Shown here: in pieces, positions 1 to 64,000 of the stretch | Numbering within the stretch: the stretch's first letter is position 1 | How the letters are laid out: each line of letters opens with the position of its first letter | Assembly: GCA_043719155.1 (NCBI GenBank) | Contig: JAYSUJ010000022.1 | Coordinates: 10,448 to 74,447 of the forward strand | DNA length: 64,000 nucleotides | Source: a bacterium | GTDB lineage: Bacteria > Patescibacteriota > Minisyncoccia > Phycocordibacterales > UBA5272 | Direction of reading: 5' to 3' | Translations under genes and position numbers: made by a program | Notes under the pieces: model-generated | The model's input: only the letters and a program-made list of their open reading frames with translations | The model's database searches: none | Told to the model about the DNA's origin: nothing

Positions 1-543
1 TGACGACACCTTTCCCAGAACACTTTTTACACTCGTGTTTTTTTGTACCTGGTTTAGCTCCGTCTCCGCTACAGGTCTCACATTTAACATGCCTATTGTA
101 AGTAACCTTTTTGTTAACTCCAAGAAAACTTTCCGCAATTGTAACTTGAATAAGGATTTGTAAATCTTCACCACGTCTCGACCTCTGCCTTCCTCCTCCT
201 CTGTTGCCACCAAACATGTCAAACATGTCCCCCATGTCAAACTCAAATCCGCTATTTTGCCCACCAAAACCAGAAAAATCAAAGCCCTCAAATCCACCAA
301 AGCCACCTTGACTAGCACCATGAGCTCCCCCATGTTGCCCTGCAGACCCAAATTGGTCATACTGGGCTCTTTTTTTATCATCATTTAGAGTTTGATAAGC
401 CTCGTTCACTTCTTTAAATTTAGTGTCATTTCCGGCGTTCTTGTCTGGATGATGAAGATGTGCCAATTTGTAAAAAGCTTTTTTAATCTCGTCTTTATTG
501 GCTTTTTTATCAACTCCCAAAGTTTTGTAATAGTCTTTACTCA
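1..543 (-). CDS. dnaJ: Molecular chaperone DnaJ, partial (N-terminal J domain, G/F-rich linker and start of CxxCxGxG zinc-finger region); C-terminus beyond window start
   Basis: Reverse translation from ATG at 541-543 gives MSKDYYKTLGVDKKANKDEIKKAFYKLAHLHHPDKN (J domain with HPD), then G/F-rich region and CETCSGDGAKPG..CKKCSGKG zinc-finger repeats; not in ORF track because it runs off the window edge. Confidence 0.85.
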
Positions 544-650
544 TAATTTGTATAAATCTTTCTTGTCAGACTATATCAAAATACAAAGTAAAGTCAAGTA
601 AAAACTGGGTAACTTTCATTGCCCAGTTTACCTTTTCAGGATTTTATTTG

Positions 651-791
651 TCATCTTTTCTTCTTGTGCCTTTTTCTTGCACGCTTTAGAACATCACACG
701 GGTTCTTATCGGCCCATACAAAGTACGCAGCAGTGCAGATTGGCGGCAACAAGACAAAGGCTCCTATTAGAAATTTGAGCACCGTGTCCAT
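651..791 (-). CDS. Small hypothetical membrane peptide (46 aa, hydrophobic core, basic KRARKRHKKKR tail), GC-elevated
   Basis: ATG 789-791 preceded by GGAGA; translation MDTVLKFLIGAFVLLPPICTAAYFVWADKNPCDVLKRARKRHKKKR; stem-loop+T-run downstream on minus strand (~605-640). Confidence 0.3.
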   Translation of the reverse strand: MDTVLKFLIGAFVLLPPICTAAYFVWADKNPCDVLKRARKRHKKKR

Positions 792-1081
792 CCTAGTCTC
801 CTTTAGATTGAACAGTTTTAAATTCTACTCTTGTCACAAAATTATGCAAATTTTTTTGTGAGCTTGGTCGGTGCATAACCTGTAAATCTCTTGTTAAGTA
901 TGGTTTTTCTAAATTTTTGTTGGAAAAGTATATATTCTATAAACTCTTTAATTTTTTTAGTCTGAAAAACCTATATTTTATACATGTTTTTTACTTTTCC
1001 ACATAGGCCATTCTTTCAATCCATTTGTAAGTTCTATATACTTTTTATAACTCAAGAAAGTAAAGTTGAGTTTTAAAAAAT

Positions 1082-1363
1082 ATGCCATTTAGAGAACAAG
1101 ATAGAGAACAGAAACCAGTGAAGACAGTCACAACAGTTACAAGTGGGGACCGCTTTACAACACTTGCATATGTTAAGGTACTGCTAAGTGGTGAGAATGT
1201 AAATGCGGCAAAAGCAAAAATTGCATCCTATAACAGAAGTAGACCAAAAGGGATTGAACCAATCAGTTTAGATGACGTATACAAAAATGATCCAATGGAC
1301 TTTTTAAAAGTAAAGAATCGTGTTCCCCCAGATCCTAAAAGACAAACGTTTAGAAATGTTTAA
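1082..1363 (+). CDS. Hypothetical hydrophilic small protein (93 aa), GC-elevated, convergent with dnaK
   Basis: ORF-track ORF; weak RBS; followed by hairpin agctggg-tcaa-cccagct + T-run. Confidence 0.3.
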   Translation: MPFREQDREQKPVKTVTTVTSGDRFTTLAYVKVLLSGENVNAAKAKIASYNRSRPKGIEPISLDDVYKNDPMDFLKVKNRVPPDPKRQTFRNV

Positions 1364-1365
1364 AC

Positions 1366-1396
1366 AAAAAGCTGGGTCAACCCCAGCTTTTTTTGT
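1366..1396. terminator. Bidirectional intrinsic terminator between convergent 1082..1363 ORF and dnaK
   Basis: aaaaagctgggtcaaccccagcttttttt: GC stem flanked by A-run and T-run. Confidence 0.5.
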
Positions 1397-1413
1397 TAAG
1401 AGAATTTTAATAC

Positions 1414-3276
1414 TTAGTTCCCCTCTGGTTTTACTTCTTCAGGGCCAGCTTGAGTATTCTGTTCTCCCGTTTGACCTGCCTTACTCATCTCCTCGCCAAT
1501 TTTTTGCATGACTGTAGACAGATTATCTATTTCTTTTTTAATCTCTGTGCCGTCGTCTTTGGCTTTCACTTCATTTAATTTGCTGATAGCATCCTCCACC
1601 GTTTTTTTAGTATCTGAAGAAATTTTATCTCCAGCATCCTTTAAAGCCTTTTCCGCGATGTGTACAGTTTGTTCAGCTTGGTTTTTAATATCTACCAAAT
1701 CTTTTTTCTTAGCATCACTTTCGGCATTAACCTCTGCATCTTTTTTCATCTTTTCAATTTCTTCTTTTGAAAGTCCTGAAGAGGCTTCTATTCGTATTGT
1801 CGACTCTTTTCCAGAGGTTTTGTCTTTAGCTGTAACATTTAAAATACCGTTAGCATCGATGTCGAGTTTGATCTCAACTTGTGGCACTCCTCGTGGTGCT
1901 GGTGGTATGCCGTCAAGGTTAAAGATACCAAGCGACTTGTTGTCTGTTGCCATTGGTCTCTCACCTTGTAAAACATTTACTTGTACCGAGGTTTGGTTGT
2001 CCGATGCTGTAGAAAATATTTGTGACGCCTGAGTTGGTATGGTTGTATTTTTCTCTATTAACTTTGTCATCACTCCACCCATAGTTTCTATGCCAAAAGA
2101 CAAAGGAATGACGTCCAGTAGTAAAATATCTTTCACATCACCTTGTAGCACACCAGCTTGAACTGCTGCACCGAGGGCAACTACTTCGTCAGGATTGATA
2201 GATCTGTTCGGCTCTTTTCCAAAAAAATCTTTTACCGCTTCTACTATCATTGGCATACGAGTTTGACCTCCGACCATAATAACTTCTTGAATTTCAGATT
2301 TTGTAAACCCAGATGCATCTAAACATCTTTTAGCAATTTCCATGCTTCGATCAACAAATTTCTGAGCCAGTTTTTCTAACTGAGTTTTAGAAATTTTTAA
2401 CAACAAGTGTTCTGGACCATTTGCGCCACTTGTTATAAAAGGAATATTTATTTCAGCTTCCGGAACAGTAGAAAGCTCATGTTTTGCTTTTTCAGCCGCC
2501 TCGTCGATTCGTTGTAAAGCCAGAGGATCCTTAGAGACATCTATTCCAGAAGTTTTCTTGAACTCAGTGATAATGTAGGACACAATCTCTCTATCTATGT
2601 CGCGACCCCCAAGATGCGAGTCACCATCTGTACTTTTAACCTCAACAACATCTGCTGAAACTTCTAAAATTGAAATATCAAATGTCCCTCCGCCAAAGTC
2701 ATAGACAGCAATTTTTTGATTCTGTTTTTTATCAAATCCGTACGCCAAGGCAGCAGCTGTAGGTTCGTTTATAATACGTAAAACTTTAAGTCCTGCGATT
2801 TCACCTGCATTTTTAGTGGCTTCTCGTTGCTCGTTGTTAAAGTAGGCTGGCACAGTGATTACAGCTTCGGTTATCTTTTCACCTAGCTTGGCCTCTACAT
2901 CAGTTTTAATTTTTTGTAAAATCATAGCTGAAACTTCTTCTGGCCTATAATTTTTATCTCCAAGTTTAACCATGGTTCCTCCGTTGGCATCTTTGTCGAT
3001 TTTGAATGCAACACGCCCTATGTCTGCCGAAACCTCTTTGTCTGAAAATGCATGTCCCATATACCTTTTAACACCATATATTGTGTTTTGGGGATTGGTA
3101 ACAGATTGTCTTTTGGCTAATTGCCCTACAAGCCTATCCCCGTTTTTAGCAATCGCTACAACGGAAGGTGTTGTTCTGTTTCCCTCAATATTTTCGATTA
3201 TTTTAGGTGCTCCAGCTTCAATTATTGCTACTGCAGAGTTGGTTGTTCCAAGGTCTATTCCTATTATTTTTGCCAT
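1414..3276 (-). CDS. dnaK: Molecular chaperone DnaK (Hsp70), 620 aa
   Basis: [18 protein letters not shown]..., DLGGGTFD, full ATPase and substrate-binding domains. Confidence 0.97.
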
Positions 3277-3360
3277 ATGTTTTTTTGTATTAAATTTTCT
3301 ATTTAATTATTTTTTTGATAATGTACAATCTATAATCTATTTTCAATTTCTTGTCAAGCT

Positions 3361-3921
3361 TTATTTAAAAATGTAAATTTTTACTTTTGCTTCTCGCAAT
3401 TGTTTACCATTCAGATCATAACCACTTTGGATAATTTCAGAAACAGTATGGTCTTTTGTCTCATCGTCTGCCTGCACCTCTTCAACTGCATGCATGGTGT
3501 TTACGTCAAATTTGTCACCTACTTTTGGTTCTATTTTTTTTAATCCTGCATTCTCACAAGTTGTTGTCAATTGCTGAAAAATGTATTCCACACCCATTCT
3601 CCAGTTTGCCTCCACCTTTTCCCAAGTAGTTACGTTCTTTCTTGCCATGCCGTAACTATCTAAAACAGGTATTAAGTCCTCCAAAAGATTAGCTGCTGCG
3701 CCTCTGTAAATCTCCAGTTTTTCAACCTGCATTTGCTTGTCCTTATTTACCAACTCTGCTCTAGCTCTTTGCCATCCGTCCAAGTTTATTTTAGATTCTT
3801 CTGCCTTTTCTTTTAGTTGCATTCTCAAATCTTTTACTTTTTCTTGTAAAGTTTTCTCATCCCCAGCTTCAGTTGTTTCCTCAAACTCCAAAACCTCATC
3901 TGTGTTTTCTTCTTTTTTCAT
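3361..3921 (-). CDS. grpE: Nucleotide exchange factor GrpE
   Basis: Acidic N-term, coiled-coil, conserved GrpE core (..ELVNKDKQMQVEKLEIYRGAAANLLEDLIPVLDS..); upstream of dnaK on same strand. Confidence 0.9.
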   Translation of the reverse strand: MKKEENTDEVLEFEETTEAGDEKTLQEKVKDLRMQLKEKAEESKINLDGWQRARAELVNKDKQMQVEKLEIYRGAAANLLEDLIPVLDSYGMARKNVTTWEKVEANWRMGVEYIFQQLTTTCENAGLKKIEPKVGDKFDVNTMHAVEEVQADDETKDHTVSEIIQSGYDLNGKQLREAKVKIYIFK

Positions 3922-4034
3922 AGTTGTATATGTGCTGATTATAGTTAAAAAAAACTATTTGTCAACAATTTACAACTTGGGAATCTATTGCCTTTAAAAT
4001 CAATTAATATATACTTTAAAAGAACAACAAACAT

Positions 4035-4574
4035 ATGCAAGAAAAACTTTCTTTGAAAAATATCTTAATAACAATTGTTCTAATGACAATTCTTTTTTCT
4101 GTCTCACTTTTCACTTATAATAAATACAGTAGTTCCGAGTCGTCCATAGCCTACACTGGTTTAGGTCAAAGTTCTGATCAAAACGAGTATGTGGTAAAGA
4201 GAGACATAGTTGTTACCTCTGCAATTTTAAACTCAGATAAAATAGAATTTGTTCAAAGGAAAATAACAGGAGGTGGTGTTAACCCTGGTTGGGTAATCTC
4301 TCTTTTGGAAACTCAGCCTAATGTATTCACTGGTAGAGTAATTGTTGATGACGGAGTCTACCAGCACCCTGTTACAGTCAAAGAAGAAGTGACTAACATA
4401 TTTGTCGGCGAGATGAAAAGTAAAGATGGAAAAAAGGAAACATTTTCAATGAAAAAAAGCCTGCAGAACTGTAAAGATGAGGAAAAAAATCTTTTTGAGT
4501 ACTCTTTGACCGGTACTTATGGGGCTACACAGTTCTTGGGTTGTGGAGGCAATATTTTATCGGAAGGGATTTAG
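4035..4574 (+). CDS. Hypothetical membrane-anchored/secreted protein (N-terminal TM/signal, 179 aa)
   Basis: Hydrophobic N-terminus ILITIVLMTILFSVSLF; no recognisable domain; divergent from grpE. Confidence 0.45.
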   Translation: MQEKLSLKNILITIVLMTILFSVSLFTYNKYSSSESSIAYTGLGQSSDQNEYVVKRDIVVTSAILNSDKIEFVQRKITGGGVNPGWVISLLETQPNVFTGRVIVDDGVYQHPVTVKEEVTNIFVGEMKSKDGKKETFSMKKSLQNCKDEEKNLFEYSLTGTYGATQFLGCGGNILSEGI

Positions 4575-4589
4575 TTTGTCTATTTACTT

Positions 4590-6059
4590 TTACAGCTTGA
4601 ATAAAAATCTCAACATCTTTGACTTAAGTGGCGTGAGTTTCTCAGACATGTATTGAAAAGTTCCACGAGGGTTCAGTTCTGATAGAGTTGGGTAGGCGTG
4701 GACAGTTTCAAAAATACTTTCCACTGGCAAATTGTTTTCCATGGCAAGTACCCACTCGGTTATGAGTTCACCTGCATGAGGAGCAACAATTGTAACCCCT
4801 AGAATTTTTCCACCTCGCTTGTACCACTTATTTTTACCAACCAAAACTTGTATAAATCCTTCTGCCTCTGTTCCACCTGCCTTTGCTCTGTCTACATGTT
4901 CTAGTCTTGTAGTAAAAGATTTAAAATCTATCTTCATATCAACCAGGTCTTTTTGACTTGAACCCACATGGGCCACTTCAGGAAAAGTGTATGTAACCCA
5001 AGGAAATGCATTAGGCTGTGCTTTTTTCTTTAACCAAGGCATGAGAAAAGAAATAAATTTTGGAACAAATAAATTATTCAAAACGGCCCTTGCTTGATAA
5101 CCTGCTGCATGAGTAAACATGAGCTTTCCATTGCAATCACCAATAGCGTAAACTCTTTTATTTGTTGTTTGAAGATAGTCATTTATCTCTATTCCTCTTT
5201 CTGTAAATTTAATATTTGCTTTGTCTAAAGCTAGGTCTAGATTTAGGTCACGACCTACAGCTACTAAAAGTTCTTCGGATTTTAAAATAATCCCATTTTC
5301 AAGTTCGACACATTTTTCGCCGTCTAGTTCGAATACTTTTTTTATTTCTGCGTTTGGAAATATCTCAATTCCAAGTTTCTTTAATTTCTCTGTCATAAAC
5401 TGCCTAGTCTCCAGTTCTTCTCTTGCCATAACTAAGTCCTCTTTCAAAATCATTTTCACTCTAGTCCCAAAACAAGAAATGGCAGTTGCCATTTCCATGC
5501 CTATACTCCCTCCGCCTACTACAGTCATGGTTTTTGGTAGTTTTGGTAAGTCAAAAAATTGCTCGTTTGTAACAAATTTAACACTGTTAAAAATTTCTGG
5601 TATTCTAGGCTTGGATCCAGTCGCAACAATACACTTTTTAAATTTAAAATAAACCTCTTTATTGTTTGTCTTTTCTAAAACGATAATTTTATTTTCTGAG
5701 TAAAATTTAGCTTCACCAATTATTACATCGCAACCTAAATTTTGAAACCTATCTACACTGTCTGTCTTAGCTATCTCCTCTTCCACCATTTTAATTCTCT
5801 TTTTTGCTTCCTCAAAATGTTTAGAAAAATCTACATCTACCTTTTCATCGACAAATTTTTCTTCTCTAATTATCAACATTTTTTCTGCCTCGTGGATAAG
5901 TGTTTTAGATGGGATGCAGCCATTCCAAAGACAGTCTCCACCAAGTTTATTTTTCTCTAGTAATAAAACTTTTAATCCAAGTTTTGCAGCTCCTGCGGCG
6001 GCCGACAAGCCACCGCTCCCCGCCCCGATAATAACTAAGTCATATTTTTTCATATACAA
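4590..6059 (-). CDS. FAD-dependent pyridine nucleotide-disulfide oxidoreductase, dihydrolipoamide dehydrogenase/glutathione reductase family
   Basis: Rossmann GxGxxG (VIIGAGSGG), redox-active GGDCLWNGCIPSK, second NAD GGGSIG, C-terminal dimerisation HAYPTLSE. Confidence 0.85.
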   Translation of the reverse strand: MYMKKYDLVIIGAGSGGLSAAAGAAKLGLKVLLLEKNKLGGDCLWNGCIPSKTLIHEAEKMLIIREEKFVDEKVDVDFSKHFEEAKKRIKMVEEEIAKTDSVDRFQNLGCDVIIGEAKFYSENKIIVLEKTNNKEVYFKFKKCIVATGSKPRIPEIFNSVKFVTNEQFFDLPKLPKTMTVVGGGSIGMEMATAISCFGTRVKMILKEDLVMAREELETRQFMTEKLKKLGIEIFPNAEIKKVFELDGEKCVELENGIILKSEELLVAVGRDLNLDLALDKANIKFTERGIEINDYLQTTNKRVYAIGDCNGKLMFTHAAGYQARAVLNNLFVPKFISFLMPWLKKKAQPNAFPWVTYTFPEVAHVGSSQKDLVDMKIDFKSFTTRLEHVDRAKAGGTEAEGFIQVLVGKNKWYKRGGKILGVTIVAPHAGELITEWVLAMENNLPVESIFETVHAYPTLSELNPRGTFQYMSEKLTPLKSKMLRFLFKL

Positions 6060-6080
6060 ACTAGTTTAACATCTTTTACT

Positions 6081-7328
6081 TTATTTGCTATTTTTGTAAA
6101 ACTTTTCACAAAATTCCTTTTTAAAATTAAAAAAATTATCTTCTAATATTGATTGCCTTATTTTCTCTACGAGAGAGATTAAGAAATATAAATTATGTTC
6201 CGAAACTAAAATAGCCCCCAGCATCTCGTCACTTCTAAATAAATGGGCGATGTAAGCATGTGAGTACGGGTAGAGTGGCGAATTTATATCTGTAGTTATT
6301 TTACTAAAGTCTGTTTTATATTTCGAGTTTTCAATATTTATTTTTCCATTTTCTGTGAAAATCTGACCATGTCTAGCGATTCTAGTTGGGATAACGCAAT
6401 CAAAAGTATCTACGCCGTACTCAACCCCTAAGAAAAAATCTATAGGTTCACCTATACCTAAAAGATGTCTGGGTTTATTTTCAGGCAAAACTTCCGTGAC
6501 ACTTTTCACTGTTTTATCCATGTCTTCTTTTGTAAAACTACCACCGATACCAAAACCATCAAAATCCATTTTTGATAGAATTTCTGCTGATTCTTTTCTT
6601 AAATCTTCGTACCCTCCACCTTGGACTACTGCAAACAAAGCTTGTTGCTCACCTGTTGCACTACTTACACCCAACTTTTTATGTTCATCGACACATCTTT
6701 TTGCCCAACGATGTGTTCTGTCCATTGCAGCAATTTGGTATTCACGAGTTGCAAGTGGTGAGGTGCATTCGTCAAAGGCAAAAAAAATATCTGCACCAAG
6801 CTTATGTTGTATCTGCATTGATACTTCTGGGGTGAATCTGTGTGTTGAGCCATCAATAAAACTCTTAAAAGTGACACCTTCCTCATCAACTTTTGCCATT
6901 TGTTCTTTTGTCGACTTAACAACCTTGTCCAGCATGCTTTGCTTTTCCTCAGCTATTTTTTTACTAGTCGCAATTTTAGTAACTCCAGAGTTAAAAGCCG
7001 CACCCAAACTTAGTACTTGAAACCCGCCAGAGTCCGTCCATGTTGGGCCAAAATAATTCATAAATTTTCCGAAACCACCGGCTTGCTCAACAATCTCCAT
7101 ACCAGGTTGTAAATAGAGGTGATAAGTATTTGCTAAAATACTTCGGCTACCAATTTTTTCTAATGAGGAGACCTGTACACCTTTAACTGTGGCTTTGGTC
7201 CCTACTGGTACAAAACAAGGTGTTAAAATATCTCCGTGTGGAGTAATTATTCTACCTGCTCTAGCTAAAGCTGCTTCAAAGCTTTTTTTTTGTATCTTAA
7301 ATGAGAATTCTTTATTTTTATTTTGCAT
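6081..7328 (-). CDS. tgt: Queuine tRNA-ribosyltransferase (tRNA-guanine transglycosylase)
   Basis: TDSGGFQV catalytic Asp, GIGEPID, FDCVIPTR, ..SEHN; 415 aa with ~25-aa internal insertion; zinc Cys triad absent (see findings). Confidence 0.88.
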   Translation of the reverse strand: MQNKNKEFSFKIQKKSFEAALARAGRIITPHGDILTPCFVPVGTKATVKGVQVSSLEKIGSRSILANTYHLYLQPGMEIVEQAGGFGKFMNYFGPTWTDSGGFQVLSLGAAFNSGVTKIATSKKIAEEKQSMLDKVVKSTKEQMAKVDEEGVTFKSFIDGSTHRFTPEVSMQIQHKLGADIFFAFDECTSPLATREYQIAAMDRTHRWAKRCVDEHKKLGVSSATGEQQALFAVVQGGGYEDLRKESAEILSKMDFDGFGIGGSFTKEDMDKTVKSVTEVLPENKPRHLLGIGEPIDFFLGVEYGVDTFDCVIPTRIARHGQIFTENGKINIENSKYKTDFSKITTDINSPLYPYSHAYIAHLFRSDEMLGAILVSEHNLYFLISLVEKIRQSILEDNFFNFKKEFCEKFYKNSK

Positions 7329-7354
7329 TTAGAAAAGATTATATCACACTAGGG

Positions 7355-7597
7355 TTACCTTAAATATTTCTCTAATTTACTTTTTAATCTTAAATAAATC
7401 TTTAAAATTTCTGGATATCGCTTTAGGAAAGTTTCGATTTTTTCTTCTACCCAAGGTACCTCAAAAGAAATGAGGATTAGAGCCACCGCAAAGAAGACAG
7501 CTTGGGGTACAAGGGGTAAGGCCAAGCCAATAAAACCTAAAGCTAGAAAAATAATAATTAAAATATAAATAAAACTTTTCTTAATGTAAATTTTCAT
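7355..7597 (-). CDS. Small inner-membrane protein, DUF454/YbaN-like
   Basis: LGFIGLALPLVPQAVFFAVALILI pattern typical of YbaN family; 80 aa two-TM. Confidence 0.55.
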   Translation of the reverse strand: MKIYIKKSFIYILIIIFLALGFIGLALPLVPQAVFFAVALILISFEVPWVEEKIETFLKRYPEILKIYLRLKSKLEKYLR

Positions 7598-8826
7598 TAG
7601 ATTTTATAAGTTAAGACAGTTTTTGCAACTATTTTGTGAACTTTTATATCCAATGTAGAAGGCAAAATACATTCAGCCGTTGGTTTTACTATCTTAGCTA
7701 TAGCCTCAGCGCATTTTATAAAAAGTTTATTATCAAATTTGTTTGCATTTACAATGTTCTTGCTTTGTCGGTCGAGCATTCCTCTCCAAAAACCTGGAAA
7801 GAATATCGAGTTATTGATTTGGTTTGGAAAGTCACTACGACCAGTTCCGACAACTTTTGCTCCTCCTTTTTTCGCTTCATCAGGCATAATTTCCGGACTA
7901 GGGTTTGCTAAAGCGAAGATAATGGGGTCACGCTTCATCTTTGCTACATCATGCGAGTCAAACTGATTTGGCTTTGAAAGACCAATTACAACATCAAAAT
8001 TATGCATATTATCCTTAAGTGAACCAGAGACATTTAAAGTGTTTTGTCTTAACAAATCTTTTTTTTGTGTATTCAAGTCAGTTCTTTTGCTGTCAATTGC
8101 CCCTTTGGTATCGAAAACAGTTAAATTTTTTACTCCAAATATTTCTAAAAGTTTTGCTGTGGCAATTCCAGCAGCACCGGCACCAACAAGAGCGACGGAG
8201 ACTTCGGAACTTCTTTTTTTAACAACTTTTAATGCGTTAATAAGAGCTGCAATAGTTACTGTTGCAGCTCCCCACTGATCATCATGCATTACAGGAATTG
8301 AAAGCTCTGATCTCAATCTTTCCTCTATCTCAAAACACCTTGGGGCAGAGATGTCCTCCAGGTTTATTCCACCAAAAGTAGATTGTATGTTTTTAACAAT
8401 TTTTATAATCTCCTCTGTGTCCTGGCTTTCGATGCAAATTGGAAAGGCATCCACATTTGCAAATTGCTTCATTAAAACACTTTTACCTTCCATTACAGGT
8501 ATCGCCCCACTAGCGCCAATATTCCCCAGTCCCAAAACTGCTGAACCGTCTGAAACGACGGCTACTGTGTTTTTCTTTAATGTATATTTTTTTGCACTTT
8601 CAATGTTCTTGTTTTTATCATTAAAAATCTGCATGCAAACAGCTGCAACCCCTGGTGTGTAAGCCACGGATAAATCATCATTATTTTTTAGCTTAAACTT
8701 AGAAGTTAGTTCCAGTTTCCCGCCAAATTTTAAATGGGCTTGCAGGGAAAGTTCTGAATAATCTTTTTTGTTTATGGACTGGCTACTCTTTATGTTTTTT
8801 TTCATATATAAATATAGTATATCCAA
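7597..8826 (-). CDS. NAD(P)-dependent malic enzyme (short bacterial/archaeal type)
   Basis: LSVAYTPGVAAVC, VVSDGSAVLGLGNIG, NLEDISAP, VGAGAAGIA NAD-binding motif. Confidence 0.85.
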   Translation of the reverse strand: MDILYLYMKKNIKSSQSINKKDYSELSLQAHLKFGGKLELTSKFKLKNNDDLSVAYTPGVAAVCMQIFNDKNKNIESAKKYTLKKNTVAVVSDGSAVLGLGNIGASGAIPVMEGKSVLMKQFANVDAFPICIESQDTEEIIKIVKNIQSTFGGINLEDISAPRCFEIEERLRSELSIPVMHDDQWGAATVTIAALINALKVVKKRSSEVSVALVGAGAAGIATAKLLEIFGVKNLTVFDTKGAIDSKRTDLNTQKKDLLRQNTLNVSGSLKDNMHNFDVVIGLSKPNQFDSHDVAKMKRDPIIFALANPSPEIMPDEAKKGGAKVVGTGRSDFPNQINNSIFFPGFWRGMLDRQSKNIVNANKFDNKLFIKCAEAIAKIVKPTAECILPSTLDIKVHKIVAKTVLTYKI

Positions 8827-8857
8827 ATTTAAAAATTAAGAAAACTTTACAAATTCA

Positions 8858-9280
8858 CTAATAGTTGTAGCCTCCGTAATAATCATTTTTCCTAAAAAAC
8901 CTGGAGGTAAAGAACATGTAGAGTAAGAAAATCATAAAAGGGTAAAAAGTTATCACATAACTACACAGAAATCTAAACAAAAGAACTATGTAATCTGTGA
9001 TGGTCCACAAAACTGAAGCTGCTCCATTGGTTCTCTGCAACTTTAAAACCAGTAAGTCATCTTGCCTTTCAAAAAAATTATAGCCACCAATTCGCACATT
9101 TTCTAAAGAATCCAGAAAAGTACTTGGCGCAGTTTCGGTCACTTGACTGCCCTCTTCAGTAACAATGTTTACTAGCGACAACAGACTTTTTCTAGCTTGT
9201 CTCTCAAGCCCCGTGTCGCTTATGGTTAAAATAACTGAAATTAATAGAAAAACAAATGTAAGTCTTTTGTAATTAAACAT
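8858..9280 (-). CDS. Hypothetical protein with N-terminal signal/TM and C-terminal TM (140 aa)
   Basis: ORF-track ORF, hydrophobic termini, no recognisable domain. Confidence 0.4.
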   Translation of the reverse strand: MFNYKRLTFVFLLISVILTISDTGLERQARKSLLSLVNIVTEEGSQVTETAPSTFLDSLENVRIGGYNFFERQDDLLVLKLQRTNGAASVLWTITDYIVLLFRFLCSYVITFYPFMIFLLYMFFTSRFFRKNDYYGGYNY

Positions 9281-9347
9281 ATGGAAATTATATCAGTTTT
9301 CTTTTAAAAAGCGTTGAAAATTAATAATTTTTGGGGAAAAATAACCA

Positions 9348-9376
9348 TTGACATTTTTGTAATATAGTGTTATATT
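9348..9376 (+). promoter_or_regulatory. Sigma70-like promoter for 9383 gene
   Basis: TTGACA (9348-9353) - 17 nt - TATATT (9371-9376). Confidence 0.5.
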
Positions 9377-9382
9377 GTTGAA

Positions 9383-10306
9383 ATGAGTAAGTATGTAACA
9401 GATGGAAAAAATAAGGAGATAGTTGGACTTTGTTTAATAATAATTTTTTGTATTGCTGCCAGAGTTCTACCTTTCGGTCTGATTGGCATAATTGTTCCAC
9501 TCCTAATGCTTGCGTTAGTGGCTTTTTATTTTTTTAAATATGTAGACAACGAGTTTGCATCTACCAATTTAATTAAGACAAAACCTGTTGTAGAATTTTC
9601 ATGGGGATACGTAAAGTCTGATGTACCAAAGCTAAATACTCTGGTATTGCTAGATTTTTTGAAAGCTAAAGACTTTTCTTTCTATAAGAATTTCCTAAGT
9701 TTGAACTTAATAAATCTTGTTTTTATTCTTTTTGTGTTCGGAGACTTTATTTTGGTATTTAAAAATTTAAGTTTTGAAGAGTCCGGAATTTATTTTATGT
9801 TCTCAATTTTTACAAAATTTGTTTTCGTTGGTTATTTCTTGTTGAGAAAAAACATGCAAGTAATTGAAGGAGAGTCTACCGTTGATGATAAGGAATTGAA
9901 AGTTCTGGATATTTTCTATAAACACGTAAATGGTATGATCTCGCTTTTCCTTGTGCTCTTCTTCTCTTTTTTTGTTTTAGCAAAATACATTATAGAGATT
10001 TTCTTTGGCAATCCATACGCACTTTACCAATCTTCTTTACCTTTTGTATTGGCTGCCAACTCCGCTTTAGTTATAGCTTTTTGTGTATATTTAACTGCAA
10101 ACATGATAAATAAAGAAGTGACCGCAAAAGTCATGAAGGTATTTGCTACATTTCTGACAATCTTTTTTGTGTTTATGCCTATAAATTACATTGACACTGT
10201 GACTTATTTTATAACAGGTTCGTCTTTAATCTTATCGATATTTTTGTACAACCTTGTAATTAAGAAACCTTCTTACATTGAGCACACCTACAACCTGACT
10301 TTTTAA
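9383..10306 (+). CDS. Hypothetical polytopic membrane protein (307 aa, ~8 TM)
   Basis: Multiple hydrophobic segments; no recognisable motif; 3-prime end overlaps SET gene convergently. Confidence 0.5.
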   Translation: MSKYVTDGKNKEIVGLCLIIIFCIAARVLPFGLIGIIVPLLMLALVAFYFFKYVDNEFASTNLIKTKPVVEFSWGYVKSDVPKLNTLVLLDFLKAKDFSFYKNFLSLNLINLVFILFVFGDFILVFKNLSFEESGIYFMFSIFTKFVFVGYFLLRKNMQVIEGESTVDDKELKVLDIFYKHVNGMISLFLVLFFSFFVLAKYIIEIFFGNPYALYQSSLPFVLAANSALVIAFCVYLTANMINKEVTAKVMKVFATFLTIFFVFMPINYIDTVTYFITGSSLILSIFLYNLVIKKPSYIEHTYNLTF

Positions 10307-10682
10307 TATAGTCGTTTATATACTCTTGCCCATAGTCAAAAGTAATTTCCTCTCCGGTGGTTATTTTTCTCTTAGCGGATATAAATATTCTTTCTTCACC
10401 TTCCATTATACTTTCTGCATTTGGGGCGCAGCTATGATTAAAATATCTAGCCACGTTGTATTGAGGAGAACCGTCCAGTGACCACTTCTCATCTATTTCA
10501 AATATATATCTATTTGGATTTTCATTGGCTTCTTCGTTGGTAATTTTCTTTCCGATATACTGCATTATCTTTGCACCTCTTTTAATTGTTTCTAATGCAA
10601 ATATCCCCCTACCAGAAAAGCTTGTCTTTACTATGGTTTTTGGGTATTTTTTAATTTTGTCTGTTTCTATAGCTTTTTTCAT
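10260..10682 (-). CDS. SET-domain protein-lysine methyltransferase with post-SET cysteine cluster
   Basis: GRGIFA, NHSCAPN, EEITFDYG and post-SET CRCAQC motifs. Confidence 0.8.
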   Translation of the reverse strand: MKKAIETDKIKKYPKTIVKTSFSGRGIFALETIKRGAKIMQYIGKKITNEEANENPNRYIFEIDEKWSLDGSPQYNVARYFNHSCAPNAESIMEGEERIFISAKRKITTGEEITFDYGQEYINDYIKKSGCRCAQCKKVS

Positions 10683-10773
10683 AAATATGTGGTATTATAA
10701 CACATAAGCGTATATATTGTGTTTTTAGAAAACAAAGTGTGACGCCGTTAACAAAAGTAATAAAAGTATTTAA

Positions 10774-11199
10774 ATGAAAACAAACAAAGTATTCGTTGCA
10801 GGTATCGCTTATCGCGACCTTGACGGAAATCCATTAACAGGAAGACATGGTGACCAAAAACTTGCAGACCTTTTTGGAAGAGCTGGTAAAATAGCTATGA
10901 AGAAATTGGCAAGAAGAGATGGTACTGAAGTTGAGGTTGTAGCAGCAAACATTGCTGTAGACCGAGACACAAAATTATCTCGTGGGTTCGGATTCGTAGA
11001 ATTTGAAACAGTTGAGGCTGCTGAAAAGGCAATCGAAATGTTCAACGGCTTCGAATTTGAAGGCCGTGTTATAACTGTACGTTTCTCAGAACCTCGTCCA
11101 GAAGGAGATGCAAGACCTGCACGTTCTTCAGGAGGTTACGATAGAGATGGCGGAAATGGTGGTGGTAACGGTGGTTACTCTCGTGACCGAAGAAATTAA
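10774..11199 (+). CDS. RNA-binding protein with RRM (RNP-1 RGFGFVEF) and Gly/Arg-rich C-terminal tail
   Basis: KVFVAG RNP-2, RGFGFVEF RNP-1, GGYDRDGGNGGGNGGYSRDRR tail; GC-elevated; own terminator. Confidence 0.8.
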   Translation: MKTNKVFVAGIAYRDLDGNPLTGRHGDQKLADLFGRAGKIAMKKLARRDGTEVEVVAANIAVDRDTKLSRGFGFVEFETVEAAEKAIEMFNGFEFEGRVITVRFSEPRPEGDARPARSSGGYDRDGGNGGGNGGYSRDRRN

Positions 11200-11212
11200 T
11201 TTCTAAAGTAAA

Positions 11213-11249
11213 AAGCACTTAAGTCGAAAGACTTAGGTGCTTTTTATTT
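11213..11249. terminator. Intrinsic terminator after RRM gene (convergent with atpC)
   Basis: agcacttaagtc-gaaa-gacttaggtgct + TTTTTAT. Confidence 0.6.
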
Positions 11250-11272
11250 GCTGTAATTTCTCTTTGATTATT

Positions 11273-11692
11273 TTACTTCTTTCTTAAATTTTTAAAATAG
11301 GCACCTCTTTCTGTCTCACTTTCAAAAGTTTCTAGGTCAAATTCGCTATTGTTTTCTTTATTAGCTAATTTTGCCCTCTCTAAACTTTCTTCAAAAGTTT
11401 TTAAATCTGCGTTTTCAGTAACAAGTACCTGATCTGCTAAGATCACTACCTCTAAAATTTCCTCTTTTGAGCTTTGTTTTACGTCTATCACCCCACCTTG
11501 CACCAAAAACCTTTCTTCACTTTTGTTCTCTTTTCTGACAACAATCTCACCAATGGAGACCACTGTTACAAGCGGTGCATGGTTTCTGAGTACAGTAATT
11601 TCTCCTGCTTGAGTCGGTACTGTAAAAGAGGCAACTTCACCACTAAAAAGCTTTGTGTCAGGGGTTAAAATTTTGAGTTTAAATGTGTGCAT
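11273..11692 (-). CDS. atpC: F1 ATP synthase epsilon subunit
   Basis: MHTFKLKILTPDTKLFSGEVASFTVPTQAGEITVL.. epsilon beta-sandwich + C-terminal helices; follows atpD. Confidence 0.9.
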   Translation of the reverse strand: MHTFKLKILTPDTKLFSGEVASFTVPTQAGEITVLRNHAPLVTVVSIGEIVVRKENKSEERFLVQGGVIDVKQSSKEEILEVVILADQVLVTENADLKTFEESLERAKLANKENNSEFDLETFESETERGAYFKNLRKK

Positions 11693-11693
11693 T

Positions 11694-13103
<1,410 letters not shown>

Positions 13104-13207
13104 TTAATTATAGCATTTTTTTATTTTATTCTAAAGTTTTTTATATAGACAGAGTTATTTATTTGTGTTATTATATATTTAGTGTCAACAGTGGAAAGGA
13201 TGATTTT

Positions 13208-13423
13208 ATGCTGAGTATTACCATGACACGGAAGGCAAAGTTCCTTCGCAATATGCTTATTGTTATCTTGATAACCACCTTAGGTCTAGCGGAGCTGCAA
13301 GGCAACGCAGGACTTAGCTCTATCCAGTGGATAGGGGTTGTAGTTGGAAAGTGGGCGGGTTACCTGCTCACTATCTACACAGGTTGGAAACTCTTGCTGG
13401 CAATGTTTGCGAAGGGAAAGTGA
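13208..13423 (+). CDS. Small hypothetical membrane protein (71 aa; ORF-track ORF starts 13163) antisense within ATP synthase operon, GC-elevated
   Basis: RBS GGAAAGGA 7 nt before ATG 13208; MLSITMTRKAKFLRNMLIVILITTLGLAE... two hydrophobic helices; followed by terminator. Confidence 0.35.
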   Translation: MLSITMTRKAKFLRNMLIVILITTLGLAELQGNAGLSSIQWIGVVVGKWAGYLLTIYTGWKLLLAMFAKGK

Positions 13424-13442
13424 GCTGTTAAATTGGCTTGCG

Positions 13443-13474
13443 CCGCTGGTTTCCCAAGATCAGCGGTTTTTTTA
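13443..13474 (+). terminator. Plus-strand intrinsic terminator inside atpG-atpD gap
   Basis: ccgctgg-tttcccaagat-cagcgg + TTTTTTT; on minus strand the T-run precedes the stem so it is not a minus-strand terminator. Confidence 0.55.
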
Positions 13475-14362
13475 TGCATTTGCACCCGCTGAGATTTCGG
13501 CAATTTCTTGAGTAATGCCATCTTGGCGAACTTTGTTGTATTTAATCTTCAAAGCATGCAACATTTCCCCTGCACTTTCATTTGCTCTTTTCATAGCAAA
13601 GCTGCGACTTGAGTTTTCGGAGGCTCTACTTTCTAAAATAAAAGAATACATAATCATTTTGATAATTTTAGGAATTGTTTTATCTATTAAGGTTTCCAAG
13701 TTTGGCTCAAAAGTGTAAATTTGATTTGAATTTGTAGCTACACTTTGCAGACTATCACCCAAAGTGTCAGTATAAATATTTAAATTTGAATTGACTGGGT
13801 AGAGAGTAACCGCACGTGGTTCGAAAACACCCATCTTTACAAAGTTTGTATAAACAGCATGAATCTTAGACACTTCATTAGACAAAAAGAAATTTCTAAC
13901 AAAGTTCTCAACTTTGGAAACCTGAGTTGGCTGTAAAAGCTTTTCTATCTCAAGGTAAGACAGCTTGATTTCTAAATCCAGTTTTCTTGCAATTTTTTCT
14001 GCGAATTTACCAAAGCAAACAGCATATTTTAAGTTTGGATTTTCATCTTTCAATCGCTTTGTTTTTTTATAAATGTTTGTGTTGAAAGAACCACACAAAC
14101 CTTTATTTGAAGCAAATAAAATTACTAGTTCAGGAGAGCTATTTCCACCTTTTTGACCATCAAAGAAAATATGACTTTCTTTACTTTCTTTTTTTATTTT
14201 ACTTACAACAAACTTAATTTCCTTAATGTACTCAGATATGTCTGTCACCCCACTCACAGATTTTTTCATTTTAGAAACCGCCACCATTTCCATGGTTTTA
14301 GTTATCTTCTTGATAGAAGTTGTTGCTTTTATTTTTTGTTTTATTATTTTTGTATTTGCCAT
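13472..14362 (-). CDS. atpG: F1 ATP synthase gamma subunit
   Basis: MANTKIIKQKIKATTSIKKITKTMEMVAVSKMKK.. and conserved C-terminal helix. Confidence 0.9.
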   Translation of the reverse strand: MANTKIIKQKIKATTSIKKITKTMEMVAVSKMKKSVSGVTDISEYIKEIKFVVSKIKKESKESHIFFDGQKGGNSSPELVILFASNKGLCGSFNTNIYKKTKRLKDENPNLKYAVCFGKFAEKIARKLDLEIKLSYLEIEKLLQPTQVSKVENFVRNFFLSNEVSKIHAVYTNFVKMGVFEPRAVTLYPVNSNLNIYTDTLGDSLQSVATNSNQIYTFEPNLETLIDKTIPKIIKMIMYSFILESRASENSSRSFAMKRANESAGEMLHALKIKYNKVRQDGITQEIAEISAGANA

Positions 14363-14388
14363 ATATTTAGTTCACAAAAACAATTGAA

Positions 14389-15897
14389 TTACAGAACAAT
14401 ATTGTTTAGCTCAGCAAAGCTTTTTAAAACCTCTTTCATCTTTGATATCTCGTCGTCTTTCCACTTTCCTGAATCTAGATCTTTTCCTAAATCTTTATAA
14501 TTTAAGTCAAAGTATTTATGCAGTTTATTTTCAACTTCTTTTACATTTTTAACATCTACATTTTTGAAAAATCCTTCGTTTAGCGCAAAGAAAGAAAGAA
14601 CTTGTAAAGCTACCGAAAGTGGCTCGCCATTGTTTTGCTTTAGTAATTCCACACTTCTTTTTCCATGCTCAATAGTTTTTTTAGTTTCGGGGTCTAGGTC
14701 AGAGTCAAATTGAGAGAAAGACTCTAACTCTCTATATTGAGCAAGTGAAAGTTTTATCTTTCCTGCATTTTTCTTCATCGGACTTGTTTGAGCCGAGCCA
14801 CCTACACGAGAAACTGAAAGACCAACGTCAATTGCTGGTCTTATACCTTTGTAAAACAAGTTTGAGTCCAAGAATATTTGTCCATCTGTAATAGAAATTA
14901 CGTTAGTTGGAATATAAGCAGAAACATCTCCTGCTTGTGTTTCTATAATAGGAAGTGCTGTTATAGACCCACCTCCTGCCTCTGTATTTCGACGACATGC
15001 CCTTTCTAAAAGTCTTGAATGAATATAAAAGACGTCACCAGGGTACGCTTCACGACCGGGTGGACGTTTCAAAAGTAGTGAAAGCTCACGGTACGCCACA
15101 GCATGCTTAGATAAATCATCGTAAACAATTAGTACATCCTTCCCTTGATCCATAAAATATTCACCGATTGCTACACCTGTGTATGGAGATAAATATGAAT
15201 AAGCTGGGCCTTGAGAGATCCCCGCTAAAACCACAACTGTGTAAGACATTGCCTCAGCTGCTTTTAGGTTTTCAACAACTTGGGCAATTTTAGATTCCTT
15301 TTGACCAATAGCAACATAAATACAAATTACATCTTTACCTTTTTGGTTTATGATCGTATCTATTGCAACTGTAGTTTTACCAGTTTGACGGTCACCAATG
15401 ATAAGCTCTCGCTGTCCACGACCTACTGGGATCATGCCGTCAATTGCTTTTACCCCAGTTTGCAGTGGTTGGGTTACTGGCTCACGCTTCATCACTCCTG
15501 GGGCAATTTTTTCGACAGGGTACATCTTGTCTTTTTTAATTTCCCCTAGCCCATCAATTTGCTCACCAATTGCGTTTACTACACGCCCTAAAATTTTGTC
15601 TGATACAGGTACCGAAAGCAATTCTTTGGTGCGTACAACCTCATCACCTTCAGAAATTTTAGCGAATGTGTCAAAAACTACTACCCCTGCGAAATCTTCT
15701 TCCAAGTTTAGTACTAAGCCTTTAACTTTATTTTTCCCGATTACAACAGTTTCCGAAGACATGACACCTTTCATGCCTGAAACTTTTAAAATACCGTCTT
15801 GTATAGATTCGACAGTTCCAATTTCACTTTCGACTGGTGAAAATTTAATTTCTCCAATTTTTATTTCTAAATCTTGTATTATTCTTTGTATTGACAT
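14389..15897 (-). CDS. atpA: F1 ATP synthase alpha subunit
   Basis: GDRQTGKT Walker A, 502 aa. Confidence 0.97.
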
Positions 15898-15907
15898 AGG
15901 TTTTTTT

Positions 15908-16300
15908 CTAATTTGCTAATAATTCCTCTAAACCTTTTTGTAACATAGTCTCTAGACTTGCGTCTATCATTCTGTCACGAGTTTTTATCTTTGCACCGGC
16001 CGACATATCTCTATCAATAATTATTTTAGCACTGCTCAAGTCTAAATTTACAGCACTTGAAACTTTTTTTAAAGCCTCTTCAGACAACTCCGTTTGCACA
16101 AATATTTTTGTCAATTTGTAGTCAGTTTCTTTAAGACTTTTTCTTTTTAGAATTTCTAGAATCTTTGGCAAAAGATTTGTCACTTCGTTTCTTTTAAATA
16201 TACCTAAAACTAAATCATGCTTACCATTTTCAAGCAAGTTTTCAATTAGATTTGCAATATTTTTAGAATTAAAGAGTTTTCTATTTGCCATATTTTTCAC
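15908..16300 (-). CDS. atpH: ATP synthase delta (OSCP) subunit, short form
   Basis: Position between atpF and atpA; C-terminal ..[25 protein letters not shown].. resembles delta C-domain; N-domain reduced. Confidence 0.65.
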
Positions 16301-16793
16301 TAAATACAGTGCTTACAAATTCACTATTGTTATCTCCATTTATTTTGGAGTTAAAAGATTTTAAAGATATTTGGGTAAGTATTTTAGAAATATCTTTACT
16401 CAAAATATTTTCTGCATCTTTTAGTCCAGCAGCTTTTGACAAATCTTTTTGCAAATTAGCTGCTTGCATTATCTCACTAGCCTTTTGTGAAGACTCCGTT
16501 AGAATATTTTTCGCATTCATTTCAGTTTTAGTAATCAATTCGCTTGCCTTTTGATTGGCTGCTTTGTTAATTTCTTTTCCTTCTAAATTAGCCAGCTCAA
16601 CTATTTTGTCTGCTTCGTTTCGCATTCTTAAACCTTCTTGAATTTTAGCTGTTCTTTCTGAGATGGTTTTCTTGATTGAAGGTAAAGCAAATTTTACTAG
16701 CAACACAAAAATAAGCAATAGGTTTATAAAGTGTGTTAGTGCCAAACGCCAATCAAAGCCAATTTTCGTGGCTATATCTGTTAATATTTCCAT
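16281..16793 (-). CDS. atpF: ATP synthase Fo subunit b
   Basis: Single N-terminal TM then long charged helix; operon position. Confidence 0.8.
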   Translation of the reverse strand: MEILTDIATKIGFDWRLALTHFINLLLIFVLLVKFALPSIKKTISERTAKIQEGLRMRNEADKIVELANLEGKEINKAANQKASELITKTEMNAKNILTESSQKASEIMQAANLQKDLSKAAGLKDAENILSKDISKILTQISLKSFNSKINGDNNSEFVSTVFSEKYGK

Positions 16794-16802
16794 GTAGGAA
16801 AA

Positions 16803-17018
16803 TTACATTATAAAGTAACCAACGAATGCCAAGATCGCAATAGACTCGATAAGTGCAGCCCCGATAAGCATTTTAGTAAAAATGTCACCTGATGCCTCTG
16901 GGTTTCTACCCATTGCTTCTAACGCTTTTGCCATCATAATTCCTTGCCCGATACCAACTCCCAATAGTGGTAACAACGCTATACCTTTTGCCAACATTTT
17001 TGCCGCTTCTATTTCCAT
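16803..17018 (-). CDS. atpE: ATP synthase Fo subunit c
   Basis: 71-aa hairpin proteolipid, GIGQG and conserved carboxylate (ALIESIAI). Confidence 0.9.
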   Translation of the reverse strand: MEIEAAKMLAKGIALLPLLGVGIGQGIMMAKALEAMGRNPEASGDIFTKMLIGAALIESIAILAFVGYFIM

Positions 17019-17046
17019 ATATTATTTATATTATTTTGTAATTTAG

Positions 17047-17082
17047 CACTAATTATTGATAAATTGATATTAAAACAATTTA
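17047..17082. promoter_or_regulatory. Perfect 10-bp inverted repeat (ttgataaatt-N12-aatttatcaa) in atpE upstream gap; candidate operator
   Basis: Seen directly; sits in AT-rich 136-bp gap between HExxH gene and atpE with TTGCAA/TAAATAT-like promoter elements on minus strand. Confidence 0.3.
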
Positions 17083-17154
17083 TCAATCTATTTTAACATT
17101 TTTTACTAGAAAAGTTTATATTTACAAGTTGCAAATTTACTGTTGAAATTGTGA

Positions 17155-18027
17155 CTAAACACCACAACTGTTCGTAACCTCTAGAAACTTTTCAATATCC
17201 CCGTCTTTTATTCCTCTAAAAAAATCCGTCATGTTGTTGTCAAAACCAATGTCATTTACATAGTGTAACTCCGCAAAGACTATATGCTCCTTTGTTAGTG
17301 CTTCGTCGCCGGAAAAACCAAAGTAGTTTTTAATCTGAGAAATTCTCTCCATTATTTCATTTGGCCTTTGCATGTATTCTCTGTCTTCTAAATTTTCAAT
17401 GAACATAAAGTTCAAGCCTTGATTAAAATATAAGCCTGCTAGACTGAAATCCAATTTTCTTAGCATGTGACCTTTTTCATGTGCAACTGCAACATTCATT
17501 GCTTTTAGAGGATATACCTTAGCATTTAATTTTTTCCCCCAATTTGGAACAACTCCTTTTTCCATTGTAGATTCCAGAACACTTTTTTTTGAAAGGTCAA
17601 CTTTTGTGTATGTATTGGATATCTCAATTTGTAGATCCAAGATTCTACTTAGCAGCTCTTTACTGTATGGAGTTTTATTGTAAAATGCAGCAGAAGACTC
17701 ATTGATAGCCTCATTCACCATGTCTCTCAATTCTTTGGGTATACTTACATCTACAGGGTTTTGCACATCCTGAAGAAAAGTATGGAAAAACGGTGTTCTG
17801 ATTAAGGTATACATGCCATCTGCAAATTCTCCGGGATTGTTCATTTGCGAATTTAAAAGCAGGTTCAAAAACTTTTCTCTCACTTTCAAATTTCGCAAAC
17901 GTGAATACATAAGTTCGCAGTCATTACATTCTAAATTTGGCTTTAGAGTTTCCGAATATTCACCACCTAAAGGTGATTTAAGTTTTTTAACTACTTTGTG
18001 TTCTGACTTTTGACTCGGAAATAACAT
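17155..18027 (-). CDS. Hypothetical soluble protein with HExxH (HEKGH) putative zinc-metallopeptidase motif, inserted between atpB and atpE
   Basis: AVAHEKGHML at residues 183-187 (nt 17467-17481); no signal peptide; 290 aa. Confidence 0.55.
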   Translation of the reverse strand: MLFPSQKSEHKVVKKLKSPLGGEYSETLKPNLECNDCELMYSRLRNLKVREKFLNLLLNSQMNNPGEFADGMYTLIRTPFFHTFLQDVQNPVDVSIPKELRDMVNEAINESSAAFYNKTPYSKELLSRILDLQIEISNTYTKVDLSKKSVLESTMEKGVVPNWGKKLNAKVYPLKAMNVAVAHEKGHMLRKLDFSLAGLYFNQGLNFMFIENLEDREYMQRPNEIMERISQIKNYFGFSGDEALTKEHIVFAELHYVNDIGFDNNMTDFFRGIKDGDIEKFLEVTNSCGV

Positions 18028-18033
18028 TTCATT

Positions 18034-18888
18034 TTAATGTCCCTCTTGTCCCACTTCTTTGACAACTAAAACATAGTATACAGCTGTCAGACAACCTATA
18101 ACTACCGTTTGTATTATTGCCACCATAAAGTCAAAACCTAGCCAAACAGCAGGAAGAGCTATAGCAAAAATACCAGTTAAAATAGCTAGTAAAATTTCCC
18201 CGGCAAACATGTTACCGAAAAGACGCAGTGAAAGCGAGATTATCTTTACAAATTCTGAGATAAGTTCTAGTAAGCCAACAAATAACTCTATCAAACCCAT
18301 AAAAAAACCACCTACTCCCTGCTTAGCACCATTCCAAACCAAATGTAGTGGCACAAACCTTTTAAAATACCCAAAGAAACCCCAGTTTTTAACCCCGAAA
18401 AACTGCATGGATAAAACAATGGTTAAAGCAAGAGGAAAAGTTACATTTATGTCACTAGTAGCCTTTCTAAAAAAAGGAACAATCTGCCCACCTTCTAACC
18501 AGGTGAACTGAGAAATTATAGGGAAAGACCCGATTATGTTTATGCTGCCTACTATTAGGAAAATTGCAGCTATTGGGAAAAGGAGTTGAACATTTCTGTG
18601 GGCTTTGCCCCCAGTTAATGAGTCAACAAGTGATTCAATACTAGTCAAGATCATTTCAACTAAACTTTGAAAGAAAGATGGTACCTCTTTAAATTTTTTT
18701 ACAGTTAAATAAAAAAGTATAAACAGTACTGTGATAAAAAAAAGAAAAGTGGTCGAATTTGAAATCGGCCAACTTCCAACATGTCCAAGAGTATCTGCCT
18801 TTACCCCTGGCATATGTGGGTGAGGAAAGAGTAGCTTTTGGGTTTCTGTCTGCTCAAGCTCAGGTTTTGCAACTTGTGTGTGTTCCAT
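18034..18888 (-). CDS. atpB: ATP synthase Fo subunit a
   Basis: LSLRLFGNMFAGE with conserved Arg, 5-6 TM. Confidence 0.9.
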   Translation of the reverse strand: MEHTQVAKPELEQTETQKLLFPHPHMPGVKADTLGHVGSWPISNSTTFLFFITVLFILFYLTVKKFKEVPSFFQSLVEMILTSIESLVDSLTGGKAHRNVQLLFPIAAIFLIVGSINIIGSFPIISQFTWLEGGQIVPFFRKATSDINVTFPLALTIVLSMQFFGVKNWGFFGYFKRFVPLHLVWNGAKQGVGGFFMGLIELFVGLLELISEFVKIISLSLRLFGNMFAGEILLAILTGIFAIALPAVWLGFDFMVAIIQTVVIGCLTAVYYVLVVKEVGQEGH

Positions 18889-18954
18889 AATTAATTTAAT
18901 TATACCATTTATTTTACAAAAATATACCTTGAAAAGTAGTGAGTTTATGTTGTC

Positions 18955-19638
18955 TTATTTTATCCCCAACTCTTTAAAGACTTCTTCGTAATTTGAAAGA
19001 GCAGCCTCTGCCTCAGCTTGTGTTAAGTCATATTTTACGCCAACGCGGACAATTCTTGTGCGAAGCTTATGTGCCTCCAAAGCTTCACGAACTTTTGTAA
19101 AACCCTTTTCGTAGGCGTCTGACAACATCTCTACAATTCCAGCACCTGTATAATTGTTTTCAATTAATAAGTTTTTTAAAACTGTGTCGAGTTCTATGAT
19201 ACCGATCTTCCATTCCTCCGGGAATCTGGAAGCTATATGGGCTTTACTTTTTTCAAATTTAAAAACATTGTGGGATATTTTAGCCAACTCGTCCTCCTTT
19301 GAGGGTACATACATTTTAGAAAATCTGTGATGTATATCGTGTACATGGTGGTCAAACTTATGTTTAAAATTAAAAAATTTGTAGATTAAAAATATAGCAT
19401 AAAGTACAAAGAATATTTCGAGTGCATTTAGAAAATAAATAAAGTTGATTGCAGTTTCACGATTTAAAAAAACGAGGAAAAAAGAAAGTATTAGTGTACC
19501 ACCTACAGTTATAATTGCCTTTAGAGCATCGACAAAAGGTTTAAATATACTTGGATGTCCATGGTCATCTTTTTTGACTTCTTTTGGAGCCTCTTTTTTT
19601 GCGTCTGCTGGTCCAGCTGGTTTTGGTGCGTCTGCCAT
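18955..19638 (-). CDS. Hypothetical membrane protein (N-terminal Lys/Ala-rich, 2 TM, His-rich loop, soluble C-domain) heading the ATP synthase operon
   Basis: MADAPKPAGPADAKKEAPKEVKKDDHGH..; position where atpI would be expected but 227 aa with extra C-domain. Confidence 0.45.
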   Translation of the reverse strand: MADAPKPAGPADAKKEAPKEVKKDDHGHPSIFKPFVDALKAIITVGGTLILSFFLVFLNRETAINFIYFLNALEIFFVLYAIFLIYKFFNFKHKFDHHVHDIHHRFSKMYVPSKEDELAKISHNVFKFEKSKAHIASRFPEEWKIGIIELDTVLKNLLIENNYTGAGIVEMLSDAYEKGFTKVREALEAHKLRTRIVRVGVKYDLTQAEAEAALSNYEEVFKELGIK

Positions 19639-19740
19639 GCAAAAAAGTATAGCAAACTAATTTTTTTAATTAATATTGACCCAACTTTAATTGTGTGTTA
19701 ATCTATGGATAAGTAGTAAACTCTGTACGGAGAAAAACCC

Positions 19741-19890
19741 ATGGATGCACTTCTACTTGCACTAACTCTGGCCTTTGCTGGTGCCACAGGATTTTTTTTC
19801 CTTGAGCATAGCAGCGAATGGAAGATGCTTGTTAGTGGCACCATGATGCTGGTCTCACTCCATCTATTCCTCAAGAGGACAAAGGTGTGA
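19741..19890 (+). CDS. Small hypothetical two-helix membrane peptide (49 aa), GC-elevated
   Basis: GGAG 8 nt before ATG; MDALLLALTLAFAGATGFFFLEHSSEWKMLVSGTMMLVSLHLFLKRTKV; terminator follows. Confidence 0.3.
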   Translation: MDALLLALTLAFAGATGFFFLEHSSEWKMLVSGTMMLVSLHLFLKRTKV

Positions 19891-19922
19891 GAGACTCAGC
19901 AAAAATGGGCTTGAAGCAAAAG

Positions 19923-19953
19923 AGCCTGTTAAAACGCAGGCTCTTTTTATATT
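19923..19953 (+). terminator. Intrinsic terminator after 19741 peptide gene
   Basis: aagagcctg-ttaaaacg-caggctctt + TTTAT. Confidence 0.5.
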
Positions 19954-21403
19954 ATTTCTTTTCAAACTCCTTTATAAAAGTAAATAAATTTTCTTCACAA
20001 CATTTGTTAGTAACTATCTGCAAAGACATTGGTAGTTTCTGAGAATCTAAAGCCGTAGGAATTGAAATAGCCGGTAAACCTGCTAAGTTTGCAGGAACCG
20101 TAAAAATGTCTTCTAAATATAAAGTAAGTGGGTCTTTAATCTCACCTGATTTAAATGCAGTAGTTGGTGCTGTTGGCATTAGGAATACACTTGCTTTTGT
20201 AAAAACTTTATCAAACTCTTCTTTCATGGCTATTCTGATAGCTAAAGATTTCCCATAAAAAGCATCATAATAGCCATGCGACAAAACATATGAACCTATC
20301 ATAATCCTTCTTTTAACTTCGGGACCAAAAAATTGACCTCTGTTTTTTGAAAATAAGTCTCCGTAATTTTTCACATCCCCCACTTGACCTCCACCAAACC
20401 TCAAACCATCCATGCGACTCAAATTACTAGATACTTCAGCAGTGTTTATTATGTAATAAATTGATAGAGCATATTCTAAAGTTTGAAGCTCCTCTTTTTC
20501 TATTGGCAAAACTTCATAACCAAGAGACTTTATTTTTTCAATAGATTTATAAAAGTCAGTTTTTACTTCTGCATTCAAACCCTCGCTTTCTAAATAGGCT
20601 TTTGGATAGGCAACTGTTTTTTTATAGAGATTATTTGTTTCTAACTTTGACATCACCTCTTTTGGAATCGTAGTGTTGTCTAACACGTCTTCACCTTTTA
20701 CCAAATTCATAACCAGCTCTACATCACTTGCAGTATTTGCAAAGATACCTATAGTATCGAGTGAAGATGCGGCCGCAATAAGGCCACTTCTGGAAAAGCC
20801 CCCATACGAAGGTTTAAAACCATATAGTCCACAAAATGAAGCAGGTTGTCGTACAGAGCCTCCTGTATCTGAACCCAAGGCAACCAAACACATGCCCGAA
20901 GCCAATGCTGCTGCAGAGCCTGAAGAAGACCCGCCAGGCACTCGTGAGGTATCTATTGGGTTTAAAGTTTTGCCATAGGATGAGTTTTCACCGCTGCCAC
21001 CCAGGGCAAACTCGTCCATATTTGTACGACCTAAAATGATTCCACCGGCATTTTTGATTTTCTCAATCACAGTTGCGTCATAGGTTGCAATGTAGTCTTT
21101 CAACATTTGGGAGCCAGCAGAAGCAACTCTGCCCTTTACTAAAATACAGTCTTTAACTAAAAAAGGAATGCCTTCTAACTCTCTGGCTGTTCTATTTAAA
21201 TAGTTTTGTGTTGCAACTTTTGCTTGTTCTAAAACATCTGGTCCTCCGGCTGCGTCTTTATCTGTAAATACCTCTAAAACTGCATTCAGTTCAGGGTTTC
21301 TATCAGAAATTATTTTTAAATAATGTTCGACAAGCTGAGTTGGTGTTAACTCTTTTTTCTTAAACATTTCTTTGGCCTCTAAAATACTTTTAGGGATTTG
21401 CAT
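19952..21403 (-). CDS. gatA: Glutamyl-tRNA(Gln) amidotransferase subunit A
   Basis: Amidase signature GGSSSGSAAALASGMCLVALGSDTGGSVRQPA; 483 aa; preceded by gatC. Confidence 0.93.
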   Translation of the reverse strand: MQIPKSILEAKEMFKKKELTPTQLVEHYLKIISDRNPELNAVLEVFTDKDAAGGPDVLEQAKVATQNYLNRTARELEGIPFLVKDCILVKGRVASAGSQMLKDYIATYDATVIEKIKNAGGIILGRTNMDEFALGGSGENSSYGKTLNPIDTSRVPGGSSSGSAAALASGMCLVALGSDTGGSVRQPASFCGLYGFKPSYGGFSRSGLIAAASSLDTIGIFANTASDVELVMNLVKGEDVLDNTTIPKEVMSKLETNNLYKKTVAYPKAYLESEGLNAEVKTDFYKSIEKIKSLGYEVLPIEKEELQTLEYALSIYYIINTAEVSSNLSRMDGLRFGGGQVGDVKNYGDLFSKNRGQFFGPEVKRRIMIGSYVLSHGYYDAFYGKSLAIRIAMKEEFDKVFTKASVFLMPTAPTTAFKSGEIKDPLTLYLEDIFTVPANLAGLPAISIPTALDSQKLPMSLQIVTNKCCEENLFTFIKEFEKK

Positions 21404-21407
21404 AAAA

Positions 21408-21722
21408 TTATTTAGATTTATTTATAACTTTTGCAACTTTGACATAGTTGTCTGTAGACTTGTTGGGTATATTTTTTAAAATTAATTCCTTTTTAAAATC
21501 TCGTGACTCTCCATCTTTTCTGGTGTTATTGTAAAACAGTAAATCTGAACTACGTGCCACATCTGAAGCAGATGAAAAATTATTGACCATAGACAAATGT
21601 CCTAAAATATTGTTTATATCTTTTAAATACTGTTCATTTTCGGCAATAGTTATTTCTATTTTAGCTAAATCTGCAAGCTTTTTAACGTCCTCTTCTTTTA
21701 ACTGGGCTTTTTGTGTAGTCAT
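21408..21722 (-). CDS. gatC: Glutamyl-tRNA(Gln) amidotransferase subunit C
   Basis: Start taken at internal ATG (21720-21722, MTTQKAQLKEEDVKKLADLAKIEIT..) giving ~104 aa typical GatC; ORF-track N-terminal extension likely spurious. Confidence 0.75.
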   Translation of the reverse strand: MTTQKAQLKEEDVKKLADLAKIEITIAENEQYLKDINNILGHLSMVNNFSSASDVARSSDLLFYNNTRKDGESRDFKKELILKNIPNKSTDNYVKVAKVINKSK

Positions 21723-21859
21723 ACTTTTATTATACCAAAAAAAACCACATTCAGCCCTAATTATACTTTTGACATTATTTATTAAATGTGTTAATATGTG
21801 TATACCAAAGTGCGCCGCGACTTTGAAGTCAACTGAAAACAGTGGTAAAGGAAACACTA

Positions 21860-22132
21860 ATGTGGGAAATCACGGAATGCCTAGTGCAAAGTGACATGCT
21901 TCTCAAAGGACTACTCGCGAAAGGATGGGAGCCTTTCTCAGTTCTTTCCAGAAAGGCTTTCCAAAATGGAGCTAACTTCGGCCCAGTCTGCTTTCTTCGT
22001 CGAAAGATTGAAGAAGAACTGGAGGTCAAAGCTCTTTTTACTCAAGATCAAGTCAAGGCACATCTTGCTGAAGGCTGGTCCTGGGTAGGATCCCAAGAAA
22101 GCATTGTTTACCTTTCGCGACCGAAACAATAA
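21860..22132 (+). CDS. Small hypothetical protein (90 aa; ORF-track GTG start 21842), GC-elevated island antisense between ligA and gatC
   Basis: RBS AAAGGAAA 5 nt before ATG 21860; overlapping ORFs on both strands reflect high GC; could alternatively be structured RNA. Confidence 0.3.
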   Translation: MWEITECLVQSDMLLKGLLAKGWEPFSVLSRKAFQNGANFGPVCFLRRKIEEELEVKALFTQDQVKAHLAEGWSWVGSQESIVYLSRPKQ

Positions 22133-22154
22133 ACTCGTTCCCGTTCTACCACTA

Positions 22155-22187
22155 GGGGAGTTCAGCACAGCTGAACTCCCCTTTTTA
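22155..22187 (+). terminator. Intrinsic terminator
   Basis: ggggagttcagc-acag-gctgaactcccc + TTTTTATTT. Confidence 0.6.
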
Positions 22188-22204
22188 TTTCAACTTTTTT
22201 TGCT

Positions 22205-24193
<1,989 letters not shown>

Positions 24194-24221
24194 TTATCAA
24201 ATAAATTATAACATTAAAAAA

Positions 24222-24707
24222 TTAATAGAAAAACTCTACAAGTCTAGCAACAACTCTCTTGCCGGACTCATCTTCACAGACTCTGTTTTGACCTGAAATT
24301 ACCATTTTATTTGAAATCTCAACATTATCTGGTTGACGGGTAGAGCTTACAACAGCACAAAAATCTCCCTGGTCTGTTGTAATTTTCATTTTCAAAACCG
24401 AGTCTTTTGCACCTGCATTATTGGTTGGTCCACTGACAAATTCCAAATCTGGTGAGGCAGTATTTCCAGCACAGTTTCCAGCATTCCCGTTGAATAAAAC
24501 GCTACTAGCACTTGTCGTGGCATTTTGTTCCTTGAATAATAGACATTCAAAAGCTGAGTCAGCAGTATAAAGTGCTTGAAAAGAACTAGAGTCAATGTTC
24601 ATTATCTCTATTTGCTTAATCAAAAGTAAGTACATTGAGGTTAAAATTGATACAACAATTGCCGAAAAGAAAATTGCAAACATGGACACAAAAGCTTTTT
24701 TTTTCAT
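24222..24707 (-). CDS. Pilin-like/minor pilin-associated protein (N-terminal hydrophobic anchor, no Glu+5)
   Basis: MKKKAFVSMFAIFFSAIVVSILTS..; last gene of pilin cluster; lacks canonical E5. Confidence 0.45.
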   Translation of the reverse strand: MKKKAFVSMFAIFFSAIVVSILTSMYLLLIKQIEIMNIDSSSFQALYTADSAFECLLFKEQNATTSASSVLFNGNAGNCAGNTASPDLEFVSGPTNNAGAKDSVLKMKITTDQGDFCAVVSSTRQPDNVEISNKMVISGQNRVCEDESGKRVVARLVEFFY

Positions 24708-24711
24708 ATTC

Positions 24712-25233
24712 TTATTTTATGTTTATGTTAAAAAGTAATTTTTTTAAATTGACCTGAACTTTCACACCATTAACATCTGACCAAACAAGACTTTCCACAA
24801 TAAAGCCAGTCCTATCGGGGTTTTCAGTAAATTTAATTTTTCTAAAAAAATCTGTTGGCTCACCCCCAACTTTAAATAAGGTATCATCGTCTCTTCCTAA
24901 TCTGCAACTGTCATCAGAGAGGCTTGAAATTTGCGAAGTACAAGCCGCAACTCTCGGAAGCGGAGAGAAACCGTCCCAGTCTATACTACAGCCGTCGGCA
25001 CAAGTCAGATTAACTTCAGCTTTGAAAGCCTCAACATCAGCATTTCTAAGAGAGGTAGACAGCTCTAAACCTTCTTGAGATAGTCCTGTTGCTACTATTC
25101 TTGCTCTTATAAGTTGAGAGTAGCTGTAACTTCTGTACATAAAAGTAAGTGGTGCAGTGATCATGATTGTTATTGCCAAAAGTGTTACCAAGGTTTCAAC
25201 TATTGTAAAGGCAGATTTATTTGTATTTTTCAT
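24712..25233 (-). CDS. Type IV pilin/pseudopilin with prepilin-type N-terminal methylation motif
   Basis: NKSAFTIVETLVTLLAI (class III signal, Glu at +5). Confidence 0.7.
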   Translation of the reverse strand: MKNTNKSAFTIVETLVTLLAITIMITAPLTFMYRSYSYSQLIRARIVATGLSQEGLELSTSLRNADVEAFKAEVNLTCADGCSIDWDGFSPLPRVAACTSQISSLSDDSCRLGRDDDTLFKVGGEPTDFFRKIKFTENPDRTGFIVESLVWSDVNGVKVQVNLKKLLFNINIK

Positions 25234-25236
25234 ATT

Positions 25237-25974
25237 CTAAAAATAAGTGATTAGACGTTGTGCAATACTTGTTTGGATTTCTACACTCCCTGCTTCTGTA
25301 TGCTTCAATTTCATTTTCACTCTGACCATAGGGTTTTTTGGATTTTCTGAACCAGTAGTTTCGTCAACAAAAACATCGAATGAAAGCTTTTCAATTATTA
25401 TATCTTCTGGCAACATAGATGCGCCCAGGTCGCAGCGCTTCTCAAAAATTAAACCCCCTGTGAGAATTTGAAAATCAGAAACCTTATAAAGCTTTCCTCC
25501 TGTTATACAAAAAGCATTCTGATCTACCAGAGTATTTGGATTTCCATTTTGAGATTCAAAAACAATGTAAGGAGAGTTTTTAGCTCGAGTCAATAGCTGA
25601 CTGTTGTCATTTGTTTCTGTACAAACCGTTCCCGTATAGCCTGCTCCTAAATTTCTTCGAGCGTCGATACAGTCCTGGGTAAAATTTTCACTCCTAATTG
25701 CAGTAGATCTTATACGGATTATTGTAGAATCTGCAGAAGTCAAAACCCCAGAATAGTTATAGCCGTATCGCAATTGTCTTGACATGTTTTCAAGGGTAAT
25801 TTGCGCAGTTTGAGTTAGGAAAAGTTGAGCTTGTATTCTTTTCTGGGCCCCTATCATTGATATTGTAATAGTTATAACAGTTGTTATTATAAATGAAAAA
25901 ATAGCCAGAGAAACTATTATCTCAATGAGAGAAAAAGCACTTTTTCTACTTTTGTTTTTACCAGTCTGATACAT
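25237..25974 (-). CDS. Type IV pilin/pseudopilin (start taken at internal Met MYQTGKNKSRKSAFSLIEIIVSLAIF)
   Basis: KSAFSLIEIIV prepilin motif; ORF-track upstream extension overlaps previous gene. Confidence 0.65.
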   Translation of the reverse strand: MYQTGKNKSRKSAFSLIEIIVSLAIFSFIITTVITITISMIGAQKRIQAQLFLTQTAQITLENMSRQLRYGYNYSGVLTSADSTIIRIRSTAIRSENFTQDCIDARRNLGAGYTGTVCTETNDNSQLLTRAKNSPYIVFESQNGNPNTLVDQNAFCITGGKLYKVSDFQILTGGLIFEKRCDLGASMLPEDIIIEKLSFDVFVDETTGSENPKNPMVRVKMKLKHTEAGSVEIQTSIAQRLITYF

Positions 25975-26560
25975 ACATTTGTCCCGTAGAAAGTATAACA
26001 ACCTTTTTCTTAAAAACATTATTCTTTTTGCTACTGAGAGTAACCTCCAATTTATCGAAGCTCAAACTGTCAGATGGTACTAAATTTGTTGATCCCTCAA
26101 GTCCGAAAAGCTTTGCCTCTGGGTTTGGTCTTTTAAAGACACCATAGGCAGTAACAAGCTCAGTTGAAACATTTTGTCTGAAACCCACAATACTAGAAAT
26201 GGTAAACTGGTCTTTTAAAACAGCTGGGGAAGCTTCTGGGTCATTTTCTAAACAGCTTTGATACTTGATATTTGTAAACTCGCCGTTAAAACAATTTTCA
26301 ACCTCCCTACGCAACCTCTTTATTTCATTGCTACTTTTTGAAAACACGAAACCATTGGCAAACTTTTTTCCTGGTACAGATAGAGAAGAGATACCAAAAG
26401 TTTGTGTCTCCCGAAAAAAAGCCAACATTTTATAGGTATCGGTAGAAAGGGAGATCTGTTCTGCGAATTTAGGATATGAGGAAACACTCAAAACAGCCAT
26501 AATAGCTATAATTGACATAGATACCAAGAGCTCAATAAGTGTAAAGGCTGAATATTTCAT
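25958..26560 (-). CDS. Type IV pilin/pseudopilin
   Basis: MKYSAFTLIELLVSMSIIAIMA prepilin motif. Confidence 0.7.
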   Translation of the reverse strand: MKYSAFTLIELLVSMSIIAIMAVLSVSSYPKFAEQISLSTDTYKMLAFFRETQTFGISSLSVPGKKFANGFVFSKSSNEIKRLRREVENCFNGEFTNIKYQSCLENDPEASPAVLKDQFTISSIVGFRQNVSTELVTAYGVFKRPNPEAKLFGLEGSTNLVPSDSLSFDKLEVTLSSKKNNVFKKKVVILSTGQMYVSDW

Positions 26561-27311
26561 TTAGAGAAAGTATATCTTGGATTTTTATTATATGGTAATT
26601 AGTTATCAAGATAAAAAGTGATGCAACAAAAATAATTGGTAAAAAAGGCATTCTTACATTTCTTTCAAACTCCTTCTTAATTATAAGTAGATAACAAATA
26701 CCATATATTGCTCCAAACCAAACTGAATAGAGAAATATAGAAATCGAAAATTGAGTTCCAAAAAAAAGTGAGAGAGCTGTATAGACATAGGGATCAGCTT
26801 CACCGATGGCATTTTTATTTATAAAATAAATTAGCCAAAAAGGTAAAATCACCAAAAGTGCAACCATTTCAAAACCCAAAAACAAAGATTTCAAGAGTCC
26901 TAAAATCATAAGTGCATATACAAATTTAGAGCTAACTTGCATGTCCGCAAGATCTTCCAACACCAATGCCAAGAAAATACCGCCAAATATCAAGGCAAAA
27001 ACAATATGTAGAAAACCCAAACTTCCAAAGTATACAGAGGAAAACAAAAACCATAGCCCAAGTAGAATTTCACCTACAAATAAAGAAAGCGGGATTTTAG
27101 TTTTACAAAAAAAACACTTCCCTTGCAAAAAAATGAAGGAAACAACTGGTATCAAGTGATAAAATTTAAGTTGGGTTTTGCAGGATTTACACGCCGACCT
27201 AGTGTTAAGTAGGAAAAAACTTTTAGCACCATCCTGGAAAACACAAATAGCAGAAGCGACAGAAGCTCCGAGAAAAAAAATTATTGAATATACAAAAAAA
27301 AGGTTTGTCAT
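26532..27311 (-). CDS. Prepilin peptidase (A24 family)
   Basis: N-terminal CxxC..CxxC (CKSCKTQL..CFFCKTKI) zinc-finger typical of PilD, followed by polytopic membrane domain. Confidence 0.8.
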   Translation of the reverse strand: MTNLFFVYSIIFFLGASVASAICVFQDGAKSFFLLNTRSACKSCKTQLKFYHLIPVVSFIFLQGKCFFCKTKIPLSLFVGEILLGLWFLFSSVYFGSLGFLHIVFALIFGGIFLALVLEDLADMQVSSKFVYALMILGLLKSLFLGFEMVALLVILPFWLIYFINKNAIGEADPYVYTALSLFFGTQFSISIFLYSVWFGAIYGICYLLIIKKEFERNVRMPFLPIIFVASLFILITNYHIIKIQDILSLNEIFSLYTY

Positions 27312-29041
27312 ATAAAAGATAAATCTTTTTTTAGACTAGTTGAAATCTTTGTTAGGTCTTGCATCCGTTTTAAATTCTCTTCTAGGCTTTGTCCCTCTCG
27401 TATTTCATTTTTACAATCCTCTATTAACTTAGCTAAAAGTTTTTTCATAAACTCATAAATAACTTCTTGTACATGCTGGACAAGCTTGAATTCGTTATCA
27501 TTTTTTGATACTTTTTCAGCCTTTTTTCTTTCAATATTTATTACTTCTCTATTTAAAATTTCGTCCGGTATTCCTTCAAGTGTAAACTCTGCATTTTCTG
27601 GCTTCTGTAAACCTAAATAGTACTTTAGCTTTGTACTTAAAAAATCCTTGAATTCCAAATCTTCTAGTAGAGAGAGAGAAGCGGCACATTCTGCCAGCAT
27701 AGTCATAATTTCTATTTGCGGAATCTTTTTTTTCTCCTTTTTTATTTGAAGTACAACTTCGCTTTGCACATTTTCTGTTTCTTGTTTAATTATGGAGACA
27801 TCAATATCTAATGCTGATGCGATTTCTTTCGTGTAAGTTTCTTTTAAAAGTGGACTTTTTACTACCCTCAAAAGGGGGAACAGATCTTTTCGCAAAAGCT
27901 GTATTTGTCTCGGCTTAATTTTTTCTTTTTCTAAAATTATTTCTGTGATGAGTGTCAAAATGGGTTTTGGCTCACCTACAGCTTTCTTCCAATTTTCTGT
28001 TTTGTCTTTTTGGTCATGCAGAATCATATCGGCTGGGTCTTTATCAATTAGTTTTATACCCTCTACTTCCATGTCACTTTCTAATGCCAATGCTGCGCTC
28101 TTAAGCATAGCAGCGTAACCTGCTTTGTCGGTGTCCAATGCTAAAACAACAGTTTCTGAAAAACGCTTTAAAATAGAAATATGTTCTGGTGTGAAAGCAG
28201 TACCGGAAATGGCAACTGTATTTGTATTGCCAGCTTGATGCGACATTACCACATCCATCTGCCCTTCCACTACCAACACTTTTTTGAGTTTTGCAATTTC
28301 ACTTTTTGCCTTGTCATAACCAAACAGAATTGCACTCTTGTGATACATGGGTGTTTCTGGACTGTTTACATACTTTGCTACTCCGTCTCGACCCTCGTCT
28401 GAGCCAATTATTCTGCCACTATAGGCCACTACCTTACCAGATGCATTCATAACGGGAAACATAACTCTACTTCTAAATCTGTCATATAAACCTTTTTCAT
28501 GTTTTATACAAACTCCACTAGTTACAATTTCTTCATCTGTATAACCCGCTTTATTTAACTTGGTATAAAGCTGTCTCCAGTCATTTGGGGCAAAGCCTAT
28601 TCTAAATTTTTGCACTGTTTCATTGTTTACCCCCCTTCTTTTTAAATATTCTTTGGCTTCTGTGTTTTGGGATAAATTATGTTCAAAAAAAAGAGTTGAG
28701 TTTTCCAAAATGTCTATAAGTGAAGATGTTTCTTCTTTTTTAAAGTTTGCTAAACTGACCCCGGCTTTGTCCGCAAGCATTCGAAGTGCATCTTTAAAAT
28801 TTATACCTTCAATTTTCATTGTAAATCCAAAAATGTCACCATGTTCGCTACAGCCAAAACAATGATAAAAACCTTTGGCAGGGTTTATATAAAAACTTGG
28901 TGACTTTTCATTATGAAATGGGCATCTGGCCCTAAATTGTGACCCAGCTTTCTCTAGCTTTACATATGTTGAAACTACATCTAAAATATTTAGCCTATCT
29001 CGTATTAAATCCAAATTTGCGTTATTTTTACCCTGCAACAT
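27308..29041 (-). CDS. dnaG: DNA primase
   Basis: Zinc-binding CPFHNEKSPSF..YHCFGC, TOPRIM (VVEGQMDV), 577 aa. Confidence 0.93.
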   Translation of the reverse strand: MLQGKNNANLDLIRDRLNILDVVSTYVKLEKAGSQFRARCPFHNEKSPSFYINPAKGFYHCFGCSEHGDIFGFTMKIEGINFKDALRMLADKAGVSLANFKKEETSSLIDILENSTLFFEHNLSQNTEAKEYLKRRGVNNETVQKFRIGFAPNDWRQLYTKLNKAGYTDEEIVTSGVCIKHEKGLYDRFRSRVMFPVMNASGKVVAYSGRIIGSDEGRDGVAKYVNSPETPMYHKSAILFGYDKAKSEIAKLKKVLVVEGQMDVVMSHQAGNTNTVAISGTAFTPEHISILKRFSETVVLALDTDKAGYAAMLKSAALALESDMEVEGIKLIDKDPADMILHDQKDKTENWKKAVGEPKPILTLITEIILEKEKIKPRQIQLLRKDLFPLLRVVKSPLLKETYTKEIASALDIDVSIIKQETENVQSEVVLQIKKEKKKIPQIEIMTMLAECAASLSLLEDLEFKDFLSTKLKYYLGLQKPENAEFTLEGIPDEILNREVINIERKKAEKVSKNDNEFKLVQHVQEVIYEFMKKLLAKLIEDCKNEIREGQSLEENLKRMQDLTKISTSLKKDLSFI

Positions 29042-29065
29042 GTAGACAGTATAACATTTTTGTCA

Positions 29066-29932
29066 TTAGTTTTTCCCTGTCTTGTAAGACCCTAAAACTT
29101 TGACTTCTTTTGCAATTTCTCTTAAATTACTTAATGCATTAGCTATATTTGTGTCACTTTCTTTTCCTTCAAAATCTAAATAAAAGTAATATTTCCATGG
29201 TGACTTTGGAACTGGTCTACTTTCAATTTTGGTTAAATTTATATCTCTTAAAGAAAAACAAGCTAGAGCTTTAAAGAGAAAACCTGTAATATTGCCACCA
29301 GTAAAAATAATAGAAGTTTTATACTTATCATTTTGCACTATTCCCCTCCTGCCTGAGGAGGGGTTAGAGGTGGTGGGAGATTCTTTTGAAATTACCAAAA
29401 ATCTTGTATAATTATTTTTGTCATCTTGAAAGTCCTTTTTTAGAACTTTTAGATTATGCATGTTTCCAGCTTTAACAGATGCTATACAGGCTTTACTTTT
29501 GTCATTGGTTTTTTTTACAAATTCAGCCGAGCCGGCTGTATCAAAATATTCCACAATTTTTGCGTTAGGTAAATATTCTTTTAAATTATGCTCACATTGA
29601 GCCAGTGCCTGCCAGTGACTATATACCTCTTTTATGTCCTCATTCTTTGTTTCCGGTAAAACTAAAAGCTGATGGTTCACATGCACATACGCTTCACCAA
29701 CTACTTTTAAATCGTGTTTACCGAGTAAATCAAAATTTTTATGTATAGATCCCGCAAGAGAATTTTCAACGGGGATTACCCCAAAATCTAAACCCCCACT
29801 TTCTACACCTTCAAAAATAGATTCGAAATCTTTGCAGCCAACAAGATCTACATTTTTTGATAACTCTTTAGAAAAACTCTCTGCAGCCATTTCGCTATAA
29901 GCACCCGAGACACCCTGATAGCCTATTTTCAT
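29066..29932 (-). CDS. pheA: Prephenate dehydratase with ACT domain
   Basis: MKIGYQGVSGAYSEMAA.., conserved TRF and ESRP motifs. Confidence 0.85.
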   Translation of the reverse strand: MKIGYQGVSGAYSEMAAESFSKELSKNVDLVGCKDFESIFEGVESGGLDFGVIPVENSLAGSIHKNFDLLGKHDLKVVGEAYVHVNHQLLVLPETKNEDIKEVYSHWQALAQCEHNLKEYLPNAKIVEYFDTAGSAEFVKKTNDKSKACIASVKAGNMHNLKVLKKDFQDDKNNYTRFLVISKESPTTSNPSSGRRGIVQNDKYKTSIIFTGGNITGFLFKALACFSLRDINLTKIESRPVPKSPWKYYFYLDFEGKESDTNIANALSNLREIAKEVKVLGSYKTGKN

Positions 29933-30207
29933 ATTTCCTGTTCTTGTTCCACAATCTCCTCTATTCTATTTACAATTAAATCGTCAAGAGTTTTTTCTGT
30001 TTCTGTGTTCAAATCTGCCTCAGCTTTTACAAATTCTGCAGTGGTTTTCAATACGTCTCGCAGGTTTAAATCTAATTTGCTGTCTATCTCTGATAGCTCT
30101 ATTAATAGAGCATCCATTTCCTGATCCAACTTCAAACTTTCTTGCTCCATTTCGGCTTCTAATTTAGCAATATCTTCCTCGGTCATAATTTCTTCATTTT
30201 CTTGCAT
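29929..30207 (-). CDS. Hypothetical acidic coiled-coil protein (92 aa)
   Basis: Glu/Asp-rich heptad-like sequence; translationally coupled to neighbours. Confidence 0.4.
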   Translation of the reverse strand: MQENEEIMTEEDIAKLEAEMEQESLKLDQEMDALLIELSEIDSKLDLNLRDVLKTTAEFVKAEADLNTETEKTLDDLIVNRIEEIVEQEQEI

Positions 30208-30211
30208 ATTC

Positions 30212-31366
30212 TTATTTAATTGTATTTACAAAATCTATAACTTTCTTTACTAATTCAGGATTGTCTGTATTACCGTTTAACTGAGTTAGAAAAACATTTC
30301 TTAGCTGGTCTTTAGTGACATTATTTTTATCTGGCACGAGTGGCTGTGCATCAAAATTTTGGTCTATTTTTTTTAATTTCCCATCAGTAATTTCAGTACT
30401 AAATTCTTGATTCCACTCTGTTAAAAACCCTAATATTTCTGGGTCTTTCAAAACTTTTTCTGTTCCAATTACAGCTGCAGGTTGCACAGTATATGTTTCT
30501 GTCTGCTTGGTAGCATTTACTGGGTTCTTGAGCTCACTTTTCATTTTTTTAATTTCCCCCTCAAGTAGGTCTACTTTACTTTTTACTTCATTATATTTTT
30601 TTTCTAGCTCCCCACTTATTTTGCTGTGCCTTTTTATAACTTCCGCGTATTTTAATCTGCCAACCACATTAAACTTGCTCAAAGAATTTAACTTTGACAC
30701 AAAACTATTCGACCTTAAAATGCTTGCAACTATCGACTTCCTTGCAAGATCCAACCTTTCTTTTGCGGCTGCCAATTCCTTTTCTTTTTTGACTATCTCC
30801 TCATTTTTTTTAGCCTCTATTGCCTCTTTTTTTTTCTCATAATTTTCATTAATAGCATTGACATTGGAAGTATACCCGTCTCTCTTTTTCTGGCTGTGAG
30901 TCTTTTTATCCTCTTGAACTTGTTTTTCAATTATAAATTTCTTCATTTGCGGGTTGGAATCAATCATTTCTTTTAGTTTAACTGGGTCAGAACTATATTC
31001 TGAATACTGTCTAGTTAAAGTCCGTGTTAATTTTTCTATTTCGCTATTTCTAAGATTAATTTTTTTGTCCAAACTCTTTATTTTATCGGAGTTGCGCGAC
31101 AACAGAGTTTCATTCATTACGAGTTTAAATTTCCTAGAAATAGCCGACTCATTTTGTCCACTAGACTCGGTACTTTTTGCAATAACTCTACTCCATATCT
31201 CTTTCCCTTTTTTTGACAACCTCTCTGTAACCTCAGGCAAACTCTGAACAGTCTCTTTTGCTTTACTCAAAAAACTTTTAACTTTTTCTCTTACATTTAA
31301 ACCTGTATAAGTTTTTTTCTCTGATTGTTTTGGTACAGATGATGATGCTGACTTTTCTGGTGACAT
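30212..31366 (-). CDS. Hypothetical Lys/Glu-rich coiled-coil protein (384 aa) immediately downstream of rpoC
   Basis: Long charged helical sequence; no catalytic motif recognised. Confidence 0.5.
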   Translation of the reverse strand: MSPEKSASSSVPKQSEKKTYTGLNVREKVKSFLSKAKETVQSLPEVTERLSKKGKEIWSRVIAKSTESSGQNESAISRKFKLVMNETLLSRNSDKIKSLDKKINLRNSEIEKLTRTLTRQYSEYSSDPVKLKEMIDSNPQMKKFIIEKQVQEDKKTHSQKKRDGYTSNVNAINENYEKKKEAIEAKKNEEIVKKEKELAAAKERLDLARKSIVASILRSNSFVSKLNSLSKFNVVGRLKYAEVIKRHSKISGELEKKYNEVKSKVDLLEGEIKKMKSELKNPVNATKQTETYTVQPAAVIGTEKVLKDPEILGFLTEWNQEFSTEITDGKLKKIDQNFDAQPLVPDKNNVTKDQLRNVFLTQLNGNTDNPELVKKVIDFVNTIK

Positions 31367-31468
31367 ATTATTTATTTCTTTAACAAAAGTATAATTTTAT
31401 TTCTACTTTTTTGCAAACAAAAAACACGATAAATTTCTCTACAGTGTTTTTTGTTTATAAAGCTCTAA

Positions 31469-34400
31469 TTAGCGTCCATCAAAATCAGAGTCTTTCTCGG
31501 CTGCTCTTACTGCAGCTTCGTCCGCTCTTTCTTGTTTCGTTCTAAAGCCCGTTCCTACTGGCACCAGTCTTCCTGCCATTACATTTTCCTTCAAACCTAC
31601 CAACTCATCTGTTTGACCACGAGTTGCAGCCTTGATTAGGATTTTTGTAGTGTTTTGGAAGGACGCTGCCGACAACCAAGACTCCGTTGTAAGAGAAGCC
31701 TGGGTAATACCTTGTACAATAGCCTCGAAAGTGGCTGGCTTGCCACCTTTTTCGACTATTTTCTTGTTCTCTTTCGCTACGGTATAGTCTGGAATAATGT
31801 CTCCAGCAGAGTATCTTGTATCTCCACCTTCCAACACCTCCACACGACTAAACATTTGCTTGATGATGATGTCCAAATGCTTTCTAGAAATACTTGCACC
31901 TTGTAACTCATAAACTTTTGTCACTTCAAAAGCGATATAGTCTTGAGCAGCTTCGGCACCAGCGATCTCAAACAACTCTTCGATGTCTGCCGATCCGTCT
32001 GTCAACAAGTCTCCTCTTTTCACTTTGTCACCAACTTTTACTACCAGTACACGTTTCGAATTTACCTCAATTTGTACAGACTTCTTCTTATCTTTAGTGC
32101 TTTCATTTTCGTCTAGAATTAAGGTTAAGATTTTATCATTACCATTGTTTTGTATCTCTAACACTTCTCCATTAAAGGGAGCAAGTGAGGCAGGAATTTG
32201 AGTTTTTGGCATTCTTTTTTCGAACAACTCAGTAACACGAGGAAGACCTTGAGTAATGTCGATTTCTGCTACACCTCCCGAGTGGAAAGTACGCATTGTC
32301 AGCTGTGTTCCTGGCTCACCGATGGCCTGCGCTGCAACGATACCCACAGCTTCTCCCATTCTAACCAATGTCCCACGACCCATATCTAGTCCATAACATT
32401 TCTGACAAAGTCCACGCACTGCATGACAAGTAAGAGGTGTACGAATAGCTACACTTGTAACTCCGGAGCTTTCAATTTCTTTTGCTTCAAATTGTTTTAG
32501 CAAGTCTCCTTTTTTTGCAACGATTTTTCCATTTGCGTCTATTACATCTGCTGCCAAAATTCTTCCCCAAATAGATTTCCAAAGTGGGATCTCGATTCCA
32601 GAAATGTTTTGTGCTGTTGCCATTTTTATCTCTTCAGTATTACAGTCTTCCTCAGAGATCATGGTGTCTTGAGCCACGTCTACCAACTTACGAGTAAAGT
32701 ATCCAGCTTGAGCTGTTTTAAGAGCCGTATCTGAACCACCTTTACGAGCTCCGTAAGAAGTTACGAAATACTCAATCGGTGTCAAACCTTCTTTGTAAGA
32801 GTTGATAATTGGAAAGTCTAAAGTACGTCCAGTGTTGTTTTGAATAAGACCTTTCATACCTGCCAACTGTACCAGCTGTCCATATGTTCCACGGGCTCCA
32901 CTGATAACCATGTCGCGAATCGGGTTTCCAGTTTTGAAAGCTCCATTTAAAGATTTTTCGATTCTAGATTTTGCCGAAGTCCAGATGGCAATGATTTTTT
33001 TATATCTTTCCTCAGTACTTAGGAAACCATCGTTAAAATTACTTTCAACTTCCAACACTAGTTTATTTGACTCTTCGATAATTGCTTTTTTCTCTACAGG
33101 AATTTCAACATCAAACAAACCGAATGTTACACCTGACTTAGTCGCATAACCGAAAGCAAAGTTCTTAACTTTGTCAAAAATTACCCAAGAATTCTCCAAA
33201 CCGTAACGATCGATAACATCTTCTAAAAGTTTGGAAATGAGTTTTTTGTCCAATGCTTCGTTTACATATTCATAGTCATTTGGTAAAACTGAGTTGAACA
33301 AAAGTCGTCCAACTGTTGTCTCAAAAATCTTGCCGCCAAATTTTGCGTACCTAGGTGAAGAAGTCGGAAGTACAATAATTTTTGATCTGAAAGAAACCAC
33401 ACCGTTTTCATGAGCTAATATCGCTTCGTTTGGTGAAGAGAAATATTGTTTTTTATCTGTCTCAATAATTGTTGTCATCCAGTACACACCGAGAACAATA
33501 TCTAAAAGCTTTCCAAAGAAAGAAGGGACACCGTCACCTGGTTTCAAAATGTTTTTTTGGGCCGCCATGATCTCTCTTGACTCCATTTGCGCTTCCTCTG
33601 AAAGTGGTAAGTGAACAGCCATTTGGTCTCCATCGAAGTCGGCATTGAAAGCTGGACAAACTAATGGATGGAGTTGTATAGCGTTTCCTTCAATAAGCTT
33701 TACCAAGAAGGCTTGCATACCTAAACGGTGCAAAGTAGGAGCACGGTTTAGCAAAACATATTTTCCTTGTATGACTTCTTCTAAAATTGCCCAAACTTCT
33801 GGTTGACCTTCTTCTATCATTTTGTTTGCACCTTTAATGTTGAAAGTAAATTGTCTTTCCAAAAGTTTTGAAATAATAAACGGTTTGAACAACTCTAGTG
33901 CCATGTGCTTTGGTAAACCACACTCATTCAAGTTCAGTCTTGGTCCAACCACAATCACCGAGCGGGCTGAATAGTCTACACGCTTTCCAAGTAAGTTTTG
34001 ACGGAGCATACCTTGCTTGCCTTGCAAGTTGTCAGCCAGAGATTTAAGCTGACGACGTTGTGTCGCGTTCATGGCCATCTCTTTAGCTCCTCGTGCCGAG
34101 TTGTCCATAAGTGAGTCCACAGCTTCTTGCAAAATACGCTTTTCGTTTCGCAAAATAACGTCTGGTGCCCCAATGTCTTTTAATTTCTTGAGACGATTGT
34201 TACGATTTATCACTCTTCGGTACAAGTCGTTCACGTCGGACGTAGCGTGACGTCCACCTTCCAAAGCTACCATTGGACGTAATCCAGGAGGGATAACTGG
34301 CAATGTTTTGATAAACATCCACTCAGGCCTTTGATTTGACTCTTTTAAGGCTCTTACAATTGAAAGTCTCTTTTGCAATTTCTCCTCTCCAGCTTTACCT

Positions 34401-35158
34401 GAGTTTTCCAAAGCTTCCGCAATTTCTTTTTCAAATTTTTCCAAGTCTAGTCCCTTTAAAATTTCATACACAGCCTCGGCACCAATACCCGCTTCAAATA
34501 CATTCGAGTATTTAGCAACATACTTATTATACTTTGCTTCATCCAAAACTTGCCACAAATCTATACTTTTTATCTCTTCTTTTGCAATTACCAAAAGTTC
34601 TCGCAATCTTTCTTTTGTGGCCTCGTCATTTGCATTTCCAAGCTTATCTTTGAACTCATTTTCCAAATCTTTTAACAAATTTACCTTAGCTTGCTCATTT
34701 ACACTTGTAACAATGTAACCTGCAAAGTAAATAACTTTTTCAAGTTGAGATTGTTGCACACCCAATATCAAAGATAATGGAGCAGGAATTGTTCCTTTCA
34801 AGTACCAGATATGAGATACAGGAGAAGCAAGCTCAATATGCCCCATTCTCTCACGTCGAACAATTGAGTCTGTAACCTGAACTCCACATTTTTCACAAAT
34901 TATATCTTTATAGCGGATTCTTTTATATTTTCCACAGTAACATTCAAAAGATTTAGTAGGTCCGAAAACACGCTCATCAAAAAGACCTCCACGTTCAGAC
35001 TTTCCTGTACGATAGTTGATAGTTTCTGGCTTCATCACTTCACCATATGACCACTCTTTGATTTTGGCAGGAGAAGCGATTTTAAGTTGTATTTCCTTAA
35101 AATTGTTTCGAATTATTTTTTTATTGTTGTGCATAAATGCGTATAGATTTGTTAACAA
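31469..35158 (-). CDS. rpoC: DNA-directed RNA polymerase beta-prime subunit
   Basis: Zn-binding CYCGKYKRIRYKDIICEKCGV, NADFDGD catalytic motif, 1229 aa. Confidence 0.98.
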   Translation of the reverse strand: MLTNLYAFMHNNKKIIRNNFKEIQLKIASPAKIKEWSYGEVMKPETINYRTGKSERGGLFDERVFGPTKSFECYCGKYKRIRYKDIICEKCGVQVTDSIVRRERMGHIELASPVSHIWYLKGTIPAPLSLILGVQQSQLEKVIYFAGYIVTSVNEQAKVNLLKDLENEFKDKLGNANDEATKERLRELLVIAKEEIKSIDLWQVLDEAKYNKYVAKYSNVFEAGIGAEAVYEILKGLDLEKFEKEIAEALENSGKAGEEKLQKRLSIVRALKESNQRPEWMFIKTLPVIPPGLRPMVALEGGRHATSDVNDLYRRVINRNNRLKKLKDIGAPDVILRNEKRILQEAVDSLMDNSARGAKEMAMNATQRRQLKSLADNLQGKQGMLRQNLLGKRVDYSARSVIVVGPRLNLNECGLPKHMALELFKPFIISKLLERQFTFNIKGANKMIEEGQPEVWAILEEVIQGKYVLLNRAPTLHRLGMQAFLVKLIEGNAIQLHPLVCPAFNADFDGDQMAVHLPLSEEAQMESREIMAAQKNILKPGDGVPSFFGKLLDIVLGVYWMTTIIETDKKQYFSSPNEAILAHENGVVSFRSKIIVLPTSSPRYAKFGGKIFETTVGRLLFNSVLPNDYEYVNEALDKKLISKLLEDVIDRYGLENSWVIFDKVKNFAFGYATKSGVTFGLFDVEIPVEKKAIIEESNKLVLEVESNFNDGFLSTEERYKKIIAIWTSAKSRIEKSLNGAFKTGNPIRDMVISGARGTYGQLVQLAGMKGLIQNNTGRTLDFPIINSYKEGLTPIEYFVTSYGARKGGSDTALKTAQAGYFTRKLVDVAQDTMISEEDCNTEEIKMATAQNISGIEIPLWKSIWGRILAADVIDANGKIVAKKGDLLKQFEAKEIESSGVTSVAIRTPLTCHAVRGLCQKCYGLDMGRGTLVRMGEAVGIVAAQAIGEPGTQLTMRTFHSGGVAEIDITQGLPRVTELFEKRMPKTQIPASLAPFNGEVLEIQNNGNDKILTLILDENESTKDKKKSVQIEVNSKRVLVVKVGDKVKRGDLLTDGSADIEELFEIAGAEAAQDYIAFEVTKVYELQGASISRKHLDIIIKQMFSRVEVLEGGDTRYSAGDIIPDYTVAKENKKIVEKGGKPATFEAIVQGITQASLTTESWLSAASFQNTTKILIKAATRGQTDELVGLKENVMAGRLVPVGTGFRTKQERADEAAVRAAEKDSDFDGR

Positions 35159-35257
35159 GTTTTGGTAATCAGCTCTATTTTAGGCTGCGGTTTTTTTTTA
35201 TTCGCCCTACACGAATTTTACATAACTTTTTTATTTAGTTTTTGTTGGAAACTTCAA

Positions 35258-38200
35258 CTAACCCTTGAAGTCTTCTTCTTCCACCTCATGCAGATCTGCC
35301 GCATCTTCCTCATCGATACCAAATTGCTCGTCTATGTCCACACCTCTATTTTTAAGATACTCAGCCTTTTGCCACTCGTCAGTTCCTTCTTTATCTCCAC
35401 CCAAGATACCGATATCTAGTGCCAAACCTCTGAGTGTATTTTTAAGTACATTAAATGATGCTGGGATACCCGGCTCAGGAGTTTCCTCACCTTTGATAAT
35501 CGCATCGAATGTACGAGTACGACCAACAATATCGTCAGACTTTACAGTCAACATTTCTCGAAGTGTATAAGCTGCACCATAACCTTCCAAAGCCCACACT
35601 TCCATTTCTCCAAGTCTCTGTCCACCACCTTGTGCACGACCTCCTAGTGGCTGTTGAGTAATTAGAGAGTAAGGTCCAGTTGAACGCATGTGTATCTTAT
35701 CTTCTACCATGTGGTGAAGCTTAAGCATGTACATGTAACCGATAGCAATATTTTGTTCAAATTTTTCACCTGTTTGTCCGTCAAACAAAGCGACTTTTCC
35801 ATTTGCATTGAAACCTGCTTTTACAAGTTCAGCTGAAATTTCGTCAGGAGTTGCACCTTGGAATGGTGGTACTACCGCTTGGTAACCAAGCGTGTTAGCT
35901 GCAAGACCTAAGTGAATTTCCAAAATTTGTCCTAGGTTCATACGAGATGGTACGCCTAGCGGAGTTAGTACAATGTCTACTGGAGTTCCGTCTGCCATGT
36001 ATGGCATTTCCTCCTCTGGTAAAATAACCGAGATAACACCCTTGTTACCGTGGCGACCTGCCAACTTGTCACCAACTTGTACATTTCTAAGCTGTGCAAC
36101 TTCGATATGGATTCTTTTCAAAATACCAGTTTCGAGAGAGTCACCTTTTGTTCGGTCAAAGATTTTAATACCAATAACACGTCCGCGTTTACCATTTTCT
36201 ACTCGCATTGAAGTATCTTTTACTTCACGAGATTTTTCACCGAAAATACTTCTTAAAAGTCTTTCTTCTGGGGAAAGTTCTGTTTCTCCTTTTGGTGTGA
36301 TTTTACCCACCAAAATATCTCCTGGCTCAACTTCTGCACCCAAACGAATAACACCATTAACGTCCAAATCTTTTAATCTATTTTCACCCACGTTTGGTAT
36401 GTCACAAGTAGTGCTTTCAGGTCCAAGTTTAGTCTCTCGTACCATACAAACAAACTCTTCTATGTGAATAGAAGTAAATTTACTTTTACGAACAAGTTTT
36501 TCAGATAAAATTATAGCATCTTCATAGTTATTACCATTCCAAGTCATAAAAGCAATTAAAGCATTTTGACCTAGAGCGATTTGTCCAGAGTGAGACGTAG
36601 AAGCGTCAACCAAGACAGTTCCCTTTTTAACCTTTTCACCAAGACGCACAGAAGGACGCTGATGAAAGTTTGTAAATTGGTTAGTTCTTTGGAAAGTTGC
36701 AAGATTGTAGGTGATTTCTTTTTTAGAACCATTCACTTCTGTGTCAGGTTTGAAAACAACTTTTGTCGCATCTACAAAAGTAATTTCACCAGCAGCTGGT
36801 GCATAAACCAAACGACCGGTATATTTTGCAAACTCAGACTCATAACCTGAGGCAACAAGAGAAAGCTCTGGAACTATACAAGGTGTAGCTTGCTTTTGCA
36901 TGTTCGCACCCATCGAAGTACGGTTGGCATCGTCATTTTCCAAAAACGGAATCATGGCTGCAGCAACTGAAAATTGTTGGAAAGTTGAAACTTCAACAAG
37001 CTCCACTTCTTCCTTTGGAATAATACCAGGTATTGTTCGCACACGAGCCTGCACTACTTCGTCAGTAATATTTCCTTTTGAGTCATAACTAAGACCTTGG
37101 TGGGCAATAACGTAAGCCTCTTCTTCAAGAGCGTTTAGGTACACAATTTTTGCTGTAATCTTTCCTTCTTTGACTACAGCGTAAGGTGTCTCAATAATAC
37201 CAAAAGTGTTGACTCTGGCATATGTGGACATACGCAAAATCAGACCGATAGTATGACCTTCGGGAGTGTGAATAGGACAAACACGACCATAATGCGAAGT
37301 ATGCACGTCACGAACCTCAAACGAAGCTCGCTCTGAGTTTAAACCACCTGGACCCATGGCTGACAAAGTTCTTAAATGCTCGATTTCTCCAAGCAGGTTA
37401 TCTTGGTTCATGAATTGTGAAAGCTGATTAGTAGCAAAAAACTCTTTGATTCTAGCCTGTAGTGGTCTTTGGTTTACAATGGCTGTTGGCTGATTTGTAT
37501 CTGCCTCAACAACTGACATACGGTCTTGGATATTTCTCTTAACCTGGATCATACCAGTACGAATTCTACCTTCGATAATTTCACCCACAAAACGAACACG
37601 ACGCGAACCCAAGTGGTCAATATCGTCTGGGATAGACTCAATATTTTCATTTGAGTCAATAATAGCTTGCACAACACGTACTAAATCTTCTTTAGTAAAA
37701 GTTCTTCTTTCAACTTCTTTACCCTCTAGTGGCAAGTTGAATCTTTTGTTAAAACGGTGACGACCTACAAGTGAAAAGTCATATCTCTCTTTTGAGAAAA
37801 TTGAAGCGAAATATTCTTTTGCATTGTCAGCAGAAGCCAAGTCTCCGTCACGCACTTTTTTATAAATTTCAACATAAGCGTCGGCTTGGTTTTTAATCTC
37901 GTCTGTTTCAGCAAGTTTTTTTATGTAAGCACGGCTTTTGTCAGACGTAAATGATGAAATTATTTCTTCATTTGTCTTGAAACCAAAAGCTCGAAGCAAA
38001 GAAATAACTCCAAATTTTCTTTTTTTATCAATTCTTACTACAATCTCGTTATCATTTGTAGTTTGCAGCTCTATCCACACACCACGAGCTGGGATAATTT
38101 TAGCACCATAGTACTCCTTTCCTTTCACTTCTTCAGCACTTATAAAAACTCCATAAGACCGGATAAGCTGAGCAACAATAACTCTTTCGATACCGTTTAT

Positions 38201-38563
38201 TATAAACGAACCATGGGAAGTCATCAAAGGTATATCAGCCAAGAAAAGCTCCTGCACTTTCTCTTCGCCACTTGTTTTATTCTTTAATTTAAATTTAGCA
38301 CGAATGGGAGCATCAAAAGTTTGCTTTTTAATTTTTGCATCCATTTCTGTCATTTTCGGGGCACCAATTTCAAAAGAAACAATTTCAAGGTCAAACTTTT
38401 TACCAGAATAATCTGAAATAGGTGTAAACTCACGTAACACATTTCCGAAACCTTCTTTAAGAAAAAGGTTGTAGGAATTTATTTGGTTTTCTACTAGGTT
38501 TGGAACTTCAACCAGAGCTTCGCGATACTTAGAAAAATGCTTTTGAATAACAGGAGTTGTCAT
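35258..38563 (-). CDS. rpoB: DNA-directed RNA polymerase beta subunit
   Basis: Conserved beta regions incl. GRHGNKGV, 1101 aa. Confidence 0.98.
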   Translation of the reverse strand: MTTPVIQKHFSKYREALVEVPNLVENQINSYNLFLKEGFGNVLREFTPISDYSGKKFDLEIVSFEIGAPKMTEMDAKIKKQTFDAPIRAKFKLKNKTSGEEKVQELFLADIPLMTSHGSFIINGIERVIVAQLIRSYGVFISAEEVKGKEYYGAKIIPARGVWIELQTTNDNEIVVRIDKKRKFGVISLLRAFGFKTNEEIISSFTSDKSRAYIKKLAETDEIKNQADAYVEIYKKVRDGDLASADNAKEYFASIFSKERYDFSLVGRHRFNKRFNLPLEGKEVERRTFTKEDLVRVVQAIIDSNENIESIPDDIDHLGSRRVRFVGEIIEGRIRTGMIQVKRNIQDRMSVVEADTNQPTAIVNQRPLQARIKEFFATNQLSQFMNQDNLLGEIEHLRTLSAMGPGGLNSERASFEVRDVHTSHYGRVCPIHTPEGHTIGLILRMSTYARVNTFGIIETPYAVVKEGKITAKIVYLNALEEEAYVIAHQGLSYDSKGNITDEVVQARVRTIPGIIPKEEVELVEVSTFQQFSVAAAMIPFLENDDANRTSMGANMQKQATPCIVPELSLVASGYESEFAKYTGRLVYAPAAGEITFVDATKVVFKPDTEVNGSKKEITYNLATFQRTNQFTNFHQRPSVRLGEKVKKGTVLVDASTSHSGQIALGQNALIAFMTWNGNNYEDAIILSEKLVRKSKFTSIHIEEFVCMVRETKLGPESTTCDIPNVGENRLKDLDVNGVIRLGAEVEPGDILVGKITPKGETELSPEERLLRSIFGEKSREVKDTSMRVENGKRGRVIGIKIFDRTKGDSLETGILKRIHIEVAQLRNVQVGDKLAGRHGNKGVISVILPEEEMPYMADGTPVDIVLTPLGVPSRMNLGQILEIHLGLAANTLGYQAVVPPFQGATPDEISAELVKAGFNANGKVALFDGQTGEKFEQNIAIGYMYMLKLHHMVEDKIHMRSTGPYSLITQQPLGGRAQGGGQRLGEMEVWALEGYGAAYTLREMLTVKSDDIVGRTRTFDAIIKGEETPEPGIPASFNVLKNTLRGLALDIGILGGDKEGTDEWQKAEYLKNRGVDIDEQFGIDEEDAADLHEVEEEDFKG

Positions 38564-38678
38564 ATTTTTTTATGAATTATTAAAAACTTATAATATTAAT
38601 AAAGCTAAAAGTCCAGTCGTTACTCAATCAGTTGGTCGGATTATAGCATGAAAAGCTATTTTAAACAAGTAAAAACAG

Positions 38679-39599
38679 CTACTTATCCAGGTAATTACTA
38701 GGGAAAAGCATTTTAGGCATGTTCGAGAAAATATAGCTTGAGTAAAAGTCAATTGGTACTACAGTTTCGGCACTTATCCCTGAAAGTTCACTATTTTCAT
38801 TTTTAAATACCACAAAGCCAGATTTTGCACTTTTGCTCATGAAAGATAAAACAACTCTAAAATTTACATAGCCATTTGGATTTACATCCCCATTTACAAA
38901 TGCTTTGGAGCTACCTATAACAAGACCCTTTTCATTCAAGACCAAAACAGGAAAACTTCTATTGGAAAAAACTTTAAAAAAAGCATACCCATGCACGACT
39001 TGACTGTTTCGAACTCGAGTATTAACTTGTAAATATGGAGTTACGTAAGTTGCTTTAAGCTTATCCTGTTTAAGTTTATCAGGAGACATTGCCACTTCTT
39101 CACTAAAGTTACTTACATCATTCATGTAAATATTTCTTTCTGGGTCTTGGTCTAGGGATGTTTGAGTGTTTACGTTACCCTGGTTTCTCCCTGACCCACT
39201 CCATCTAGTGTCAAATTCTCCGACTGGAGCCCAATCTGTTGGATGAGTTGTAGAAATCTTAGACTTAGATTCTTCATAGACTTGTTGCTGGGTTTTTAAG
39301 CCGTTCATTTGCCCAGTTCCAAAAAAAGATGAATGCGAGTTTGCTGCATCTGTACCAACATATACTGGGGAAAATTGAAAAGGATGAAAGTCGTTTAGCC
39401 ACTTTGTTAGTGAAAAAGCAGTAAACGTAGATAGAGCAGCAGCTGTAGTTGTGCCAATATTTTTTGTTTTCTCGCTACTTACAACAGTCTGAGCTGTATT
39501 TATTGAGGAATAGAAGACTGTTCGTATCATTATAAAAAGGACATAAATCAAAATTAGTCCTCCTATGATTGAAAAAAAATATTTAAAAATACTCATCAT
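38679..39599 (-). CDS. Hypothetical membrane-anchored extracytoplasmic protein (306 aa)
   Basis: N-terminal TM; Thr/Ser/Asn-rich; no recognised domain. Confidence 0.45.
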   Translation of the reverse strand: MMSIFKYFFSIIGGLILIYVLFIMIRTVFYSSINTAQTVVSSEKTKNIGTTTAAALSTFTAFSLTKWLNDFHPFQFSPVYVGTDAANSHSSFFGTGQMNGLKTQQQVYEESKSKISTTHPTDWAPVGEFDTRWSGSGRNQGNVNTQTSLDQDPERNIYMNDVSNFSEEVAMSPDKLKQDKLKATYVTPYLQVNTRVRNSQVVHGYAFFKVFSNRSFPVLVLNEKGLVIGSSKAFVNGDVNPNGYVNFRVVLSFMSKSAKSGFVVFKNENSELSGISAETVVPIDFYSSYIFSNMPKMLFPSNYLDK

Positions 39600-39617
39600 A
39601 GATAATGCTATACAAAA

Positions 39618-39800
39618 TTATATTTCGTATTCTTTGATTGTTTGTGAATTAAACTTGTCCTGAGGCAAAGTTTCTACTTTTATTTTGAAAGTAATAAAAA
39701 TTAAAACAAGTACTAACAAAGTAATAAGAGAGATAAACCGCCACTTGTATTTTTTAAAAAAAGACTTGATGTCCAGACTATTTATTTCATTTTCTTTCAT
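39618..39800 (-). CDS. Small single-TM protein (60 aa)
   Basis: ORF-track ORF with hydrophobic core FISLITLLVLVLIFITF. Confidence 0.3.
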   Translation of the reverse strand: MKENEINSLDIKSFFKKYKWRFISLITLLVLVLIFITFKIKVETLPQDKFNSQTIKEYEI

Positions 39801-39864
39801 AAAGTTAGTATAGCAGTAAAAGAAAAAAAAGTTTTACACAATGCAGTTTAGTTTTTTCTTCTTG

Positions 39865-39939
39865 AGGTGCCGGTGGGATTCGAACCCACGAAATGGCGGT
39901 TTTGCAAACCGCAGTGTTAAGCCGCTTCACCACGACACC
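39865..39939 (-). tRNA. tRNA-Cys (anticodon GCA)
   Basis: Reverse complement GGTGTCGTGGTGAAGCGGCTTAACACTGCGGTTTGCAAAACCGCCATTTCGTGGGTTCGAATCCCACCGGCACCT: 7-bp acceptor, anticodon loop TTGCAAA, T-loop GTTCGAATC. Confidence 0.85.
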
Positions 39940-40206
39940 ATTTTTGAACAAAATAATTATAACATAGAAAAACAAATATCCCCAGCCAAAACTCTAAAAT
40001 GGACTATACAAAGAAATTTATTAAATAGTCTTTTAGTAAATATAAAACTAAAGCAAAAATAGCAAAATACAATATAATTTTTACAAAAAATTTTACACTT
40101 TTGTACAAAAAGTAAATACCGACCAAGACTCCAATATACGGCACAGATTCTAATTTTAAATAAGACAGAAGTGTCTCGATCATATTAATTTAGTTTACAC
40201 TATTTT

Positions 40207-40234
40207 TTGTAAAACATTTTTTTTATGTTAGAAT
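40207..40234 (+). promoter_or_regulatory. Sigma70-like promoter for tRNA-Leu
   Basis: TTGTAA-16 nt-TAGAAT ending ~9 nt before tRNA 5-prime end. Confidence 0.5.
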
Positions 40235-40243
40235 ACTTCTATT

Positions 40244-40326
40244 GCTCGAGTGGTGGAATGGTAGACACGAAGGACTTAAAATCCTTTGCCTTTTAAAGCG
40301 TGTGGGTTCGAGTCCCACCTCGAGCA
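40244..40326 (+). tRNA. tRNA-Leu (anticodon TAA), type II with long variable arm
   Basis: GCTCGAG...CTCGAGC acceptor, anticodon loop CTTAAAA, T-loop GGTTCGAGTCC; followed by terminator. Confidence 0.85.
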
Positions 40327-40335
40327 CAAAAATTT

Positions 40336-40358
40336 TAAACCCTTTACAGGGTTTTTTA
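40336..40358 (+). terminator. Intrinsic terminator after tRNA-Leu
   Basis: aaaccct-ttac-agggttt + TTTTATTTT. Confidence 0.55.
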
Positions 40359-40403
40359 TTTTAGGTATGATTAAAATTGTGTTTAACTGAGAAAGGAAAT
40401 CCG

Positions 40404-40655
40404 ATGCCCAAAATGCCCTCAAAAGCAAGAAAGCACGCAAAACCTTGGAACACTTCTGAGGTTTACTTTTACTGCTTTAACCCAGGAACTGGACACGGCA
40501 AACTCTTTTGCCGGACCAATCAACAACAGTTCTGCTTTACCCGGCAACAATGGAAAGATGCCGGTTTTCCTCGGCTTCTTTGCGAACAAAGCTTGCTAAT
40601 TAATTGGGTGACAGAACCAAATGGTGAGCTGAAAGTCCTAAGTATGGGCAAGTAA
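40404..40655 (+). CDS. Small Cys-containing hypothetical protein (83 aa), GC-elevated, downstream of tRNA-Leu
   Basis: RBS GAAAGGAAA 4 nt before ATG 40404 (ORF track uses TTG 40377); MPKMPSKARKHAKPWNTSEVYFYCFNPGTGHGKLFCRTNQQQFCFTRQQW..; terminator follows. Confidence 0.35.
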   Translation: MPKMPSKARKHAKPWNTSEVYFYCFNPGTGHGKLFCRTNQQQFCFTRQQWKDAGFPRLLCEQSLLINWVTEPNGELKVLSMGK

Positions 40656-40677
40656 ACGCACATTTACTAGCGCTCGC

Positions 40678-40706
40678 GGTCAGGAAACTGACCGCTTTTT
40701 TTTATA
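40678..40706. terminator. Intrinsic terminator (convergent with mnmA)
   Basis: gcggtcag-gaaa-ctgaccgc + TTTTTTTTT. Confidence 0.6.
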
Positions 40707-41838
40707 TCAACTCACCACCACCCAGACAAATTTCACCATCATAAAAAACCGCAAATTGTCCAGGCGCAAAAACTAACGGTTCCTCATTTTTCAATCTATA
40801 TTCTAAAGTTAAAACATTACTTTTATCATCATAATTTACGATATCTACTTTATGTTTTTCACCTCTGTAGCGGACCCTGATTGATAGCACATCTGCCATG
40901 TCTAGACTTGCAAAACCATAAGTAAAAGAAAGATTTTTTACATCAACAATCTGATAGTTAGAGTTATTTCTAATTTCAATTTTTATTTCTTTTTGGGTTT
41001 TTGCATTAATGTCTCCTACAACTATTACATTTTTTTCTAAATCTTTAGAAACAACATACATATTTTTTATACCAGCACTTGTAGTCTTAACTCTAAAACC
41101 ATGTCTTTCCCCGATAGTATATAAAATAGCTCCGTCATGTTCACCAACGATCTCACCATTTAAATTTAAAACTTTACCTATTCGAGGTTTTAATTCACGT
41201 TTCAAAAAATCCTTCATTTCCAAATCACCCACAAAACAAATACCCTGAGAGTCTTTACGTGTTGCTACTGGCAATTTATTTTCTAAAGCAATTTTACGCA
41301 CTTCACTTTTTTGCAAATGACCAATGGGAAACAAAGTTTTACTTAATTCTTTTTGGGTGAGCTGAGATAAAAAATAGCTTTGGTCTTTTTCTTTGTCGGC
41401 AGATTCTAGCATCTTAAAATCCCCCTGATCCCCTTTAGGCAAAGGGGGAATCACAGCATAGTGACCTGTGGCTACAAAGTCGGCCCCATTTTTCAAACAC
41501 CAATTTAAAAAGCTACCAAATTTTATTTCCCTATTACACAACATGTCTGGATTGGGAGTATTACCTTTACTATATTCATCCAATAAATATTTTACAACCT
41601 TATCTTTATATTGCTGTTCTAAATCTAAAGTTATAAATGGTATTTCTAAATAGGCAGCAGTACGCATAGCTGATACCCTGTCTATTTTCCAAGTACATGG
41701 GATCCAGTCTGGTTGCCATCCTTTTATAAATACCCCTAGCACTTCATATCCTTGTTCTTTTAAAAGTAAGGCGGAGACACTAGAGTCAACACCGCCTGAC
41801 AAGCCTACATAAACTTTTTGTTTTTTTACAATTAGCAT
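40702..41838 (-). CDS. mnmA: tRNA-specific 2-thiouridylase
   Basis: PP-loop VYVGLSGGVDSS, catalytic Cys, 378 aa. Confidence 0.9.
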   Translation of the reverse strand: MLIVKKQKVYVGLSGGVDSSVSALLLKEQGYEVLGVFIKGWQPDWIPCTWKIDRVSAMRTAAYLEIPFITLDLEQQYKDKVVKYLLDEYSKGNTPNPDMLCNREIKFGSFLNWCLKNGADFVATGHYAVIPPLPKGDQGDFKMLESADKEKDQSYFLSQLTQKELSKTLFPIGHLQKSEVRKIALENKLPVATRKDSQGICFVGDLEMKDFLKRELKPRIGKVLNLNGEIVGEHDGAILYTIGERHGFRVKTTSAGIKNMYVVSKDLEKNVIVVGDINAKTQKEIKIEIRNNSNYQIVDVKNLSFTYGFASLDMADVLSIRVRYRGEKHKVDIVNYDDKSNVLTLEYRLKNEEPLVFAPGQFAVFYDGEICLGGGELI

Positions 41839-41841
41839 TTT

Positions 41842-43032
41842 CTATATTTTAGCATAAACTCGAAACTTTACCTGATCCTTACCGGTTGCACCCAAAACTT
41901 TTGCAGTACAAGCAGTAAAGTCTATGGCATTACCTGTCCACTCAGCTGGACCCAAATCACCAAGTTTAAACACTCCGTTTTTTCCATTTTTAAACATAAA
42001 CACCTCTATTTTCCTATTTTTAATACTTTCTTTTATTTCTATAACGCATTTTGAATTCCTAGTTTTTACACAATAGTCCAAAGTAGTACCGAAAAACTTA
42101 TCCACTGTTTTATACGGTAGAGAAACCAAGCAGGCGTCGCTTCGGTACGGGTTTAGCCCAAAGGCTGTGCGGGAAAACATTTTAAAACCTGACTCGCTCT
42201 TTCCGCCATTTATTGCAAATAGAGTCCCCCAACCCACTACCCAACCACTGTAGTTTAAGCTTTTAAAAGCCAAACTTGAGTTCGTATCTCTATTTGAAAG
42301 TGCGTTAATTTCGGGCTCAACAAATAGCCTTTCATTTTCTTGTTCAAGCTTACTTAAAATACTTCTCGAAGTGTTTATTGCTCCAGAATTTAACAAACCT
42401 TTATTTTCTAGGCTGGTTTGACTCGTAAAAGACTTTTCACTTAATTTTATTATTCCGAGCTTCGTCTCAACACTGTCTTTTTCAAGAAAAGAGTTATCGG
42501 TCTGAGATTTTTTTGCTAAGACATATTTTTGCAAATCACCAATTTCAAAATTGTTGCATTCTGGGGCCATTTCCGTACTTAAGTAAAACGAGTCTCCACA
42601 GCCAATAAATAAATCCTGTCTACACATCTCTTTTTGTAAATTGGTTCCTGAGTTACAAACAGTATCTATACTACTGTTAACATTAGTATCAATTAAAAGT
42701 TTTTTAAATTTCTTCTCAAAGATGTTTATATTTTCAAACCTTAAGTCTTCTTCATTATAAATTACGTCTTCCTCCTTTTTTACTGTTTGGTTACCAAGAG
42801 TCGTCGTTGTTGAAGGTGGAGGTAGAGTTGAAAAAAAAACTGGTGTGTTTATCAAAACCTTTTGTTCAAAAAGATTTGAACTCAAATCGCTATCCCGAGC
42901 TTTAATTGGTGAGTTACCTGAAATGTTTAAATAATTAAAAAAAGAAAAACAAACATAAAGTATACTTAAGAACAAGAATAAAGCTGCCGGTAAAAGTATA
43001 TAGACTTTATTTAAACTTAATCTACTCTTCAT
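41842..43032 (-). CDS. Hypothetical secreted/membrane-anchored protein (396 aa)
   Basis: N-terminal TM/signal; Cys-containing extracellular region; no known motif. Confidence 0.45.
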   Translation of the reverse strand: MKSRLSLNKVYILLPAALFLFLSILYVCFSFFNYLNISGNSPIKARDSDLSSNLFEQKVLINTPVFFSTLPPPSTTTTLGNQTVKKEEDVIYNEEDLRFENINIFEKKFKKLLIDTNVNSSIDTVCNSGTNLQKEMCRQDLFIGCGDSFYLSTEMAPECNNFEIGDLQKYVLAKKSQTDNSFLEKDSVETKLGIIKLSEKSFTSQTSLENKGLLNSGAINTSRSILSKLEQENERLFVEPEINALSNRDTNSSLAFKSLNYSGWVVGWGTLFAINGGKSESGFKMFSRTAFGLNPYRSDACLVSLPYKTVDKFFGTTLDYCVKTRNSKCVIEIKESIKNRKIEVFMFKNGKNGVFKLGDLGPAEWTGNAIDFTACTAKVLGATGKDQVKFRVYAKI

Positions 43033-43037
43033 GTTAA

Positions 43038-43589
43038 TTAGGCATTCATCATTTTTTTATAAACTTCGTAAAGGGCTTTTGCATCAGCCAATGCCGTATG
43101 AGCATTTTCATTTTTAATTTGGAAAAGCTCACACAAATAGCGGAGTGAATATTTTACATCTGATCTATTGTAAAGTCTAGCAAAAGCGATAGAAATAGTG
43201 TCCAGCTTATATCTTGCCATCGGGTTCTCTAGCCCGGCTCTTTCAAAGCTTTTTTCCATAAAAGCTGCATCGAAAGTTAAATTGTGGGAAACTTGTATTG
43301 TACCCGCGAGCTTGGTTGCTAAAAACTCCATTGCATTTTTAAGATCTGGGGCAAACATCCAGTCAGCTTCATTGTAACCGTTGATACGCAATGCCTCTTC
43401 CTCAGCATCCTCTATCCTACTGGGTTTTATCTTCAGGTCAATCTCTTCTATCTTCTCCAATTTTGGACCTAGTCCTCCGTCCCTTTGTATTTGTCTTGCT
43501 AGTACCACACCAACTTGTATAACCTCATGTTTTTCTGCACTCAAACCGGTAGTTTCAACATCCAAAAAAGCCAAAATTGATTCTTTCAT
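43038..43589 (-). CDS. DEDDh 3-prime-5-prime exonuclease (DNA polymerase III epsilon-like)
   Basis: Exo I LAFLDVETTGL, Exo II/III with H-x4-D (HTALADAKA). Confidence 0.8.
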   Translation of the reverse strand: MKESILAFLDVETTGLSAEKHEVIQVGVVLARQIQRDGGLGPKLEKIEEIDLKIKPSRIEDAEEEALRINGYNEADWMFAPDLKNAMEFLATKLAGTIQVSHNLTFDAAFMEKSFERAGLENPMARYKLDTISIAFARLYNRSDVKYSLRYLCELFQIKNENAHTALADAKALYEVYKKMMNA

Positions 43590-43626
43590 ATTTTCTTACT
43601 TATTTCTAAAGTTTAACATGAAAACG

Positions 43627-44562
43627 CTAATCTAAATATTTTCTTTTATATTTACTGTGTTCTTCAAAAGTATTGGAATAATACATTTTTCCATCACGAC
43701 CTGTTAAGTAAAATAGAAAGTCATTCTTCTTTGGTTTTATCGCAGCAGTCAGAGCCTCTATGCCCGGGTTAGAAATAGGCCCTATAGGCAACCCGGTGTT
43801 CAAGTAAGTGTTGTAATTACTCTTTTTTTTCAAATCACTATAAAGAGTTTTTTCTTTCCACAGACCATTACCATAAAGAACTGTTGCATCAACTTGCAAT
43901 GGCATATCTATTTGAAGTCTATTTTGATAAATACCAGAAATTATCTGCATCTCGTCTAAAGTTCTAGCCTCTCGCTCTAACATAGAAGCGATAATGACTT
44001 GTTCTTTGGTTGGCATTTTACCAAAAACTTTAAACATTTTTTCATTGAACTTGTCATTAAACTCTTTTAAAACTTCTTCAGTAGTCGCAAAGCTATAAAA
44101 GTAGTAAGTGTCTGGAAATAGATACCCTTCCTCGGCTTTGTCTAGAAAAACTTTTTTATCAAACTTTTTTACATACTTAGCGACTCTTTCGGCGATTTGT
44201 TTTTTCGTAAAACCTTCAGGAATAAGAACCGCCAAAGAAATAGGTTTCTTAAAAATCTCATAAATTATTTGATATGTAGACACAGCTTTTTCAAACCTAT
44301 ATTCACCAGGGTAAAACTTTGTTTTTCCAAAAATTTTTATCGTTACCTTACCCCAAAAAGCTGATCGAATAAAGCCTTTATCTTCCAAACCACTTAATAT
44401 TTCTGTTCCTGTGTCATTCTTTTCTATGGTAAAAACTTGGTCAACTGGTATATCTTTTTTAACAGAAAAAATTTGGAATAATACAAAAACTGTTGATACT
44501 ACAAAAAGCCAAAGACAGAAATAGAATACTTTAAACTTAGTGAGTCTTTCTTGTTCCCACAT
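43627..44562 (-). CDS. mltG: Endolytic murein transglycosylase MltG (YceG family)
   Basis: N-terminal TM, conserved YceG core incl. catalytic Glu region (ASMLEREA). Confidence 0.75.
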   Translation of the reverse strand: MWEQERLTKFKVFYFCLWLFVVSTVFVLFQIFSVKKDIPVDQVFTIEKNDTGTEILSGLEDKGFIRSAFWGKVTIKIFGKTKFYPGEYRFEKAVSTYQIIYEIFKKPISLAVLIPEGFTKKQIAERVAKYVKKFDKKVFLDKAEEGYLFPDTYYFYSFATTEEVLKEFNDKFNEKMFKVFGKMPTKEQVIIASMLEREARTLDEMQIISGIYQNRLQIDMPLQVDATVLYGNGLWKEKTLYSDLKKKSNYNTYLNTGLPIGPISNPGIEALTAAIKPKKNDFLFYLTGRDGKMYYSNTFEEHSKYKRKYLD

Positions 44563-44566
44563 ATAT

Positions 44567-46159
44567 TTAAATAGGTAAGTTCTTTGGTGGATCGGCTTTT
44601 ACAGACTGGACACGACTTTGTGAGTTTCCAAAAGCTTTGCCAGGAAAATGCCAAAGGGTCACAAGTTCTTCCATGTTTAAAATAACAAAGTTCTCTTTCC
44701 TAATAGGTAGATGCCCTACACCTGTAAAATACTCTTTAACTTCTCCCCACTGAACCATAGCCCAATCCCAACTTTTACCTTTTCTCCATCTAGTCCAAAT
44801 AGTTTTTATTCCGTCCCAATTTCCAGCCTCCATACCTTCAAAGTCATACAGGCCTGCACGAAGTTTAAAAAGCATCCATGTCCAAGATCTTGTTCCCTCT
44901 GATCTAGCTCCAGTTGGATCTAGAAAAGGTGTATCTGTATCGATTGTAACTGTTTCAAACTTAAATTCATTGTAACCAGGTTTACCAAAACTCTTCATTG
45001 CACTAACCACAGAGAAAACACCTTTGTTCAAATTAAAATCTTTTTTTTCTTTTACATGGTAAAACATTCTTAGTACACAATCAAAAGCAGGTTTCTCAAT
45101 ATTTCTTTGCAACATTTCTAGTTCAAGTTTGTCAGAAGGTGTAACCTGCATAGCGTTTCGACTTTGCTCTTTAATGTCTCCCACTTTCACTTTTTTACCC
45201 TCCTTTTCTGCTGCCTCAACCTCTGCGTTTGTAAATCTTTTTATTCCTAAAATCTGGTCTATCCTGTTGCTTGTTCTTTTTTTCCATCCTACAATTCCAT
45301 GTCCCTGTGGGCTCTCTGAATCGCTAAGGGGTTCGTCAAGAGTTGGCATAATCAAAATCTGAAAGAAAAAACTCTCACCTTTACCGGCACTAGCCATCGC
45401 CTCCAAGAGAGGTGTAAGTGGGTCTATTTTATATTCCTCTTTAGGATCTCGATCTAGACCATAATCAACATAGGTTTTGATTGGCAAAATATTGTCTTTG
45501 TCCATATTCCATCTACCAACATAAAGATTACCCCCCTTTTTTTGATAATCATATTTTAAGCTATAATCAGGCTTTTCAGTTATCTCTATACCTGGATACT
45601 GCGAAAAAGCATAAGCTTTAAAAATTTCAGCATTTTTAGGCTGCGTCATCACCCAAAAAGTGATATCACCTTCCTGAGAGACAATCTCTAAAGAAGAAGA
45701 CATACGCAAGCTTCCACTGACATACTTCAAAAAAAACTCCTCCCTCATCTTATTTACCCATTTGTAAATAGGGCCGTCATTTTTCATTTGTTTGTGGCCA
45801 TGATTGTCAACTTCCTTGGTTGGCCTAGGAACCAAAATTTTTTTTGGTTTATGTCCTAACCCTTGGTTTAAAGCATTTAAAACAATCTCCATAGCCGCAG
45901 GGTTTTTATTAATTTCTTGGGGAAGTTTAATTTCTAAAAAAACCTTGCTATTATAAAATTTATTTACGAGAGTTTTTACCCTATTCACATGTAGCCACCA
46001 GGACATGACATAATTTGTACCTTTAAAAGTAAAAGCAAAGAGCAGGGCAACGGCAAAAAGATTAAAGGTTAGTGTGTAAAAAAGAACTGTGTCCATAGTT
46101 AAAAACAGTATAGCAGGCAGTTTAAAAAAAACAAACAAAAAAACTTGAAAATCTTTCAA
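44567..46159 (-). CDS. Hypothetical membrane-anchored protein (530 aa, 2 N-terminal TM)
   Basis: No recognisable motif; Trp-rich C-terminal region. Confidence 0.45.
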   Translation of the reverse strand: MKDFQVFLFVFFKLPAILFLTMDTVLFYTLTFNLFAVALLFAFTFKGTNYVMSWWLHVNRVKTLVNKFYNSKVFLEIKLPQEINKNPAAMEIVLNALNQGLGHKPKKILVPRPTKEVDNHGHKQMKNDGPIYKWVNKMREEFFLKYVSGSLRMSSSLEIVSQEGDITFWVMTQPKNAEIFKAYAFSQYPGIEITEKPDYSLKYDYQKKGGNLYVGRWNMDKDNILPIKTYVDYGLDRDPKEEYKIDPLTPLLEAMASAGKGESFFFQILIMPTLDEPLSDSESPQGHGIVGWKKRTSNRIDQILGIKRFTNAEVEAAEKEGKKVKVGDIKEQSRNAMQVTPSDKLELEMLQRNIEKPAFDCVLRMFYHVKEKKDFNLNKGVFSVVSAMKSFGKPGYNEFKFETVTIDTDTPFLDPTGARSEGTRSWTWMLFKLRAGLYDFEGMEAGNWDGIKTIWTRWRKGKSWDWAMVQWGEVKEYFTGVGHLPIRKENFVILNMEELVTLWHFPGKAFGNSQSRVQSVKADPPKNLPI

Positions 46160-46191
46160 GTTTTTTTTGTTTGTTTTTTAATCTTTAACCT

Positions 46192-47283
46192 TTAAACTTT
46201 CTTTACTGAATATTTCCCATCAGTACTTTTATCAAAAAACTTTGGATTTTGTAGGTTCACAACTACGGTATTGTCTTTTACAACTCTCTCTTTTTTAACT
46301 AAATCTATAATATCATTTTTGGAAAGAGGAGTATTGGCACGATTCATCACTTCGGTGATAACATCTCGGACAATACCACCACTATGGCCCCATTCTCTTA
46401 GACCATAAATGCCACGACCAACTAAAACAAAGCGAGTGTCACGGATAAGCTCATTATGACAAGTTGCAACATGGGCTTTTCGCTTGAATTCAACAAAAAT
46501 CTCTTTCGCTACATCTCTAAAGTGCATTGGACGCCCAGACTTTCTTACCACTAAGTATGCGAAATCCTTTATACCACGAGTCTTGATGTTCGGAGAAGTT
46601 TTCTTGCCCCACTCGCCCATTTGGTTTTTACCTAAAGTTTTAGAAAGCGAGAGGTATTTGAAAAGCATCTCTTTAGACTTGTAAACCTCATGCAACTCTT
46701 CTATTTGCTTTGAAAATCTGTCAAGCAACACATCCTCAGCTATCATTTCTTCTTCAGTTATATTTTGATGCAAATTTGAAAGTCCACCATGTACTGTGTC
46801 TTTGATTTTTGAGTCAATTGACCAATGTTTGTTAAAAGTCTCGTCTTCTTTAGTAGATTTAAAATCATCATGAAGTACTAAATAAAAATGTATATGATTT
46901 TGAGTAAGCTTATCTTTTGCAATTTCATCTAAAAAAGTTTCTTCATGCACAACTCCACCAGCATCTTGCATTATTTTTTTAATTTCATCGAAAGATGTAG
47001 ACTCAGCTAAAAAGTTGTCACTTTTCTTGATCATTTTCAAAGCAAAATTCTCTATCTGTCTTACTCGCTCACGAGTGATGCCATATTTCTTACCAATACT
47101 TTCCAATGTTTTTCGGTCACCAAGCTCACTTAGTCCAAAACGCCCGACAACAACTTCTCTTGCTCTTGTGTTAAGTGGAGACAGCAAGTTTTTAGTAGTT
47201 TTTTTCGGAGAAAATGTGATTTTGCTTTTCATATTTTTTATTTTTCTTATAAACATTATATCACAATTTGACAAAGTTAGCAA
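46192..47283 (-). CDS. Sigma-70 region-4-like HTH protein with C-terminal HARE-HTH-like winged helix
   Basis: N-terminal LSPLNTRAREVVVGRFGL..TLESIGKKYGITRERVRQIENFALKMI; C-terminal ..YLVVRKSGRPMHFRDVAKEI..RFVLVGRGIYGLREWG resembling RNAP delta N-domain. Confidence 0.6.
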   Translation of the reverse strand: MLTLSNCDIMFIRKIKNMKSKITFSPKKTTKNLLSPLNTRAREVVVGRFGLSELGDRKTLESIGKKYGITRERVRQIENFALKMIKKSDNFLAESTSFDEIKKIMQDAGGVVHEETFLDEIAKDKLTQNHIHFYLVLHDDFKSTKEDETFNKHWSIDSKIKDTVHGGLSNLHQNITEEEMIAEDVLLDRFSKQIEELHEVYKSKEMLFKYLSLSKTLGKNQMGEWGKKTSPNIKTRGIKDFAYLVVRKSGRPMHFRDVAKEIFVEFKRKAHVATCHNELIRDTRFVLVGRGIYGLREWGHSGGIVRDVITEVMNRANTPLSKNDIIDLVKKERVVKDNTVVVNLQNPKFFDKSTDGKYSVKKV

Positions 47284-47322
47284 CAGTGTTGTAAAAAGTT
47301 ATACACATTTTGAACCCTAAAT

Positions 47323-50244
47323 CTAGAGTACTATATTTACAATCTTGTTTTTAACTACAATAATTTTTTTAGGAGCAACTTCACCTACCCATTTTTTGTA
47401 ATTTTCCAGATCTTTCGCCAGCTTTATCACTTCATCATCGCTTAAATTTACAGCACAAGCAAAAGAGTCTCGCAACTTTCCATTAACTTGAAATGCAATG
47501 TTGGTAGTATTGGCAACTATTTTAGTTGCGTCAAACTTTGGCCAAGAAGTTTTGTGTATAGAATAGTTTGTATTAGATAGACTTTCCCAAATCTCTTCAG
47601 TAAAAAATGGACAGATAGGTGTTAAAAGTTTGAGAAGAGTCTTGTAATCTTCTAAATTAATTTTCTGACTTTTGGTTTTGTCTACGGCATTTGTAAAAAT
47701 CATCAGTTGAGCTATGGCAGTGTTAAACTGCAACTTTTCATAATCCTCTTCACACTTTTTAATAGTTTGATTCAACACTGTTTCTATGTTTTCGTCTTTT
47801 ATATCTACTTCATTTATTTTGTATTGCAAATCCCAAACTCTCTCTATAAATCTTCTTGGACCTACTATAGCCTTTGAGTTCCAATTTGAAGAGTCGTGGT
47901 ATGGGCCTGTAAAGGCCAAATAAAGCCTTAAAGTATCAGCCCCAAATTGTCTTGCTACGTCGTCTGGGTTGATGACATTTCCATATCGTTTAGACATCTT
48001 TCGCCCATCTTCTCCCATAATTAAGCCTACAGCTTCTAGTCTCTTAAATGGCTCTTTTGTGGTCAGTACATTTTTGTCAAATAAAAACAGGTTCCAAAAA
48101 CGACCATATATCAAATGTCTTGTGGCATGCTCTAAGCCTCCTAAATAAATATCTACATCACCCCAATATTTTTCCTCAACACTGCCAACCAAAAAGTTTT
48201 CATTGTTTGGGTCCATGTAGCGCAACCAATACCAACTACTTCCTGCCCATTGCGGCATAGTGTTTGTTTCTCTTTTAAATAATTCCCCCTTTAGGTCACT
48301 TACAAATTCCCCACTTTCATTTATAAAACCATAAACGTCTGTGAATTCTTTAATATTTGCAAGCGGTGACTCGCCGTCACCTGTTGGCTCATAGCTTTCT
48401 ACTTCAGGTAAAAATACAGGCAATTCAGTATCTGCAACAAGATAATTTTTCTTTACTTCGTTTCCAATACTGTCTTTCTCAATTCTAGAAACAATCGGAA
48501 AAGGTTCACCCCAATATCTTTGTCTGGCAAAAACCCAATCTCGTAATTTGTACTTTGTTACCATTTTTCCACCTACAAAATCAACAATTTTTCTGCCAGC
48601 CTCTTCACTTTTTTGTCCATCAAATTTTCCAGAATTAACTAAAATGCCATTTTCCGTAAATAGTTTACCATTTAAATATTCGTCGAAATAAAATTTATGA
48701 TGTTTGGTAAATTTTAATGAAGTTAAAATTTCTTCTTTGGTTTTCCAGTCACCAATTTTAGTTCTCTCATCTACAATTTCTCCACGCTCATCATTTTCTA
48801 AAATAACTTCAAAAATCGCATCGTGACAAAGCTCTTCAACAACTTTTCTTGGTTTGTACCCTCTACTAAAAGCATTTTCAAAAATAGTTTTAACGGACTT
48901 AATATTTTTGTATCCTGTTTCTTCTGTAACCTCTCTTCTTACAGCATCGTCAGCACTTTCTCCTGTCTCTAGGCTGCCACCCGCCATTCCCTCTTCCGCC
49001 CCAAAGTCTATTACATAATACTTTTCCTCTGACCAGTGTTTTACTATAGCTGTGGCAGCTTTAAATTCACGAATGTTTTCTTCACTTTTTGGCGTACTTG
49101 GTCCATCCATAAGTGTAAAAGGTGCTACTACTTGTTTTTTTTCAATCCCAAACATATTTGCGAACTCGGCGTCTCTTTCGTCATGTGCTGGCACAGCCAT
49201 TATTGCCCCTGCACCGTAACTTGCCAAAACATAGTCGGCAATATAAACTGGAACTTGTTTTTGGTTGGTTGGGTTTATAGCAACTACACCTTCTAATTTC
49301 ACCCCAGTTTTTTCACGGCCTTCTGCACCTCTTTCAATTTCAGTTTTATCCTTAGCTCCTAAAATATACTTTTCAACCTCAATGCTATTTGAAATTAAAT
49401 TTTTTTCCAAGTATTCTTTTACAAGTTTATGTTCTGGTGCAAATACACAGTAAGTACAGCCAAATAATGTGTCAGGACGTGTGGTAAAAATTGTAAATTT
49501 GTTTTTTACTTCTCCACAAACTAAGTCAAAAACTATTTCCGCCCCCTCACTTTTTCCTATCCAGTTTCGCTGCATCTCTTTAATACTTTCTTTCCACTCC
49601 AAATTGTCCACCCCACTTAAAAGCTGCTCTGCATAGTCGGTGATGCGTATCACCCATTGTCTAATAGGTTTTTTTTCAACTACACTACTGCAACGCTCAC
49701 ACTTACCATCTTCTAAGTCCTCATTTGCTAGACCAGTTTTACAGCTTGGACACCAATTTATCGGCTCAAAGCTCTCATAACAAAGTCCTGCTTTGAAAAG
49801 CTGTTTAAAAATCCATTGCGTCCATTTATAAAATTTAGGATCTGTAGTATTAACAGTTCTGTCCCAGTCGTAAGAGAGTCCCAACATTTTCATTTGTTTC
49901 TCGAAATTGTCAGTATTTTTTTTAGTAGAGATTTTTGGATTTATTTTATTTTTAATAGCAAATTGTTCTGCAGGTAAACCAAAAGCATCCCAACCTGTAG
50001 CATGCAAAACGTTATACCCTTGCATTCTTTTTAGACGCGAATAAATATCTGAAGCTGAGAAAATTTTAGCGTGCCCAGCATGCAAACCCTCGCCACTTGG
50101 ATAAGGAAACATGTCTAAAACATGCATCTTTTTTTTACTTAAATCTAACTCAGTTTTGTACAACTTAGCTTCTTCCCATTTTTGGGCCCATTTAGCTTCA
50201 ATATCTTTAGGACTATAGAGTTTTTTAAGATTGTTTTGTGACAT
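47323..50244 (-). CDS. leuS: Leucyl-tRNA synthetase with inserted Nudix hydrolase domain
   Basis: HAGH (PYPSGEGLHAGH), editing CP1 TTRPDT, KMSKR; 973 aa; residues ~378-527 form Nudix fold with canonical Nudix box. Confidence 0.95.
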   Translation of the reverse strand: MSQNNLKKLYSPKDIEAKWAQKWEEAKLYKTELDLSKKKMHVLDMFPYPSGEGLHAGHAKIFSASDIYSRLKRMQGYNVLHATGWDAFGLPAEQFAIKNKINPKISTKKNTDNFEKQMKMLGLSYDWDRTVNTTDPKFYKWTQWIFKQLFKAGLCYESFEPINWCPSCKTGLANEDLEDGKCERCSSVVEKKPIRQWVIRITDYAEQLLSGVDNLEWKESIKEMQRNWIGKSEGAEIVFDLVCGEVKNKFTIFTTRPDTLFGCTYCVFAPEHKLVKEYLEKNLISNSIEVEKYILGAKDKTEIERGAEGREKTGVKLEGVVAINPTNQKQVPVYIADYVLASYGAGAIMAVPAHDERDAEFANMFGIEKKQVVAPFTLMDGPSTPKSEENIREFKAATAIVKHWSEEKYYVIDFGAEEGMAGGSLETGESADDAVRREVTEETGYKNIKSVKTIFENAFSRGYKPRKVVEELCHDAIFEVILENDERGEIVDERTKIGDWKTKEEILTSLKFTKHHKFYFDEYLNGKLFTENGILVNSGKFDGQKSEEAGRKIVDFVGGKMVTKYKLRDWVFARQRYWGEPFPIVSRIEKDSIGNEVKKNYLVADTELPVFLPEVESYEPTGDGESPLANIKEFTDVYGFINESGEFVSDLKGELFKRETNTMPQWAGSSWYWLRYMDPNNENFLVGSVEEKYWGDVDIYLGGLEHATRHLIYGRFWNLFLFDKNVLTTKEPFKRLEAVGLIMGEDGRKMSKRYGNVINPDDVARQFGADTLRLYLAFTGPYHDSSNWNSKAIVGPRRFIERVWDLQYKINEVDIKDENIETVLNQTIKKCEEDYEKLQFNTAIAQLMIFTNAVDKTKSQKINLEDYKTLLKLLTPICPFFTEEIWESLSNTNYSIHKTSWPKFDATKIVANTTNIAFQVNGKLRDSFACAVNLSDDEVIKLAKDLENYKKWVGEVAPKKIIVVKNKIVNIVL

Positions 50245-50292
50245 ATTTTTTGTAAAATTATTCTAATTACATGATACACTATTTCACAACTT

Positions 50293-50880
50293 ATGGTCAA
50301 ATTAAAATCACCTCAAAATTTTGATGAAAAAATCACAAGTGCCATGGGGTCTGTGCCCTCTATCATAATCCACACACTTTTATTTATCACTTTTCTTTTA
50401 TCCCCGTTTTTTGGATTTGACCTAGAGAAATCACTTTTGGTTTTAACCACAGTAGTTTCTTTAGAAGCTATATACTTGGCTTTATTTATTCAGATATCCT
50501 TAAATAGGCAGAGTAAAACAATAGCCGAGGTTTCCGAAGACATTGAAGAAATCCAAGAGGACGTAGAAGATATTCAGGAAAATGTTGAAGAAATCCAAGA
50601 GGACGTAGAGGAAGTCTCAAAGGATGTAGAAGAAATTAACGAAAGTGTAGAGGAGATAGAGAAAGATGTAGACGAACTAAGTGAGGACGTAGAAGAGTTG
50701 CAAGAAGACCTCGAGGAGTCCGAAAAAGAAGATGAAAATGAAGAAAGAACTGAAAAAGAACAAGAAAGAATCGAGAATCAAAAAGAAAAGATACGGCAAG
50801 CTGACCAAAAAAAGCGTCTTGAAAAAATGGAGAATCTTTTAGAAAGTCTTTTAGGAGAAATTTCTAATTTAAAAAAATAA
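50293..50880 (+). CDS. Membrane-anchored protein with highly acidic heptad-repeat coiled-coil tail
   Basis: 2 N-terminal TM, then repeats EDIEEIQEDVEDIQENVEEIQEDVEEVSKDVEEINESVEEIEKDVDELSEDVEELQEDLEE. Confidence 0.55.
   Translation: MVKLKSPQNFDEKITSAMGSVPSIIIHTLLFITFLLSPFFGFDLEKSLLVLTTVVSLEAIYLALFIQISLNRQSKTIAEVSEDIEEIQEDVEDIQENVEEIQEDVEEVSKDVEEINESVEEIEKDVDELSEDVEELQEDLEESEKEDENEERTEKEQERIENQKEKIRQADQKKRLEKMENLLESLLGEISNLKK
50533..50720 (+). repeat. ~9 tandem 21-nt (7-codon) repeats encoding (E/D)(D/I)VEEIQ units
   Basis: Direct inspection: gaagaNatNcaagaggacgtagaa periodicity. Confidence 0.6.
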
Positions 50881-50989
50881 TTTTGTTTTTTAAATGATTT
50901 AGTGTAAAATGTCAATACTTGTGGTAAATCTATCACAAAGTGATTTACGCTTTGTCGGTAACCCAGATAAAACGCTAAAGGAGACATCC

Positions 50990-51370
50990 GTGTCAAACTA
51001 TGCTTTCTATTTACTGGTTCTGCTTGGTTTGTGCCACTGGCTTGGTGACTTTTCACATCTGACTACAAAATGGATGCAGGAAGCCAAGCGTTACGGACAT
51101 CCGTTCGAACCCATCCTTGCACACGCATGTGCGCACGGAGGCTTGATGTGTCTCGCACTGCAACTAAGCAGTGCAAGTCAAACCAGGATACTATGGACTT
51201 GTTTGTTTCAAGTGTTGATGCACTTTTGCATCGACATGACAAAAGGCGCGCTAAATGGGCTGTACCCCAGCTTGGAAAACCAAAGAGAGAAACCATATTG
51301 GTATATCTTTGGCTTCGACCAGTTTTTGCACTTCTTTACTATCTTGGTCATGGTTAAAGCCCTAACCTGA
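50990..51370 (+). CDS. Hypothetical polytopic membrane protein with conserved His/Cys residues (126 aa; ORF-track ATG start 50909)
   Basis: RBS AAGGAGA 5 nt before GTG 50990; MSNYAFYLLVLLGLCHWLGDFSHL..HACAHGG..HFCID; GC-elevated. Confidence 0.45.
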   Translation: MSNYAFYLLVLLGLCHWLGDFSHLTTKWMQEAKRYGHPFEPILAHACAHGGLMCLALQLSSASQTRILWTCLFQVLMHFCIDMTKGALNGLYPSLENQREKPYWYIFGFDQFLHFFTILVMVKALT

Positions 51371-51387
51371 TTTGAAGAAGGGGTGTA

Positions 51388-51420
51388 AGTGGTCGGCAAC
51401 GCAAGTTGCCGACCTTTTTA
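51388..51420 (+). terminator. Intrinsic terminator, copy 1 of duplicated hairpin
   Basis: gtggtcggcaac-gcaa-gttgccgacc + TTTTTA. Confidence 0.65.
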
Positions 51421-51432
51421 TATTTCTTTTTT

Positions 51433-51461
51433 TTGCATTTTCAAATCATTTCAGTTAAAAT
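51433..51461 (+). promoter_or_regulatory. Near-consensus sigma70 promoter for Cys-rich peptide gene
   Basis: TTGCAT (51433-51438) - 17 nt - TAAAAT (51456-51461). Confidence 0.55.
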
Positions 51462-51510
51462 GTAAAAGCAGGAAAAAACTGCAAAACAGAAATGCATTAG
51501 GAGAGTAAAA

Positions 51511-51687
51511 GTGGACACCACCAGTACACCCTCAACCAAATTCTGCATCGGAGACCCAGGCGACGAATGCGACTCAAAGAGTTGTTCCTGCTGCAAAAAG
51601 AGCAGCAAGAAAAGCCAAACGAAGGAACTTCAAAGCCAGGGCGACAACCTAACCAAATTTGTCGTTCTATCTTTTGCAAAAAGATAA
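51511..51687 (+). CDS. Cys-rich small peptide (58 aa, GTG start), not in ORF track
   Basis: RBS AGGAGAG 5 nt before GTG; VDTTSTPSTKFCIGDPGDECDSKSCSCCKKSSKKSQTKELQSQGDNLTKFVVLSFAKR; own promoter and terminator. Confidence 0.4.
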   Translation: MDTTSTPSTKFCIGDPGDECDSKSCSCCKKSSKKSQTKELQSQGDNLTKFVVLSFAKR

Positions 51688-51706
51688 ACGCAGAACATTG
51701 AATAGT

Positions 51707-51747
51707 GAGTGTGTAAGTCGACCACAAGTCGCTTTCACACTTTTTTT
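51707..51747 (+). terminator. Intrinsic terminator after Cys-rich peptide gene
   Basis: Imperfect GC stem gtgtgtaagtcgac..gtcgctttcacac followed by TTTTTTT. Confidence 0.5.
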
Positions 51748-51761
51748 ATTTAAATCTAAAT

Positions 51762-51789
51762 TTGACTTTTTATAAATTTATAGTAAAAT
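51762..51789 (+). promoter_or_regulatory. Near-consensus sigma70 promoter for 51845 gene
   Basis: TTGACT-16 nt-TAAAAT. Confidence 0.55.
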
Positions 51790-51844
51790 ACTAGGACTCA
51801 TACGGCATCCGCTGTAGTGAGAATCCTAGAGAAGGAAACTGCCT

Positions 51845-52162
51845 ATGGCAGACCAAGACAAAGAGCTCGACGAAATCCTGGCAAAACTCAAGAGCGCCGG
51901 AATCGGAGTCTCCGTCATGCAAGGATGGGACGTCGCCAAGTTGTTGTCCGAAGTAACTCGCGAGGACAACAACCAGTTCCCTCCGGAACTGACGGCAAAA
52001 GCTGCTGGTATGCGCGACGCCTTCTTCCAAGAATACGAAGTTGTCGTAAAGGCCCTAGCGGTCAAACACGGCATTGATCTCCTTGATGGAAATCTCGAGA
52101 TCGCCATCGATATGGTTGAGCTCGCCAAGGCCGGCAAGTCGCAAGGTGAGCCGGCAGCCTGA
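51845..52162 (+). CDS. Hypothetical acidic soluble protein (105 aa), GC-elevated
   Basis: RBS GAAGGAAA before ATG; MADQDKELDEILAKLKSAGIGVSVMQGWDVAKLLSEV..; terminator copy 2 follows. Confidence 0.45.
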   Translation: MADQDKELDEILAKLKSAGIGVSVMQGWDVAKLLSEVTREDNNQFPPELTAKAAGMRDAFFQEYEVVVKALAVKHGIDLLDGNLEIAIDMVELAKAGKSQGEPAA

Positions 52163-52184
52163 TAGCTCTCAGGCAACTCTAGAA

Positions 52185-52216
52185 AAAGTAGGTCGGCAAC
52201 GCAAGTTGCCGACCTT
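52185..52216 (+). terminator. Intrinsic terminator, copy 2 of duplicated hairpin
   Basis: gtaggtcggcaac-gcaa-gttgccgacc + TTTTAT; 27/28 nt identical to 51388-51415. Confidence 0.65.
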
Positions 52217-52268
52217 TTATCTTTTTCTTTATCTTTCTTTAAATATTTCAAAATATATTTATTTAAAA

Positions 52269-52895
52269 TTACTTAATTTCTGTAAATAAGTCATCTTCAG
52301 GAAATCTTGCTTTAGGATAAATTTTATCGCTCTCATCTCTATATCCAATTGCCAAAATTACTGATGGTTTAAAGATGCTTCCTAATTTCAAAACTTTTGC
52401 ATACTTTTGAGCATTAAAACCTTCCATCGGGCAAGAGTCTACTTTTAATTCCGCACAAGCTGCCAAAGCGAATCCAAGAGGGACATATGTTTGGTTTCTC
52501 GCCCAAGAAGTTTTAGTTAAAAACTTTCCCATTTTAAAAATAGAAATTACGGAAAGAAAGTGTTGAAATCCAAATGCTGCTTGAGCTAAAAAAGAATTTC
52601 CCAATCCTTTTAATTTTTCTATTCCTAGGAATCTTTTTTGCAAGTCAGTTCTTGCACAAAAAACCAAAAGGTGCGAACAAGTTTCAAGCTTACTCTCATT
52701 GTTTGGAGATACTTTTTTTAATAGTTCCAAAATGTCCTTATTTGAAATAATCTCTACATGAAAAGGCTGTGTACCAAAAGAAGTAGGGGCCATCTTTATT
52801 GCGTCCTTTATTTTTTGTAGATTTTCTTCACTTACTTTTTGATTGTTAAATTTTTTAGTCGCGTATCGCCAAGTTAGATTTTCCAAAAATGTCAT
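52269..52895 (-). CDS. Nitroreductase-family flavoprotein
   Basis: N-terminal RYATKKF..(nitroreductase signature R-x-S/A-x-R/K-x-F), 208 aa. Confidence 0.75.
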   Translation of the reverse strand: MTFLENLTWRYATKKFNNQKVSEENLQKIKDAIKMAPTSFGTQPFHVEIISNKDILELLKKVSPNNESKLETCSHLLVFCARTDLQKRFLGIEKLKGLGNSFLAQAAFGFQHFLSVISIFKMGKFLTKTSWARNQTYVPLGFALAACAELKVDSCPMEGFNAQKYAKVLKLGSIFKPSVILAIGYRDESDKIYPKARFPEDDLFTEIK

Positions 52896-52901
52896 ATTGA
52901 T

Positions 52902-54014
52902 TTAGTTAACCATAAACTCTAGCACATCACCATCTTTTACAATGTATTCTTTACCTTCTGTACGCAGTTTTCCATTTGCTTTTGCGTTAGCAAAACTACC
53001 AGACTCAAGTAACTCTGACCAAAATATAACTTGAGCCTTTATGAATCTTTCTCTAAAATCAGTATGTATAGCTTGTCCAGCCACTGGTGCTGTTGAACTT
53101 TTAGCCACAGTCCAAGCTCTAGTTTCTTGTACGCCAGTAGTAAAATAAGTTTCCAGCTCTAAAAGTTTGTAAGCCGACTTTATTAGATTATCAACACCGT
53201 TATCATCTTTGTTTCCACCCAATTCTTCCCTGAATATACTTTTTTCCTCACCTTCAAAATCTTTCAAATCATCTTCTATTTTTGCATCAACCATCACAAA
53301 TTCACTATGTGTTTCCTGTATGTATTTTGCCAACTCTAAAAATTTTACATCTGTTTCCTCTATGTTTTTCTTGCCTGTACTCTTATTTAAGATATACAAA
53401 ATTGGCTTCGAGGAAAGCAATGTTAATTTTTTGAGAACAACTATTTCTTCCTCTACTAAATTTGGCAAAAGACTAGAGACCAGTTTGCCATCATTTACAA
53501 CAACTAAACATTTTTGTAGAACTTCTTTTTCTTTTATAGCATCTTTATCACCTTTTCTCACATCTTTCTCTAAATTTTGTAATCTTTTTTCTATAGTTTC
53601 TAAGTCAGCTAAAGCAAGTTCAGCGTTTATAATTTGAACGTCACGCAGTGGATGTACCGAACCCTCGACATGCTGTATATCTCCAAGTTCAAAAAGTCTT
53701 ACCACATGCCCAATAGAGTCACATTCACGAATATTTGAGAGAAACTTGTTTCCTAGTCCCTCACCTTTACTCGCCCCTTTTACCAGACCGGCAATATCTA
53801 CAAACTCTATGACAGCAGGTACAGTTTTATTAGTTTTAGAAAACTCCGACAGCTTCCAAAGCCTGTCATCTGGCACAGCTACAATTCCCACACTTGGGTC
53901 AATAGTGCAAAAGGGATAATTCTCTGCAGGCACACCTTTTTTAGTTAATGCATTAAACAAGGTAGACTTTCCTACGTTTGGTAGTCCCACTATTCCGATA
54001 CTTAGTTTTGCCAT
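52902..54014 (-). CDS. ychF: Ribosome-binding ATPase YchF (Obg family)
   Basis: GIVGLPNVGKSTLFNALT G1, FCTIDP, C-terminal TGS domain. Confidence 0.92.
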   Translation of the reverse strand: MAKLSIGIVGLPNVGKSTLFNALTKKGVPAENYPFCTIDPSVGIVAVPDDRLWKLSEFSKTNKTVPAVIEFVDIAGLVKGASKGEGLGNKFLSNIRECDSIGHVVRLFELGDIQHVEGSVHPLRDVQIINAELALADLETIEKRLQNLEKDVRKGDKDAIKEKEVLQKCLVVVNDGKLVSSLLPNLVEEEIVVLKKLTLLSSKPILYILNKSTGKKNIEETDVKFLELAKYIQETHSEFVMVDAKIEDDLKDFEGEEKSIFREELGGNKDDNGVDNLIKSAYKLLELETYFTTGVQETRAWTVAKSSTAPVAGQAIHTDFRERFIKAQVIFWSELLESGSFANAKANGKLRTEGKEYIVKDGDVLEFMVN

Positions 54015-54019
54015 AGAGA

Positions 54020-54358
54020 TTATTTACCCATCATTGCTTCACGCAATTCTTTCTGATATTTCATCATTACACTTTGACTGGCTGACATTTGATTTTTTCC
54101 TGCCGTTACAAGTTCTTGAGTTTCCTTTGCTATCTTCATTAAAAGCTCTGGCTTGTTTTCCATTATTTTCTTAAACATAACTTTTGCCTGTGGTGGCATT
54201 GGCAACTTTTCTAGCTCTTCCATCATTTTATTCATTCCCCATTCTGTCTCCATCACTTTACCAGCCACAGCCGTAGCTGCTTTTGTAGCAGTACCCTTTA
54301 CCGCACTTGTTACAGCATCTGTCGCACCACTAACAGCTTTTTTAAGAGAATCTAACAT
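54020..54358 (-). CDS. Hypothetical Met/Lys-rich small protein (112 aa)
   Basis: ORF-track ORF tightly following ychF; no motif. Confidence 0.4.
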   Translation of the reverse strand: MLDSLKKAVSGATDAVTSAVKGTATKAATAVAGKVMETEWGMNKMMEELEKLPMPPQAKVMFKKIMENKPELLMKIAKETQELVTAGKNQMSASQSVMMKYQKELREAMMGK

Positions 54359-54418
54359 AGTATTTTAATTTATTTTTATTGCTACATTATAACATTCTAA
54401 ACCCAAGTAAACAATTTT

Positions 54419-55012
54419 CTATATTTTTAGTAAGCCCAGCTTTTTTTGGAAAATTTGATTTAAATCGCTCTCAAAAACTTCCATGTTTTCACCGTTGTTT
54501 ACATAGTGATAATCCGCCAAAGAGATGACGGTACCTTTTCCTAGATTTTTGGCCTCAGAAATTTGCCTAGAATTTAATTCATCAAGATTTAGTTTTCTGT
54601 CAGCCCTACTTCCAATTCTTTTTAGCCTCACATCAAAATCAGAGTGTATAGCCAGAACTTTAAAATTCTCAGGATATGCGTTTTTTATAATTTCATATTC
54701 CCAAATGTTGTACATACTTTCTAAAATAATTTTTGTGTGCCCTTCCAAAATGGCTTTTTCTATTTTGGGAATCATAAATTTAGAATAAATTCCCATATCT
54801 CCACCCTTTCGCATATCTTCACGTACAAATCTTTCGTTTACCTCATTAACTTCCAAGCCCCTTCTCTTTACTTCATCAAGCGTAATGCCGCCATAATACA
54901 AATGAAAAAAACCATAGTCTTTAACTAAAGTTTTTAACACCTCACTTTTCCCTGTTGCTGGCATACCTACTACAGCAAGTATAAATACTTTGTTATCTAA
55001 TTTATTATCCAT
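54419..55012 (-). CDS. P-loop nucleotide kinase-like protein (AAA_18/dephospho-CoA-kinase-like fold)
   Basis: Walker A VVGMPATGKS near N-terminus, 197 aa. Confidence 0.5.
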   Translation of the reverse strand: MDNKLDNKVFILAVVGMPATGKSEVLKTLVKDYGFFHLYYGGITLDEVKRRGLEVNEVNERFVREDMRKGGDMGIYSKFMIPKIEKAILEGHTKIILESMYNIWEYEIIKNAYPENFKVLAIHSDFDVRLKRIGSRADRKLNLDELNSRQISEAKNLGKGTVISLADYHYVNNGENMEVFESDLNQIFQKKLGLLKI

Positions 55013-55015
55013 ACT

Positions 55016-55035
55016 AATTTAGTATACTAAATTAA
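55016..55035. promoter_or_regulatory. Perfect 20-bp palindrome taatttagtatactaaatta at divergent promoter region
   Basis: Seen directly immediately upstream of kinase-like gene start. Confidence 0.3.
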
Positions 55036-55130
55036 GTATAATATTATTACTGTACAAATTGCTCTAATATTGTATAATTAAATTCTTGCCGTCTTTTCCC
55101 CATCTTAAAACAAATATGGAGTAACCTCAA

Positions 55131-55286
55131 ATGAACTTCAATCCAGAGCTAACAGTATGGTTTATGTTAGGCTTCATTGCCTACGTTTCCTACAAGGCAT
55201 ACAAGGATGGAGATTTCTTTATTTCTTGTATCTTTAGTGGATTTACTTACTCACTGCTTATATTTACATGTTCTAGATACATTTGA
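55131..55286 (+). CDS. Small hypothetical membrane peptide (51 aa), not in ORF track
   Basis: GGAGTAA before ATG 55131; MNFNPELTVWFMLGFIAYVSYKAYKDGDFFISCIFSGFTYSLLIFTCSRYI. Confidence 0.25.
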   Translation: MNFNPELTVWFMLGFIAYVSYKAYKDGDFFISCIFSGFTYSLLIFTCSRYI

Positions 55287-55314
55287 ATTCATTCTTTGTT
55301 GTTAGAACAATACA

Positions 55315-55351
55315 AAACCCGTGAAATTTTTTCAAAAAATTTCACGGGTTT
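55315..55351. terminator. Bidirectional terminator (long perfect inverted repeat) between convergent genes
   Basis: aaacccgtgaaatttttt-c-aaaaaatttcacgggttt. Confidence 0.6.
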
Positions 55352-55376
55352 CATTTTTAAACATAAGAACATCTTA

Positions 55377-55868
55377 TTACGCCTCCCTACCCTGCACCTT
55401 AACCCTTTCGACCAAATCATTAATAATAACAAGAAGTGAATTATTAATACTTGTTAGAAAATCTTTTTTTTGTTTTGAGTTCCACATACTTTGAAAATTA
55501 ACAACATTATCTGCCAAGCTTATTTCCAACTCTGCACACTTTTTTTCTATTTCTTGAACTAATTCTGGGTAATTATGCTTTGTTGTAGTGTTAATCTCCG
55601 TAATCAGGGATTGCAGTTTTTCAACACTCTCTACAAGTTCCTCTGTTTCTTTTTTTTCTTCTTCGTCCGTTTGTTCTTGCTGTACTTTAGCCAGTTTTTC
55701 TTTTAAAAGTTTTAAATTTTCATTTATTGAGACAAAGTTTACAGTTTCTTTATTGCTGCCAGGCATACCAGCTATAGCCACAGCAGCGGCAACTACTCCT
55801 GCATCTTTTAATAGCCCTCTTCGGGTTACAGGTCTGTTTAAATAATCTGCAAATGCCATATTTTTCAT
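55377..55868 (-). CDS. Hypothetical protein with twin-arginine (Tat) signal peptide, coiled-coil, co-transcribed after nrdB
   Basis: MKNMAFADYLNRPVTRRGLLKDAGVVAAAVAIAGMPGS: T-R-R-x-L-L-K + h-region + AxA-like; starts 1 nt after nrdB stop. Confidence 0.5.
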   Translation of the reverse strand: MKNMAFADYLNRPVTRRGLLKDAGVVAAAVAIAGMPGSNKETVNFVSINENLKLLKEKLAKVQQEQTDEEEKKETEELVESVEKLQSLITEINTTTKHNYPELVQEIEKKCAELEISLADNVVNFQSMWNSKQKKDFLTSINNSLLVIINDLVERVKVQGREA

Positions 55869-55869
55869 T

Positions 55870-56880
55870 TTACCAACTCAAAGCACCACCTTGTTGATAC
55901 TCGGTAACCCTAGTTTCAAAGAAGTTTTTTTCTTTTTTAAGGTCCATAATTTCACTCATCCAAGGAAAAGGGTTAGCAGTGTTATATTGAACTGGCAGAC
56001 CAATTCTTTCCAGTCTCCTGTCGGCTACATATTCCAAGTATTGCCTAACAATCTCTTTATTCATCCCGAGTATTCCCCTTGGGAGGGCGTCTGCAGCGTA
56101 TGCGGCTTCTAAATCTACAGCCTGTCGTATTTTATCTACCAAGTCAGCTCTAAAACTTGGAGTCCAGATTTCTGGGTTTTCCGAAACTATTGTATTTATG
56201 AGATCTGCTCCAAAAGCCAAATGTACCGACTCATCTCTTAAGGTGTACTGAAATTGTTCACCCATTCCAACCATTTTTTGATGTCGCATTAAGTTTAGCA
56301 TCATAGCAAAACCTGCGTAGAAGAATAGTCCCTCCATTATTACATAATAACCAACTAGGTCATGCACAAAACGTTGTACATTTTCTACGGTATCTGTTTT
56401 GAAATTTGGATCCATGATAGAAGAAGTAATACTTATGACAAAGTCATCCTTAGCTTTTATACTTGGTATAGTTTCGTACATTTTGTAAACCTCATCTGGG
56501 TTCAAGCCAAGTGAATCACAGGCGTAAATAAACATATCAGTATGTATAGCTTCTTCAAAAGCTTGTCTCAGCATGTATTGCCTACATTCAGCGTTCGTCA
56601 CGTGTTTGTAAACTGTTAAAACAATATTGTTTGCGGTTAAACTTTCTGCAGTAGAGAAAAAGCCCAAGTTCCATAGGATCATCCTTCTCTCATCATCAGA
56701 CAAACCACCTAGATGAATTGGCTTTTTCCAAAGCTCAATGTCGTTCATCATAGGCACCTCCTCTGCTGTCCAGTTATTATTTACACCTTTTTTATAATGC
56801 TCTCTTGCCCATTTATATTTCATTGGCAAAATTTTGTTTGGGTCAGTTGTATTATTGTTCAATATACCTGCTCTGTTCAT
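55870..56880 (-). CDS. nrdB: Ribonucleotide reductase class I small subunit
   Basis: Ferritin-like di-iron ligands (E..H pairs), radical Tyr region, C-terminal tail; 336 aa. Confidence 0.9.
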   Translation of the reverse strand: MNRAGILNNNTTDPNKILPMKYKWAREHYKKGVNNNWTAEEVPMMNDIELWKKPIHLGGLSDDERRMILWNLGFFSTAESLTANNIVLTVYKHVTNAECRQYMLRQAFEEAIHTDMFIYACDSLGLNPDEVYKMYETIPSIKAKDDFVISITSSIMDPNFKTDTVENVQRFVHDLVGYYVIMEGLFFYAGFAMMLNLMRHQKMVGMGEQFQYTLRDESVHLAFGADLINTIVSENPEIWTPSFRADLVDKIRQAVDLEAAYAADALPRGILGMNKEIVRQYLEYVADRRLERIGLPVQYNTANPFPWMSEIMDLKKEKNFFETRVTEYQQGGALSW

Positions 56881-57059
56881 ATTTTTATTTTAATTTAATT
56901 GAGAATTTTAAATTTCGATTTTTTAGACAAGAAAAAATCTGGAAAAACTTTATTTATAATTAGCGTTGGGTATGGTTACACTTGCTGAAAAGTATAGCTG
57001 TTTTTTGAAACTTACTATCAAAAAATGTGGATAATTTTTTACTAAAGTTTTCAAGAATT

Positions 57060-60000
57060 TTACTGACAAGCTTCACAGTCTGGGTCTAGGATGCGACAGA
57101 TTTTCACATCTGCCCCATTTACTTTTATGGTAGCTGTACCGGCTCCACTACCCACCGATTTATTTACATAGGCTTCGACTTTATGAGCTTCTTCTCTGGT
57201 CTTTTCCTTAATGGCGTTCAAGGCATGGTTAACCTCGCTGTAAGTAGCAGTAGCCGCAGCAACTACAAAAACAGGTACATTGGTAGGAATATTGGCTTCT
57301 TTTGTGGGTGTAGGATAGGCGGCAGGAGTTGGAGCTATAGAAGCCGTCACAGTTGTATTAGCATGTGCATGACCAGTGTGAGAGTTGCTGTCAGATTTTG
57401 TAGTAGCTGTATTTGTTGTACTAGTAGTTGCGTCAGCCGTTTTAATAGTAGTTGTGGCTTTTTCAACACCAGAAGCCGCCAAAGTCCTAAGGTAATAAGT
57501 GGTTTTCAAGCCCATATCCCATGCGTACATATACATTTCTCCAATTTCTCTTCCAGAAGTACCTTTGTAATAGAGGTTTAAAGACTGAGATTGATCTATC
57601 CACTTTCCACGATAAGCTGCCAAGTTGATAAATACTTTTGGATCTATTTCGAAAGTTTCTTTATATTTTGTTTTGATCACGTCTGGTATACGAGATATGT
57701 TCTGTACTGAACCCTCAGCCTGTTTTATTTCCGAAAGCATTTCATCGTTCCAAAGTCCTAGAGACTTAAGATCTTTAACCAAGTAGTCGTTTATCATCGT
57801 AAACTCGCCACTCATATTTGACTTTACGAAAATATTTTTATAATAAGCTTCGATACATGGTGATGAGCCAGCGATGTTGGAAATAGTGGCGGTAGGAGCA
57901 ATGGCCATAGTGTTGGAGTTTCTCATACCAAAAGTCCTTATAGCTGCTCTTACCACTTCCCAATCCATTTTTCCGGTTTTAGTAATTGGAAGCTTGGTTC
58001 CTCGTGCTTCTTCAAGAAGAGAAAGTGTATCCACAGGCATGATTCCCCTATCCCATTTCGAACCTTTGAAGGTTGAATATGCACCACGCTCTTTTGCCAG
58101 CTCTGTTGAGCCTAAAATAGCATAGTAGGAAATAAACTCTTGATTTTCATCTGCAAATTTTAAAGCCTCAGCTGAGTCAAAATTGATGCCCAGCTCATAG
58201 AGCGCATCGTGAAAACCCATAACGCCTAACCCTACAGGACGGTGCCTAAAGTTGGAAACTTTACCTTCATTAGTCGGATAATAGTTTATGTCAATAACGT
58301 TATCCAACATTCTCATAGCGAGCTTAATAGTGTCTTTCAACATTTCCAAATCAATTTTTCCATTGAAAAAGTGTCGAGGCAAGTTTATGGAAGACAGGTT
58401 ACAGACAGCAGTTTCTTCGAAACTATTGTTCAGAGTTATTTCAGTACACAAGTTTGAATTGTGAATTACGCCAACATGGTCTTGGGGTGAGCGAATATTA
58501 CAAACATCTTTAAAAGTAAACCAAGGGTGCCCAGTTTCAAAAATCATAGTCACCATTTTCTTGAACAAATCTTTAGCTTTCATTACTTTAAAAATCCTCA
58601 CCTTACCATCTCTAGCCATTTGCTCGTATTTTTCATATTTTTCTTGAAAAACTTTTCCATAGGTGTCATGCAAGTCTTTTGTTTCGTCTGGTGAAAAGAG
58701 TGTCCAGTCTGCGTCTTGCTTTACTCTTTGCATAAACAAATCCGGAATCCAGTTGGCAGTGTTCATGTCGTGGGTACGACGTCTTTCATCACCTGTATTT
58801 TTTCTTAAATCTAGAAAATCTTCAATGTCTACATGCCAAGTTTCCAAGTAGGCACACACAGCCCCACGTCGACGACCAGATCTGTTAATGGCTACAGTTA
58901 CATCATTTGAAACTTTCATGAATGGAATGATTCCGTTACTTTCTATTTGAGTGCGCTTAACTATAGACCCCATCCCTCGCACGTAGGACCAGTCAGTCGC
59001 AATACCTCCAGAGAATTTACTCATTTGAGCGTTGTCAGCATAAGTTACTTTAGCCAAAGATTCCAAAGTATCATCAATAGTGTTCAGATAGCAAGATGAA
59101 AGCTGTGGATAAGTTGTCCCTGACTGAAACAAGGTAGGAGTGGACGGTATAAGTCGCAAAGACGACATTAGATTATAAAACTCAATAGCTTTGTCGGTTT
59201 TGTTTTGCTCTAACAATGAAAGCCCCATAGCTACACGCATCCAAAAAGTTTGTGGCAACTCTAAAAGTTTGTTTTTCTTTTGGATATTTCTAGTTAAATA
59301 TCTTTCTTGCACCACTTGCATCCCAAGATACTGGAAAAGCTCATCTCTTTCTGGGTTAATAGCCTCAGCTAGTTTTTGTAAATCAAAATCTAACATTCTG
59401 TTATCATAGATTTTGTCAACAACACCTTCGTTGGTGGATTTTATGAAAAATTCTTTGTAAATTCTTTTTATATTGTCTGTAGTGTAATTTTCATGATTGA
59501 TTTCTACTCCAGCTTCTTTAAAAATATTGTATCTAACCAGTCTTGCTGCTACATAAGAGTAAGCTGGGTCATTTTCTACCATTGATCTAGCTGCCAATAC
59601 TAAAGCTTTTTGAAATTCTTCTGAGGAAATGCCATCGTAAATTTCCATTTTTACTCGCCCAACTATGGCTTCTACGGAAACTTGGCTTTCATAACCTTTT
59701 ATCATTTTACCAACAAACGCCCGTAGTTTAGCCTCGCTAAACTTTTCCTGCACCCCATTTCTATTTATAACAATCGCATTACCCTCTTCAATTTTTTGCA
59801 ACTCTTGTTGACGCAACATCGCACGCTCTTGGATTTTTTCATGTCTATACAAAATATAATGCTTGCCAACTTCATAGTAACCTGCTTCCATGATAGATTG
59901 CTCTACCAAATCTTGTATCTGTTCTACATAAGGGATAGAAACCTCATTGTCTCTGTAAACTTCTTCTAATTTCTTCATGGTCACGTCTCGTATTTCTGTG

Positions 60001-60125
60001 GCTACAGGAATATTTGAGTCGCCAGTCATAGTCAAAAAGGCTTTGCCCACGGCTTCAATAATTTTAGACGAGTCGAAAGGCACTATCTTTCCATTTCTTT
60101 TGCGAATAACAGTAAGGTTCATCAT
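57060..60125 (-). CDS. nrdA: Ribonucleotide reductase class I large subunit with two N-terminal ATP-cones and Thr-rich C-terminal insertion
   Basis: Two VI(K/N)RNGxxxxF ATP-cone starts, catalytic core, C-terminal CRILDPDCEAC Cys pair; 1021 aa. Confidence 0.95.
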   Translation of the reverse strand: MMNLTVIRKRNGKIVPFDSSKIIEAVGKAFLTMTGDSNIPVATEIRDVTMKKLEEVYRDNEVSIPYVEQIQDLVEQSIMEAGYYEVGKHYILYRHEKIQERAMLRQQELQKIEEGNAIVINRNGVQEKFSEAKLRAFVGKMIKGYESQVSVEAIVGRVKMEIYDGISSEEFQKALVLAARSMVENDPAYSYVAARLVRYNIFKEAGVEINHENYTTDNIKRIYKEFFIKSTNEGVVDKIYDNRMLDFDLQKLAEAINPERDELFQYLGMQVVQERYLTRNIQKKNKLLELPQTFWMRVAMGLSLLEQNKTDKAIEFYNLMSSLRLIPSTPTLFQSGTTYPQLSSCYLNTIDDTLESLAKVTYADNAQMSKFSGGIATDWSYVRGMGSIVKRTQIESNGIIPFMKVSNDVTVAINRSGRRRGAVCAYLETWHVDIEDFLDLRKNTGDERRRTHDMNTANWIPDLFMQRVKQDADWTLFSPDETKDLHDTYGKVFQEKYEKYEQMARDGKVRIFKVMKAKDLFKKMVTMIFETGHPWFTFKDVCNIRSPQDHVGVIHNSNLCTEITLNNSFEETAVCNLSSINLPRHFFNGKIDLEMLKDTIKLAMRMLDNVIDINYYPTNEGKVSNFRHRPVGLGVMGFHDALYELGINFDSAEALKFADENQEFISYYAILGSTELAKERGAYSTFKGSKWDRGIMPVDTLSLLEEARGTKLPITKTGKMDWEVVRAAIRTFGMRNSNTMAIAPTATISNIAGSSPCIEAYYKNIFVKSNMSGEFTMINDYLVKDLKSLGLWNDEMLSEIKQAEGSVQNISRIPDVIKTKYKETFEIDPKVFINLAAYRGKWIDQSQSLNLYYKGTSGREIGEMYMYAWDMGLKTTYYLRTLAASGVEKATTTIKTADATTSTTNTATTKSDSNSHTGHAHANTTVTASIAPTPAAYPTPTKEANIPTNVPVFVVAAATATYSEVNHALNAIKEKTREEAHKVEAYVNKSVGSGAGTATIKVNGADVKICRILDPDCEACQ

Positions 60126-60428
60126 ATTTTGTAGATTTATAGGTAATAAGGTAAATTAATTGAAATTTTGAGACACCAAAAGAATTACTCTCTTTGTGTT
60201 GGGTATGAGTATATAAATTTTTCAATTAAAAACAATATTTACAGCTCAGAAAATGTGTTGAAATTTTTTAAAAATCTCTATATTTTTGTTTGGAGCAATT
60301 TCCAATCATTTTTGAAGATGTAAAGGGTAAAAAGTTATCCACCAAACAACAAAAAAAATAGAATTTGCTTGAAATTTGCTTTTCAGGTAGTATTTAATAG
60401 TTCTAACTCCAGCAGGAAAGTGAAGTTC

Positions 60429-60689
60429 ATGACAAAAAATGTCAGCATGAGAGATCTGGATGAGGCCGAAGAGCTAGCACTGGAACAACTTGTGAAAGCT
60501 CGTAAAGAGAGGCAGCAACGCATCGGTCCATTGGCCCAAGCTCTGCAGCTTGAAATTAAAATTGCAGAAAAAAAGCTGAAAAATCTACAGGAAAAATGTG
60601 CCGCAGCTAGCCACAGGCCAGGTGCTGGTTCACATATAGATGTGCATATTTGGGTTTGCAGTATCTGCGGCGCTAACTGTAAACCATAA
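60429..60689 (+). CDS. Small hypothetical protein (86 aa; ORF-track start 60369) with coiled-coil and C-terminal CxxCxxxC, GC-elevated
   Basis: RBS AGGAAAG before ATG 60429; ..HIDVHIWVCSICGANCKP; terminator follows. Confidence 0.35.
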   Translation: MTKNVSMRDLDEAEELALEQLVKARKERQQRIGPLAQALQLEIKIAEKKLKNLQEKCAAASHRPGAGSHIDVHIWVCSICGANCKP

Positions 60690-60699
60690 GATCGGCAAT

Positions 60700-60735
60700 G
60701 GGGCTTGGCAAGATTGCCAAGCCCCATCTTCTTTT
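60700..60735 (+). terminator. Intrinsic terminator
   Basis: ggggcttggcaa-gat-ttgccaagcccc + ATCTTCTTTTT. Confidence 0.6.
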
Positions 60736-60745
60736 TATAATAAAA

Positions 60746-62050
60746 CTATTTCAAAAAATTCTTTTTACGCAAATTTTTATGATAAGCCAATGAAAATCTA
60801 TGGACTTCTGCATTTGCTAAAATTATTTCTTGCTTAAATTTTTCCACAATTTCCCTGTCCCCCAAAATACTTTTAGCTTTATGATTTTTGTCTTTAGTTA
60901 CGGCAACAACTTTTATAGCACTTTTTTCCTCTCCTATTTTAGGAGAGGTTAGGTGAGGTAACTCACTTAATATTTTCTCTACTACATCTACATGTCTCTG
61001 GTCACCATCTACCACTACCACGTCCGGTATACCCCAGTCCAAGTGCTTCATTCGCCTTTCAAAAAGCTCTCTCAACCCTTCTAAATCATCATTTTTGTCG
61101 GTAGAGATTTTAAATTTTTTATACTCTTGTTTTGCCACCACTCCACCCAAAACAACAGCCATGGCCCCCACCCTGTCCTGTCCAGAAAGGTGGGCAATGT
61201 CATAGGCTTCTATACGAATATGTTTATCCTCTTCTTTTATATCTTTAGAAATAAGATGGGCGTCCCGAATATGCTCAAGGGCGAAAAGCATTTCCTTAAC
61301 CTTTTGAGCCTCTTCAAATTTTAACTCTTTTGAGAGAGTTAACATATCATTTTGTAAATCTTGCCTAACCTTTTCCCCATTACCTTCTAAAAAAGTAATC
61401 ATTCTTTCTATAATTCTTTTATATTTTTTTGCATCACACACTCCGGCACAAGTACCAGGACATAAGCCGATCTGATACGAAAAACATGGTTTTTTCTGCC
61501 AAGACTTTTTAGAGTCAAAAACTTCACACTTGTCTCTAAAAGGAAATATTTTTCTGATTAATTTCAAACTCTCTCTGGCATATTGGCCATTTGGGTAAGG
61601 CCCGAAAGTTTTTTTAACTTTAATAATTTCACTTTTAAAGTTTCCTAAAAATTTACTCTTTAAAAGCAAATTATTTTCTTTATCTATATCTCTTAGTCTA
61701 GCCAAAACCACTCTTGGAAACTTTTCTTCTGTCACCACAAGTACAAAATAGCTCTTGTCGTCTTTGGAAATAGTATTGTACTTTGGTAAATGTTTTTTAA
61801 TTAGCTCAGTTTCTAAAATTAGCGCCTCCAAAACGCTTCTGGTGGTTTGGAACTTTACAGAATCTGCCAAGGTTACCATGTTGGCAATATGTAAACCTCT
61901 CTTGTGTAAAATATCATCATCAAAATAACTGCGTACCCTACTTTTTAAACTTGTGGCTTTGCCAATATATAAAATTTCTTCATCAAGCATAAAGAAATAC
62001 ACACCAGACTCATCTGGAAGATTTAAGTTTTGTAGGTCAGGCAATTTCAT
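60746..62050 (-). CDS. uvrC: Excinuclease ABC subunit C, short form lacking C-terminal (HhH)2
   Basis: GIY-YIG (GVYFFMLDEEILYIGKA..R), 4-Cys cluster, UVR motif, RNase H-like endonuclease (AYDIAHLSGQD); 434 aa. Confidence 0.8.
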   Translation of the reverse strand: MKLPDLQNLNLPDESGVYFFMLDEEILYIGKATSLKSRVRSYFDDDILHKRGLHIANMVTLADSVKFQTTRSVLEALILETELIKKHLPKYNTISKDDKSYFVLVVTEEKFPRVVLARLRDIDKENNLLLKSKFLGNFKSEIIKVKKTFGPYPNGQYARESLKLIRKIFPFRDKCEVFDSKKSWQKKPCFSYQIGLCPGTCAGVCDAKKYKRIIERMITFLEGNGEKVRQDLQNDMLTLSKELKFEEAQKVKEMLFALEHIRDAHLISKDIKEEDKHIRIEAYDIAHLSGQDRVGAMAVVLGGVVAKQEYKKFKISTDKNDDLEGLRELFERRMKHLDWGIPDVVVVDGDQRHVDVVEKILSELPHLTSPKIGEEKSAIKVVAVTKDKNHKAKSILGDREIVEKFKQEIILANAEVHRFSLAYHKNLRKKNFLK

Positions 62051-62070
62051 AGTTGAAATATAACATAAGT

Positions 62071-62098
62071 TTGCAAATACTCTAAGTTGTGCTATTAT
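62071..62098 (+). promoter_or_regulatory. Near-consensus sigma70 promoter
   Basis: TTGCAA-16 nt-TATTAT. Confidence 0.5.
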
Positions 62099-62146
62099 CT
62101 AAAAACTGTGTCTTTGAACACAGAAATAACTGGGAAGGAAAACTGC

Positions 62147-62311
62147 ATGCCACCACGCAAGTCCAATGGCAAACCACTGACTGAAAACAAAAAAACTCCA
62201 AACAAACGGGGCGCCTCAAAACGCTCACGTCACATGCGGCGACGTGAAGAGCAGACAACAAACCTGCGAAACCTCTCGCGCAAGCAGGACGACAGCCAGT
62301 CCGCAAATTAA
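62147..62311 (+). CDS. Small highly basic hypothetical protein (54 aa; ORF-track TTG start 62087), GC-elevated
   Basis: RBS GGAAGGAAAA 4 nt before ATG 62147; MPPRKSNGKPLTENKKTPNKRGASKRSRHMRRREEQTTNLRNLSRKQDDSQSAN; terminator follows. Confidence 0.35.
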   Translation: MPPRKSNGKPLTENKKTPNKRGASKRSRHMRRREEQTTNLRNLSRKQDDSQSAN

Positions 62312-62331
62312 CTTTCCAAACAAATTTTTTT

Positions 62332-62360
62332 GGCGGCGGACCGAAGGTCCGCCGCTTTTT
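62332..62360 (+). terminator. Intrinsic terminator
   Basis: gcggcggacc-gaa-ggtccgccgc + TTTTT; second weaker hairpin cgact-caaa-agtcg with T-runs on both sides at 62386-62412. Confidence 0.6.
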
Positions 62361-62672
62361 CCTTTTAAAACTTTTAAAAAGAAAAAACGACTCAAAAGTC
62401 GTGTTTTTTAATCGTCATTTTTTCTTTAGGGCTATCTGCCGTAAACCTTAGAACGAGTCCAAGGTGGGAACCGCAAGATAAACTAATATTTGTGCGAGTA
62501 AACGCGCAGCAAGTTGACCTAATATGAAGCTCCCTTAAAATATTTTGTAAAGTTTTATAAACAAATAGCCCTGTAAATTATTTTATGCTTATTTTTATTT
62601 TTTTGCAATATTGACGCTAGGTACAATGTGTAAAACTATAAAAGTAAAGTTGACTTTTATTTTAAAATAAAA

Positions 62673-64000
62673 TTAACTTAAAACAAGTTCCCCTTTTTTG
62701 ACTGACAAATTTACTACCTTTTCCTTTTTAGACATGTTGGACACTATTTGTAATGCAATTGGGTTTAGAATTTGCTTTTGTATAACTCTTTTTATAGGTC
62801 TGGCACCGTAGTGAGGGTCATAGCCAAGTTCAGCGATTTTTGCAACCACGTCTGACGTATATTTTAGATTAACATTTTTAGCTTTTAGTCTTTCTGACAA
62901 TTCCTTTATCTGTATTTCTACAATACTTTTTATAATTTCCTTACTTAATACATCAAAAACAATAATGTCATCAAGTCTATTTAAAAACTCTGGCCTGAAA
63001 AAGTCTTTCAAAGAATCAAGAACCTTGTCTTTCATCCCAGTGTAGTCACTCTCTGGTTTCGAGTTAAAACCAAAAGTTTCCATTTTATTTATAAACTGCG
63101 ACCCAATGTTGGAAGTTAAGACTATTATACAATTTTTAAAGTTTACATATCTACCTTTACTATCTTTTAAACGCCCTTCGTCTAAAACTTGCAACAATAA
63201 GTTAAAAACTTCTGGGTGAGCTTTTTCCACTTCGTCAAAAAGAATAACCGAGTATGGCCTATGTCGTACCGCTTCAGTTAGTTGCCCCGCCTCGTCAAAA
63301 CCAACATAACCAGGTGGTGCACCAACCAGTTTAGAGACAGAATGTTTTTCCATATATTCACTCATGTCAACTCGTATCAGAGATTTTTCATCGTTAAACA
63401 TAAACTCAGCCAAAGCCTTGGTGAGCTCTGTCTTACCAACACCTGTTGGACCTAAAAAGATGAAGGAACCGATAGGCTTGTTGGGGTCTCCGATGCCCAC
63501 ACGACTACGGCGTATAGCGTCCGAAACTTTTTTTACAGCTTCATCTTGCCCAACCACTCTTTCGTGTAGATATGACTCCATTCTTTTAAGCTTATCCGCT
63601 TCATCTTCCAACATTCTTACTACTGGTATGCCAGTCCAACTCGCTACCACTTTTGCAATGTCCTCTCCTGAAACATCTTCTTTTAAAACACGCCCAATAT
63701 TTTTTTGCACTTTTTTAAGTTTAGCCATTTTTATCTCTAATTGCTTTTTAGCTTCAGGAATTTTACCATATCTTATTTCAGCAATTTTTGACAAGTCCGA
63801 AACCGCTTCAGCTTGTTCACTTTCTTTTCTAAAATTATCCAAGTCGGTTTTTATTTGACGAATGGCATCCAAAATATCTTTTTCACTCTTCCACTGCGTT
63901 TCCGTTGGCTCTATTTCAGTTTTTACTTTCTGGATTTCGCTTTCGATTTCCATAACTTTTTGAGTTAAAGCTTTTATATTTTTATTTTTAGTTTCTTTCA
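62673..64000 (-). CDS. clpB: Chaperone ClpB, partial (M-domain coiled-coil and NBD2; N-terminus beyond window end)
   Basis: Reading frame stays open to nt 64000; GPTGVGKTE Walker A of NBD2, sensor-2 region, C-terminal small domain. Confidence 0.9.
   Translation of the reverse strand, partial: KETKNKNIKALTQKVMEIESEIQKVKTEIEPTETQWKSEKDILDAIRQIKTDLDNFRKESEQAEAVSDLSKIAEIRYGKIPEAKKQLEIKMAKLKKVQKNIGRVLKEDVSGEDIAKVVASWTGIPVVRMLEDEADKLKRMESYLHERVVGQDEAVKKVSDAIRRSRVGIGDPNKPIGSFIFLGPTGVGKTELTKALAEFMFNDEKSLIRVDMSEYMEKHSVSKLVGAPPGYVGFDEAGQLTEAVRHRPYSVILFDEVEKAHPEVFNLLLQVLDEGRLKDSKGRYVNFKNCIIVLTSNIGSQFINKMETFGFNSKPESDYTGMKDKVLDSLKDFFRPEFLNRLDDIIVFDVLSKEIIKSIVEIQIKELSERLKAKNVNLKYTSDVVAKIAELGYDPHYGARPIKRVIQKQILNPIALQIVSNMSKKEKVVNLSVKKGELVLS

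Follow-up and report, generated by a model that had tools for sequence, protein, structure and literature searches.

Ten GC-rich, self-contained small-gene units between the housekeeping genes of a Patescibacteria chromosome: probable horizontally acquired cassettes

The analyzed window, a stretch of 64 kb (35.9% GC), belongs to a Paceibacteria-like CPR (Patescibacteria) chromosome; the top matches of its AtpD are MAGs of Paceibacteria and other Patescibacteria. Its backbone is composed of housekeeping genes: DnaJ/K, ATP synthase, GatCA, LigA, DnaG, RpoBC, MnmA, LeuRS, YchF, NrdAB, UvrC and ClpB. The first-pass annotation placed essentially every conserved gene on the minus strand, which is nearly right, native plus-strand genes being present at 4035, 9383, 10774 and 50293. 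Native genes have a GC3 of 0.24-0.36 (mean 0.30), and the GC of ordinary intergenic gaps is 0.17-0.30. Many native genes look leaderless, judging from a -10-like hexamer that ends 4-12 nt upstream of the start codon in 18 of the 48 examined, compared to none of the ten units described below.

Thirteen ORFs had been listed as a GC-elevated class. All were found in place, and the elevation holds for ten of them: 651(-), 13208, 19741, 21860, 40404, 50990, 51511, 51845, 60429 and 62147. The other three have a native composition. ORF 1082 (1082..1363, plus strand; 93 aa, GC 0.369, GC3 0.24) is not a member; it has no SD and shares a bidirectional terminator with dnaK. ORF 10774 (10774..11199, plus strand), also not a member, is native because it encodes an RRM_1 RNA-binding protein, has a GC3 of 0.24 and is kept at the same position in relatives with 72-88% identity. 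ORF 55131 (55131-55286, in the region 55059..55358, plus strand; 51 aa), previously described as membrane-like, falls outside the class by composition (GC 0.340, GC3 0.38); it has an extended -10, a GGAG motif and a terminator, and could be an older, ameliorated member. An unbiased scan for GC islands outside native coding sequence returned exactly the ten units among the listed ORFs, and also picked up atpE, tRNA-Cys, the DnaJ G/F region and the ends of two native genes. When GC, SD and terminator were combined in one detector, it identified 10 ORFs in the window, i.e. nine true units and one ORF nested in the 50990 unit; 51511 was missed, its terminator not being picked up. In the roughly 117 kb scanned from the closest relatives the same detector identified no ORF; the thresholds used also missed the two milder paralogues in the relative L163.

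The units are distributed as follows. Unit 651 (600..849, minus strand) alone runs in the direction of the backbone. It has promoter TTGCAT-16-TAGAAT at 822-849, SD AAAGGAGA, ORF 651-791 and terminator 600-629, after which the dnaJ promoter and gene come directly. Its peptide of 46 aa has one hydrophobic segment and a basic tail (net charge +8). All other units are on the plus strand. Unit 13208 (13146..13473) lies within the atp operon, between atpG and atpD, with promoter TAGACA-17-TATTAT (TG-extended), SD AAAGGA, ORF 13208-13423 (71 aa, membrane-like, net charge +7) and a terminator (13442-13473) with a T-run that reaches into the atpG stop codon. Unit 19741 (19676..19948), between gatA and the 227-aa gene heading the atp cluster, has promoter TTGACC-17-TAATCT, SD GGAG, ORF 19741-19890 (49 aa, two hydrophobic segments) and a terminator (19918-19948) that is probably bidirectional, since it is flanked by an A-run and a T-run. 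Unit 21860 (21769..22186), between ligA and gatC, has promoter TTGACA-17-TAATAT, SD AAAGGA, ORF 21860-22132 (90 aa, soluble, two GW-containing repeats) and terminator 22155-22186. Unit 40404 (40378..40703) lies downstream of an inverted tRNA-Leu(UAA), convergent with mnmA, whose stop codon is overlapped by its terminator (40676-40703); it has a weak -10 TGTGTTTAACT, SD AAAGGA and ORF 40404-40655 (83 aa, 4 Cys, basic).

Three units are clustered at 50.9-52.2 kb. The first, 50990 (50883..51419; promoter TTGTTT-16-TAAAAT, TG-extended; SD AAAGGAGA; ORF 50990-51370; terminator 51391-51419), encodes 126 aa from a GTG. The second, 51511 (51433..51747), has promoter TTGCAT-17-TAAAAT, SD AGGAG, ORF 51511-51687 (58 aa, 5 Cys) and terminator 51709-51747. 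The third, 51845 (51762..52218), has promoter TTGACT-16-TAAAAT, a GC-rich leader of 55 nt, SD GAAGGA and ORF 51845-52162 (105 aa, acidic, predicted helical); its terminator (52191-52218) is identical to that of 50990 over 28 nt. Unit 60429 (60345..60736) is flanked by the uvrC stop on one side and the conserved nrdA regulatory region on the other, with a promoter at 60369-60396, SD AGGAAAG, ORF 60429-60689 (86 aa, a coiled coil and a C..H..CxxC motif) and terminator 60700-60736. Unit 62147 (62071..62360), between clpB and uvrC, has promoter TTGCAA-16-TATTAT (TG-extended), SD GAAGGA, ORF 62147-62311 (54 aa, net charge +11) and terminator 62332-62360.

A common anatomy was observed directly in the ten units. 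Each is monocistronic and contains a very AT-rich sigma-70-type promoter (spacer of 16-17 nt, often TG-extended), a leader of 30-79 nt, an SD located 5-10 nt ahead of the start codon, an ORF of 46-126 codons and a Rho-independent (hairpin/T-run) terminator; the promoter, purine-rich RBS and terminator reported by the first-pass annotation are thus visible in all ten. Terminators abut or overlap the stop codons of neighbours. Mean GC is 0.18 in promoters, 0.39 in leaders and 0.48 in both ORFs and 3' ends, individual ORFs ranging from 0.448 to 0.547 with a GC3 of 0.38-0.63. Promoter-like hexamers by themselves show no enrichment in DNA this AT-rich (62 vs 56.8 expected), and promoters therefore count only jointly with the other signals. 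An SD motif is present in 10/10 units and in only 3/48 native genes (Fisher p=5e-9); SD are scarce in the relatives too (5 of 85 genes). Codon usage differs as well: the RSCU of units and native genes, among them the highly expressed atpD, rpoB and dnaK, are uncorrelated (r=0.03), compared to r=0.83 for equal-sized native samples, and TTA accounts for 2/94 Leu codons in units vs 236/746 in native genes. SD leaders and foreign codon usage in an SD-less, often leaderless host, together with the absence of the units from comparable junctions of related genomes, constitute the strongest evidence, and had been missed by the first reading. As to strand, nine of the ten units, not quite all, run opposite to the backbone (binomial p=0.02).

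The sense ORF occupies 72-91% of the promoter-to-terminator body of each unit and is far longer than in dinucleotide shuffles (p between 0.0005 and 0.047 per unit). The units are very probably protein-coding rather than chance ORFs. It would be very improbable that they are structured non-coding RNAs or antisense regulators with incidental ORFs. GC-rich islands often mark RNA genes in AT-rich genomes, these islands are bounded by a promoter and a terminator, and the folds of some units reach moderate stability (z=-3.5 for 51845, z=-2.4 for 13208); however, fold z-scores are modest overall (-0.2 to -3.5), Rfam gave no match for any of the units even at E<=5, and the SD is correctly spaced in all ten. 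The Pfam and PHROG match of 50990, the protein-level conservation of 60429 and the coding-type pattern of ORF 51845 (GC 0.547; GC1/2/3 = 0.67/0.34/0.63, i.e. GC1>GC2) also argue against RNA genes. The proposed sRNA layer is accordingly not retained, nor are antisense regulators: the units are confined to intergenic spacers and were not seen to overlap flanking genes in antisense.

The products are diverse: four membrane peptides, three proteins with Cys/His motifs, a very basic protein, an acidic one and one with GW repeats. The suggestion of a single small-protein family does not hold, all pairwise blastp E-values being above 0.4, and there are no paralogous copies. The 50990 product is a DUF3307 membrane protein (Pfam 3.5e-13). 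Against 1.84 billion representatives, the other nine peptides gave three self matches and one homologue only: six had no match and two more matched only themselves. By this search the nine are ORFans. Toxin/antitoxin-like peptides had been suggested for the class; a toxin-like look, with a hydrophobic helix and a basic tail, applies to only 3-4 of the ten units, and an antitoxin RNA was not detected. Addictive membrane-peptide modules, of a type I toxin-antitoxin-like or other kind, persisting as selfish elements, could account for the hydrophobic members only (651, 13208, 19741 and possibly 50990), and we consider this distinctly unlikely, although it is compatible with horizontal origin. These peptides are short, combining a basic tail with one hydrophobic segment or two, and each has its own strong promoter and terminator, but neither an antisense RNA gene nor an overlapping convergent promoter turned up, the divergent promoters direct transcription away from the units, repeated copies are lacking, no match was found in PADLOC or in Pfam toxin families, and six of the ten products are soluble.

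We compared the junctions with those of syntenic relatives, at all sites except those of 651 and 62147, which none of the relatives obtained covers. The closest syntenic relatives share only 65-85% identity in housekeeping proteins, and gains can therefore be dated only coarsely. Between atpG and atpD there are 383 nt in the window and 55-61 nt in L167 and L170. The junction of gatA with the next gene, where 19741 is found, is 11 nt in L164, and the ligA-gatC junction, site of 21860, is 10-18 nt in L164 and L167. At the site of 40404, L172 has mnmA, 20 nt, then co-directional tRNA-Leu and tRNA-Cys. The cluster (50881-52268) is missing from L171 and L172, in which nitroreductase or YchF is separated from a DUF948-like gene by 34 and 4 nt respectively. 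The uvrC-nrdA junction of a syntenic relative consists of 242 nt of AT-rich DNA. Since comparable junctions are 4-61 nt, or 242 nt and AT-rich, these units are insertions. An assembly or binning artefact joining short higher-GC fragments of other organisms into a CPR contig is extremely improbable: the source is a metagenome assembly and public records have no gene call for six of the ten ORFs, but an independent Logan assembly (run SRR22198340) is identical over 9952-31403, including units 13208, 19741 and 21860, every unit is seamlessly embedded, and it is implausible that ten chimeric joins would each deliver one complete gene.

Units other than 60429 are missing from comparable junctions and from all relative DNA fetched. 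At the site of 60429, the window, L163 and L172 all share a conserved nrdA regulatory region with GTTATCCACCA as its end; next comes the uvrC stop, directly, in L172, and a small-gene unit in the window and L163. The insertion boundary, the only one mapped, thus lies just after GTTATCCACCA (60334-60344). Homologues of this protein are fast-evolving (40% and 27% identity; C57, H62, C77 and C80 kept) and occupy the same site in the closest relative; in the relative with 85% identical NrdA, the SD is kept and GC3 is still elevated (0.38-0.44). One old transfer with simple amelioration should have erased both features, and one would have to assume either that composition is under selection or that a hot spot has acquired such genes repeatedly. 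This persistence, together with the native-like TG-extended -10 style of unit promoters and slightly negative sense-strand fold z-scores (mean about -1.7), favours a native, vertically inherited lineage-specific small-protein layer, in which selection would maintain GC richness and SD leaders, possibly for stable, structured, leadered mRNAs under separate translational control. We consider such a layer unlikely, given the absence of the remaining units in relatives, the near lack of peptide matches and a codon usage uncorrelated even with that of highly expressed genes.

A distinct layer of independently signalled small coding units, not explained by the backbone, stands as first described. 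SD leaders, foreign codon usage and absence at comparable junctions point to horizontal acquisition and not to native regulation. The ten units are probably horizontally acquired, phage-'moron'-like self-contained small-protein cassettes in intergenic junctions of a streamlined chromosome, and are best read as neither a protein family nor an sRNA layer. Points against this explanation are the persistence of 60429, the promoter style, the lack of a donor (no matches in phage, plasmid and IMG/VR collections) and the lack of mobility marks, no integrase, transposase, target-site duplication or terminal repeat marking the units. The window genes scanned include none recognised as a phage gene. Each unit appears to be transcribed separately, as a monocistronic unit, presumably expressed and putatively functional; it would use an SD leader, and the host would translate its own genes without SD, in many cases from leaderless mRNAs. 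That nine units run opposite to the backbone may reflect what selection tolerates: placed this way, a mostly unidirectional unit terminator would not halt the host operon, and the AT-rich flank of an inserted unit could give the host gene downstream a new promoter. The latter seems to hold for gatC (start corrected to 21722), which a leaderless-type promoter adjoining unit 21860, the TGGTATAAT box (21720..21737, minus strand) 6 nt upstream of the corrected start codon, is now predicted to drive, and probably also for atpD and the 227-aa gene/atp cluster.

Several known systems resemble the units in part. Like integron gene cassettes, MITEs and IS elements, they are small single-gene additions to the genome; unlike them, they show neither an integrase nor an attC site, and no terminal inverted repeat or target-site duplication; they come with promoters of their own and, except for the three-unit cluster, are dispersed. 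With type I toxin-antitoxin loci (Hok/Sok, TisB/IstR, Fst), 3-4 units share small hydrophobic peptides with basic tails, strong terminators and an intergenic location, but not an antisense RNA partner or repeated copies, and most products are soluble. Classic ORFans are AT-richer than their host and often clustered in larger islands with mobility genes; the units are GC-richer, single, equipped with complete expression signals and placed inside conserved operons. Short, compositionally atypical ORFans were reportedly described by Daubin and Ochman in 2004. The units are likewise short, atypical in composition, lineage-restricted and without homologues, as are bacterial ORFans and genomic 'islets'. 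The last system is the phage moron, a concept of Hendrix and Juhala: an independent transcription unit between conserved phage genes, defined as extra DNA relative to related genomes, with deviating GC and its own promoter and terminator (reviewed in PMC3594210). The units differ from morons by their location in cellular housekeeping operons (atp, gatCA, nrd, uvrC) rather than in a phage or prophage, by their density (ten per 64 kb), by being GC-richer than their surroundings and by a mode of translation initiation (SD) unlike that of the host (leaderless/SD-less). They resemble morons in being extra DNA relative to syntenic relatives, with a GC unlike that of their neighbours; each consists of one gene, provided with a promoter and a terminator and inserted between genes of a conserved operon. 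In addition, 50990 (DUF3307) matches phrog_2470 (1.6e-14), filed under 'moron, auxiliary metabolic gene and host takeover'.

All thirteen small ORFs listed by the first-pass annotation were found in the window (GC 35.9%), but the GC elevation it attributed to the whole list holds for ten of them. These ten units, named by the start coordinate of their ORF, are 651 (minus strand), 13208, 19741, 21860, 40404, 50990, 51511, 51845, 60429 and 62147; together they make up about 3.7 kb, i.e. 5.7% of the window. Their GC ranges from 0.448 to 0.547 and their GC3 from 0.38 to 0.63, compared to a GC of 0.36 for the flanking genes, a GC3 of 0.24-0.36 (mean 0.30) for native genes and a GC of 0.17-0.30 for ordinary intergenic gaps. 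The three other ORFs have native composition: GC3 is 0.24 for 1082, GC is 0.34 for 55131, and 10774 encodes an RRM_1 protein (GC3 0.24) found at the same position in relatives with 72-88% identity. Scanning the sequence outside native coding regions for elevated GC recovered the same ten units; the only other hits were atpE, tRNA-Cys, the ends of two native genes and a patch at 117-416. The latter was considered as an eleventh island and rejected: it is the part of the minus-strand gene dnaJ that encodes its Gly/Phe-rich region.

All units follow one layout. A -35/-10 pair, spaced by 16-17 nt and often TG-extended, comes before a 30-79 nt leader; next are a purine-rich motif, the ORF and finally a GC-rich hairpin followed by a T-run. 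GC rises in steps along this layout: promoters have 0.18, leaders 0.39, and ORFs and 3' ends 0.48. The AT-rich window has many promoter-like hexamers, and shuffled sequence does not have fewer, so they count only in combination with the other signals. Combined in this way, the putative promoter, ribosome binding site and terminator announced for these ORFs can be recognised at 10/10 units (consensus-like boxes and hairpin/T-run everywhere, 40404 having only a weak -10). The predominantly opposite orientation was also borne out, nine of the ten units facing against the backbone (p=0.02). The only DNA common to units is a terminator hairpin, identical over 28 nt (GGTCGGCAACGCAAGTTGCCGACCTTTT) at 51391-51418 and 52191-52218, 800 nt apart, after the unrelated ORFs 50990 and 51845. 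Such identity implies that they stem from one source or were copied locally; IMG/VR gave no match to the hairpin. The class of units is a real, statistically strong feature of the window, and we regard an artefact as very improbable.

Between unit 62147 and clpB, the region 62366-62672 holds no convincing ORF and gave no match in an Rfam search. It contains a second hairpin/T-run flanked by A-runs (about 62380-62410), and then 120 nt with moderately raised GC (about 62411-62530). A small RNA or the remains of a decayed unit may lie here.

The minus strand carries almost all the long conserved genes of the window: dnaJ, dnaK, malic enzyme, a complete F-type ATP synthase operon, gatC/gatA, ligA, dnaG and pilin-related genes in the first part, and rpoB/rpoC, mnmA, leuS, ychF, nrdA/nrdB, uvrC and clpB further along. 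Among contigs of one genome per species, the best match of AtpD belongs to Candidatus Paceibacteria (81%), followed by Saccharibacteria-labelled, Magasanikbacteria and Uhrbacteria sequences; the top matches are all metagenome-assembled genomes of Patescibacteria (CPR). An independent Logan assembly of run SRR22198340 is identical, base for base, to positions 9952-31403. The source is therefore a CPR chromosome known from metagenomes only. Scans of genome and metagenome contigs returned distant relatives only, with identities of at most 65% for YchF and 81% for AtpD.

Two other proteins of the window deserve a separate description. The LeuRS encoded at 47323-50244 (-) carries a NUDIX domain at residues ~419-506, inserted after the editing domain; the insert is present in most listed homologues and is lacking in some close relatives (e.g. 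the 804-aa protein of contig L172). The plus-strand ORF 50293-50880 encodes a DUF948-like protein, for which two relatives (L171 and L172) have a gene of 193-205 aa at the same position and in the same orientation. Within this ORF, seven tandem copies at 50536-50717 (+), spaced by 21-33 nt, encode an acidic E/D-rich repeat.

Syntenic relatives were obtained by searching with the AtpG and LeuRS proteins and then looking up the contigs of the hits (contigs L164/L165, L167, L170, L171 and L172). Their housekeeping proteins are 66-80% identical to those of the window and occur in the same order, with tight junctions. The ligA-gatC junction measures 10-18 nt in the relatives and 482 nt in the window, once the gatC start is corrected to M46; corresponding values are 11 nt versus 313 nt from gatA to the next gene, 55-61 nt versus 383 nt for atpG-atpD, 34 or 4 nt (from nitroreductase or ychF) versus 1388 nt up to the DUF948-like gene, and 242 nt, AT-rich, versus 620 nt for uvrC-nrdA. 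Next to mnmA, L172 has tRNA-Leu after a gap of 20 nt and then tRNA-Cys, both reading in the direction of the backbone. In this comparison, made at the sites that the relatives cover (all but those of 651 and 62147), extra DNA is present at 13208, 19741, 21860, the 50990-51845 cluster and the uvrC-nrdA unit. The correction of gatC relies on alignment with relatives, which places its start at M46 (21722): the longest ORF (149 aa from GTG) has a spurious 45-residue N-terminal extension (21723-21857 (-)) spanning the promoter region of unit 21860.

Extra genes that the relatives themselves have in these operons are AT-rich and lie on the same strand. Searching the unit peptides against the relatives with tblastn gave no match, with the single exception of 60429 in contig L163. 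A generic count of GC islands across relatives was too noisy and was replaced by junction-by-junction synteny together with a detector combining elevated GC, a Shine-Dalgarno (SD) motif and a terminator. In the window this detector reported 10 ORFs (nine true units and one ORF nested within the 50990 unit) and missed the terminator of 51511. It reported none in ~117 kb of close relatives, at thresholds which also missed two milder paralogues in L163. A candidate insertion splitting TGT in L164 compared to L165 was rejected, as it is a frameshift difference between near-identical contigs (99.96%).

Several smaller variations were also observed. The window has a 290-aa ORF of native composition and without Pfam match between atpB and atpE (17155-18027 (-)), while atpE directly follows atpB in L164, L165 and L167. 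Other same-strand AT-rich ORFs occupy different atp junctions in L164 (140 aa, atpG-atpD) and L167 (116 aa and 91 aa). Within this clade, the atp operon is a hot spot where small genes insert. Two more distant Patescibacteria have an enlarged atpG-atpD spacer: at L054:9646-10001 it holds an antisense small ORF and a terminator-like hairpin without GC elevation, and at L052:591-1080 a same-strand ORF which we take to resemble a GxxExxY-type protein. Near unit 40404, tRNA-Leu(UAA) (40244-40327 (+)) is inverted relative to the backbone and lies ~300 nt from tRNA-Cys (39864-39939 (-)); at L172:19083-19238 the two are separated by 1 nt and run in the same direction as mnmA and rpoB. The two tRNA-Leu are orthologous, with compensatory acceptor-stem changes. 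That of the window has its own promoter (40207-40234) and terminator (40337-40362), with unit 40404 directly downstream.

The units are best read as protein-coding genes. The sense ORF fills 72-91% of the body between promoter and terminator in each unit, a length matched by dinucleotide shuffles in 1-94 of 2000 trials per unit. ORF 50990 matches Pfam DUF3307 (PF11750; 50.1 bits for a cut-off of 23, E=3.5e-13, residues 8-123) and also phrog_2470 (1.6e-14), a membrane protein in the category 'moron, auxiliary metabolic gene and host takeover'. In ORF 51845, codon-position GC follows GC1>GC2<GC3, as in genes of GC-richer genomes. Two repeats in ORF 21860 show a helix-GW-strand pattern and presumably resemble small DUF4177/DUF1737-type domains (the DUF1737 match is weak), and the homologues of 60429 (40% and 27% identity) keep its C..H..CxxC motif. 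Single-sequence AlphaFold2 models reached a mean pLDDT of 57 for 51845 and 54 for 21860. Hydrophobic segments occur in four products; the other six are soluble, and several products are Cys-rich or strongly charged. The ten peptides are mutually unrelated (all blastp E>0.4), which speaks against the single small-protein family put forward earlier. That the units are instead non-coding, structured RNAs, as had also been proposed, is quite unlikely: sense-strand fold z-scores are modest (-0.2 to -3.5), and none of the units had an Rfam match even at E<=5, only the two tRNAs reaching the gathering score.

Translation signals separate the units sharply from their host. An SD-like tetramer (GGAG, GAGG, AGGA or AAGG, 4-18 nt upstream of the start) precedes 10/10 units and only 3/48 native genes (Fisher p=5e-9); four close relatives are likewise SD-poor (5/85 called genes). 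Conversely, a TATAAT-like hexamer ending 4-12 nt before the start codon, which is a signature of leaderless mRNAs, was observed for 18/48 native genes and for none of the ten units. Judging from these two frequencies in native genes, translation in this lineage seems to start mostly on leaderless mRNAs or independently of an SD. Examples of native genes of this type are 6081-7328, 8858-9280, 18034-18888, 21408-21722 and 27308-29041, all on the minus strand. Codon usage differs too: relative synonymous codon usage (RSCU) is uncorrelated between units and native genes (r=0.03), compared to r=0.83 for equal-sized native samples, and TTA accounts for 2/94 Leu codons in units versus 236/746 in native genes.

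The best-supported reading is that the units are complete small expression cassettes, as predicted from their signals, which were probably acquired horizontally. Nine of the peptides, concatenated and compared exhaustively by HMMER with 1.84 billion representatives, gave three self hits and the single homologue in L163, and six of the ten ORFs had never been called as genes in any public source. Nothing significant came from phage, plasmid, IMG/VR, PADLOC, NCBIfam and PDB-sequence searches, and no phage or integrase gene was recognised among the window genes scanned. At unit boundaries, direct and inverted repeats were no better than in shuffles, giving no target-site duplication or inverted repeat. 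As for transposable elements, MITEs or integron cassettes, no attC site, integrase or transposase was found, nor any dispersed repeat family beyond the one 28-nt terminator. An origin from dispersed repeats or MITEs was rejected, since the units share no other DNA or protein similarity.

At the 60429 locus an insertion boundary could be mapped. In L163, the closest relative found (NrdA 85% identical, versus 71% for L172), two paralogues of the 60429 protein are encoded upstream of nrdA, each with an SD, a terminator and a moderate elevation of GC (0.40-0.42) and GC3 (0.39-0.44). Upstream of nrdA, ~220 nt of regulatory DNA are conserved in the window, L163 and L172 and end with GTTATCCACCA, after which comes directly the uvrC stop in L172 and a small-gene unit in the window and L163. 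This alignment maps an insertion boundary to 60344/60345, with the 60429 promoter inside the inserted DNA. Either the family was already at this site before the split of the window and L163 lineages, or it was acquired there repeatedly. Its persistence with SD and elevated GC argues against simple recent transfer and suggests selection on these features, or a hot spot with a common donor pool. The same observation, a family holding its site, SD and elevated GC across both genomes, keeps alive the idea that the units are a special class native to this lineage; faced with their foreign codon usage, we consider it unlikely. The variable region upstream of nrdA in L163 also holds a DUF3800 gene (GC 0.27) and a GC-elevated ORF (L163:2562-3068 and 3956-4417), the N-terminus of the latter presumably resembling a flagellar hook-associated or rod protein, which one would not expect in a CPR genome. 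Such content suggests repeated arrivals of foreign DNA at this locus.

Leaderless-type promoters of host genes adjoin the insertions: TGGTATAAT lies 6 nt before gatC, and TATAAT-type boxes are located upstream of atpD. Most unit terminators have no upstream A-run and would thereby spare the oppositely transcribed host operon from termination; we infer that the orientation bias is plausibly selective.

As a whole, the results may tentatively be read as follows, although we give this reading a rather low probability: a Patescibacteria lineage whose own genes are SD-less, and many leaderless, recently acquired an entire layer of foreign mini-genes with SD leaders, at a density of about one per 6 kb, as complete transcript-shaped modules at operon junctions, orientation-biased and without recognisable mobility machinery. 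If the reading were true, it would mean an undescribed gene-capture route, for which competence-driven illegitimate insertion of short environmental DNA and integration of cDNA copies of foreign transcripts are candidates. It would also mean a dual translation-initiation regime, in which imports are read by a mechanism that the core genome has abandoned.

CPR bacteria are regarded as extremely streamlined episymbionts. Should ~6% of a housekeeping region be made of recent, individually expressed ORFan imports, CPR gene gain would be more active and finer-grained than island-based views suggest. The units stand out by their density, by lying inside core operons, by their contrasting translation signals and by escaping standard annotation, most of these ORFs being absent from public gene calls. 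The contrast of SD-led imports with an SD-less, often leaderless core provides a simple sequence signature by which similar imports can be sought in other CPR genomes, and raises the question of whether the anti-SD of these ribosomes is still in use. Functions in host interaction or conflict are plausible for the small membrane and Cys-motif proteins, in organisms that are not yet culturable alone.

The units were also compared with known systems. As regards the toxin/antitoxin-like nature proposed at first, 651 (46 aa) and 19741 (49 aa) fit the hydrophobic peptide of less than ~60 aa typical of type I systems, 13208 has 71 aa and the other seven units do not fit. No convergent promoter for an antisense RNA of the type I kind was found within or downstream of units, the minus-strand promoters found firing away from them. 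A type I toxin reading, for a subset of units only, is very doubtful. Another system is the phage moron, an independent transcription unit inserted between conserved phage genes and defined as extra DNA relative to related genomes, with deviating GC and its own promoter and terminator (PMC3594210). Unlike morons, the units are flanked by ATP synthase, gatCA, ligA, nrdAB, uvrC, clpB, leuS and mnmA genes, and no phage gene was recognised among the window genes scanned. As they do not reside in a phage genome, the claim is limited to the units working, by analogy, like a moron, not to their being one. Like morons, they are extra DNA compared to syntenic relatives, at the sites compared, and differ in composition from flanking genes (GC, GC3, RSCU r=0.03); the phage moron is their closest described analogue.

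Follow-up and report, generated by a model that had tools for sequence, protein, structure and literature searches.

The DNA analysed here, referred to below as the window, is a stretch of 64,000 nucleotides that is AT-rich (GC 35.9%) and in which 45 of the 50 gene-sized open reading frames (ORFs) lie on the minus strand. On this strand the ATP synthase genes follow one another in the order atpA, atpG, atpD and atpC (Table 1), and the genes for the gamma and beta subunits of F1 are separated by a gap at 13089-13471 which, by gene coordinates, measures 383 bp, as against the 380 bp given in an initial annotation of this DNA. Since a Logan contig, which is an independent assembly, matches the gap at 383 of 383 positions, it is not an artefact of one assembler. 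Judged by its AtpG, the DNA comes from an uncultured bacterium of Parcubacteria/Paceibacteria type (Patescibacteria): the closest genome matches to this protein come from metagenome-assembled genomes labelled Paceibacteria, Paceibacterota or Saccharibacteria, and their AtpG identity does not exceed 76%.

The initial annotation had placed in this gap a small plus-strand gene of elevated GC with signals of its own, starting at 13208 and closed by a terminator acting on the plus strand, and every one of these elements was recovered: a promoter-like site, a Shine-Dalgarno-like (SD-like) motif, an ORF of 71 codons and an intrinsic terminator, in that order (Table 1). In a consensus scan the promoter-like site agrees with the consensus at 10 of 12 positions, the TG extension being present, and would start transcription at about 13181, giving a predicted transcript of approximately 13181-13474 with a leader of 27 nt. 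A -10 box of the same TGnTA...T type also precedes three of the other small ORFs described below (u19, u21 and u62) and many host genes. The ATG at 13208 stands 7 nt from the motif GGAAAGGA and is the sensible start, because the alternative TTG falls within the predicted promoter. At the other end of the unit a G+C-rich stem-loop is followed directly by a U-run; the stem begins 18 nt after the stop of the ORF and the T-run overlaps the stop codon of atpG. Read on the minus strand, the same hairpin is followed by CGCAAGCC and by no T-run, so that termination should be one-directional. Both the promoter and the terminator are predicted elements, recognised as consensus matches only. Across the unit, local windows of 100 nt reach a GC content of 0.45-0.52, and the ORF itself has 47% GC, compared with 36% in the window and 20-29% in ordinary spacers.

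Table 1. Positions in the window of the ATP synthase genes, of the elements at the atpG-atpD junction and of the cassette ORFs
Feature	Position	Strand	Remarks
atpC	11273-11692	-	
atpD (F1 beta subunit)	11694-13088	-	downstream neighbour of the gap
atpD promoter-like site	13107-13135	-	TTTAGA, 17 nt, TG-extended TATAAT; -10 ends 19 nt before the ATG at 13088
Inserted segment, approximate extent	13145-13467		relative to closest relatives; flanked by TTTTTTAT at 13137-13144 and 13468-13475
Cassette promoter-like site	13146-13174	+	-35 TAGACA 13146-13151, 17-nt spacer, TG-extended -10 TATTAT 13169-13174
SD-like motif GGAAAGGA	13193-13200	+	7 nt 5' of the ATG at 13208
Small ORF, 71 codons (cassette ORF u13)	13208 (ATG)-13423	+	71 aa, MLSITMTRKAKFLRNML...AMFAKGK; alternative start TTG 13163 (86 aa)
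Predicted intrinsic terminator	13442-13474	+	11-pair stem-loop 13442-13467, 5 G-C pairs, then T7
atpG (F1 gamma subunit)	13472-14362	-	PF00231; stop codon (13472-13474) under the cassette terminator T-run
atpA	14389-15897	-	
Cassette ORF u19	19741-19890	+	49 aa
Cassette ORF u21	21860-22132	+	90 aa
Cassette ORF u40	40404-40655	+	83 aa
Cassette ORF u51	51845-52162	+	105 aa
Cassette ORF u55	55131-55286	+	51 aa
Cassette ORF	60429-60689	+	86 aa
Cassette ORF u62	62147-62311	+	54 aa

Taken by itself, the coding status of the ORF (u13 in Table 1) is ambiguous, given its alien codon usage, the folding of its plus strand and the absence of a call by gene callers, which skipped it; annotated protein sets do not contain it. 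Among dinucleotide-shuffled versions of the gap, 1.4% have a longest ORF that reaches 86 aa and 7% one that reaches 71 aa. The frame from the ATG at 13208 is open over 92% of the distance from this codon to the terminator, ending only 18 nt short of it, and 1.3% of the shuffles do as well (P = 0.013). Its GC content at the three codon positions is 0.46/0.39/0.56, against a host GC3 of about 0.28, and in codon usage it scores a log-likelihood ratio of -0.075, where host genes score 0.17-0.37.

The product is predicted to be a basic membrane-type peptide in the form of a helical hairpin, with one clear and one weak transmembrane (TM) segment. Residues 12-30 have a mean Kyte-Doolittle hydropathy of 1.77, while the second segment, in which Lys47 and Lys61 lie, has a maximum of 1.26; the peptide carries +7 net and has basic residues at both ends. 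Of the two TM helices proposed in the initial annotation, that of residues 12-30 is clear, whereas the second is weak and amphipathic. AlphaFold2, run on the single sequence, gives a hairpin of two helices (residues 2-32 and 38-69) with a mean pLDDT of 74, and a Foldseek comparison of this model with the PDB returned generic helical hairpins only, the best at E = 1.9. We regard a small accessory membrane protein unrelated to ATP synthase as the most likely identity of the predicted peptide.

The peptide was searched against protein collections, as the initial annotation had suggested, and no genuine homologue came to light. No family match was obtained for the 71-aa ORF in Pfam (E ≤ 10), PHROGs, NCBIfam or PADLOC, nor any relative of the peptide in a k-mer search of 5.8 billion proteins. 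A full phmmer search of 1.84 billion representatives gave a single hit, P0001, at E = 3.5e-8; this was rejected as a spurious ORF running over a 141-bp tandem repeat, with TGA read as sense, on a 1-kb contig, its score being the sum of three weak repeats and thus an artefact. At neither the DNA nor the peptide level was a relative found among JGI metagenome contigs, IMG/VR or phage and plasmid records; the cassette has no match in phage or viral DNA or protein, and no prophage context was detected. None of the six reading frames, including all three of the minus strand, matches Pfam. As there is no homologue at any level, selection on the frame cannot be demonstrated from these sequences. On the RNA side, Rfam 15 searched at E ≤ 10 over 12500-14100 gave only chance-level microRNA and lncRNA hits (E ≥ 3), the whole window gave no hit at the Rfam gathering score, and ARAGORN found neither a tRNA nor a tmRNA at the cassette. 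A likeness by eye of GGAAAGUGGGCGGG to a strand of P4 of RNase P was dropped, as this segment pairs locally in the predicted fold.

Several identities within the ATP synthase cluster were also considered and rejected. In frame 2 the string AEYYHDTEGK...YLH.RL resembles the F1 alpha and beta subunits, but the BLASTX value was 0.06 and concerned two proteins only, and neither Pfam (ATP-synt_ab) nor the PDB provided a match for a fragment of atpD or atpA. The c subunit of this genome is also 71 aa long; no BLASTP alignment to the host AtpE was obtained and no c-subunit motifs are present, so that a divergent c subunit was discarded. The ORF has no Pfam match at E ≤ 10 to AtpI (PF03899), AtpZ (ATPase_gene1, PF09527) or the c subunit (PF00137), and it lies on the strand opposite to the operon. 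A pseudogene of the co-directional genes that relatives carry at this site found no signal in tblastn. Nor does the unit look like a miniature transposable or IS-derived element, since no terminal inverted repeats were seen and a second copy occurs neither in the window nor among 88 loci.

Comparison with related genomes indicates how the unit came to lie where it is. In three of the closest relatives fetched the spacer between atpG and atpD is short and empty (64 bp in L002, 78 bp in L003 and 55 bp in L085), AT-rich, and free of both the ORF and the hairpin. L002 is close enough for its AtpG and AtpD to be 76% and 94% identical to those of the window, and when the window is aligned with L002 and L003, some 300 surplus bases appear in it directly after the atpG stop. 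If 13145-13467 is deleted, the spacer takes on a length like that of the relatives and the atpD-proximal promoter is retained. The 8-nt direct repeats TTTTTTAT (13137 and 13468) and TTTTATGC (13204 and 13470) are at chance level, and the flanking TTTTTTAT pair, which is T-rich and stands beside the T-run of the terminator, may be a coincidence. The element was absent from all relatives examined, which agrees with the proposal in the initial annotation of an insertion tolerated within the operon. Since not one AtpG with an identity between 76% and 100% was found among 5.8 billion proteins, the element can only be called species-specific. Judged from these alignments, it is a species-specific (lineage-specific) insertion, bounded by the stop of atpG on one side and by the promoter of atpD on the other.

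This junction has received other genes in related organisms. Among 74 genome loci holding both atpG and atpD, the gap is 161 bp or less in 53 and 610-1224 bp in 19, and most of these 19 large gaps are filled by a NUDIX hydrolase (PF00293) of about 188 aa. The gap holds two NUDIX copies in L006, a membrane protein of 222 aa instead in L017, and no clear ORF in L009. ORFans of 90-99 aa occupy the junction in L060 and L061, and the closer relatives L083, L086 and L088 carry ORFans with lengths of 140, about 138 and 113 aa, which on direct comparison show no relationship, either among themselves or to the element of the window. The cassette and all this cargo occupy one and the same site, which extends from the stop of atpG to the promoter or start of atpD. 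Unlike the cassette, however, the genes of the relatives are co-directional with atp, have a host-like composition and no terminator of their own, and are unrelated to it in sequence. In the window, as in L002, L003, L086 and L088, the ATG of atpD is preceded at 14-28 nt by a TGnTATAAT box, which is kept even where a gene has been inserted. Because of this conserved extended -10 box the junction has the look of a boundary between transcription units, not of an internal point in one obligatory message; the operon of this clade apparently breaks here into two units of transcription, which would be why insertions are tolerated there. On the evidence of these loci, the atpG-atpD junction is a permissive cargo site in the clade.

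The cassette is also one of several of its kind. All ten of the strong plus-strand intrinsic terminators in the window, picked blind to ORFs, lie 6-28 nt after the stop of an ATG-initiated ORF of at least 49 aa, where the null rate is 5% per random position (binomial P = 9e-14). Two of the ten linked ORFs are recognisable genes, one for an RRM protein and the other (50909-51370) for a DUF3307 membrane protein which matches PHROG 2470 (phrog_2470), of the category 'moron, auxiliary metabolic gene and host takeover'. The window holds at least eight such mini-genes (Table 1), most of them on the minority strand amid minus-strand genes. In this list of eight, which was assembled post hoc, although the terminator test itself is ORF-blind, an SD-like purine motif precedes every ORF, as against 2 of 48 host genes (Fisher P = 3e-8), and GC3 is 0.38-0.63, as against 0.23-0.35 in the host (P = 7e-6). 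Five units (u13, u21, u40, u51 and u62) have the core AAGGA at a distance of 7-8 nt from the ATG, the terminator follows the stop by 8-28 nt, and promoter-like -10 boxes predict leaders of 27-56 nt in those units, five in number, of which the upstream sequence was inspected. The products are mutually unrelated, and those that could be searched are orphans. Short hydrophobic peptides are encoded also by u19, u55 and 651-791, while the products of u51, u62 and u21 are hydrophilic. In 528 kb of the atp neighbourhoods of relatives, essentially none of the terminator-linked small ORFs was both GC3-elevated and SD-led. Going by these regularities, the class behaves as real, independently transcribed small genes, of which the cassette at the junction is a typical member.

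The start signals of the class differ from those of the host. Practically no host gene has an SD; in many, a -10 box lies at 7-36 nt from the ATG, and an exact TATAAT lies upstream of 10 of 48, where 3.8 are expected. According to a published survey, no more than about 48% of the 16S rRNAs of Parcubacteria have a detectable anti-SD motif CCTCCT (PMC9297842); the window contains no 16S rRNA gene. With host genes nearly devoid of SD and about half of Parcubacteria lacking the anti-SD, the SD-like motif of the cassettes may not work in this host.

Structured RNAs are classically recognised as GC-rich islands of AT-rich genomes that have a promoter and a terminator and fold in a strand-specific manner, and the unit could be read as the gene of a small non-coding RNA, about 290 nt long, in which the ORF is incidental. 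The plus strand does fold with z scores of -2.7 to -3.7, against -0.7 to -1.4 on the minus strand, the GC content reaches 47-52% in a genome of 36%, a protein homologue is absent and the codon usage is unlike that of the host. But protein genes of the class fold alike on their sense strand (-3.1 for the RRM gene, -2.7 for DUF3307 and -3.1 for u51), and 5% of background chunks reach a z of -3 or lower. Since known protein genes of the class fold equally low, RNA structure is here no argument for a non-coding RNA. There is also no credible Rfam match at E ≤ 10 and no tRNA or tmRNA, the SD-like motif is well spaced, and the frame runs without a stop almost to the terminator, from which 18 nt separate it, as is the rule in the other units. 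We therefore consider an RNA gene unlikely. That the segment is inert, either a decaying foreign fragment or a dead, unexpressed cassette, would fit its foreign composition, its single-copy and species-specific occurrence and the weak 8-nt repeat that flanks it; yet neither the open frame nor the promoter, SD, ATG or terminator shows any damage, the spacing of all of them is correct, and no frame of the six matches a protein family, as one would expect of a gene fragment, the resemblance to AtpD having been rejected. Inert DNA seems very unlikely on these grounds.

The small size, hydrophobicity and strong positive charge of the peptide, combined with its own promoter and terminator, recall a membrane-damaging peptide of the type I toxin or holin kind, part of a selfish addiction-type module that would be silenced by antisense atp read-through or by an undetected small RNA. 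SD and AUG lie inside a predicted 5' hairpin with its stem arms at 13182-13187 and 13224-13229, the peptide is an orphan of narrow distribution, and other units of the class (u19, u55 and 651-791) likewise yield short hydrophobic peptides. At 71 aa and with two helices, however, it is longer than typical type I toxins; a consensus scan shows no minus-strand promoter-like site in 13200-13480, and the one at 13197-13170 faces away; Pfam, NCBIfam, PADLOC and PHROGs offer no match; and the hydrophilic products of u51, u62 and u21 show that the class is not a toxin family. A toxin module is in our judgement quite unlikely. The initial annotation had also raised the possibility of antisense regulation of F1 stoichiometry, whereby collision with read-through from atpG to atpD, or pairing between the cistrons, would tune the ratio of gamma to beta and epsilon. 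The unit is indeed convergent with atpG, its terminator abuts the atpG stop, and the reverse hairpin carries no U-tract, so that atpG transcripts probably read through it as antisense RNA. This proposal is not borne out by the rest of the evidence: beyond the atpG stop codon the predicted transcript overlaps no atp coding sequence, a conserved -10 box belongs to atpD itself, units of this build occur at seven or more other loci of the window that are unrelated to ATP synthase, and the element, being absent from all relatives examined, is no part of a conserved regulation. Of the readings considered here, a regulator of the atp genes is the one we find hardest to credit.

The feature is thus probably a self-contained orphan small-gene cassette of about 325 bp, comprising promoter, SD, 71-codon ORF and terminator, inserted into the genome, moron-like in its build and one of at least eight. 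Such a cassette would be transcribed from its own extended -10 promoter of the host type, convergently with atpG, and its terminator would halt transcription on reaching the stop codon of atpG, so that no antisense RNA would run into this gene. In the other direction the reverse hairpin, with no U-tract, would not stop atp transcription, and atpD would have its own promoter in any case. The cassette could thereby be insulated and probably neutral for ATP synthase. A one-way terminator, along with a separate promoter for atpD, would explain why the unit is tolerated at the junction, and antisense orientation combined with one-way termination may let such units persist between host genes. It can also be speculated that read-through from atpG, which would be antisense to the cassette mRNA, dampens its expression.

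More broadly, this chromosome of the candidate phyla radiation (CPR) might have two expression regimes, one of SD-less core genes with short leaders and another of laterally acquired mini-genes, GC3-rich, SD-led and terminator-capped, which sit at unit boundaries, mostly in antisense. The atpG-atpD cassette would then be a copy-independent member of a previously undescribed moron-like system, possibly encoding peptides of symbiosis or conflict; we put this forward as a conjecture, and a rather unlikely one. For ATP synthase regulation the cassette brings nothing new. It adds an unannotated orphan small-protein gene, as predicted, to a CPR genome, and it points to the atpG-atpD junction in Paceibacteria as an apparent boundary of transcription units at which cargo has been accepted repeatedly. 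The wider pattern is the more useful one: GC3-rich, SD-led mini-genes in an SD-less genome, most of them missed by gene callers. If expressed, they would offer a handle on translation start in Parcubacteria, many of which have no anti-SD, and a source of lineage-specific small membrane or basic peptides in episymbiotic bacteria.

Among the closest known systems are the small membrane proteins of atp operons. AtpI, AtpZ (Atp1) and AtpE share with it a membrane-type helical hairpin, here a predicted one, within an atp cluster, and AtpE of this genome has the very same length of 71 aa. The cassette differs from all of them in its opposite strand, its own signals, its absence from relatives and its lack of a Pfam match, and from c subunits also in that the peptide has no GxGxGxG motif, RNP loop or carboxylate.

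Peptides of type I toxins are usually shorter than 60 aa, with one TM segment. Type I toxins such as Hok, TisB, Fst and AapA1, and class II holins, are like the cassette product short, hydrophobic and cationic, with their own promoter and a strong terminator, a structured mRNA (predicted in our case) and a narrow distribution. The cassette peptide, in contrast, has 71 aa and two helices, of which one is a clear TM segment (Kyte-Doolittle 1.77) and one is weak, with a charge of +7, and neither a cognate antisense promoter nor a family match was found for it.

Phage morons are autonomous units of promoter, ORF and terminator inserted between genes, often with a deviant GC content. Like them, the cassette surrounds a single ORF with its own predicted promoter and terminator, is wedged in a conserved module, deviates in composition from its surroundings (GC3 0.56, against 0.23-0.35 in the host) and encodes an orphan product, and its class neighbour DUF3307 matches a moron-category PHROG. 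Unlike them, it resides in a cellular chromosome, flanked by atp genes and with no prophage context detected; it opposes the flanking genes, and it displays an SD-like signal in a host whose genes have none of their own. The cassette is most likely an orphan example of a familiar kind, an autonomous small-gene cassette with the build of a moron.

The mini-gene of 71 codons that stands between atpG and atpD has counterparts elsewhere in the window, where seven further units of the same build, all on the + strand and each ending in a strong terminator 8–28 nt past the stop codon, were found together with a similar small ORF outside this set (see the table). Most of these further mini-genes are + strand genes flanked by − strand host genes, and they share an elevated GC3 (0.38–0.63), product sizes of 46–105 aa, a promoter-like site, and a purine-rich Shine-Dalgarno-like motif 7–8 nt 5′ of the ATG. 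Most lack annotation, and the protein collection holds only the 90-aa and 105-aa products, both as singletons. The sole phmmer match to the 71-aa peptide of the atpG-atpD cassette (P0001, 192 aa) proved to be false, a spurious 'protein' obtained by translating positions 268–670 of L082, a 1-kb JGI contig, with TGA as a sense codon; this stretch is a tandem repeat whose 141-bp unit occurs in 2.9 copies of 99% identity.

Small ORFs of the window resembling the atpG-atpD cassette
Feature	Position	Strand	Remark
Mini-gene unit	19741-19947	+	same build as cassette
Mini-gene unit	21860-22182	+	same build as cassette
Mini-gene unit	40404-40695	+	same build as cassette
Mini-gene unit	51845-52215	+	same build as cassette
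Mini-gene unit	55131-55351	+	same build as cassette
Mini-gene unit	60429-60727	+	same build as cassette
Mini-gene unit	62147-62356	+	same build as cassette
Small ORF	651-791	-	outside the set of seven

Two neighbouring GC-rich + strand genes, encoding a DUF3307/phrog_2470 membrane protein (50909–51370) and the 105-aa orphan (51845–52162), end in identical copies of the 24-nt terminator hairpin GGTCGGCAACGCAAGTTGCCGACC (51391–51414 and 52190–52215), a hint that modules have been shared or duplicated among the cassettes. The uvrC-like and clpB-like genes are separated by a 622-bp spacer, in which the terminator belonging to the basic 54-aa ORF is succeeded by another hairpin that also has a T-run (62384–62410); the remainder of the spacer, 62420–62530 included, matched no Rfam family.

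Across the whole window, strong intrinsic terminators are all oriented to the + strand, yet the − strand holds 45 of the 50 genes; its few terminators are two-way hairpins, each used jointly with a convergent + strand gene. Shine-Dalgarno motifs are nearly absent from host genes (2/48), many of which carry a TATAAT-like box 7–36 nt 5′ of the ATG, suggesting short leaders. Two distant Paceibacteria (loci L018 and L023) share, near the atp operon, an ORF of 94–95 aa (beginning MYLAYFQGNATLTRL and MTTYIAYFDRSNVK, respectively; − strand as the locus is oriented) that is preceded by a Shine-Dalgarno motif (AAGGAG and TAGGAG, respectively) and followed by a terminator (stems at 926–947 and 803–828, reverse-complement strand); therefore, certain small genes of some relatives use Shine-Dalgarno sequences.

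The atp operon of the window also contains a 290-aa ORF (17155–18027, −), without a Pfam match, which separates the genes for the a subunit (atpB) and the c subunit (atpE). Among relatives, the atpG-atpD gap of many Paceibacteria is occupied by a conserved NUDIX hydrolase gene (~188 aa, PF00293) running in the same direction as atpG and atpD (loci L006, L010-L012, L014, L015, L019, L022, L024, L030, L034, L038, L041, L046, L056, L064 and L072), in two tandem copies in L006. A 222-aa membrane protein takes the place of the hydrolase in L017, and the gaps of other loci hold ORFans, of 90–99 aa in L060 and L061 and, unrelated, of 113–140 aa in L083, L086 and L088.

Follow-up and report, generated by a model that had tools for sequence, protein, structure and literature searches.

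A gene of an undescribed HExxH protein family between atpB and atpE of a patescibacterial ATP synthase operon

Gene order and features of the locus

The F-ATPase genes of the 64-kb stretch of DNA that was analyzed (the window) are arranged on the minus strand in the order atpB, ORF290, atpE, followed by atpF, atpH, atpA, atpG and atpD (Table 1). The start codon of ORF290 lies 6 nt after the stop codon of atpB. The initial annotation had described a 290-aa soluble HExxH protein that interrupts the usual atpB-atpE order, and both the gene order and the hydropathy of the product bore this out. The maximum Kyte-Doolittle value of any 19-residue segment of ORF290 was only 0.93 and the protein is therefore predicted to have no transmembrane or signal segment. 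The placement of HExxH within AVAHEKGHML was exact, the codons of H183, E184 and H187 falling at the positions given for it, and the AT-rich gap before atpE was confirmed in length and extent.

The GC content of ORF290 was host-like (0.345 compared to 0.359 for the whole window) and no paralog of it was found in the 64-kb window. In the upstream neighbor, AtpB, a soluble leader of about 40 aa precedes the first transmembrane helix. Rfam matched the region only below threshold, with SorX inside atpB, and had no match in the spacer.

Table 1. Features of the atpB-atpE region, with positions numbered from the first letter of the window
Feature	Position	Strand	Description
atpB (F-ATPase subunit a)	18034-18888	minus	Pfam ATP-synt_A, E=2.1e-33; 5' neighbor of ORF290
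ORF290, 290 aa	17155-18027	minus	Soluble, with HExxH...E...R...KNYFG motifs; putative metal-dependent hydrolase
N-terminal helical-bundle half of ORF290, codons 36-139	17611-17922	minus	Family N-terminal motif
HEKGH, codons H183-E184-K185-G186-H187	17467-17481	minus	Putative metal-binding/catalytic motif; inside helix 174-189 (AF2)
E-x-x-E-R helix motif, codons E224-I-M-E227-R228	17344-17358	minus	Opens EIxERMSQLKNYFG; helix 222-235 (AF2)
Spacer between ORF290 stop codon and atpE start codon	17019-17154		136 bp, 16% GC
Perfect inverted repeat	17055-17087		12-nt arms, 9-nt loop; likely intercistronic RNA hairpin
atpE (F-ATPase subunit c)	16803-17018	minus	Pfam ATP-synt_C, E=1.5e-15; 3' neighbor of ORF290

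The ORF290 family and its conserved residues

Homologs of ORF290 were numerous and distant. Clustered at 50% identity, they formed 428 clusters at E<=1e-3 and 232 at E<=1e-10, and the nearest homolog was only 38% identical, which speaks against a simple evolutionary history of the gene. They came from metagenomes of Patescibacteria (CPR), with named members in MAGs of Falkowbacteria, Zambryskibacteria, Parcubacteria and Minisyncoccia, and every member was annotated as a hypothetical protein. A 19-residue segment with a hydropathy of at least 1.6 occurred in just one of 180 family proteins. Judged from these sequences, ORF290 is a real gene of a large, undescribed family of soluble, cytoplasmic patescibacterial proteins of about 250-350 aa.

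The HExxH motif, which had been put forward as a metallopeptidase hallmark, was conserved in 157 of 158 homologs, chiefly as HEKGH, together with a downstream glutamate that is a possible third ligand. H183, E184 and H187 were each invariant in the 110 aligned sequences, and the other invariant positions of the family were R228, Y256 and F281. In the motif that follows, E224 was present in 109 of the 110 sequences (the remaining one has Asp), E227 in 102 and R228 in all 110. Variants with HEFAH in place of HEKGH, encoded by a prophage-like island, retained E224 and R228 and had Ala at the position of E227. Position 181 is valine in ORF290 and glutamate in 99 of 110 relatives, a departure that counts against a zincin-type enzyme. 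The N-terminal half of the protein carries a second family motif with the consensus ANYEGN..LL..RL.NP.I, which reads LECNDCELMYSRLRNLKV in ORF290. A literature search on the HEKGH motif returned nothing relevant.

Profile searches and structural models

Searches with existing family models did not place ORF290 in any known group. In Pfam, at E<=1, its only match was DUF5312, which fell below the cutoff of that family, and NCBIfam and PADLOC gave no match. A scan of PHROG gave a single match, which was without a function and lay outside the catalytic half, and no functional PHROG. Pfam scans of 87 relatives (E<=0.01) and of ten long relatives also matched no family, and searches of PDB sequences with ORF290, either as a single sequence or as a profile, gave only spurious matches (E>1). 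The suggestion that ORF290 is a peptidase of the ImmA/IrrE, SprT or YgjP type was therefore not supported: the corresponding profiles (Peptidase_M78, SprT/ArdC-type and YgjP/DUF45) matched neither ORF290 nor the 87 relatives. ORF290 also differs from ImmA/IrrE in its neighbors, which are atpB and atpE rather than the typical adjacent HTH (Xre-type) partner, and no HTH gene recurred as a neighbor among 84 homolog loci.

The AF2 models were confident (pLDDT 84.5 and 86.7), that of ORF290 having a pLDDT of 84.5 and a pTM of 0.85. The protein was modeled with a helical bundle in its N-terminal part and a helical C-terminal domain that bears HExxH on one helix and the E..(E)R motif on a following one (residues 174-189 and 222-235). 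Only two 2-residue beta bridges preceded the HExxH helix, in a segment with a pLDDT of about 58-60, and there was no zincin beta-sheet. Comparison of the confident models with solved zincins gave no significant match, and the zincin fold that the initial annotation had proposed to look for was thus not found.

The arrangement of the motif resembles that of the gluzincins (MEROPS clan MA(E), e.g., thermolysin, M4, and neprilysin/PepO, M13), which combine HExxH with a downstream glutamate ligand, but ORF290 had neither a sequence-model match nor a significant structural match to them. In contrast to the mixed beta-sheet of zincins, its C-terminal domain is predicted to be almost entirely helical. 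It differs from minimal zincins in that its third conserved polar residue is a glutamate on a later helix, followed by the family-specific ERMSQLKNYFG.

The site may not be that of a peptidase. The family could instead have a new, mainly helical fold and act as a metal-dependent enzyme without proteolytic activity, as a metal-binding protein or as a regulator. The lack of similarity of the confident models to solved zincins, the missing beta-sheet, the failure of all peptidase family models to match and the fusion of one family member to a nucleotidyltransferase domain favor this reading. We consider it unlikely nonetheless, as HExxH on one helix with a conserved glutamate on a following helix is the classic gluzincin signature, its two histidines and its glutamate did not vary among the aligned sequences, and the segment that would form the sheet was modeled at low confidence. 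A more speculative reading, which does not depend on the operon, is that the family may be a CPR-specific scaffold, mostly helical and of a kind not seen before, that bears an HExxH...E metal site.

The inverted repeat in the spacer

The spacer contains a perfect inverted repeat whose arms are ATTGATAAATTG (17055-17066) and CAATTTATCAAT (17076-17087), 67 nt beyond the stop codon of ORF290 and 36 nt ahead of the atpE ATG. The initial annotation had listed a 10-bp repeat with a 12-nt spacer at 17047-17082; the repeat exists, but these coordinates and the spacer length were wrong, the 10-nt core being at 17056-17065 and 17077-17086 with 11 nt between. Of 3000 shuffles of the gap that preserved dinucleotides, 0.27% contained perfect arms of at least 12 nt (P about 0.003). 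The 43-nt hairpin had an RNA folding energy of -10.6 kcal/mol (z = -4.1). Folding of the whole 151-nt spacer was not unusual (z = -1.3), which counts against a clear role of the hairpin. The window as a whole held seven perfect inverted repeats of at least 12 nt compared to 0.2 expected, which suggests that hairpins of this kind characterize the genome in general.

The stem contains just two G-C pairs in 12 and is nearly pure A-U, unlike terminator-like hairpins in other parts of the window, which contain GC, and no U-tract follows it on the sense strand, where the 3' flank is AAUUAGUGCUAAAUUAC. A promoter and terminator scan of the minus strand of the spacer reported neither a sigma-70-like promoter nor a terminator-like site. 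The composition of the stem, the absence of a U-tract and the absence of a report from the terminator scan speak against an intrinsic terminator.

The palindrome had been proposed to be an operator. A dimeric regulator would then bind ATTGATAAATTG-N9-CAATTTATCAAT, and an internal promoter would drive atpE-atpD independently of atpB-ORF290. The perfection of the dyad over 12 nt, which is improbable by chance, its location close upstream of atpE in a spacer of such low GC content, the AT-rich stem and the missing U-tract are all consistent with this proposal. Several results speak against it and leave it, in our judgment, quite improbable. The half-site was not enriched in the window, with 20 matches at no more than one mismatch compared to 20.7 expected, and no second dyad of the same motif was found there; the motif search that had been suggested thus showed no recurrence beyond chance within the 64 kb. 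No regulator gene is adjacent to the dyad. The consensus scan detected no minus-strand promoter in the spacer, and hand inspection around the dyad gave only poor -35/-10 pairs, for which reason no internal promoter is claimed. Moreover, the same junction in a related atp operon (L002, described below) holds a hairpin of unrelated sequence that is clearly of the RNA type and much stronger (16 bp, -25.1 kcal/mol, z = -8).

The inverted repeat is most likely a modest RNA hairpin between the ORF290 and atpE cistrons. Stem-loops in the spacer before atpE are a feature shared with the intercistronic hairpins of bacterial atp operons, including that of L002, but this stem consists almost wholly of A-U pairs, its folding energy is modest and it follows an inserted gene that is not an atp gene. 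In the atp operon of Escherichia coli, the cistrons are expressed at different levels, which depend on the structure and stability of the mRNA.

Synteny of atp operons and of ORF290 homologs

The closest matches of AtpB were in Saccharibacteria MAGs, and the genome is read as one of Candidatus Saccharibacteria (TM7). The AtpB and AtpE of locus L002 were 76 and 89% identical, respectively, to those encoded here. In L002, the closest relative, atpB is followed directly by atpE across a 185-bp spacer with no gene between, and its AtpB has the same N-terminal leader. The atp loci L003, L004, L005, L011, L026 and L031 likewise had atpB next to atpE, with spacers of about 70-260 bp. All seven other atp loci of Patescibacteria/Saccharibacteria that were examined thus lacked a gene at this position. 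The arrangement is unusual, as had been claimed, and the suggested comparison with related operons showed the insertion to be absent from every one of them, L002 included. The same comparison with related operons showed it to be absent from every one of them, L002 included. Of the three observations on which the initial annotation had said its reading would stand or fall, two went against it (no zincin-like fold, no insertion in relatives) and the third, conservation of HExxH among homologs, went in its favor. When the spacer was aligned with that of L002, only the last 12 nt or so before atpE were clearly common to both and the boundaries of the insertion were therefore not definable. Across two related genomes, the atp operon region had three different interruptions, each specific to a lineage.

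The neighborhoods of ORF290 homologs had no link to ATP synthase. No atp gene was found near homologs in 87 loci (494 kb) or in three further loci of the closest and most similar homologs, P0010 and P0050, for a total of 90 loci. The contexts were varied, mostly among housekeeping genes of CPR chromosomes, and no neighbor was conserved across 84 homolog loci, the largest cluster being six loci of one lineage. Chaperone genes occurred among the neighbors at these 84 loci (ClpB-like in five, DnaK in three), too sparsely to be of use. A HicB-like antitoxin gene adjoins P0010, the closest homolog.

These results gave no support to the suggestion of the initial annotation that Fo assembly is under regulated or proteolytic control: the 90 loci showed no connection to atp genes, no neighbor was conserved and L002 manages without the gene. 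The comparison of gene orders indicates instead that ORF290 came to lie between atpB and atpE through a rearrangement or insertion specific to this lineage, an accident of gene order. Nothing on present evidence ties ORF290 to the assembly or control of ATP synthase.

An insertion absent from the closest relative could also be recently acquired cargo, e.g., an effector or a toxin-like metallopeptidase from a phage or island, and the palindrome would then be left over from its insertion. In this direction point the other lineage-specific insertions in the same operon region, the antitoxin gene beside P0010 and the occurrence of the C-terminal HExxH domain (as HEFAH) in proteins of 418-505 aa encoded by the prophage-like island, which carries an integrase, a serine recombinase, an HNH protein and a glucosaminidase; one of the HEFAH proteins is fused to a glucosaminidase domain. 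The suggestion of an inserted selfish gene did not hold up at ORF290 itself, and such an origin is very unlikely. No integrase or transposase was found near it and no direct or inverted terminal repeats flank it; only 6 nt separate it from atpB, its GC content is that of the host, and most of its homologs reside among housekeeping genes. The family profile had no match in viral contigs, and ORF290 itself none in PADLOC or to a functional PHROG. Because the nearest homolog is only 38% identical, there is no sign of a recent transfer.

The last reading takes ORF290 for a dedicated Fo biogenesis factor, a protease or chaperone with HExxH whose task would be to process subunit a or to help it join the c-ring. 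Its model would be Atp23 (Peptidase M76), whose site of action is the intermembrane space. The mitochondrial enzyme is an HExxH metalloprotease that processes Atp6 and assists ATP synthase assembly (PMC12315970, PMC8877559). ORF290 is likewise an HExxH protein, encoded exactly between the genes for subunit a (the Atp6 homolog) and subunit c (the Atp9 homolog) and probably co-transcribed with both, and the leader of AtpB would fit processing of this kind. A dedicated role is nevertheless extremely improbable, since neither ORF290 (E<=1) nor its 87 relatives (E<=0.01) matched Peptidase_M76 and there is no detectable homology to Atp23, members of the family elsewhere show no link to atp genes, the seven related operons lack the gene even where the AtpB leader is the same, and ORF290 has no membrane anchor, signal peptide or other export signal. 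Its more elaborate form, in which a reduced-genome episymbiont recruited ORF290 as a counterpart of Atp23 that is co-translated between the subunits and acts on subunit a or c by trimming it or as its chaperone while the hairpin sets the expression ratio of a, ORF290 and c, is just as improbable.

Discussion

ORF290 is probably best regarded as an HExxH gene of an undescribed family that has an incidental, lineage-specific position in the atp operon, with a modest RNA hairpin in the spacer behind it. By this account, it would be a genuine housekeeping-type gene. In its product, a divalent metal (Zn2+) would be held by H183, H187 and, as the third ligand, E224, with E184 activating water in the manner of gluzincin-type metallohydrolases and peptidases. 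Because it starts just 6 nt after the stop codon of atpB and no terminator was found, the gene would be part of the atp transcript; it would have no dedicated part in ATP synthase biogenesis. The hairpin could serve in mRNA processing or stability and thereby uncouple expression of atpE from that of the cistrons before it.

The placement of ORF290 mainly illustrates the plasticity of the atp operon in Saccharibacteria and opens, on present evidence, no new route to the assembly or regulation of ATP synthase. The larger interest would lie in the family. If the reading of its motifs is true, a large, unannotated family of CPR/Patescibacteria proteins (at least 428 clusters) would consist of cytoplasmic HExxH metallohydrolases with a predicted fold unlike anything solved. 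Such a family would merit a Pfam entry and structure determination, and it would provide a candidate proteostasis or processing enzyme for organisms with very small proteomes.

Position of ORF290 in the ATP synthase operon

The F-type ATP synthase operon occupies the minus strand of the window (region 11.7-18.9 kb), and ORF290 and its HExxH codons were found between atpB and atpE exactly where the initial annotation had placed them. ORF290 starts 6 nt past the atpB stop codon (TAA-AATGAA-ATG) and is separated from the atpE ATG by a 136-bp spacer with 16% GC; the operon continues past atpE with atpF, atpH, atpA, atpG and atpD. The AtpB of the window was nearest to those of Candidatus Saccharibacteria MAGs, with L002 as the top match (76% identity), followed by more distant Saccharibacteria and Parcubacteria. 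An identical contig (L001) was present in a public sequencing run. The L002 operon is collinear (AtpE, AtpA and AtpD are 89, 85 and 94% identical to those of the window, respectively) and has no gene between the end of atpB at 6825 and the start of atpE at 7011. The same uninterrupted order, with spacers of about 70-260 bp, was detected in six other loci (L003, L004, L005, L011, L026, and L031), indicating that the insertion is specific to the window's lineage and agreeing with the claim that it is unusual.

The same operon has a second interruption. The atpG-atpD gap, 383 bp vs. about 60 bp in L002, encodes a short opposite-strand ORF without a Pfam match. The gap also contains an extended -10-like element and, past the stop codon of atpG, a hairpin; it had no tRNA or Rfam match. 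The slot directly upstream of atpB, often occupied by atpI, holds a 227-aa ORF whose N-terminus is rich in Lys, Ala and Pro; two transmembrane helices are predicted, and the C-terminal half is soluble. Searches of Pfam, NCBIfam and PADLOC gave no match for it, and it was not beside atpB in L002-L004. Past atpC lie genes for SET-domain and RRM_1 RNA-binding proteins, both uncommon in bacteria. Within atpB, Rfam gave a match to the sRNA SorX that is below threshold and most likely due to chance. L002 has its own lineage-specific insert, a cupin-like ORF between atpA and atpG.

Features of the window and of related loci
Feature	Position	Strand	Remark
227-aa ORF	18955-19638	-	
atpB	18034-18888	-	Pfam ATP-synt_A, 2e-33
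SorX match	18745-18822	-	21.6 bits vs. gathering score 46.6, E=0.036
ORF290	17155-18027	-	290-aa ORF
HExxH codons	17467-17481	-	H183, E184, H187
Repeat arm ATTGATAAATTG	17055-17066		12 nt
Repeat arm CAATTTATCAAT	17076-17087		12 nt
atpE	16803-17018	-	Pfam ATP-synt_C, 1.5e-15
atpG-atpD gap	13089-13471		
Hairpin CCGCTG...CAGCGG	13443-13466		
86-aa ORF	13163-13423	+	Two hydrophobic stretches
TGcTATAAT	13107-13115	-	18 nt ahead of atpD ATG
SET-domain protein	~10260-10682		140 aa; L001 gene table
RRM_1 protein	~10774-11199		141 aa; L001 gene table
L002 hairpin	L002 6841-6878		Shortly downstream of atpB stop codon
L002 116-aa ORF	L002 9686-10036		Cupin_2 at 1.8e-4, below cutoff
Tandem paralogues	L096 4833-5642, 5715-6473		
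Tandem paralogues	L119 113-931, 1037-1921		
P0004	L087 8001-9320		
P0050	L170 330-1127 / L171 486-1283		

A conserved HExxH...E protein family

A word-indexed search with ORF290 returned only itself and a few 418-505-aa proteins sharing its last ~70 residues; an exhaustive HMMER search detected 428 representative clusters at E<=1e-3, of which 232 were at E<=1e-10. Most homologues are 240-360 aa long with a match extending to the C-terminus, and the nearest is merely 38% identical. The named members belong to MAGs of Falkowbacteria, Zambryskibacteria, Parcubacteria, and Minisyncoccia and are all annotated as hypothetical protein. ORF290 has no hydrophobic segment (maximum Kyte-Doolittle 19-mer score of 0.93), and among 180 proteins of the family just one carries a transmembrane-like segment, indicating that the family is cytoplasmic. 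Some metagenomic genomes contain two tandem family paralogues; the window contains no paralogue of ORF290.

The HExxH motif, found in ORF290 within the peptide AVAHEKGHML, was present in 157 of the 158 family proteins retrieved and was nearly always HEKGH, the lone exception being a 97-aa fragment. H183, E184, H187, R228, Y256, and F281 were invariant in an 87-sequence alignment, which also contained a near-invariant block (E224-I-x-E227-R228-M-S-Q-L-K-N-Y-F-G). In a 110-sequence alignment that takes in divergent prophage variants, R228 was conserved in all sequences and E224 in 109, compared to 102 for E227, so E224 rather than E227 is the preferred candidate for a third metal ligand. Position 181 is Val in ORF290 and Glu in 99 of the 110 relatives. 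The sequence signature of a putative gluzincin-like metal site is strongly conserved in the family.

The membership of known zincin types proposed in the initial annotation was not established. No Pfam or NCBIfam model matched ORF290, PDB sequence and profile searches were empty, and a single PHROG match, without assigned function, fell in the N-terminal half; Pfam peptidase families had no match among 87 relatives or 10 long relatives. AlphaFold2, run with the family alignment, gave a confident model (pLDDT 84.5, pTM 0.85) in which a helical bundle at the N-terminus (residues 36-139) is followed by a helical domain at the C-terminus; residues 130-290, modelled separately, had a pLDDT of 86.7. 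HExxH is predicted to lie within helix 174-189 and E224 to R228 within helix 222-235. Zincins have a beta-sheet ahead of the HExxH helix, whereas this segment was modelled with two short bridges only (pLDDT ~58-60), and the model did not show a zincin fold. Judging from its conserved residues, ORF290 probably works like a gluzincin-type metallohydrolase, but we do not class it as one.

The inverted repeat ahead of atpE

The inverted repeat reported in the spacer is real, but its 10-nt core lies at 17056-17065 and 17077-17086 rather than at 17047-17082. The perfect arms extend to 12 nt with 9 nt between them. A perfect arm of at least 12 nt arose in 0.27% of 3000 dinucleotide-preserving spacer shuffles, so the repeat is improbable by chance; the window has seven perfect inverted repeats of at least 12 nt vs. 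0.2 expected. As RNA, the 43-nt element has a folding energy of -10.6 kcal/mol (z = -4.1); over its full length the spacer shows no unusual structure (z = -1.3). On the sense (minus) strand, an A-rich stretch precedes the hairpin and AAUUAGUGCUAAAUUAC follows it; since there is no U-tract, the hairpin is not a sense-strand intrinsic terminator. Its stem has two G-C pairs in 12, and terminator-like hairpins elsewhere in the window differ. The L002 atpB-atpE spacer contains a sequence-unrelated, much stronger hairpin (16-bp stem, -25.1 kcal/mol, z = -8), and a hairpin ahead of atpE was also detected in L026 and not in L003, L004 or L011. We favor, with moderate support, an intercistronic RNA hairpin that may function in processing, stability or translational uncoupling.

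That this perfect repeat is instead an operator for some regulator, as first suggested, is a live rival but an improbable one. Its half-site was not above chance in the window (20 vs. 20.7), no second dyad or adjacent regulator gene was found, and the spacer had no predicted sense-strand promoter or Rfam family.

Relation to ATP synthase and to mobile elements

Mitochondrial Atp23, which has an HExxH motif, serves Atp6 as protease and chaperone (PMC12315970, PMC8877559), and an Atp23-like role for ORF290, also an HExxH protein, would be an attractive analogy; it fails the two tests available. Atp23 is an M76 peptidase, whereas neither ORF290 nor any of 87 relatives matched the M76 profile, and the family has no conserved association with atp genes, none of which was detected by tblastn in 87 homologue loci (494 kb in total). 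In addition, the L002 AtpB carries the same N-terminal leader without an ORF290 gene in its operon. The same loci and the L002 operon argue against the suggested control of Fo assembly. Clustering of 302 flanking proteins from 84 loci revealed no recurrent neighbor, the largest cluster covering six loci of one lineage. The closest homologue, P0010, is encoded on a short contig beside a gene for a HicB-like antitoxin, and other neighbors are scattered housekeeping genes (response regulator, Nudix protein, ClpB-like ATPase, arginine-deiminase-pathway genes, LemA, and DnaK). The homologue P0050 shares the N-terminal ECND-ELM-SRL motif of ORF290. Its gene is wedged in another membrane-complex operon, a MacAB-like ABC system, with an HlyD/MacA-like adaptor gene on one side and ABC ATPase and permease genes on the other. 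No evidence supports a tie of ORF290 to ATP synthase, and its placement appears incidental.

A variant of the C-terminal domain, HEFAH...ELTAR..QIKNYFG, is also present in proteins encoded by a prophage-like island that has genes for an integrase, a serine recombinase, an HNH protein, a transpeptidase and a glucosaminidase, indicating that the domain has passed between mobile and cellular settings. The island proteins with the HExxH...KNYFG domain are 418-505 aa long. In one case the domain is joined to a glucosaminidase domain, and one CPR protein combines it with an NTP_transf_2 nucleotidyltransferase domain (P0004, P0006, and P0245 are listed examples of its other architectures). The suggestion that ORF290 itself is an inserted selfish gene was not supported: no flanking repeats or recombinase genes were found beside it in the window sequence, viral-contig and PADLOC matches were absent, its GC is host-like (0.345 vs. 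0.359 for the window), and the distance between it and all other homologues speaks against a recent transfer.

Jointly, these results are explained best, and with somewhat better than even probability, by ORF290 being a real gene of a CPR HExxH...E family that is incidentally placed, followed by an RNA hairpin in the spacer. What is most useful here is that an unannotated HExxH...E family has been recognized across the CPR; its confidently predicted fold appears to match nothing solved.

Follow-up and report, generated by a model that had tools for sequence, protein, structure and literature searches.

The leuS gene of the patescibacterial genome fragment analyzed here encodes a leucyl-tRNA synthetase (LeuRS) with a complete Nudix domain inserted into its CP1 editing domain. 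The window, i.e. the whole stretch of DNA under study, comprises 64,000 nucleotides. The gene resides on its minus strand at 47323..50244, stop codon included, as do all features described below, and it was assigned on the basis of its open reading frame, the NCBIfam model TIGR00396 and a predicted AF2 structure. The inserted domain spans residues 374–527 (154 aa; 48664..49125) of the 973-residue bacterial-type protein. The evidence as a whole indicates that a working bacterial LeuRS here probably carries, tethered via a CP1 loop, an autonomous and dispensable enzyme that is predicted to act as a small-nucleotide pyrophosphatase. Few enzymes are as strongly conserved as the aminoacyl-tRNA synthetases, in bacteria these rarely bear added catalytic domains, and CP1 of LeuRS has been studied intensively as a drug target.

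The body of the enzyme is that of an ordinary LeuRS. The equivalog model TIGR00396 (leuS_bact) matches with 882.9 bits at a cutoff of 548.4, in two stretches that flank the insert, and the AF2 model of the complete protein (pLDDT 89.9) can be superposed on the LeuRS structures from E. coli (4AQ7/4ARC) and Thermus thermophilus (1H3N/2BYT/2BTE), with which it shares family and fold, at TMt values of 0.81–0.83. Thermus LeuRS and the window protein are related with a phmmer E value of 2e-175, and the top match in a GTDB scan with the latter is 50% identical. Both class I signatures of the synthetic site are present and conserved across the LeuRS family alignment: the HIGH motif (HAGH, residues 55–58; 50071..50082), of which H55, G57 and H58 are invariant in 99 sequences, and the KMSKS motif (KMSKR, residues 749–753; 47986..48000), identified by its position and the same alignment. 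The editing site is equally intact. PF13603 detects the N-terminal part of CP1 (residues 226–373; 49126..49569) with 186 bits, residues 226–376 matching positions 1–143 of the 185 in the profile. This part contains the T-rich region (TTRPDT, residues 254–259; 49468-49485) as well as the sequence AHDERD (residues 353–358; 49171-49188) with the editing aspartate; T255, H354, D355, R357 and D358 are invariant in the 99 sequences. The leucine-specific domain (Tth ~580–637) is absent, since query residues 744 and 750 align with Tth 579 and 638 and KMSKR thus follows almost directly after residue 744. Rfam and tRNA scans of 46–53 kb of the window gave no match, and the window holds no second aminoacyl-tRNA synthetase that could serve as a control.

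It had originally been predicted that the insertion follows CP1. In fact, it lies within this domain. The PF13603 match ends at residue 376, at position 143 of the 185 in the profile, and in the alignment with Thermus LeuRS the 154 residues take the place of a 13-residue loop (Tth 363–375). Query residue 528 pairs with Tth 376, and the alignment then runs on past the RDW motif through the C-terminal part of CP1 (residues 528–569, LFTENGILVNSGKFDG ... to KYKLRDW; 48538..48663).

That the insert is a complete Nudix domain in an otherwise normal LeuRS, as put forward in the original prediction, is borne out by profile, motif and fold alike. PF00293 scores 35.8 bits with the whole protein and 39.9 bits with the insert alone, at a gathering score of 21.1. 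A regular-expression search finds the Nudix box GX5EX7REUXEEXGU exactly where it had been located, at residues 423–445 (GSLETGESADDAVRREVTEETGY; 48910..48978), with every motif residue in place (G423, E429, R437, E438, E441, E442 and G444). The LeuRS model contains the whole Nudix fold, and both insert junctions are modelled confidently. A linker (374–390) leads into strands 391–402, 408–413 and 421–424, the Nudix helix (431–443), strands 448–464, 469–482 and 498–502 and, finally, helices 503–508 and 514–525. The resulting alpha/beta/alpha sandwich characteristic of the Nudix superfamily spans the entire insert, and the Nudix helix bears the REVTEE segment in the loop-helix-loop setting of the box, including the three glutamates predicted to bind metal (E438, E441 and E442). 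G423 and these three glutamates are invariant in an alignment of 38 inserts; across the insert family the glutamates are invariant or nearly so, and 197 of 270 domain copies (73%) possess a fully canonical box. This is the pattern expected from selection for catalysis. The module in the CP1 surface loop is predicted to fold separately and is most likely catalytically active.

The Nudix-bearing LeuRS is common in Patescibacteria. Relatives were recovered by full-length searches and an insert profile, and a survey of this kind, already suggested with the original prediction, located a Nudix domain at the same CP1 site in 98 of the 120 closest LeuRS relatives, all from patescibacterial/paceibacterial MAGs, so that the layout is the majority state among them. 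It is shared by about 100 independent assemblies (NCBI, JGI, ENA and Logan) and one complete chromosome. One to three Nudix copies, some of them in tandem, occur per protein at four sites overall, and some relatives also bear Ham1, HAD or serine-hydrolase domains. When the insert alone served as a word-index query no homologues were retrieved, because the Nudix subtype of the window (SRGYKxRK..EELCHD), which has no close relatives there, is too divergent. The cassette is associated exclusively with LeuRS. Free-standing Nudix paralogues of about 160 residues exist (e.g. P0143, P0145, P0177 and P0197) and reach some 155–178 bits with the insert profile, level with many LeuRS inserts; they have the box in common with the inserts, as well as a 'P.F..' segment resembling the linker at the N terminus but, unlike these, are separate genes, which may have donated the cassette or arisen by its fission. 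No Nudix gene is present within 4 kb on either side of 19 leuS loci lacking the insertion (among L053–L071 and L073–L074); L070, in the same set, shows a partial Nudix match only.

Gain, loss, duplication and exchange all affect the module as a whole, in the way of a cassette. In two syntenic strains whose flanking DNA is 96–98% identical, the sole difference is the in-frame presence or absence of the cassette, and the LeuRS proteins P0037 and P0050 form a natural pair with and without Nudix domain at 97% identity; P0003 and P0011 are a further natural allele pair. The domain can therefore not be an integral proofreading step. Between genus-level relatives, the LeuRS core can be 89% identical while the Nudix versions it carries are non-homologous, with 21% identity, and core identity correlates only weakly with cassette identity (r = 0.35).

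Neither NCBIfam models nor fold neighbours assign the insert to a Nudix subfamily. Scores for MutT 8-oxo-dGTPase (TIGR00586; 18.9–22.6 bits, cutoff 97.9) and the NudI nucleoside triphosphatase (NF012016; 15.4–18.5 bits, cutoff 95) stay below their cutoffs, and NudI is the second-best fold neighbour of the insert. With curated RppH models (cutoffs 116–259) the window insert scores 15–17 bits and the best family member 39.8 bits at a cutoff of 118. A tyrosine about 16–18 residues after the box is reportedly a marker of the Ap4A/ApnA-RppH (NudH) subfamily. Y463 is situated 18 residues past Y445; in the insert family an aromatic residue (Y/F/H) is common in this column or the adjoining one, and such a residue is not specific to that subfamily. 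Compared with small single-domain Nudix enzymes such as E. faecalis 2AZW (function unknown), NudI/YfaO (3OGA, 6DT3), NudJ/YmfB (3DKU), MutT, NUDT15 and the Aquifex Ap4A hydrolase 3I7U, the insert is only 13–22% identical, comes near no equivalog cutoff and is internal to another enzyme, both termini being joined.

On the reading that we favour, the module by itself would cleave a small nucleoside-diphosphate-X compound rather than tRNA or Leu-AMP and would be accessory to aminoacylation, which would not depend on it; as a part of LeuRS, the module would have its dosage and location tied to those of the synthetase. Fold neighbours, the acidity of the domain and the fact that adjacent loops of related LeuRS hold HAD domains and ITPase-type Ham1 domains lead us to guess at dinucleoside polyphosphates such as Ap4A as substrates or, alternatively, at non-canonical or excess NTPs in a 'house-cleaning' role. 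Synthetases form Ap4A when ATP attacks the enzyme-bound adenylate. Several points speak against this explanation. LeuRS is only a weak Ap4A producer among synthetases, and no equivalog threshold (MutT, NudI, RppH) is approached. A plain house-cleaning enzyme would not obviously be expected to show fast cassette turnover or to occur two or three times in one protein, one subclade has changed box residues (the first Glu to Gln, the Arg to A/M/T/Q), and a purely independent activity leaves the exclusive association with LeuRS unexplained.

These features could instead reflect conflict, a reading that we regard as doubtful. Here, the cassette would be an accessory that neutralises a nucleotide-type inhibitor, a toxin product or a signal hitting LeuRS, tRNA-Leu or the nucleotide pool, for example a nucleotide that is toxic or serves as a signal, or an antibiotic that mimics the adenylate and contains a pyrophosphate-like bond; an arms race would diversify the cassette, with CP1 as its docking platform. 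Presence or absence at strain level, non-homologous replacement between close relatives together with the weak identity correlation, copy numbers of one to three spread over four sites, the fact that the association is with LeuRS exclusively and the occupation of the same loops by other hydrolase types are all consistent with this idea. However, the best match among the PADLOC-DB models for anti-phage defence, PDC-S07, is not significant (17.9 bits, E 4.5e-4) and covers the Nudix box alone, leuS is flanked by conserved housekeeping genes without any adjoining defence or toxin gene, and the GC content of the cassette equals that of the rest of the gene. In addition, we know of no LeuRS inhibitor that is a Nudix substrate. 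In its broadest and likewise rather unlikely form, the idea would make patescibacterial LeuRS a dedicated docking platform for fast-exchanged nucleotide-hydrolase cassettes (one to three Nudix domains distributed over four loops, alongside domains of the Ham1, HAD and serine-hydrolase types), with strain-level turnover as conflict or niche adaptation; for example, a nucleotide poison of LeuRS or tRNA-Leu, or a host or phage nucleotide signal, would be destroyed where it acts.

It appears quite unlikely that the domain is directed at RNA and, like RppH, NudC and NUDT12, takes a 5' pyrophosphate or NAD-type cap off tRNA-Leu or some other RNA, with LeuRS as the tRNA-binding platform. When LeuRS is in complex with tRNA, CP1 is close to the acceptor end, the Foldseek neighbours of the insert include NUDT12, NudC and RppH, and RppH models are the weak top NCBIfam matches of majority-type inserts and free-standing members. 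Nevertheless, these scores do not exceed 40 bits and remain far below the cutoffs, and the acidity of the inserts (median net charge −7, −9 in the window) argues against RNA binding. Furthermore, near-identical strains dispense with the domain, and the free-standing paralogues lack an RNA-binding partner. Equally improbable is a non-catalytic module, in which the Nudix fold would serve as a ligand sensor or as a structural or interaction domain modulating editing or aminoacylation, by analogy with the NrtR-type Nudix domains through which transcription factors sense ligands. The perfect box in the window, the (near-)invariant glutamates E438, E441 and E442 and the predominance of canonical boxes (73% of copies) stand against it.

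It is very unlikely that the domain provides an additional proofreading site at which misactivated aminoacyl-adenylates are hydrolysed after their release from the synthetic site, even though it sits within the editing domain of an adenylate-making enzyme and is found exclusively with LeuRS. Nudix enzymes cut pyrophosphate bonds, whereas aminoacyl-adenylates are acyl-phosphate anhydrides lacking such a bond, which makes the reaction chemically unlikely; the enzymes known to hydrolyse them are HIT-family proteins, not Nudix. Moreover, the hydrolytic site of CP1 is intact, the domain is missing from strains whose cores are 97% identical, and paralogues stand free of LeuRS. Finally, an assembly chimera, a concern raised with the original prediction, or a mis-called ORF fusing a Nudix gene to leuS found no supporting evidence and is rejected in view of the continuous reading frame, equal GC inside and outside the insert, confident AF2 modelling across the junctions, the architecture shared by about 100 independent assemblies and a complete chromosome, and the syntenic strain comparison.

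The architecture had been considered undescribed. This holds for the literature searched, in which combining Nudix with LeuRS, aaRS, CPR, Parcubacteria or Patescibacteria revealed no description of it (PMC7159879, the only paper in which all the terms occur, uses them in unrelated contexts). The layout is not peculiar to this genome, being the majority state in close relatives, and public protein sets already carry automatic PF00293 annotations on patescibacterial LeuRS. A parallel is ileS_w_GNAT (NCBIfam NF040702), an IleRS that bears a GNAT domain and is likewise a class Ia synthetase joined to an unrelated enzymatic domain. There, domain, host and position are different; the LeuRS Nudix domain is a CP1-loop insert present in up to three copies and exchanged as a cassette.

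A large part of the Patescibacteria thus harbours a whole second predicted enzyme inside CP1, an unusual case of modular, recombining variation within an essential housekeeping gene. Were the docking-platform idea true, this would be the first variable 'accessory locus' inside an essential translation enzyme. Natural pairs of LeuRS with and without Nudix domain such as P0037/P0050 allow a clean biochemical comparison. The finding provides a lead on nucleotide clean-up or Ap4A turnover organised around translation in very small genomes. If the substrate is not linked to LeuRS chemistry, the fusion would be striking but benign; if it is, synthetases would have gained a novel type of functional coupling.

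The host of the Nudix insert, encoded by leuS (47323..50244, minus strand), is a 973-aa leucyl-tRNA synthetase (LeuRS) in a single long open reading frame. It scores as a bacterial-type enzyme (NCBIfam TIGR00396, 882.9 bits; cutoff 548.4), is matched by the Pfam models for the class-I catalytic, LeuRS editing and anticodon-binding domains, and finds T. thermophilus LeuRS in the PDB (phmmer, E = 2e-175). The signature elements HAGH (residues 55-58) and KMSKR (749-753) are present, as are the T-rich editing segment TTRPDT (254-259) and AHDERD (353-358), which carries the editing aspartates; T255, H354, D355, R357 and D358 are invariant in an alignment of 99 family members. The E. coli and Thermus LeuRS-tRNA complexes superimpose on the full-length model with TMt values of 0.81-0.83. 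Judged from sequence and model, the LeuRS body outside the insert looks fully functional. In contrast to the Thermus and E. coli enzymes, it lacks the leucine-specific domain of about 58 aa before KMSKS, because query residues 744 to 750 pair with Thermus 579 to 638 (site of the missing domain: residues 744-753, window 47986-48015). The family consensus suggests that this domain is missing family-wide.

The insert comprises 154 residues (374-527, nt 48664-49125) in place of 13 in the Thermus protein, with Thermus 362 pairing with query 373 and Thermus 376 with query 528. The original prediction located it correctly at 48664-49113, with the Nudix box at residues 423-445 (nt 48910-48978), but erred in placing it after the CP1 editing domain. 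It lies inside CP1: the Pfam editing-domain match is split, residues 226-376 covering only profile positions 1-143 of 185, and the alignment to Thermus, whose editing domain is commonly delimited as residues 224-417, restarts at Thermus residue 376 and continues past the RLRDW motif. The Nudix domain thus takes the place of a short CP1 loop, which we assume to be surface exposed.

PF00293 matches the whole protein with 35.8 bits and the isolated insert with 39.9 bits (gathering score 21.1), and the box GSLETGESADDAVRREVTEETGY agrees with GX5EX7REUXEEXGU at all defined positions, as had been claimed. AlphaFold, given 99 sequences, modelled the full-length protein with a pLDDT of 89.9 and a pTM of 0.80, and ten-residue blocks of the insert average 87-97; modelled separately, the insert attains a pLDDT of 94.5 and adopts the expected topology of three strands, Nudix helix, long hairpins and two C-terminal helices. 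Foldseek searches of the PDB with the insert returned Nudix enzymes only, headed by NudI/YfaO (3oga, TMt 0.82) and followed by 6dt3, 2azw, NUDT12, NUDT15, NudJ, the Ap4A hydrolase 3i7u and RppH, and a profile of 38 inserts matched 171 Nudix sequences in the PDB, with 2azw at the top (E 6e-13 over its full length). Motif and predicted fold together identify the insert as a Nudix domain that is complete, folds independently and retains its motif intact.

An assembly chimera was considered and rejected: GC content is equal inside (0.355) and outside (0.358) the insert and a Nudix domain occupies the same site in 98 relatives. The window protein itself is on record, in identical form, in the protein collection, where it comes from a 76-kb contig (NCBI and Logan sources). 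PF00293 is pre-annotated in about 100 of the 120 best LeuRS relatives, and in 98 of these 120 the alignment places an insert of 122-165 aa exactly at the window site; the named relatives among them are labelled Paceibacterota, Parcubacteria or Patescibacteria. Metagenome-assembled genomes with Nudix-bearing LeuRS (GTDB species representatives) bear the labels Moraniibacteriota, Paceibacterota, Nomura-, Taylor-, Kaiser- and Sungii-bacteria and Minisyncoccia, and the complete Kaiserbacteria chromosome CP066682.1 likewise encodes such an enzyme. An insert-profile HMM run against 1.84 billion cluster representatives yielded 183 clusters at E<=1e-30, and among the top 149 representatives the only hosts detected were LeuRS and LeuRS fragments.

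The Nudix module behaves as a cassette that is dispensable and exchangeable among close relatives, a conclusion drawn mainly from DNA comparisons and from the statistics of core and cassette identity. The 962-aa LeuRS P0037 has the Nudix domain and the 813-aa P0050 lacks it; their protein identity is 97.5% on one side of the site and 96.3% on the other. Their contigs are fully syntenic, about 15 neighbours being equal in gene length, and the DNA flanking the cassette shows identities of 98.3% and 96.3%; the sole difference at the locus is at the cassette itself, where P0037 has 502 nt and P0050 has 55 nt, in frame. Two different samples gave identical assemblies of the Nudix-less allele. Further presence/absence pairs are P0003/P0011 (91-92%) and P0032/P0082 (93-97%), and Nudix-less LeuRS are dispersed across a quick neighbour-joining tree of the core. 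Modules are also swapped: the cores of P0003 and P0009 are 88.9% identical, their Nudix modules 21%, and the DNA of the two loci, about 80% identical through flanks and leuS, has no detectable similarity over the cassette of ~480-500 nt. Conversely, modules 80% identical reside in cores 60% identical (P0075/P0103), and modules 98% identical in cores 80% identical (P0008/P0009). The correlation between core identity and cassette identity is weak over 4656 pairs (r = 0.35).

Related LeuRS have further members of this Nudix family inserted after the equivalents of residues 214, 246 or 655, or in tandem at 373, with a maximum of three per protein; P0005 and P0104 have a Nudix domain solely at an alternative site. 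Proteins with multiple or alternative sites include P0005, P0019, P0024, P0036, P0048, P0070, P0071, P0101, P0104 and P0122-P0134. The LeuRS loops used by Nudix also house other hydrolases, namely a Ham1/ITPase-like domain (PF01725) in P0043 and P0044 and a HAD domain (PF13419) in P0057, both after residue 246, and a serine hydrolase (PF06821) after residues 599-601 in P0106; P0072 carries a 130-aa insert without Pfam match after residue 601. Free-standing Nudix proteins of the family (~160 aa; P0143, P0145, P0177, P0197, P0207, P0224, P0252 and about 20 more) retain the linker-like N-terminal P.F...NPP segment of the LeuRS inserts and are possible cassette donors or fission products. In addition, stand-alone proteins of 273-304 aa consist of the C-terminal half of LeuRS CP1 with Nudix inserted. 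One of these, from the Bacilli gut genome MGBC127997 (L072, 3824-4738, plus strand), looks like an excised unit of CP1 fragment and Nudix outside LeuRS and Patescibacteria; its editing motif AHD reads AHI and its neighbours, a dehydrogenase and a 5'-3' exonuclease, are unrelated. Similar proteins are P0206, P0209, P0226, P0235 and P0267.

The genes around leuS are conserved housekeeping genes, in the order YchF, nitroreductase, DUF948 protein, leuS, sigma-70 region 4/HARE-HTH protein, 530-aa protein, YceG, RNase T-like exonuclease and MnmA, and none of them points to an operon partner of the Nudix domain. Rfam and tRNA scans of 46-53 kb revealed no RNA genes near leuS. The sigma-70 region 4/HARE-HTH protein (363 aa) and the 530-aa protein, the latter without Pfam match, are encoded directly downstream on the minus strand (46192-47283 and 44567-46159, respectively), and both genes are syntenic in all relatives examined. 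Between the DUF948 and nitroreductase genes, positions 50900-52260 have a GC content of 0.47-0.54 (about 0.30-0.40 around) and contain a DUF3307 reading frame (50909-51370) and a 105-aa frame without Pfam match (51845-52162). This patch is missing from the syntenic place in three relatives (L078, L079, L080), gave no hits in tRNA and Rfam scans and is possibly a small foreign insertion.

The conservation of the box argues for catalysis. Its G, the E of RE, EE and the next G are conserved in at least 90% of the 98 inserts at site 373, and G423, E438, E441 and E442 are invariant in an alignment of 38 sequences. The box is fully canonical in 197 of 270 domain copies (248 proteins), and the E..EE glutamates are retained in all 243 copies with box spacing, about 90% of the total. 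In one subclade the first Glu is replaced by Gln together with Arg by A, M, T or Q, which looks like a paired, covarying substitution rather than decay; P0007, P0045, P0063, P0092, P0110, P0120 and others show this combination with E..EE kept.

The module would act as an autonomous pyrophosphohydrolase on a small nucleotide, since the inserts are acidic (median pI 5.4, net charge -7; window insert pI 5.05, charge -9), small (d)NTP and NDP-X pyrophosphatases are the closest structural matches, and the Ham1 and HAD domains that occur alongside it are nucleotide-directed hydrolases too. None of the curated subfamily models was approached (MutT <=23 bits against 97.9, NudI <=18.5 against 95, RppH <=40 against cutoffs of 116 or more). 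Y463, 18 residues past the box, occupies a marker position of ApnA hydrolases, a match that is not specific. Our best guess, with low confidence as to the substrate, is clean-up of Ap4A/ApnA or of non-canonical NTPs tied to LeuRS. The enzymes known to hydrolyze aminoacyl-adenylates and ApnA belong to the HIT family; in L075 and L076, a Nudix-plus and a Nudix-minus strain, a 127-aa HIT-family protein (PF01230, 4655-5038) is encoded about 1 kb upstream of leuS, and no HIT gene adjoining leuS was seen in the window. Next in rank is a role in conflict, which the dynamics of the cassette suggest, followed by a role directed at RNA ends, although the acidity of the inserts argues against RNA binding, and then by a non-catalytic sensor. 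Least likely is the proofreading of aminoacyl-adenylates originally proposed, because there is no pyrophosphate bond in aa-AMP, CP1 retains an intact site of its own and the domain is missing from near-identical enzymes.

The original prediction also suggested that the architecture had not been described. Full-text literature searches indeed found no description of Nudix anywhere in LeuRS or in the editing domain of any aminoacyl-tRNA synthetase; the sequences are public and carry automatic PF00293 annotation, so that the architecture is, as far as we can tell, known to databases and not to the literature. Both parts, LeuRS and Nudix, belong to known families. What is surprising is the location inside CP1, the multiplicity of the domain, its restriction to LeuRS and the exchange of a cassette at strain level within an essential gene.
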